From an uncultured virus (IMG/VR IMGVR_UViG_3300037397_000012) (lineage: Duplodnaviria > Heunggongvirae > Uroviricota > Caudoviricetes): 20,000 nucleotides of DNA. Made by a program: the position numbers and the translations under genes. Numbering within the stretch: position 1 is the first letter of the stretch; each line of letters begins with the position of its first letter. Of the stretch, positions 1-20,000 are shown one piece after another. Below the pieces are notes generated by a model, which worked only from the letters and a program-made list of their open reading frames with translations, did not search any database and was not told the DNA's origin. The stretch is taken from IMG/VR virus record IMGVR_UViG_3300037397_000012; one strand, given 5' to 3'.

Positions 1-314
1 AAACTACATATAAATGTTTTTCTTTTTATCTTTTGTATTCATTCTTTCTGAATCCATTTAATTATAGTTCTGTAATGATCTTTATATTTAACTCATCTTC
101 TATACATGTAAGAATCTAAATCCTGTATTTTCTGAATTACTATTTTTTTTCAATAAGCATGATATAGCTTATGCTTTTCTTCATCAGATAATAATACAAG
201 ATTATTTATTCAAAGCTTTTTAGTATTATCTTCATTTAAGAATTCTTTAATCTTTTTTATTTTATCACTATCTGAAATTCTTTTTCTTAATATTGATTTA
301 ATTATATCTTTCAT
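1..314 (-). CDS. Phage replication initiator/replisome-organiser-like protein (runs off the window at its 3' end)
   Basis: TGA=Gly translation MKDIIKSILRK...NLVLLSDEEKHKLYHAYGKKIVIQKIQDLDSYMYRRGVKYKDHYRTIIKWIQKEG; resembles the L(S/T)DEE...GKKYKxHYxTIxxW C-terminal motif of phage replication initiators; lies downstream of the SSB-like gene. Confidence 0.6.
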
Positions 315-317
315 ATA

Positions 318-422
318 TTAAATTGTAATTCATATAAGCTTTAATTCCTCCCTAGCTTTCTTATATCATTTTTCCTTTATTAGTCTATATACTCATTCTT
401 TATTTTTTACATTTATTCACAT
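318..422 (-). CDS. Small hypothetical protein (34 aa)
   Basis: ATG..TAA open with TGA=Gly (MGINVKNKEGVYRLIKEKGYKKAREELKLIGITI), tightly packed against the next gene. Confidence 0.45.
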
Positions 423-440
423 CTATTTAATTAGTTTAAA

Positions 441-479
441 AAATAAAAATGGGGTAATATAAAATAAATATCCCCCATA
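441..479 (-). terminator. Intrinsic terminator-like hairpin after the SSB-like gene
   Basis: Minus strand ATGGGGGATAT...ATATTACCCCAT followed by TTTTTATTTTT. Confidence 0.55.
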
Positions 480-519
480 TCTTCTTTGTACTAAATTTAT
501 AAACCTTTTTAGTATACTA

Positions 520-1413
520 TTAAAAAGGAATATCTTCTATACCTATATCATCACCAACTTCTTGCATAACCTCTTCTGCTGTTTTCTGTACTGGTGATTG
601 CTGAACTTGCTTAGTTTGTTGTGTATTCTGTGCCACAGGCTGCACAATCTCTACTTCTTTTACTTCTTCCTCTGGTTTTGCATACTCTTGTTGTTTTCAA
701 ACCTCTCAATATTTATTTTTATAAAACTCTCTATTTCATGGTAGGAATGCTAGTATTTCATCATTCTTCTTTCTTACTTCATCTTTTTGTTCTTCTGTAG
801 CCTGTACTCAAGTTCAGGTAATATTAAACATATATCTTGCTGAGTATTTTTGGGCTTCTATTCATTTAAGCTTATTTAATTCTTCTTCTGAAATTCTTTC
901 TTTTGTTTCTGTATTTTCAAATTCCATTACTCACTTAATTGAACATACCTCATTTGGATCTGCTTCTTTTAAGAAATCCATTGCTGTTCAAAAATTCTTT
1001 CATGAAAGAAATATTTCTTTTAGCATTCAATCATTTAGATCTAATATTGTTATCGCTAAATGTAGTGATGCTTTTCACTTAATATTTTCTTTGATATCTG
1101 TTGTCCGATATCATTTTAATACTAAGTCACTAACCGATCATGAACTAAGAAATGTATGCTTAACAACATATAGTGGTTCATTCCAATCTTTTATCTCATT
1201 TGATGTATAACTTGCTGTAAATTTATTAGCAGTTTTATCAAATACATTTCACTTTAATGTATATCAAATATCTACAATTAAGAAATTATCTAAATCATGT
1301 ATTATGTTATCTTGTTTTTCTTTAACCCGTTCTACAAAATCTGTTTTATAAGTTTTAAGAAAAACCTGTACTGGGTTACCACCACTTTTTTTAACTCTAT
1401 CTTTCCAATTCAT
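520..1413 (-). CDS. Putative phage single-stranded DNA-binding protein (297 aa)
   Basis: Open with TGA=Gly; Q/E/P-rich linker and acidic C-terminal tail ...VGDDIGIEDIPF* typical of SSB tails; replication-module context. Confidence 0.7.
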
Positions 1414-1523
1414 ATTATAAAAATATTAAAAATATAAAATAAAAATAATTTTGGAAAAATTAATTATTTATAATAAAAAATTATTTATTTAAAATTTCCA
1501 AAAAAATTACTAGTAAATTCATA

Positions 1524-1642
1524 AGAATATTACAAAAAAATTAAAAATCAATATATCATAATTTTCGTTAGAAAATTAAATACATCACAGTTTTCGTTAG
1601 AAAACTTTCTATACATTATATAGATAATATATTTTATATCAA
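1524..1642 (-). promoter_or_regulatory. Tandem sigma70-like promoters plus two operator-like palindromes upstream of the SSB-like gene
   Basis: TTGATA(1642-1637)-16-TATAAT(1620-1615); TTGATT(1551-1546)-16-TATTCT(1529-1524); direct repeat of near-palindromic TTTTCGTTAGAAAA at 1562-1575 and 1591-1604. Confidence 0.6.
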
Positions 1643-1689
1643 TCTAATATGTGTAGATATGTGACTGTTATGTAGTCGGTCACATATTA

Positions 1690-1935
1690 TTATTTAAATT
1701 TTTCATAACACTCACTTAATGTTTTGTATTCTGTTTTTATGAAATCATACTTAGGTTTTATATTTTTAATTAAATATTTTCATTTACTTTCTGATTCTAT
1801 CATTAATTTCTTATCTTCTTCTGAAATATTTTTGTATACATACACAAATGCTCATCTAGTAAAATGTGTAATTAAATCATTACCTCTAAATATTGCATTA
1901 AACATTGAAGATTTTAATATATCTTTTTCATTCAT
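1690..1935 (-). CDS. KTSC domain protein (81 aa)
   Basis: MNEKDILKSSMFNAIFRGNDLITHFTRGAFVYVYKNISEEDKKLMIESESKGKYLIKNIKPKY matches the KTSC pattern SS...L...F..G..Y.Y..V......L..A.S.G.Y....IK..Y. Confidence 0.7.
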
Positions 1936-1938
1936 AAT

Positions 1939-2439
1939 TTATATATGTTTATTAATAATATTTATTGCTTCTTTATATCAGTAGCAAACATAAGCTGATG
2001 CTCATTTATTTAAAAATTCTATCCATTCTATTTGTTCGTCACTAACAGAAGTTCAGTTAGCTCCTCATCTTTTTCATTTAGCTTTTTTAAGCTCAATATA
2101 GATTGGAGAGTTATTTCATTCTTTATCTTTTAAAAAGATAATATAATCTGGGAATCATTTACTTACTCAAGATGCTTTTTTCTTAGCCATCATTATTACT
2201 ATATTCTTTGTTCCAGCTTGTCACGACTCATTTGGTATATGAGTGTGTCTTATTCACTTATCACTTAACCGTTTATGTAATATTTTTCAATGTTCATATT
2301 CAGTTAATTTTGTGTATTCTTTTTCTGGTTTTATTTTTTTCTGTTTTTCCTCTTCTGGTTTTAGTCATGCTATATTATAAATTCTATCAGCTTCATCTTT
2401 ACCTAACATTGATAATAAATCTTCATAATTGTAGTTCAT
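1939..2439 (-). CDS. VRR-NUC domain nuclease (putative Holliday junction resolvase, 166 aa)
   Basis: TEYEHGKILHK[CGG]LSDKGIRHTHIPNE...GVSKGFPDYII...IYIELKK...SDEQIEWIEFL...AYVCYGYKEA; PD-(D/E)xK VRR-NUC motifs, with conserved Gly encoded by TGA. Confidence 0.85.
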
Positions 2440-2461
2440 AATTAAGTTAAATTATTATATC

Positions 2462-2731
2462 TTATTATCTTGCTCAAGATTTCTTTTTAAGATAAACGAA
2501 TAAACATATATCAATAACTACAATAATAATAAAATCTGATATTCAATTAAATATAAATATATTTAATATAGGTATAATTACTGATACAGTTTTTTCTAAT
2601 TTATTATTTCATTTAAATATCTTTTTATATCAAAATATTATTATATTACATATAACATATTTATAAAATAATTTAATTCTATTTCTTATTACATTTACAG
2701 AAATATTATCTATAAATTTTTCTGATTTCAT
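2462..2731 (-). CDS. Small hypothetical membrane protein (89 aa)
   Basis: ATG..TAA open with TGA=Gly; hydrophobic C-terminal half. Confidence 0.5.
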
Positions 2732-2737
2732 GGTATA

Positions 2738-3739
2738 CTAGTTAATAAATAATATATATAATATAAAAGTTAAATACATAATCAATAAATTGAATCAATA
2801 AATCTTTTTTATTACTCATTTACTGTTTATTGAATATGTTGTTACAACATATACGATAACCGAAAATATTAAAAATGCAAATATAGGGATTATAGAATTA
2901 AATTCAATAACTGGATTTAATCACATAAAACTAGTTCATATAAGTATAGGTACTCATAATCAAATGCAAACATCAAAAATATTTGATCAAACTGCATTTG
3001 ATAGACTAGCATCTATATTTCATTTCCTAGAAGATTTTACTGATAATAATGTATCTGGTATAGATGTTATTGCTGCTAATAATACTAGCGATATTACTAT
3101 TGTAGATATTCAAAACATGCGTCATATAAATTCAGCACATCTTATTGATAATTCAACTCATATATAAGTTAAAAATAACATAAATATTATTTTTATAAAC
3201 TTAATATTTGGTAGCCATGTTATAGTATCATCTGTATCATCATCTTCTGATTTACTTTCCATATATAAATATATTATATAAAAGCAATATAAAGATATTA
3301 ACAATATAGACATTATAAATAAGTTACCAACATACAATCATGCAAGTAATATAATTATGCTTAACATGTAAAATATAACATCTCTGTTTACTCAGTTAAT
3401 TATTTTGAATCATTTCCTACTAACTCTCTTATATAAAAGAATAGAACAAAATGGTATTATTAATATATTAAAAATAGCTGATCATGATATTGTTCATATT
3501 CAAACTTCTAATCCTTTTTCTTTTAATAAAATCAAACTAATAATTGCCGTTAGAAATTCAGGCAATGAACTTGATATAGCATCTAGTGTTGCTCATCTAA
3601 CAGATCAAGTCATTTTAAACTTATTTCATATTATAGATAACTGATCTTCTAGTTCTCATGTAGCATAATTTATTAAAAGCATACATCATAATAATGTAAA
3701 AATAACTCAATAAATATTTCAAACTAATATATTTAACAT
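2738..3739 (-). CDS. Ca2+/cation antiporter (CaCA, Na+/Ca2+ exchanger family; 333 aa)
   Basis: Two alpha-repeat motifs: VRGATLDAISSSLPEFLTA...GIGTISGSAIFNIL and LAAITSIPDTLLSV...GNIDASLSNAVGSNIFDVCIGLGVP; many TM segments; open only with TGA=Gly. Confidence 0.9.
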
Positions 3740-3755
3740 TCTTAATTATATATTT

Positions 3756-3790
3756 AAAAAATAAAAGCCAAGCAATAACTTGGCTTATTA
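3756..3790 (-). terminator. Intrinsic terminator/attenuator between terD and the CaCA gene
   Basis: Minus strand AAGCCAAG-TTATTG-CTTGGCTT-TTATTTTTT. Confidence 0.65.
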
Positions 3791-3793
3791 TCA

Positions 3794-4321
3794 CTATAGA
3801 GATTTAACAACCTCTTCAATGTTACCTTTAAGATAATCTCACATAGCTTTAAAACTATATCAGTCATCTTTGTCAGTTACAACACCTACTACTATAGCAG
3901 TATTGTCACCACCATTTTCTGTCATCTTATATGATGCAAGAACCTCATCAGTCTCGTCATTGTAAACTTTACATTCAGCATTGTTTACATCTTTCAATGT
4001 TTGTCATTTTTTATCTGCTTCATATATATTTACACATATAAAGTATTCACCATCTGCAGTTAAAACGGCATCCATTTTAGCAAATTCATCATCGCCATCT
4101 CATTCACCAGTTAGATTATCATCAGATAATTGAACTCATTTTATTGCATTCTTCTTATTGAAGTAAGCAACCTTATTACTATCTTTATGAAATATAAATA
4201 GATCTAAATCCATAGTTTTCCCTTCAGAAACATCCCAAGATAATCATACTCTTATCTTAGATATATTAGTTCAGTCTTCTTTTTTTAGGTCTAGACTTTG
4301 ACCTTTAGTTAAATCCAACAT
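3794..4321 (-). CDS. terD: TerD family stress/Ca2+-binding protein (175 aa)
   Basis: MLDLTKGQSLDLKKEDG...IRVGLSWD...MDLDL...LSDDNLTGEGDGDDE...VNIYEA...GQTLKDVNNA...FKAMG; hallmark TerD motifs. Confidence 0.9.
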
Positions 4322-4351
4322 AATTATATATGTTAAAAAATAAAATATTGA

Positions 4352-4467
4352 GTAAATAAAAAAACTCAATGTGCGTGTTGAGTTTTTCCTTGTATCATAA
4401 TCAATACAAATCACGCACTCATCTGTATTGATGTTTATCATATTATTATTTTTTTTATTTAAGTCAA
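4352..4467 (-). promoter_or_regulatory. Promoter plus two-hairpin kissing-loop leader ending in a terminator, upstream of terD
   Basis: TTGACT(4467-4462)-16-TAATAT(4445-4440); hairpin 4400-4432 with loop GAGUGCGUG; terminator hairpin 4360-4387 with loop CACGCACA and U-tract. Confidence 0.65.
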
Positions 4468-4890
4468 ATTATTTTTTAAAAAATTATAAATCTTTTCGTA
4501 AACTTCTTCTGTTTGTTCGTCTAGGGATTTTTTATTATTTAATTTAATTCTTAATTCTTTAAACATATAATTGAAAATTAAATTACCTCATACAAGAGAT
4601 AAAAAAATTTTATTTTCTTCACAAAACCACTCTAGGTGGTGTCTATGTATAGGGTTTCAGATTATTTTTATTTCAAAATTACCTTCTTCAAGATTTAATA
4701 ATTCCATTCAAAAAATAAAATTATTATCATTCAATAAAATATATTCTTCTCAATTAGGTGTTTCTATTCAATAGTCATATTCATTAGTATCTAATATTTT
4801 TAATATTGTTCAAAACTTCAATTCTTCCAAATCATCCTTTATCTCTGGAATTGTTTTTAATAATTCTATTAGTTTATTTTTATAGTTCAT
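4459..4890 (-). CDS. Hypothetical protein (143 aa)
   Basis: ATG..TAA open with TGA=Gly (MNYKNKLIELLKTIPEIKDDLEELKFG...PLDEQTEEVYEKIYNFLK). Confidence 0.7.
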
Positions 4891-4941
4891 ATTTTTTAAT
4901 TAAATTATAAATATTATCTTTAAATTATATTATAAACTTTA

Positions 4942-5124
4942 TTATTTTAAACTTAAATAATTATCATAAAATTCTTCTACTAGATTTTGTATATCATGTA
5001 ATTTATCTAGCATTTCTTGATCTTCTATAAAGTCTTCTTTTACTTCCTTTTCTATTCAGTCAACAAATTCAAATATTAACATTCATTCATTTTTAGATGG
5101 ATACCATCCATATATATTATCCAT
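4942..5124 (-). CDS. Small acidic hypothetical protein (60 aa)
   Basis: ATG overlaps the HNH stop; open with TGA=Gly. Confidence 0.55.
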
Positions 5125-5506
5125 AAATTTTATTTAAATAATTAATACAATAACCTCTTTGGTTATCTCACCTAATTCAATTATGTATATTATGGTGACA
5201 CTGTCTACATAGTCACACTCATTTTTGTTTAGTATTTCTATCTTCTGTATACTCTGCTTGTCATCAAAAATAAACATGATGATAATCGGTTATTTGTCAC
5301 TGACATATGATACAAACCTTATCTCTATTAAATATCTTCTTTTTTGTCTCTATTGAAAATAACGCTGTTCTTCATTTATTTGATGTATCTTTTTGTATCT
5401 GTTTAGATTCTTTTTGCTTATTATAATAACACTTTATACATAAAGACATTAAAGGATTATTATGATTCTTTTTTCTTCAACACTTTTTGCATTTGTTTTT
5501 TTTCAT
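5117..5506 (-). CDS. HNH endonuclease with zinc-binding motifs (129 aa)
   Basis: CKKCG...LCIKC...KKIFNRDKVCIICQGQITDYHHVYFGG...RN...GVGLCRQCHHNIH. Confidence 0.85.
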
Positions 5507-5511
5507 AAAAA

Positions 5512-5760
5512 TTATTTAATTCTATTTAAATGTATATCATATCAATAATAACTAACTCATCAATAAGTTATATTACAATATATTTTTCTTTTTCTGTATT
5601 TCCTTCTTTGATGTTTTTTTGTTTTTATCTTTAAGATTCAAACACGACTCCATAATTCATAATTCATAATCATTAAGTTCATAAAATAAACCACTTGGAA
5701 TTTTAGATCTATTATAAGCTGTTCATGCTGATGATATTTATATATATAGAGTATGTTCAT
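5512..5760 (-). CDS. Small hypothetical protein, start uncertain
   Basis: One frame open from ATG 5760 to TAA 5512 with TGA=Gly; alternative internal ATGs and competing frames exist. Confidence 0.35.
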
Positions 5761-5798
5761 TTGTTTCCCATATTCTAATTTATTAAATAATTATAATA

Positions 5799-6083
5799 TT
5801 ATGACTCACTTATAATTTTAAAATTAATATTATCATTACAAGTATACTTATATTTTCATCATCATATTCAAAAGTGACTTCAGCAATTAGGGCAGTATTC
5901 ACTCCATCTATCTATATCTGCAGAACAATATTCACAATAATATCCTTGATATTCTCTATTTATTTTATGTTTACTACATAATAAATATTCCATTGTTCAT
6001 ATATGTAATATTTGTCACGGATCATCTCAAGCTTTTATTATAGAGTAATCCTTTCAACATACAACACATTTAAAATTATTCAT
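5799..6083 (-). CDS. Small Cys-rich zinc-ribbon protein (94 aa)
   Basis: CVVCG...LCSKH...YCEYC...YCPNCG with TGA=Gly. Confidence 0.7.
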
Positions 6084-6093
6084 TTTAAATTTT

Positions 6094-6579
6094 TTATCAA
6101 ATTAAACTATAAATTGAAACTATTTTATTATTAAATGAATCATATATCTTATTCTTAAATCTACCTCGTAGATGTACGATATACTTTATTCATTTTAATT
6201 CAAATATTATTTTTCAATATTTCTTTTTAAAACTAAAGTTATTTTTAATATACTCAATTGTATCTATATGTTTTATGATCTTATTTGTTATTCATTTTAA
6301 TTTTTCCAATATAGTCACAAACATATCTGTTACACTATAGGTATTACATCTATACTTATTATTATTACACTTAACCATTCATTTAAATTTTATGTATCAA
6401 TGAATTCTTAGGTGATTAATAAAATTAAGCATTTGTCTCTCTGATAATCAGAATCTAATTCACTCAAGTCTAGATATTCATATTATTCAATATGTTTGAA
6501 ATCTAACTTTTATTGTAAATAATATTCTATTAACTTGTTTTTCTGAAATATTTTTAAATAAGTTATTTAAATCTTCCAT
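6094..6579 (-). CDS. Putative winged-helix DNA-binding protein (161 aa)
   Basis: ...GIRFGLSERQMLNFINHLRIHGYIKFKG...CNTYSV resembles the wHTH of phage replication/regulatory proteins. Confidence 0.5.
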
Positions 6580-6584
6580 AATTT

Positions 6585-6725
6585 ATAAAACAAAAAAGAA
6601 TACAGTTGCCTGAATGTATTCTTTTATAAGTTAGTTTTTTTAAAAACTCTCAGGCAAATGAGTTTCTAAAAATGTATCTCCTCAAATTTATGAGTATATA
6701 ATAATAATTCTAAAAATAAAATCAA
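6585..6725 (-). promoter_or_regulatory. Promoter plus two-hairpin kissing-loop leader ending in a terminator, upstream of the wHTH gene
   Basis: TTGATT(6725-6720)-16-TATTAT(6703-6698); hairpin 6637-6672 with loop AUUUGCCUGA; terminator hairpin 6594-6625 with loop UUCAGGCAAC and U-tract. Confidence 0.65.
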
Positions 6726-6743
6726 ATCTTTTTTTTTATTTAT

Positions 6744-6971
6744 TTAAAATAATCTATTGATAGCTCAAGATAAAGCTAGTTCTCATATTATAAATTTTTT
6801 CCTATCTATTAAACTTTTCTCTGTTCAATATGTAACCATTCAACAACTATAACATATTTCAACTTCTCATTCATTATAAGCTATTTCTATTCAATCTTCT
6901 CTATAATATTTATTTCACGAAAATTTAAATCAGTTTATTTTCATTATATTTGCAAATCTCATATTTTCCAT
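6744..6971 (-). CDS. Hypothetical protein (75 aa)
   Basis: ATG..TAA open with TGA=Gly. Confidence 0.6.
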
Positions 6972-6976
6972 TTTCT

Positions 6977-7126
6977 TTATTTTAATAAATTAATAAAATT
7001 TTTTTCAACATCCATGATTTTAATCTGTTTCATTAATTTTATTTTTTCACTTTTACTCAAATTGAGATACTTAAAAAAAATATCTCTAGTTTCTCTTTTC
7101 ATTCAATCTAACTCTATTAAACTCAT
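6977..7126 (-). CDS. Small hypothetical protein (49 aa)
   Basis: ATG..TAA open, packed in operon. Confidence 0.45.
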
Positions 7127-7204
7127 TTTAATAATTATTATCTAATAAATTAAACCACCTTGTATATTCAATCCTTTCATAACTTATATTCATCAAATAT
7201 GTTT

Positions 7205-7750
7205 TTTATAAATATGGAGGACTAAGTTTAGCCCATAACCTAGGGGTCATAACACCCTAGGATAGAAAAAGAAACCTCGTAGGTTACACGAAATTATTTA
7301 TGTTGCAGTTAAATTACTATCCATGTTAGTACTATACATAAATAGCTAGAGACCTTTTATCTAGAACAAGGTTTTAACATCTCTATGTTATATATATCTA
7401 TGTATATATATATAATAAGAAGTGTTAAATTATAGCTCCACCAAATGAGCTACTCTTAGATATTTTATATAAAAAATAATCATTAACCTTTTATCCAATT
7501 GTTGATGTACCACATCATAGTTGGTTAAACCAATTGCTTTCAGCTAAACATTAAACAATGATCAATCGTTTAATATCCTTATCATTTTAAATAAAAGGCT
7601 ACTGATTATCTTTTATAAAACAAAAAAGCTAACCAATTGGTCAGCTTTTATTACCTAAGTTTGACACCTAGATGGGTCAACAGTACTAGGTGCTGACCAA
7701 ACCTAGGTAACTGTTTTGTTACTTTACAAGAAGTAAAGACAATAGAAAAT
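7205..7750 (-). ncRNA. Putative large structured non-coding RNA / long leader RNA of unknown class
   Basis: No convincing ORF; many nested inverted repeats (7239-7261, 7273-7285, 7373-7429, 7433-7452, 7476-7609 enclosing 7548-7576, 7624-7649, 7651-7710); most G-U pairs favour the minus strand; promoter directly upstream. Confidence 0.55.
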
Positions 7751-7758
7751 GCTTATAT

Positions 7759-7786
7759 ATATTAATATTTTTTTTTATAATTGCAA
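7759..7786 (-). promoter_or_regulatory. Sigma70-like promoter
   Basis: TTGCAA-16-TAATAT followed by ATATAAG, the same downstream sequence as the promoter at 9829-9856. Confidence 0.6.
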
Positions 7787-7793
7787 ATGTTTT

Positions 7794-8318
7794 TTATATT
7801 TTCATTAATTTATCATAACACATCTTAATTATTTTTGCATCAAATAATGCATTATGCTTTATTGTTTCTCACTTGTATCACACAAAGTCTTCTCTTGTTA
7901 TATCTGGATCTACTCACTTTACTTTCATCAATGTACATATATCAAATGGAATATAATATATATTACTAGGTAGATTAGGGTATCAATCCTTGTAATCCGC
8001 TAATAATGTATTAAACAAAACCCAGTCATAAGATAAACAATCACTCCATACTTCTATATTATCTCATTTATCTTTTATCCATTTAAGTAATTTACTTCTA
8101 ATAAATTCTTTTGTTCATGTGAATTCATTCTCATTATCGTGACTTATATCAATATTACTTATTACATTTTCTCTTATCCAGTTATTACATTTTGTCACAT
8201 CATAATCTGTAAACTTTCAATAGAAAGTATCTCAGTCTTCTGATATTAATCATATACTTATTAGCTCTGTATATTGTATTAATCATGTAAACTCACAATC
8301 AAAAAATATTTTATTCAT
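7794..8318 (-). CDS. DEDDh 3'-5' exo(ribo)nuclease, Rv2179c/DUF5051-like (174 aa)
   Basis: KIFFDCEFTGL...LISIGLISEDGDTFY...WIRENVI...WSDCLSYDWVLF...IPFDICTL...DPDITRE...KHNALFDA. Confidence 0.85.
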
Positions 8319-8334
8319 TATATATTATTAAAAA

Positions 8335-8604
8335 TTATTGTATCTTTTTTCTTATAGTATTTAAATCTATAGCCTGTCTTATTGTATCATCTTCTACAAA
8401 TACAGCCAATGTATTAGCTAAATTTCATAATAATAAATCTAATAGTTCTTTAATTTCTGGATTAATTCATGAAGTAACTATTACTTCTTTTTGAGATAAT
8501 ATTTCAGTTAAATCTCTGAGTCTTTCATTGTCACAATCCATTATTACACTTTTATCATATTTCTTATTCTGCTCTTTTTTATCTTTATTTCATAATCAAA
8601 ACAT
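8335..8604 (-). CDS. Hypothetical protein (89 aa)
   Basis: MFGLGNKDKKEQ... open with TGA=Gly. Confidence 0.6.
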
Positions 8605-8638
8605 TGTATCTTTATTAAAATCTAAATTAATTTTTTAT

Positions 8639-8866
8639 TTATCAAACAAAATAAAAACCAAAATGTATACATCATATTCTAAATAAATTTCTAAATCATT
8701 TATAAATAACTTTTCAATCTTTAATAAAAGAATCAAATATAATAATATGATTAAATTTTAAATTTAAATAACAATCTTTATGTATTCAAAATCTTTTATA
8801 TCAAATATTATTATTCAATAAAAATTTTTCTATTTTATCTATTTTATTATTTTTTCTTTTTTTCAT
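8639..8866 (-). CDS. Hypothetical protein (75 aa)
   Basis: ATG..TAA open with TGA=Gly; an out-of-frame upstream ATG lies at 8880. Confidence 0.45.
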
Positions 8867-8925
8867 CCTAATCAAAACATTTTTTATATATTATTTATTA
8901 AATCAATAAGTATTTATTATAAAAA

Positions 8926-9534
8926 TTATTGATTATAAAAATCATCTATTAGCTTATATATACTTTCAAGTAATCTATCTTCCATTCTATAATTATATTC
9001 CAAACGTTCTTTTTCCTCTTTTAATAATTCATATTCTTCTTTTAACTCCATGTATTTCATTTTATAATCAATCTGTTCATCTTCTCATTTATAATTCATA
9101 GCATACCATCATAAACACTTATTGTAACTTCTTCTATTTTCAATAACTCTATCATCTGCTCAATATCAATTACCATTACCTGTATTAGCTTCTAGTATTA
9201 TTATTCAATCATTATAAGACTCTAAGACTATAGCAACATGTCACATGGTTCAATATTCCCAAAAAATAAGATCTCATATATTAGGTTTCAATCATTTTTT
9301 ATAATTTGTTTTTTTAAAAAAATAATCTCAGTTTTTCTGTCAATGTAAAAAATTTTTTTGAAACGCATTTTTTGCATTTCCATAAAAGTATATTGATGGA
9401 ATTCAAAATTGATCTCTTAACCATAGTTTAGCTAAATCCACGCATTGTCCTCAAAAAGCTCAGTCTATATCTATAGATTGTCAATACTTTCAAAGCCGTT
9501 TTTCTTTGAATTCTTTAATGTTTAATTTGCTCAT
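8926..9534 (-). CDS. CHAP-domain endolysin/amidase with C-terminal coiled coil (202 aa)
   Basis: EFKEK[CGG]LGK...IDIDGAFGGQCVDLA...GNAK...PNIGDLIFW...GHVAIV...ILEANTG; catalytic Cys/His of CHAP present. Confidence 0.9.
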
Positions 9535-9578
9535 AATTTAGTTAATAATAAAATAAAAGCAGTCTCGTGTGATTTTCT

Positions 9579-9779
9579 CTACACTACTGTATTTTTACTG
9601 TTAATAATTCTGTCTTCTTCCTTGTGGATATTATAAAGTATTTCTTTTAATTCTTTTAACACTCTTTGTGTTGTTTCGTTCTCATCATGATATAAAATAT
9701 TTTCAACTTCTAAAATAATTTTTTCTATCATCTTTTTTTCAACTTCTAGTATTTCTAAATTTTTCATAAATGCTGCCAT
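9579..9779 (-). CDS. Hypothetical coiled-coil protein (66 aa)
   Basis: ORF track; no TGA; promoter upstream. Confidence 0.6.
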   Translation of the reverse strand: MAAFMKNLEILEVEKKMIEKIILEVENILYHDENETTQRVLKELKEILYNIHKEEDRIINSKNTVV

Positions 9780-9828
9780 TAATATAATAATATATTAAGA
9801 TATAATACTTTTCAATCCTCACTTATAT

Positions 9829-9906
9829 ATATTAGTGTATCACTAGTTAATGTCAAAAGATTTTATATAGTTTTTTACTTGTTTTTTATATGACTATTAT
9901 TATAAT
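9829..9906. promoter_or_regulatory. Divergent sigma70-like promoter pair
   Basis: Minus: TTGACA(9856-9851)-16-TAATAT(9834-9829); plus: TTGTTT(9879-9884)-16-TATAAT(9901-9906). Confidence 0.65.
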
Positions 9907-9940
9907 AAATATGTATTTTTTATTTATTAATAATATTATT

Positions 9941-10399
9941 ATGACAAATATTAAGGTTCTAATTGATAATTTAAGAAAAGATCTTTTTGAAAATTTAGAT
10001 AAATCTAAAAAGATACTTTCTATACTTAAAGAAAATCCAGCTTTCCCATATAACCTAGAGATTGAAGCAGCAAAATGTATATGAGAAATAAGAACTGCTA
10101 CATTAAGATATAAAAACATACTTAAATACTTAGAGAATGATAACTCTTTATTGTCTTTAGATAATATAAGAGAATTAACAAAAGACGAAAAAGATGAGTT
10201 TAAAAAACTTCGAAAAGAAAGTAAATCTCTTCCAGATGATTGACCATGAATGAATACTGATGATAGACATAGAATGCTGTCTTTAATGTTTCTTGATCAA
10301 GCCAATAAACTTAAAGATATGGCAATTAAAGAAAATGATGAAAATGCAAAGAAGCAAGCATTAAGAAATTATGAATGATATATTAAGTATTCAAAATAA
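9941..10399 (+). CDS. Hypothetical helical protein (152 aa), the only plus-strand gene found
   Basis: Track ORF extends through in-frame TGA codons to TAA 10397-10399; has its own promoter and terminator. Confidence 0.75.
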
Positions 10400-10411
10400 T
10401 TTGTAATAATT

Positions 10412-10445
10412 AAAAAAGACTATGAATTAATTCTAGTCTTTTTTT
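10412..10445. terminator. Bidirectional intrinsic terminator
   Basis: AAAAAAGACTA-TGAATTAATTC-TAGTCTTTTTTT between convergent genes. Confidence 0.75.
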
Positions 10446-10642
10446 GGTGTCTTAAATTTTCAGTATATTAAATTATATATTCTTTCTTGTATTTCTGTTC
10501 TGTTACATTCCATTATACCATCTAGCTGTGACTGATCTATATCAATCTTATCTGTAAATGTACTACTGTTTACCGTATCAGAATCTCATTTTCTTAATGA
10601 CATTCTTCAATCTCTATAAGTATCAATTGTAACTAATACCAT
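10433..10642 (-). CDS. Hypothetical protein (69 aa)
   Basis: ATG..TAG open with TGA=Gly. Confidence 0.5.
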
Positions 10643-10666
10643 AAAATAATATTTTTAAATTTTAAA

Positions 10667-11248
10667 TTATCTATTATATAATATCTTTGCTAGTCTTCAT
10701 GGTGATATTGATATAGCATCAACTCAACATAATCTTTTTATCTCCTGTAATCAAGCAGTAACTACCTGAGAACAAAACCATGAATCTTTTTTATAAAACA
10801 AAAGTGTTTTAAATATTTGAGCAAATACTATTCAAACATAATTATATCTTTTGTTATTTTGTTTTATACAAAAATTTAATACATCTAAATATTGTTGCTT
10901 ACTTACTTCTATATCATGATAATCCCAATTTCATTTATTATCATCTATAAATTTAAATCTTGTTCATCAGTCAACTTCTGATGATGAAAACCGTAAGCCA
11001 TATTTTAACCAATCATCAAAGCTATAACATTTCATATTTGTATTCAATACAATACTAAAGATTCTACTAAATATATCTTGTTTTGATTTTAATATAGTAT
11101 TTACATAATCTCATTTAAATACCAATTCAACATGAGAATACTTACTAAACTCTCACAGTTTATCAATATTCTTTTGTTTAAACCTTATAGCTTTTCAAAA
11201 GTTGGTTTTAGAATTTTTATAAAAAGCTACTCTGATTATATAGTGCAT
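10667..11248 (-). CDS. Permuted papain-like (NlpC/P60, YiiX/YebB-like) amidase/peptidase (193 aa)
   Basis: VAFYK...YSHVELVF...GL[CGG]FSSSEVDGGTRFK...WD...KRYNYVGI...WFCSQVV...ISPGRL; His precedes catalytic Cys. Confidence 0.8.
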
Positions 11249-11264
11249 ATTATATATTTATATT

Positions 11265-11417
11265 TTAAGTCCATCTATATTTGTTCTTTCATCTTCTCTT
11301 ATATTCTATATACTTTTCAGCTTTAGAAGGTCAAGATTCATCTTTCCTTTTTTGTATTACTTTCATTCTATTTTTTATCATAACCTTTTTAGGTTTTTTA
11401 TCTCAACATCCCCACAT
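11265..11417 (-). CDS. Small basic hypothetical protein (50 aa)
   Basis: ATG..TAA open with TGA=Gly. Confidence 0.45.
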
Positions 11418-11435
11418 ATTTTATATAGTTAAAAA

Positions 11436-11651
11436 TTATTTTACACAATTTAAATCAAATTCATTTAATGAATCATATATATAATCAATTTTTTCAAACC
11501 CTGTTTCAATTCTTTTTTTGTCTATTATTGTAACTGAATTTCAGTTTATTAGACTATCAATCTTACATCATAAAAATACAAGCATTGCTATTATTATTAG
11601 CAATAGTATGTTTGTTATATTCTTACTTTCTTTAATTCCTATTCCTTTCAT
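11436..11651 (-). CDS. Small single-TM membrane protein (71 aa), possible lysis accessory
   Basis: N-terminal hydrophobic stretch ILLLIIIAMLVFLGC; overlaps the holin-like gene stop. Confidence 0.5.
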
Positions 11652-12019
11652 CTTAATATATTAATAATTAAACTTATTTTATCTAATATTCATTTTAGAA
11701 TTTGTCACAATCCTTTAATTCAATTAGTTTCAATATAATCAAATATAATAAAAGTCAATCCTCATGATATAGATGTAATAGAGTATCGCATATCTCATAT
11801 TGTTATTTTTCATATTCATTCTATATTTATATTCTCTGGTATAAAGTCTTGTATTACCATACCGAACCAACCAGATACTATTATATAAATAATAAAATGT
11901 AATAGTTTAAACCTTTTTCAAAGTCTTATAGTATTAAGATAAACTGCTATTCATCAAAATCAAGCTAATAGAAAAAATATTAAATTCTTATCTATATAAT
12001 CTTTTATATCTTTATACAT
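11639..12019 (-). CDS. Holin-like membrane protein (126 aa)
   Basis: LAGFGGIAVYLNTIRLGKRFKLLHFIIYIIVSGWFGMVI...; about 3 TM segments, LydA-holin-like pattern, follows the tail genes. Confidence 0.6.
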
Positions 12020-12050
12020 TATTTATTATTATCTATATATTATTATAAAG

Positions 12051-12079
12051 ATTATAGCAATTAAAATACTATAAATCAA
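12051..12079 (-). promoter_or_regulatory. Sigma70-like promoter with extended -10, upstream of the holin-like gene
   Basis: TTGATT-17-TATAAT, with TG at the extended -10 position (TGCTATAAT). Confidence 0.5.
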
Positions 12080-12081
12080 AT

Positions 12082-12546
12082 TTAACCTAATGCTTTTATT
12101 TTATTTTCTAATTCTATTTCCTTATCTGCATAAAATTGTTCAAAAGCATCTGTCTTATCTTTTATATATTGAGCAAATTCCTCTTTTTGTATTCATTTAT
12201 TTTCTGCTCTGGCTTGTATATAAACACTATTTCATCAATTTAATACATCCTGTGCTAGTTTACTAATATATTGCATTTTCTTTTTTTTATGCTTTGGTGT
12301 TTTTTTGTTATCAAACAATATTATATTTTCATACTCTTCTATAGCATCATCAAATTCTTTATTGTATTGATCTATTTTATTTTGTTTATCAACTTCAACC
12401 CAAGCAATTTCCAACTCTTCTTGTGTTGGTTCTATGTAATTTTCTGATATCCATTCTAAAATTCAACTATCTATATTATAATCTCTTGTTTCAATAAAGT
12501 CACTATTAATTTTTAATAGTGCTTGTCTTATTTTATAATCATTCAT
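12082..12546 (-). CDS. Tail-fibre assembly chaperone-like protein (XkdW-like N-terminus; 154 aa)
   Basis: ALLKI...ILEW...EPTQEELEIAW; C-terminal ARAENKGI...FAQYI shared with 15025-15429; directly follows a fibre gene. Confidence 0.6.
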
Positions 12547-12564
12547 AAAATATATATTAATGTA

Positions 12565-15015
12565 TTAAACTACAACTTCAAATCAACTTCAAAATATTTT
12601 TTTACTTCAAAGCGTTCATCATGAATTATTATAGAACCTATAACTTATTTTATCTCAAGCTGAAAAACTAACTTCGCTAGTATCACTGAAAATTCAAGTA
12701 GTCCCAAATGTTATATTCAATGCAGTGTCAACTCAATTTTTTCTTAAAATAAAATTTCAGTTTGTTGTTCAATTAAACTCATAGATGTATATAAATAAAT
12801 TCTTAATTGTGCAATCTACTGGTACAACTGAAAAATATGCTTCTATTCATAATGAACTATCTAATCAAGGTGCTCAATAATAACTATTAGTATCAGAAAC
12901 TCATGTATTTAAAGCATGAGCATATGTGCATATAGAATTTCAACCTCCTCAACTAGGTGTTTGCCATTCTGGTGCTGTAGCTCAAGCATTCATTGTTAAT
13001 ACCTGGTCTGCTGTTCATTTTGCAAGTCTAACATTATCGCTTCAATTATGGTAAATTATATCTCATTGTGTTGTTGTTGGTGCAAGATTATCAAATGCAA
13101 CAGTTTTTGTACTTCAACCTGTTCATCAGTCAGCTATAGCTAAATCAGTTATTCAACTTATACTTCATCCTGTTATACTAACTGAATTACTGTTTTGTGT
13201 AGCAATGCTTCATAGTCACAATGTGGTTCTTTGAGCTGAATTATCAGCATCATCTAACAATGCTCTTCAGGCAGTTGTACAAGTTATTTCTTCAACATCT
13301 CAAGCTCAAGCTGTACTTCTTCATAATAGTTTATCAGTTGCACTAACATTCTGCATTTTAGCATATGTTACTACATCATTATCTATTGTCCATGTAGTTC
13401 AACTTCAAGATACTGTTATATCTCATTTGTCACCATCAGCAATTCATCCAATATTATCATCTACATATTTTTTATTTGCTACTTGATAATCTGTTGTTGG
13501 AGATGAACTTGGTGTAATTAGAAAGCTTGAAAATGTTTTAACTCATGCTATTGTTTGATTTCATGTAGTAGCTACTGGAGTTATTTGTGTTGGATTTGTT
13601 ACTATAAATTCTCAATCTTTATCTGGAAGTACATATGTATTTGCTGTAGTTGTTGGTAATAATGATACATCAAAATATGCCTTTTTAGTTGGATCTACAT
13701 CATCAACTAAATAAGTTGAATTAGCATCTAGTCATTTATTTTGAAGTACCTCTGAACTTGTTGCACTAATTAATGTAATGTCACTATCTGGTATTATAAT
13801 AGTTCTTGTTGTTCAAGTTGTAATTCAAGATACTTGGAAATTTATTTTTTTTGTAATATCTTCTTCATCAAATATTGTAAAATTATTATCTGCAAAACTT
13901 GTATTAAATGCATTAACTCATCAAGAGGCTGTTAATGGTGTTAAACCCCTTAGATCTGTAGTAGATACTACACCCCAAGTTCACCCTCAAGTTTTCATTT
14001 GTATTGTTACTCTTGCAATTAGAAATCAAGTTGAACTTTCTTTTGTAAAAGAATCAGGAATTGAAAAGTTATCATATCCACTTATATCATTTTTGGCATC
14101 TGTTTCATTAGCATATATTCATCATGGTAAATTAATCATTATAGGATTATATGTTCAACTCTTATTCGCTACAGCCCAAAATACTAAGTTAAAAAATTTA
14201 TTGTTTCATATTAATGTACCTGTGCTATCAGATGTTATATCATATAAATTAGTTATTGATTTATATGGTGTTACACTATCATTTATAACTAAAGCATTAT
14301 CTCAAGTACTAGTATCTAATGCTGTTACTGTTTGCCTGTGCATTTGATAAATTATTCAAGCTGTAGACTTAAATTCTACATTACCAGCAGTTGGTGACAA
14401 ATATCAATCTGTACCATTTCAATCAATACCTGAATAATAAGTAGCAGGAAAGTGTCTTATTTTTTCTCATATATGAGATAAATGTCATTGGTTATTATCA
14501 AAAGCTAATTCATCATTCCGATTTTGATTTATATATACACCATTAGATTGTACATAAGTTGCACTAGGAACTAAGAAATAAGCTATCTTTATATGTTCTA
14601 CATCTGTTGGAAATCAAGTTGTAGATTTAGTTAGTAACTTAGTGCTTTTAAGTATATATATAAAATTCTCTTGCGGTGAACTATCTGATCCAGCTGTTAA
14701 TTCTATTGTTAAAGCAGGCGTACAATCTAAAATTGTTTCTCAATCAGATAGATGTAAAGTTAAATCTCCTCATCCAGATTTCTCTATACTCATTGTTATA
14801 GTTGTTCAATTTGAGGATACTGTAGCATCAAATTTTTCAGCTATTGTTCAATTCCAAAAATCTCTAAATTCTCAAAATGAAATTCTATTTTCATTTCATG
14901 ATGAATCTAGTCAATACAATAAATCATCAGATTTAAAATACAACTTATTAAATCATGTGTCTGGATTAGATGGTATATCTATATTTTGTATCTCTAATGC
15001 TTTTAATTTTTTCAT
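12565..15015 (-). CDS. Phage tail fibre protein (816 aa)
   Basis: Frame consistent with TGA=Gly at the positions checked; fibre modules such as FTIFDEEDITKKINFQVSGITTGTTRT, DGDKGDITVSGSGTTWTID, RALLDDADNSAQRTTLGLGSIATQ, LAIADGGTG, GTADQVLTMNAGATAPEW. Confidence 0.85.
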
Positions 15016-15024
15016 GGTAAAAAA

Positions 15025-15429
15025 TTACTTAATATTTTTAATTTTATTTTCTCTTTCTATTTCACATTCTAGAATAAATTCTTCTGCTGCATTATATTTA
15101 TCAACTATTTCTTTAGCATAAACCATTGGTGTTATTCATTTATTTTCTGCTAGTCTTTTTATAAAGTTATCATTTTTTCAATCTAATATCTTTTTTGCTT
15201 TTTCTAACCTTTTATCAAATCTTTTCTGCATTTCAGATGGATATTCAGAAAGATACTCTTGTATCTTCCTGTCATATTCATTATTTATTTCTTTTAATTT
15301 TTCTCATCTAATGTATTCGTTATAGGTTTCATTTGTTTCTAGGTATAGTTTTCATCTCTCATTTACCTTAAACTCAACTCAAAACTCTTCTTGTAGCTCA
15401 AGTTGTTTTTTTGTTAATCATTCAATCAT
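15025..15429 (-). CDS. Tail-fibre assembly chaperone-like protein (134 aa)
   Basis: EINNEYD...LSEYP...KRLEKAKKIL...LAENKGIT...YAKEIV; paralogous to 12082-12546; follows a fibre gene. Confidence 0.65.
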
Positions 15430-15446
15430 AATTAAATATTACTAAA

Positions 15447-17234
15447 TTAAATTATTGTTACATCCTGTATAACCTTTAAACTTCATTGAGTTCAGTTATC
15501 TCAGTCTAATCAATTATTTCAGTTGTATGCTGTTCACACATATGGCGTAAGTGTTTGGTCTGTTGTGTTTTCTTCTTCAACCTTTGTTCATCATGCTCAT
15601 CATGATCATCATACTCATATTGATTGATTATATGAAATTGAATTTGTTCAACTATGATAAACTATAAGTATACCTCAGCTTCAACCTCATCAACCTCATC
15701 AACCTCATCATCAACCTCAACATCACATAACCATATTTGTTTGATTATCAACTATTGCATCTGATCAATTTCATCAATTAGTTCAACTAGTTCATGATGT
15801 ATTAATTACTCAAACTCAAGATAAATCTTTTGCATATAGTAATACACCTAATCAACTTCATCATCTTTCTCATCATGCTCATCATGCTCATCATGATCCT
15901 CAATAATTCCAACTTCATATTGGTGTTGTATCTCATACTAGTCACGAACCTGAATATGCATCTCATCAATCTCATCATATTTGATTCACTCAACCTCACG
16001 CTCATCACGAAGAAGATCATCAATCTCATGAATTAACTATAATAAAATCAGCTCAATCAAAGTATGTTCAGTTTCAAGCTCATCATACTCAAGCTGGATT
16101 TCATCAATCTCATCAATCTCATCATCATCATGTTATGTTTATATATGTTGCTCATGGTGATGTTCAAAAATGAAACACTGATCAAACTATTCATCATCAA
16201 CCTCATCATCAATATCACAATGCTCATAATCATCATGTTCATCATGGATTTCATGAATTACTTCAATATCAAATTGTACTTCATCAATTTCATCCTCCTC
16301 ATCAATTTCAACTAGATCAATTAATTACCGTTTCTCACCATATAAATGAATCTAATTCCTCATTTGCTGACCTATAAGTTGACTTATTTGATAGATCTAT
16401 TTCTCAATTTATTGTACATGTTCATTTACATTTTAATTGTAAAAATCATGATACATCATTAGTTGATAACTTAGCTCATGCTGCTATGTTAATATTATCA
16501 TATTGATATAATTGATTTGTATTTAAGTATGTAGTTCAACTTAATACATTTAAATCTCAGTCACTACCATCTCAATATATGTATTCTGAAAATTCTGTTG
16601 TAGATGCTGTAAAATATTCTAATGCAGTTCATCATGCATTAACTCTTAATTGTTGTAATGGTGTTCATAATGTACTTAATCATGTTCATCAATTGTCATA
16701 TTGTAATACTGATGATACATTTGTTGAATTTAGATTTATTGGATTTACTATTATTATTTGTCATCATCATGATATTAAATAACTTTCTGGACCTGCTAAT
16801 ACTACATCTCATGTATTTGTTCAACTTATATTATTTGCTGTTATATTTCATGGTGTATTTATATTTCATCAATCATCTATTGTAACTAGACTATTTTGAA
16901 TAAGCTTACCTGTTATTCAGTCATATCTGGCTATAGCATTATCTGTTGCTCATGATGGTCATACTACATCTCAACTTCATGCTCATGATGCATATGGTTC
17001 TAATTCATATTTTCAAGATCATACTTTATAAACTAATACTTTTTCATCTCACAGATCTGTTTCATCAACTTCTTTTGTTCATACTAATCATCAGATTTGT
17101 ATTTCATTTCATGATGAGTTTAGACTATATAATAAATCATCTGATTTAAAATATAGTTTGTTAAATGTTGCATCTGGATTAGGTGGTGTCACAACCTGCT
17201 TATACTGTGGTATAGCATATCTCTTCATACTCAT
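15447..17234 (-). CDS. Glycine-rich phage tail fibre / receptor-binding protein (595 aa)
   Basis: GDVVGPSGATDNAIARYDGITGKLIQNS module; long Gly-rich C-terminal region encoded by TGA/GGT runs; N-terminal motif shared with 12565-15015. Confidence 0.85.
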
Positions 17235-17366
17235 ATCTCTTATTTATTATTAAATAAATTATTATTATAGCTTCCATAAAGCTCTCGGTGTCACCTATGA
17301 CAATTGGTCTTAATAACAAGTAAGAGATACCAAACATTAAGTTTGGTCTCCTATTTGTTTTAGTTA

Positions 17367-18380
17367 TTATCATGTAATAACAACTCTATATTGATCTGTT
17401 GTTGGAGCTGTACTAAATTCAAATGTTGTTTGTGTAGAACTTGTTAAGATTATATCACACTCAACTTTTGCTCAAGTAGATTCATTGAATACTTGTGCTG
17501 TTACATATTGAACTCATAATCAATGTGTTACAGCTATACTGGTATCTGATCCATTACCTATTGTTCAAGTATATTTTCTTGTAAATGTAGATAGTCCTGC
17601 TGGAGTTACCGATCTAACAGTATCTGTTTTAGCTTCTGATTCTGCAACTGTAGCAAGCTCAACTAAACCTAATGTGGTATCAGTTGCTTGTTCTCTGTTG
17701 GTTTCTAGAATAAACCAGTTAGATCCGACTGTTGCTTGATCTCAAGATGCAGTTGAATCTGTCTTACAAACTATCATATCTCATACATCTACATTAATTC
17801 AAGATGCTCAACCTATTTTACCTGCTACTGAGACAACATAAGCATGTCAAGCATCTGCTGCTGGATAATCAGGATTAGCAGAACAATCTATATTTCATTG
17901 TAATGTAAATGCATCTGCTGTTGCTACTGCTGCATCAACATATGATTTAACTGCATCGGCTCTTGCTAATTCGTCACTAGCCGCTGATACACTTAGGTCA
18001 GTTGTTATATCTGCTGAATTAAGCATTGCATAATCAACTGATCAAGATTGTATTGTTGTAACTCATGTTGAATCAATTGCTATATCTCAAGATATTGCCT
18101 TGTTATCCCAAGTATCTACACCATCATAAATAAGTATATTTCCTGATGCAGGTGTTACTATGTTTGTGTCGCTAAGTCAAGTTAAACTATCTGATCAATC
18201 ATCTTCTGTTAACAGTTTTTTAAATGAAGATCCTGTATATAACTTAGCTCTATTGTCATCTGTATCATAAAATATCTGTCCACTTATTGGTGAAGACGGA
18301 TCTGCTGATGAGTTTTCTAAAACTCAATTCACTAATTGATTTTGGTTTAAATCAATATTTACTAAAAACTTTTTTGCCAT
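17367..18380 (-). CDS. Phage tail/structural protein (337 aa)
   Basis: [40 protein letters not shown]...TRKYTGTIGNGSDTSIAVTHGLG...FSTAPTTDQYRVVITG*. Confidence 0.8.
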
Positions 18381-18433
18381 AATGTTTTTGTAAAGAAATA
18401 AAGTTAGTTTATTGTCATCTCGGACTGAATAAT

Positions 18434-20000
18434 TTAATTACATATAACCATTCATGTATTTGATCAAACCCATGTTATATCAACTGTATTTAAATTTGTA
18501 TATTTAACTGAACATATTATCTGTGTCAGTGTATCATCAACAACTACAACACTACAATATTTATTTAAGTTATGTGTTATTGTTATTCATCAACTAATAT
18601 TAGTAAATGATTCTGTATAATTCTTATCATCAACTGATGATGTTCATGGTTCAGATTGTCATAATACTACACATCTTCAATCAACTGTTCAAGTTAAATT
18701 AAGAGTAATATTATTTGAATCTACTATAGTATAGTCATCTATTAATATAGGATTATTACTAGAATCATAACACTGTAATATTATATCTTCTGTATCTAAT
18801 CAATGACTTATATTCCAAGTATTATTTGCTGATCACTGATTATGAATATACATCGATCATGGCAATCAAGTTGATGATTGGTTTGCTTTTCATATTATTA
18901 CACATTTTCAACTTATAGAAGATGTTAATTCTACTTGTATATTTCATCAATCAATAATAGTGTAATCATTTATTTCTATTGGGTTGTTACTTGAATCATA
19001 GCATTGTAATATTATATCTTCTGTATTTAATGTATGACTTATATTCCATATATTACTTACAACACCTTGGTTATGTATGTACATAAGATTGGAATTTTCA
19101 TTTGGTATTGCTCATGGTATTTCTACATCTATAACTCATCAGTTGTATGTTGCTGTTACTCATTCTCATATAAAGTTAATTATATTAGATGGAGTTAGAC
19201 TTACTCATTCATCTTGTACTATTATTTGATTATCTGGTATAGTATCCATTTCATAATTAAGATACATTGATTTTATTCTAACACTATCTGTTATAGTATC
19301 TAATTCATTTATATCCCAATTCTGTGCGAACTCTGGATCTGTCACATACACTCAATGTCTGAATATTTGTACATACATTGTATTTCAATCTAAGAAATCA
19401 AGTCAACTAAATGACTCAGGTTTCAAATCAAAATATCAATGTCCTGTATTTATATCTACTTGATATGGAATTGAGATCCGTTTACTTGATAAATTTCAAT
19501 CTAAGTCTACTATTCTAATGTGTGTTTGTATTAAAGCTTTTCAACTTGCTCATAGCAATTGAGTATAAACTCTTAGTCTATTTATTCATGTTATTCAACT
19601 TATATTTACATCTCAATAAAATCAAGATCTAACTTCATCTGGTAGTACTATATACATTTGAGTATCTAGTATTTCTCTTTCATTTTGCCAATGAGCTGCT
19701 GTTCATCAAATAGGAAATACAGATATATTTTTTGCTCATGTACTAGTCACTGTTGCATAATCTAAACCTATTGTAGCTACTCAGTCAACTACTGACACTG
19801 TTATTCAACTGTCACCAATTGCATCTTCTAAACAGTCTTTATCTTCTATTCAGTCTAACTTATTTTTTAAATCATTTGTAAAGTCATTAGTACTTAATCA
19901 TTTACCAGTTATCTTATCAACTTTTCAGTCTAATGCTGTTGCTACTGCTAATTCTGTTGGATATAATGTATCATTAGCTAATGATGAATCTCTTACTGTT
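18434..20000 (-). CDS. Phage tail/structural protein (5' end outside the window) with C-terminal tandem repeats
   Basis: DGKVDKITGKGLSTNDFTNDLKNKLDGI motif; two close C-terminal repeats of type YIHNQ...W.ISH.L.TEDIILQCYDS plus a diverged third. Confidence 0.8.

Follow-up and report, generated by a model that had tools for sequence, protein, structure and literature searches.

A high probability attaches, in our judgment, to the conclusion that the stretch of DNA analyzed here (20,000 nucleotides in all, referred to below as the window) comes from a tailed phage whose bacterial host translates UGA as glycine, and that this phage decodes CGG as tryptophan rather than arginine. CGG is very probably decoded as tryptophan besides TGA as glycine, i.e., in the doubly altered code of the host. 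The same double reassignment had been proposed in a first-pass annotation of the DNA. Homologue columns at 3 of the 7 CGG sites support that proposal, and its pointer to Absconditabacterales as the host clade is not demonstrated.

Gene content and the reading of TGA as glycine

The window is clearly phage DNA. Pfam and PHROG searches identify endolysin, holin, HNH, tail fibre, and virion protein families in it. A blastn comparison of positions 1 to 8000 with named phages gave no match. One DNA run, from a salt marsh metagenome, contains the stretch and is probably its source; no RNA runs were listed.

UGA is decoded as glycine. The genes are open under translation table 25 only, which gives 61 ORFs of at least 60 amino acids in the window, compared with 19 short ones under table 11, and 442 of the 533 glycine codons are TGA. 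In homologue alignments of the VRR-NUC gene and the 193-aa gene described below, the columns at TGA positions are glycine at frequencies of up to 1.00. Codon counts were taken over 5678 codons in 29 ORFs. Arginine is written as AGA (124 codons), AGG (16), CGT (2), CGC (2), and CGA (about 3; range, 2 to 4), all CGN codons together number 14 in the counted ORFs, and TGG is still in use (37 occurrences). These counts agree with the earlier statements that arginine is almost always AGA or AGG and that TGG has been retained. The GC content is 0.21 to 0.31, and this low GC, together with scarce CGN codons and arginine encoded mainly by AGA, fits a code of the UGA-glycine, CGG-tryptophan type.

Seven in-frame CGG codons

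There are exactly seven in-frame CGG codons in the window, all on the minus strand, with the coordinates and flanking residues that the first-pass annotation had reported. The genes that carry them are as follows.

520 to 1413, minus strand: gene for a 297-aa SSB-like protein, without family match, with a C-terminal ...EDIPF tail; two CGG codons
1939 to 2439, minus strand: VRR-NUC nuclease gene (Pfam PF08774, E 2.2e-08)
8926 to 9534, minus strand: CHAP endolysin gene (Pfam PF05257, E 2.7e-11; PHROG endolysin families)
10667 to 11248, minus strand: gene for a 193-aa protein (phrog_1128; distant YiiX-like, permuted papain-like)
12565 to 15015, minus strand: 816-aa tail-fibre gene (Pfam BppL_N and DUF5907; PHROG tail fiber)
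18434 to 19999, minus strand: fibre-like or virion structural gene (PHROG matches), continuing past the window edge

The codons themselves lie at the following positions.

1105 to 1107, minus strand: CGG, residue 103 of the SSB-like protein, KGY-[CGG]-TTD
1327 to 1329, minus strand: CGG, residue 29 of the SSB-like protein, FVE-[CGG]-VKE
2269 to 2271, minus strand: CGG, residue 57 of the VRR-NUC nuclease, ILHK-[CGG]-LSD
9496 to 9498, minus strand: CGG, residue 13 of the CHAP endolysin, FKEK-[CGG]-LGK
10991 to 10993, minus strand: CGG, residue 86 of the 193-aa protein, YGL-[CGG]-FSSSE
14518 to 14520, minus strand: CGG, residue 166 of the tail-fibre protein, NQN-[CGG]-ND
19478 to 19480, minus strand: CGG, residue 174 of the partial 521-aa fibre-like protein, LSSK-[CGG]-ISIP

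Replication, lysis, and tail genes all contain such codons. CGG is commoner than CGA, CGT, or CGC despite the low GC content, an excess that is odd if all CGN codons are synonymous arginine codons. One alternative is that CGG is ordinary arginine and that the tryptophan-like contexts are coincidental, the seven being rare codons at variable positions. The frame counts (7, 8, and 2 in frames 1, 2, and 3, respectively) fit this alternative, because CGG in frame is not above frame 2. The in-frame count does not exceed chance; the signal is the location of the codons in homologue columns.

CGG falls on tryptophan columns at three of seven sites

Homologues were aligned at the CGG sites, as the first-pass annotation had suggested. 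Tryptophan is the commonest residue in all 3 CGG columns with usable homologues, and arginine accounts for 0 of 45, 2 of 150, and 0 of 4 residues. Arginine or lysine at these columns had been named beforehand as one outcome that would count against tryptophan.

At residue 57 of VRR-NUC, the column for 45 homologues has 24 W, 18 Y, 2 F, 1 H, and no R; in the standard-coded subset (34 of the 45) it has 23 W, 10 Y, and 1 F. The nearest relatives mostly have Y, not W, at this position. The codon is N-terminal to the Pfam-matched stretch, and the PDB matches of VRR-NUC begin downstream of it.

At residue 86 of the 193-aa protein, the best 150 of 408 homologues have 57 W, 34 S, 23 C, 10 F, 10 M, 3 A, and 2 R, plus others, and a standard-like subset of 106 residues has 36 W, 22 C, 21 S, 9 M, and 8 F, with an R+K fraction of 0.01. 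This column also tolerates S, C, M, and F, and W makes up only 34 to 38% of it. The two R rows speak for ordinary arginine, and one of them is P0020, a low-glycine, high-tryptophan relative that has probably itself been read with the wrong code. The NlpC/P60 label first given to this protein is weak: the protein has no Pfam match at E 0.01 or better, one homologue matches Peptidase_C92 below the cut-off (E 0.0068), and what stands is a match of a 60-sequence profile to YiiX (2if6; E 0.0015).

At residue 166 of the tail fibre, the comparison could be made at the codon level. Four standard-coded viral contigs (L037 to L040; motif NQN-W-ND) have TGG, TGG, TGG, and ATC. Fibre residues 1 to 300 gave no match in the phage protein collection.

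Other codons of the same genes served as controls. In the standard-coded homologues of VRR-NUC and the 193-aa protein, the CGG columns have W fractions of 0.68 and 0.34 and R+K fractions of 0.00 and 0.01. The TGG columns of this subset have W fractions of 1.00, 0.97, and 0.77, and its eight AGA/AGG columns have R+K fractions of 0.11 to 0.85 with W at no more than 0.03. Codons that do encode arginine in these genes thus fall on R/K columns, which argues against the same meaning for CGG. With assumed background frequencies, the summed log-odds for CGG are +15.5 bits for W, +0.8 for Y (the next best), and −6.1 for R, which places W ahead of R by about 21.5 bits; the homologue rows are related to one another, and the column counts are therefore not independent events. 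Based on the alignments, CGG occupies tryptophan or aromatic columns, and not arginine columns, at 3 of 3 testable sites, and we regard ordinary arginine as highly improbable.

Two other amino acids were considered and rejected. Glycine, which is raised by the ambiguous W residues of the homologue P0002 (see below), occurs in 0 of 45 and 2 of 150 rows at the VRR-NUC and 193-aa columns, and tyrosine occurs in 1 of 150 rows for the 193-aa protein and 0 of 4 for the fibre. Degenerate patterns built from conserved peptides had 0 matches in viral contigs and 0 in metagenome contigs.

Tryptophan could also reach these proteins with the code unchanged, if CGG were converted to UGG by C-to-U editing of the mRNA. 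Plant organelles edit in this way, and CGG there was once mistaken for a tryptophan codon. Editing and reassignment would produce identical homologue columns, and the present data do not separate the two. To our knowledge, neither bacteria nor phages edit their mRNAs systematically from C to U, and there is no deaminase-like gene among the Pfam and PHROG matches of the window. In addition, the accessible part of a Codetta screen (Shulgina and Eddy 2021, eLife 10:e71402, PMC8629427) describes CCG-anticodon tRNAs predicted to fit tryptophan in the candidate host clades. We consider editing very improbable.

The remaining four CGG sites

Independent homologue evidence covers 3 of the 7 CGG sites, and the 4 sites outside it are a point in favor of ordinary arginine. 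The SSB-like label carried over from the first-pass annotation is itself weak, as the 297-aa protein has no Pfam or PHROG match. Its sole homologue, P0002 (44 to 47% identity), has W at both CGG sites, but P0002 was translated with TGA as W, and its W residues could be TGG or TGA (glycine). Between the two sequences, 2 of 2 CGG and 2 of 2 TGG codons align with W, compared with 0 of 5 AGA codons. The phage protein collection contained no match to this protein, and no related loci were found in viral contigs with either the single protein or alignment A1 as the query. Its AlphaFold model is unusable (mean pLDDT 35).

For the CHAP endolysin, the outcome depends on the reading that is assumed. With CGG read as W, the codon lines up with W/W/W/Y/W/F in 6 phage endolysins, at the cost of a 1-residue gap; with CGG read as R, MAFFT moves F9 into this column and opens a 3-residue gap. 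This favors tryptophan but is suggestive only. The codon is N-terminal to the Pfam-matched stretch, PDB matches begin downstream of it, and a protein search returned only the window's own protein. At both sites of the SSB-like protein and at the one in CHAP, the alignments agree with tryptophan but do not count as independent evidence. For the 521-aa fibre-like protein, 6 viral loci were found, and they align to residues 3 to 106 only, short of residue 174.

CGA codons and a possible split CGN box

Three CGA codons to which the first-pass annotation had drawn attention are indeed in frame.

6166 to 6168, minus strand: CGA, VHL-[CGA]-GRFKNK, in the ORF at 6094 to 6579
10211 to 10213, plus strand: CGA, EFKKL-[CGA]-KESK, in the plus-strand gene at 9890 to 10399
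11786 to 11788, minus strand: CGA, GDM-[CGA]-YSI, in the holin gene

Usage per 10,000 codons is 12.5 for CGG and 3.6 for CGA. The ORF at 6094 to 6579 and the holin had no match in the phage protein collection, and no CGA site is covered by a homologue. A control position for CGC as arginine, in the Na/Ca exchanger, is L in NCX_Mj and is uninformative.

In the accessible part of PMC8629427, Absconditabacteria are predicted to read both CGA and CGG as tryptophan, and their tRNAs are consistent with this; for some Gracilibacteria, the same prediction is made for CGG. The statement in the first-pass annotation that CGA and CGG as tryptophan, on top of UGA as glycine, had been reported for Absconditabacterales was therefore correct. 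The same source gives CGA as commoner than CGG in Absconditabacteria, the reverse of the usage seen here. The host may instead belong to a Gracilibacteria-type lineage with UGA as glycine, only CGG as tryptophan, and CGA still arginine, a reading to which the predicted Gracilibacteria code and the preponderance of CGG over CGA both lend support. Two of the CGA codons also lie within K/R-rich stretches, where arginine would be natural. Against this, the codon numbers are tiny, context is no evidence of meaning, no homologue extends over any CGA site, and there is no taxonomic marker or host link. We therefore treat a Gracilibacteria-type host as possible but doubtful. Still less likely, in our view, is that phage and host share a split CGN box on a UGA-glycine background (CGG as tryptophan, CGA as arginine), as a Gracilibacteria-type intermediate or a new lineage. 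If true, such a code would differ from the published Absconditabacterales code and would be visible from phage codon usage alone.

The decoding tRNA and the host

ARAGORN and Rfam detected no tRNA genes in the 20-kb window. The phage would therefore rely on its host for a tryptophan-charged tRNA whose anticodon is CCG (or UCG), of the kind predicted for Absconditabacteria and some Gracilibacteria. Such a tRNA would decode the phage's CGG codons; according to the accessible part of PMC13092985, Absconditabacterales tRNAs with a CCG anticodon exist. With CGG read as tryptophan, drift between TGG and CGG would be a silent C/T transition, which would place CGG at tryptophan positions across replication, lysis, and tail genes.

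The tRNA might alternatively be supplied by the phage itself, from a part of its genome outside the window. It is common for phages to encode tRNAs matched to the codons they favor, and an identical VRR-NUC protein is recorded on a 67,120-base contig, which would leave the greater part of the genome outside the window. The tRNA-free window speaks against this source, as does a precedent in PMC8629427, where, in the part of the text available, two phages predicted to decode AGG as methionine also lack the tRNA and were judged host dependent. A phage-encoded tRNA seems to us unlikely, and host supply remains our preferred reading.

That the phage infects Absconditabacterales is unproven. When genomes were scanned with VRR-NUC, the sole match was in a Saccharimonadales MAG (32% identity). 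In the 401-genome sample of that MAG's phylum, a search for RpoB (PF04563) matched 392 of 401 genomes; there were no in-frame stops in RpoB among the 150 matches listed of 433, and none in ten further genomes checked singly. An RpoC motif written with TGA at the glycine position occurred in 0 of 401 genomes. No UGA-glycine genome was found among the sampled genomes, and these host-side negatives say nothing about the host.

Comparison with published codes and implications

The published Absconditabacteria code (PMC8629427, accessible part) and the code seen here share UGA as glycine, low GC, arginine as AGA, rare CGN, and CGG on tryptophan columns. They differ in that the present genome is a phage with inverted CGG and CGA usage and a tRNA-free window. 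In the same source, AGG is predicted to be methionine in two phage assemblies, which come from the same samples as Bacilli with that code. Like the present phage, they follow a sense-codon reassignment of the host with no tRNA of their own, whereas their codon and amino acid are different and their host keeps standard stops; here, a stop and a sense codon have both changed. The phages and prophages that use code 25 in Absconditabacteria and Gracilibacteria (Liu et al. 2023, mBio, PMC10746230) are likewise dense in in-frame TGA, following the UGA-glycine code of the host, but in the accessible text their code was judged from TGA and coding density only, and CGG, arginine, and Codetta each have 0 occurrences there. 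Recoded gut phages (TAG as glutamine, TGA as tryptophan; bioRxiv 10.1101/2021.08.26.457843) also use a nonstandard code, but, from the part of that preprint available, theirs differs from that of the host and is proposed to time late genes. The code of the present phage most likely mirrors that of its host. The literature searched, in which few subscription journals are represented, contains no mention of how phages of Absconditabacteria or Gracilibacteria decode CGG or CGA. CGG as tryptophan in bacteria and phages that follow their hosts have both been predicted since 2021, and the present phage thus adds to a known kind of system.

If CGG is tryptophan, standard software mistranslates this phage, since table 25 writes arginine for tryptophan 7 times in 20 kb. 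Public protein collections already hold the phage's own proteins as translations with TGA as tryptophan (P0001, P0003, and P0019), and back-translation of glycine as GGN misses its relatives in searches. CGG or CGA at tryptophan columns could mark the host clade of uncultured phages. A virus that shares one stop change and one sense change with its host would mean that sense-codon reassignment is no barrier to phages; in this one, TGG and CGG would simply interchange by drift.

Gene content and codon usage of the window

Read with table 11, the window contains 19 ORFs, all of them short; read with table 25, in which TGA is glycine, it is filled by an unbroken series of minus-strand genes. The GC content is 0.21 to 0.31, and TGA supplies 442 of 533 glycine codons (83%) in 28 ORFs. 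Pfam and PHROGs assignments include an HNH endonuclease, an RNase H-like exonuclease, a holin, and virion structural proteins, together with the VRR-NUC, CHAP, and tail-fibre matches among the features below. The window is a piece of a tailed phage or prophage. The single sequencing run found to contain it, probably its source, is a salt marsh metagenome.

520-1413 (-), SSB-like protein, 297 aa, CGG at residues 29 and 103
1939-2439 (-), VRR-NUC nuclease, CGG at residue 57
2738-4441 (-), adjacent Na/Ca exchanger (Pfam E 6.5e-37; NCX_Mj E 2e-13) and TerD-domain protein
8926-9534 (-), CHAP endolysin, one CGG
9890-10399 (+), 169-aa protein, 4 TGA codons, no family match; the sole plus-strand gene in the window
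10667-11248 (-), 193-aa protein, CGG at residue 86
12565-15015 (-), tail fibre, CGG at residue 166
15447-17234 (-), Gly-rich fibre-like protein, 595 aa, with 130 in-frame TGA codons by itself
18434-19999 (-), fibre-like protein, one CGG

The exchanger and TerD genes are possible auxiliary genes of host origin. The fibre genes at 12565-15015 and 15447-17234 share an N-terminal segment, NPD..FNKLYFKSDDLLY.L.SSGNE. Behind each of them comes a small gene for an acidic, coiled-coil-like product (12082-12546 and 15025-15429), and the two products have similar ...ENKIK ends. From their sequences, these pairs look like duplicated fibre-plus-chaperone cassettes.

A scripted count over 29 minus-strand ORFs (5678 codons) gives CGG 7, CGA 3, CGT 2, CGC 2, AGA 124, AGG 16, and TGG 37. 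The first-pass annotation had listed seven in-frame CGG codons, and its coordinates and contexts match this count exactly. By frame, CGG occurs 7/8/2 times (frames 1/2/3), so that the count alone is unremarkable; on the coding strand it occurs 17 times, against 7.1 expected from a dinucleotide model. CGG is commoner than each of CGA, CGT, and CGC despite the A+T-rich genome, a pattern that synonymous codons for arginine would not usually show. A CGA noted earlier near 10211 does lie in frame (10211-10213; EFKKL-CGA-KESK) in the plus-strand gene, which we take to be real because its base skew is reversed relative to its neighbours (A 0.45, plus strand). Two CGA codons sit within K/R-rich stretches, and no homologue covers any of the CGA codons.

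Residues opposite CGG in homologues

The first-pass annotation had proposed that CGG encodes tryptophan in addition to UGA as glycine, to be checked by the residues that homologues carry at CGG sites. This comparison supports the proposal: Trp is the commonest residue in all three columns, those of the fibre, the VRR-NUC nuclease, and the 193-aa protein. The tail fibre has relatives on four IMG/VR contigs (62, 51, 43, and 43% identity), which we consider standard-coded because they have 0, 0, 0, and 1 in-frame TGA. In a codon-by-codon alignment, the window's CGG at residue 166, in the conserved motif NQN-W-ND, stands opposite TGG, TGG, TGG, and ATC. The VRR-NUC column, from 45 sequences (15 database proteins, 29 viral loci, and one genome locus), holds 24 W, 18 Y, 2 F, and 1 H, with no Arg or Lys; the eleven nearest relatives (P0004 to P0014), apparently TGA=Gly-coded, mostly have Tyr. 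For the 193-aa protein, an exhaustive HMMER search yielded 408 relatives with E values no higher than 0.001; in the best 150 of the 408, residue 86 is W57, S34, C23, F10, M10, A3, R2, T2, G2, and I2, with Y, L, N, Q, and a gap once each. Of the two rows with R, one belongs to P0020 (65% identical; 1.4% Gly, 5.8% Trp), a relative translated with TGA as Trp, and its own R may therefore be CGG.

Such translations are frequent. The public copies of the window's own proteins (P0001, P0003, and P0019) were translated with TGA as Trp and are 92 to 95% identical to the table 25 reading, and many relatives have <2% Gly and >5% Trp because of the same translation. The 193-aa family has at least 408 relatives and no Pfam model; H39, E41, W108, Y135, C159, S160, and P183 are near-invariant, and the family profile hits E. 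coli YiiX (2if6) with an E value of 0.0015. The PHROGs name, "enoyl-CoA hydratase/carnithine racemase-like," looks wrong.

As an internal control, we compared columns by window codon in rows that are standard-coded by appearance (34 of the 45 VRR-NUC rows; 107 of the 150 rows from the 193-aa family, leaving out 43 rows with Gly <4% or Trp >5%).

Residue fractions in control rows, by window codon
CGG (2 columns): W 0.68, 0.34; R+K 0.00, 0.01
TGG (3 columns): W 1.00, 0.97, 0.77; R+K 0.00
AGA/AGG (8 columns): W <=0.03; R+K 0.11-0.85

TGA columns in these alignments are rich in Gly. In these profiles, CGG behaves as a Trp codon does and differs from the Arg codons of the two genes. Simple log-odds scores (pseudocount 5, assumed background frequencies), summed across the fibre, VRR-NUC, and 193-aa sites, come to +15.5 bits for W, +0.8 for Tyr, and -6.1 for Arg. 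Plain arginine is strongly disfavoured on the homologue columns. C-to-U editing of CGG in the mRNA, with the code unchanged, predicts the same columns; we give it a low prior probability.

The other sites carry less weight than those that point to Trp. The SSB-like protein, which has no Pfam or PHROG match, ends in an acidic tail (...DDIGIEDIPF) that we take to resemble the C-terminal tip of bacterial SSBs; its AlphaFold model (pLDDT 35) is unusable. Its one homologue among 5.8 billion proteins, P0002, has W opposite 2/2 CGG, 2/2 TGG, 8/15 TGA, and 0/5 AGA codons. Since P0002 was translated with TGA as Trp, its W may mean Gly; these columns argue against Arg without separating Trp from Gly, and Gly is excluded at the other sites. 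In the CHAP endolysin, compared with 6 of 70 matching phage records, the CGG adjoins a column that reads W/W/W/Y/W/F. As Trp, it falls on that column with a one-residue gap; with Arg in its place, MAFFT puts F9 there with a three-residue gap. This preference for Trp is circular and only suggestive. The CGG of the fibre-like protein at 18434-19999 lies outside the region covered by the relatives found.

Decoding of CGG

ARAGORN found no tRNA in the window, and Rfam found none either, at gathering thresholds in the whole window or with E values as high as 1 in the ORF-free stretch. Given this, the phage most likely relies on a host tRNA, which would have a CCG or UCG anticodon and be charged with Trp. 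We infer this step from PMC8629427, in which Codetta predicts that Absconditabacteria, whose tRNAs are consistent with it, read CGA and CGG as Trp and that some Gracilibacteria read CGG as Trp, and from CCG-anticodon tRNAs noted in Absconditabacterales in PMC13092985. A phage-borne tRNA beyond the window is possible, as an identical VRR-NUC protein is recorded on a 67,120-base contig. Once CGG is Trp, TGG to CGG and back would be a silent transition, and the spread of CGG over genes for replication, lysis, and the tail, with no restriction to a single module, fits this.

Directly downstream of the exonuclease gene, in an ORF-poor stretch (7127-7793), a long hairpin precedes another hairpin that carries a U-run (7610-7715, -). 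This region folds at -42 kcal/mol (z -6.15; none of 200 shuffled sequences does as well), has no Rfam family at threshold, is not a tRNA, and is probably a terminator plus an extra structured element.

Host and relation to known codes

The first-pass annotation had also pointed to Absconditabacterales as the host; this host is not established. The only match in a genome scan was one Saccharimonadales MAG. In a 401-genome sample of its phylum, there were no in-frame stops in RpoB among 150 of 433 matches listed and 0 matches to a TGA-bearing RpoC pattern; ten further genomes checked singly likewise had no in-frame stops in RpoB. Thus, no UGA=Gly genome was found in the genomes examined. According to PMC8629427, CGA is commoner than CGG in Absconditabacteria, whereas the phage uses 12.5 CGG and 3.6 CGA per 10,000 codons. 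This usage and the two CGA codons in K/R-rich stretches leave room for a host with CGG alone reassigned, in numbers too small to decide.

The bacterial CGG/CGA=Trp code is described in PMC8629427 and is restated in bioRxiv 10.64898/2026.04.02.715157. PMC8629427 also reports two phages that follow a host with AGG reassigned to Met. PMC10746230 deals with code-25 phages of these bacteria and mentions neither CGG nor arginine. Full-text searches of open-access papers and bioRxiv main texts found no paper on CGG/CGA decoding in phages of these clades. Pattern searches that back-translate Gly as GGN miss TGA=Gly-coded relatives. The phage's double reassignment is what the code of its host would lead one to expect, and it is probably the first explicit phage case in which a stop and a sense reassignment are combined.

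Follow-up and report, generated by a model that had tools for sequence, protein, structure and literature searches.

What is a stretch of some 400 nucleotides that encodes no protein, yet is full of stems, doing in a densely coded phage genome? The question is raised by positions 7205-7612 of a 20,000-nt window (the whole stretch of DNA analyzed here, part of a 67,120-nt contig), which a first-pass annotation had described as an ORF-free, structured tract in gene-dense surroundings and a candidate large noncoding RNA. No credible ORF was found: the longest stop-free run was 37 codons under codes 11, 4, and 25 and 58 codons under code 15, and a run of 132 codons appeared under the ciliate code 6 only. 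The surroundings are indeed gene-dense. Under code 11, the window appears poor in genes, whereas with TGA read through, the flanking genes open and genes tile the window, nearly all of them on the minus strand.

The genome is that of a code-25 phage (TGA = Gly), a code that is used by Gracilibacteria and Absconditabacteria (PMC10746230). Its code-25 products include a CHAP hydrolase, a holin, VRR-NUC, TerD, a Na/Ca exchanger, and an Rv2179c-like exonuclease. A neighboring 161-aa protein had a homologue in 1 of 204 genomes (E 2.7e-41), which shares its order with a Gracilibacteria MAG, and the gene for this homologue contains 7 in-frame TGA codons. Since the genes read in code 25 and this homologue lies in a same-order genome, we conclude that the virus is a phage of a code-25 Patescibacterium. 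The neighboring proteins were rare, with 3 clusters for the 161-aa protein (48 representatives by its profile) and, besides the window's own, 2 for an 89-aa and 1 for a 75-aa protein. The tract and the genes on either side are arranged as follows.

7794..8318, minus strand: accessory gene for an Rv2179c-like 3'-5' exoribonuclease (PF16473, E 2.9e-10), missing from the one relative
7127..7793: noncoding gap
6977..7126, minus strand: first downstream ORF, 49 aa, no assigned function, without a minus-strand promoter of its own
6744..6971, minus strand: second downstream ORF, 75 aa, no assigned function, likewise without a minus-strand promoter of its own

A wHTH gene follows at 6579; its model had a pLDDT of 84, and its fold matches were MarR-like (best E 5.5e-3).

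Several observations were made elsewhere in the window. The phage carries two host-like genes, the Na/Ca exchanger and terD (2738-3739 and 3794-4321, minus strand), and the stretch in which terD coding ends and its terminator follows (3745-3930, minus strand) forms four strong hairpins in series (z -6.0), the second-best region in our ranking of folding windows. A lone CRISPR-repeat-like stretch at 11503-11534 (minus strand) within a 71-aa ORF matched CRISPR-DR6 at 32.6 bits against a gathering score of 39 (E 0.0017); it is probably due to chance and possibly a decoy repeat. Strong promoters stand back to back at 9856 (minus strand, 13.5 bits) and 9879 (plus strand, 14.5 bits) beside the ORF at 9890-10399 (plus strand), the only clear plus-strand gene of the window, and this may be a regulatory switch region.

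We then compared the folding of the tract with that of shuffled controls. For 7205-7612, the plus strand folded at -90.4 kcal/mol (z -4.95) and the minus strand at -107.2 kcal/mol (z -5.33), and neither value was reached by any of 100 shuffles. The signal on the minus strand was uneven, with z -8.9 for 7465-7616, z -3.4 for 7205-7430, and z -2.4 for 7205-7372; since 2 of 150 shuffles reached the fold of 7205-7372, the 3' part by itself is modest. Among 266 minus-strand windows of 152 nt across the 20 kb, 7465-7616 ranked first, its edges having been chosen by hand and the other windows lying on a grid. All hairpins that had been annotated formed, and the stem 7476-7494/7591-7609, proposed to close a multibranch domain, was confirmed as an inverted repeat. 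Most hairpins were more stable on the minus strand, the exception being 7373-7429 (-16.4 on plus versus -12.9 on minus). Confident G-U pairs over 7205-7752 numbered 21 on minus versus 5 on plus (9 versus 2 in 7430-7616), an asymmetry that favors the minus strand and is confounded by the G excess of that strand. The structure also extended past the annotated end at 7612, to about 7752 (7612-7752, z -6.4). The parts of the originally flagged tract were as follows.

7468..7617, minus strand: domain I, a five-way junction closed by 30 bp (z -8.9; helix probabilities 0.83-0.97)
7617-7603:7482-7468 and 7601-7587:7498-7484, minus strand: closing helices of domain I
7578-7546, 7544-7536, 7533-7521, and 7517-7503, minus strand: hairpins of domain I
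7432..7453, minus strand: hairpin resembling a tRNA D arm (probability 0.96), with no tRNA around it
7373..7429, either strand: long AU-rich hairpin, more stable on plus
7219..7372, minus strand: hairpin array of 7372-7352, 7346-7316, 7295-7273, 7261-7239, and 7234-7219 (probabilities 0.86-0.98)
7486..7495, minus strand: copy 1 of GAUAAAAGGU, 3' strand of a domain I closing helix
7352..7361, minus strand: copy 2 of GAUAAAAGGU, possible alternative partner of 7599-7588

The final hairpin of the array has no U tract, and no terminator stands at the array's end. The two copies of GAUAAAAGGU lie where they had been reported (7495-7486 and 7361-7352), but their excess over chance is weak, any repeated 10-mer occurring in 515 of 2,000 shuffles and one with at least 3 G/C in 88 of 2,000. 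GUUAUG, also put forward as a repeated motif, lost that standing, the number of repeated 6-mers being at chance (12 seen versus 9.4 ± 3.6 expected).

Known RNA families did not account for this structure. Rfam gave nothing at gathering level, with 3 hits in the window (E up to 5) and 19 in 7100-7800 (E up to 10), and the GOLLD, ROOL, OLE, ribozyme, intron, tRNA, and tmRNA models matched neither; since no Rfam family's model recognized the tract, we filed it under none. ARAGORN found no gene for a tRNA or tmRNA anywhere in the 20 kb. Candidates rejected on further inspection were a tmRNA (ARAGORN 0, no Rfam hit); a tRNA, tmRNA, or tRNA-like Y RNA (no canonical T-loop motif, and CCACCA on plus only, inside a hairpin); a tRNA-like mimic that would combine 7453-7432 with 7372-7352 (it matched no model, and its arms are on opposite sides of an indel); and a group I/II intron or small self-cleaving ribozyme, whose core motifs were not found on minus apart from an isolated UAGUC and a single loose D5-like pattern. 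A ribozyme of an as yet undescribed class is conceivable.

Homologues were equally scarce. In INPHARED, blastn returned 12 records with at most 10% cover (best E 0.05) and no true homologue, and tblastn of two neighbor proteins returned 0, as did a plasmid search. An IMG/VR pattern search gave 44 loci, nearly all ordinary tRNA genes (best blastn E 0.07), and other patterns there gave 0, 0, and 5 unrelated loci; the 39 IMG/VR exonuclease loci held no trace of the RNA, and candidates chosen by neighbor genes were negative in 23 of 23, 51 of 51, and 590 of 590 cases. The tract was found in 0 of the 590 candidates listed from JGI metagenomes and in 0 of 235 from GTDB, and none of 9 JGI metagenome pattern matches showed blastn similarity. 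A DNA search of GTDB matched 3 of 401 genomes, 11 of 204, and 8 of 141; every match was a short AT-rich or terminator stretch, the context having been inspected for those that matched again. Covariance models derived from just the one sequence of the window and run without a positive control matched 0, 4 (terminators only), and 0 of 151 genomes. The neighbor profile hit 1 of 401 (weakly), 1 of 204, and 0 of 141 GTDB genomes, and the tract was not present in G488, the one strong carrier of the neighbor homologue. Six supplement files of PMC10690425 (files other than 1, 2, and 4) contained no match, and no mention of such an RNA was found in the main text of bioRxiv 10.64898/2026.10.21.760802. 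Together, these results show a noncoding tract that is real, orphan, and structured.

Among 7 distinct metagenome pattern matches, 4, from unrelated organisms (L195 3001-3023, L196, L198/L200, and L199), had a hairpin with a CCUAG stem and a UGUURACMCA loop like that of hairpin P2 described below, a likeness partly forced by the search pattern. The L195 example is intergenic on a phage-like contig and lies inside a larger fold without an Rfam hit.

To locate transcription signals, we used a promoter matrix trained on 355 upstream regions from two Gracilibacteria genomes (G001, 400 kb; G003, ~290 kb), together with a terminator scan. The elements found around the tract were as follows.

7759..7786, minus strand: host-type promoter TTGCAA-16 nt-TAATAT (12.3 bits), with a start site expected near 7752
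7618..7752, minus strand: module A, some 135 nt long, which may be an attenuator or a small RNA (z -6.4; helix probabilities 0.95-0.98)
7738-7722 (P1), 7711-7650 (P2), and the terminator, minus strand: parts of module A, outside the range first annotated
7618..7649, minus strand: predicted intrinsic terminator, 96% identical over 28 nt to a host hairpin (G016)
7692..7700, minus strand: arm of an antiterminator, able to form 9 Watson-Crick pairs with the terminator's 5' arm, 7645-7637 (-14.0 kcal/mol)
7096..7123, plus strand: weak promoter-like site without a TTG (9.3 bits), inside the 49-aa ORF

The promoter at 7786 was the only site above 6 bits in 7100-7850. A scan of 7127-7720 on both strands gave nothing above 3 bits with the host-trained matrix, which a phage-specific promoter would escape; 7421, considered as a second promoter, scored below 3 bits. 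The whole window held 35 sites above 8 bits, some of them within genes. The terminator, with its hairpin at 7649-7624 (minus strand), was the only terminator-like site in 6900-8100. Of the proposed large noncoding RNA, therefore, what is supported is a structured RNA that is unclassified, no Rfam model matching it; a self-contained 400-nt gene is not supported, there being no promoter above 3 bits in 7127-7720 and no U-tract terminator at the 3' end.

In G001 and G003, the distance from TTG to TATAAT peaked at 15-16 nt (in G001, 12 promoters at 15, 29 at 16, and 4 at 17), and Gracilibacteria promoters thus appear to use a 15-16 nt spacer (L157-L192) and not one of 17; a literature search found no report on promoter spacing in Gracilibacteria. 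A 39-nt direct repeat (72%) links 7388-7426, in the AU hairpin, with 7753-7791, in the promoter region, and the 7388-7426 copy may be what is left of a decayed promoter, or else a promoter specific to the phage.

The antiterminator arm would compete with the terminator's own 3' arm for the same partner. In host controls, 0 of 61 terminator-like hairpins had a complement of at least 8 nt within 115 nt upstream. In the nascent RNA extending to 7637, the antiterminated fold lay 3.7 kcal/mol above the default fold, and once the U tract was made, 7.7 kcal/mol above it; in the full RNA at equilibrium, the antiterminator had a probability of 0.0. These values argue that termination is the default and that a trigger would be needed. 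By prediction, the locus thus has a promoter-proximal terminator before genes together with a mutually exclusive antiterminator fold, the hallmarks of an attenuator. The antiterminator arm could be a local duplication of the terminator's 3' arm.

Other arms also have two possible partners. Two such cases are 7706-7695 with 7233-7222 and 7599-7588 with 7363-7352, the second of which takes in copy 2 of GAUAAAAGGU (helix with 7599-7588 of -11.1 kcal/mol; equilibrium probability 0.0). Overlapping helix pairs numbered 4, compared with at most 2 in 200 shuffles. Because shuffles gave 1.2 such helices by chance and contained fewer helices overall, only the antiterminator was weighed among these rival helices. 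In addition, 7261-7222 resembles the top of P2; with three different gap settings, the resemblance was reached by 0, 1, and 6 out of 300 shuffles, which lose palindromes.

One relative was found, a single 310-nt contig from run X2 (depth 13), which aligns with 7608-7794 apart from 7 differing letters and 5 gaps. In it, 7794 is followed directly by 8335, so that the exonuclease gene is missing; in the window this gene does lie beside the tract (7794..8318), as had been pointed out, but its link with the tract looks incidental. Past 7608, a comparison by eye shows the letters of the relative agreeing with 7398-7427 at 28 of 30 positions, and about 180 nt, comprising domain I and the D-arm-like hairpin, are therefore missing there.

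7428..7607: segment missing in the X2 contig, or replaced by at most 10 letters

Module A is thus kept in the relative, where domain I is dispensable. When the differences were mapped by hand, the change at 7649 kept its pair as G-U, and those in P1 re-registered a 6-bp hairpin. Neither antiterminator arm had a listed change, and this single partial relative offered no two-sided compensatory change for scoring covariation. Both differences in the 7373-7429 hairpin added pairs, as do 74 of 3,915 random substitution pairs (1.9%), a count made post hoc on one contig, in which one change assumes that its undisplayed partner is unaltered and in which RNA and DNA folding are indistinguishable. Run X2 had no cover over 7242-7509, a gap that is uninformative because the probable source run, X1, likewise has no long contig.

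We give about an even chance to the reading that 7752-7127 (minus strand) is one long untranslated leader, 625 nt in length, of a phage operon, the 408 nt first flagged being its read-through half. Host RNA polymerase would start near 7752, at the promoter match, and by default the first 135 nt would fold, as computed, into P1, P2, and the terminator, releasing a small RNA. If 7700-7692 captured 7645-7637, a pairing present in the sequence, the terminator could not form; the trigger is probably, at a guess, some protein or RNA of the phage with affinity for the 14-nt loop of P2. On read-through, the polymerase would make the hairpin-tiled tract and then enter the 49-aa and 75-aa ORFs. The tract would probably act in cis, shielding the untranslated message and offering protein-binding or processing sites, and domain I would be an optional module, perhaps excised as a stable RNA. 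Supporting a leader are the single strong promoter upstream of the terminator, the lack of a terminator at 7205, and a second leader of promoter, hairpin, and terminator in the same phage, that of the wHTH gene. Counting against it, P2 loses a pair through the change at 7701 in the relative, and the AU hairpin 7373-7429 prefers the plus strand.

The leader before the wHTH gene (6725-6580, minus strand) consists of a promoter, a hairpin with UUGCCUGAG, and a terminator directly 5' of the start codon, and its two hairpin loops are complementary over 8 nt. The wHTH-protein gene family comprises 48 representatives. A wHTH homologue in the host-order genome G488 has a similar leader (L152 1044-1190, minus strand) with a 9-nt motif in common, and the wHTH-family leader is a candidate for a conserved, autoregulatory attenuator. 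The terminators of both leaders in the window end in an identical 17-nt tail (7612-7628 and 6583-6599).

A 150-nt five-way junction is not needed in a leader and fits a trans-acting RNA better. The main rival reading, possible if on the improbable side, is that of an ornate noncoding RNA acting in trans, which would comprise all 550 nt (7752-7205) or be a processed fragment of the read-through transcript, domain I being its variable part. Such an RNA could self-assemble through palindromic loops like GOLLD, ROOL, and OLE, or be a protein decoy. Size, helix density, and the two pair-adding changes in the relative speak for it, but the host-type terminator would break the transcript at nt 135, and no 3' end is defined. 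A 12-bp helix could join its ends (7706-7695:7233-7222); its probability is 0.0, and shuffles give 1.2 such helices per 548 nt. GOLLD and ROOL are often found near tRNA islands, whereas the 20-kb window has 0 tRNA genes; the lack of any Rfam similarity and of widespread homologues, which known ornate RNAs have, also counts against the trans-acting reading. Palindromic loop cores are present (GAUC at 7563-7560, and also UCUAGA and UAGUACUA), although by our estimate such loops are common in hairpin-rich AU sequence. The kissing loops of OLE L9.3 switch among GGCC, GAUC, and AGCU (PMC12286853), and the GAUC-cored loop, together with the quality of domain I, keeps the trans-acting reading alive.

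We consider it unlikely that the feature acts at the DNA level or is a mobile relic, with domain I as a MITE- or intron-like insertion or the tract as a folded-DNA origin or terminal-region signal. Domain I has 30-nt inverted ends and is present in one genome and missing in the relative, but these ends are wobble-rich, and since the sequence of their outer 10 bp is still present in the relative, loss of domain I fits better than insertion. No second copy was found in the window, in 0.96 Mb of loci, in 151 host-order genomes by covariance model, or in 204 and 141 genomes by DNA search, and the intron and ribozyme core motifs were not found, with the exceptions named above. A MITE-like element was rejected on the same lack of a second copy and on the junction of the relative, which has no clear single target copy (10 of the 40 loose letters are not displayed). 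Domain I does fold as single-stranded DNA (z -5.5 on minus and -4.4 on plus); nevertheless, no iterons were seen and the GC skew of the window makes no turn, both against an origin. The wHTH gene lies 630 nt downstream and 3 of 22 members of its family have weak replication-initiator hits (E 0.014-0.067), yet the protein's best fold matches, as noted, are to MarR-type regulators. The replication origin or primer RNA that the first-pass annotation had suggested also finds no plus-strand promoter near 7600 for an RNA I/RNA II pair.

Very unlikely, in our view, is a plus-strand RNA of about 500 nt running from the promoter at 7096 to hairpin 7624-7649 as a two-way terminator, antisense to the leader. 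The 9.3-bit site, the plus-strand z of -4.95, and the greater stability of hairpin 7373-7429 on plus agree with it, but the site has no TTG and belongs to the window's 35 sites that exceed 8 bits, domain I folds at -30.7 on plus versus -46.6 on minus, and the terminator scan gives the hairpin on minus only. Finally, that there is no selected RNA function beyond the terminator, only a pile-up of AU-rich palindromes and decayed signals, would suit the lack of a homologue family, the z of -2.4 for 7205-7372, and repeated motifs near chance, but is highly improbable given domain I (z -8.9, first of 266 windows), an antiterminator set against 0 of 61 controls, and pair-adding changes expected in 1.9% of cases by chance.

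If the reading as a switch-gated leader is true, the locus holds a small, testable RNA switch from the Patescibacteria branch of life, and one phage family uses terminator-containing leaders more than once; among the papers listed by literature searches, none dealt in its title or abstract with how phages of code-25 Patescibacteria regulate by RNA. Should a stable RNA come from the tract, the large folded RNAs gain a member that is unrelated to GOLLD, ROOL, and OLE. We think it rather improbable that the tract represents a new class of large structured phage RNA from a code-25 Patescibacteria virus, gated by a 5' switch, whose five-way-junction domain would be optional and act in trans, perhaps by self-assembly via its palindromic loops or by serving as a decoy for proteins of the host or of defense systems. 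As the evidence comes from one genome and one short contig, the tract amounts to a well-defined candidate rather than a family at this point.

Among known systems, ColE1 RNA I/RNA II resembles module A in being a short hairpin RNA with a terminator end, and RF00106 (RNAI) gave a weak structural match; this reached 25.5 bits against a gathering score of 47, and no opposing promoter for a primer RNA lies near 7600. The CI RNA of phage P4 and the C4 RNA of phage P1 are located in a leader. According to PMC5499578, P4 CI and P1/P7 C4 are short RNAs processed by RNase P. On the leader reading, they share with our tract a phage leader, terminators, repeated complementary motifs, and a small folded RNA that could be cut out. 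Unlike these, the tract has no Rfam hit, C4 families included, and its complementary motifs lie in stems and not in open loops. GOLLD, ROOL, and OLE, as described in PMC12286853, are likewise phage-borne, hundreds of bases long, and multi-helix, with a variable domain and palindromic loops; they differ from our tract in that it has no similarity to their models, an internal terminator, and almost no relatives. HK022 put (PMC12360218) and conAn2 (PMC8191782) are also promoter-proximal structured RNAs of mobile elements upstream of terminators. Both modify the polymerase and act on many terminators, whereas here the rival pairing targets one terminator, and we saw no sequence link of the tract to either. 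Closest in layout are transcription attenuators, which, as described in PMC8191782 and PMC2965389, place a promoter, a short leader, an intrinsic terminator, and a mutually exclusive antiterminator before genes. What sets our locus apart from these attenuators is some 490 additional untranslated, folded bases between the terminator and the first ORF, and the lack of a known sensor family. By analogy, then, the tract, a member of no described family, would work like a phage attenuator leader.
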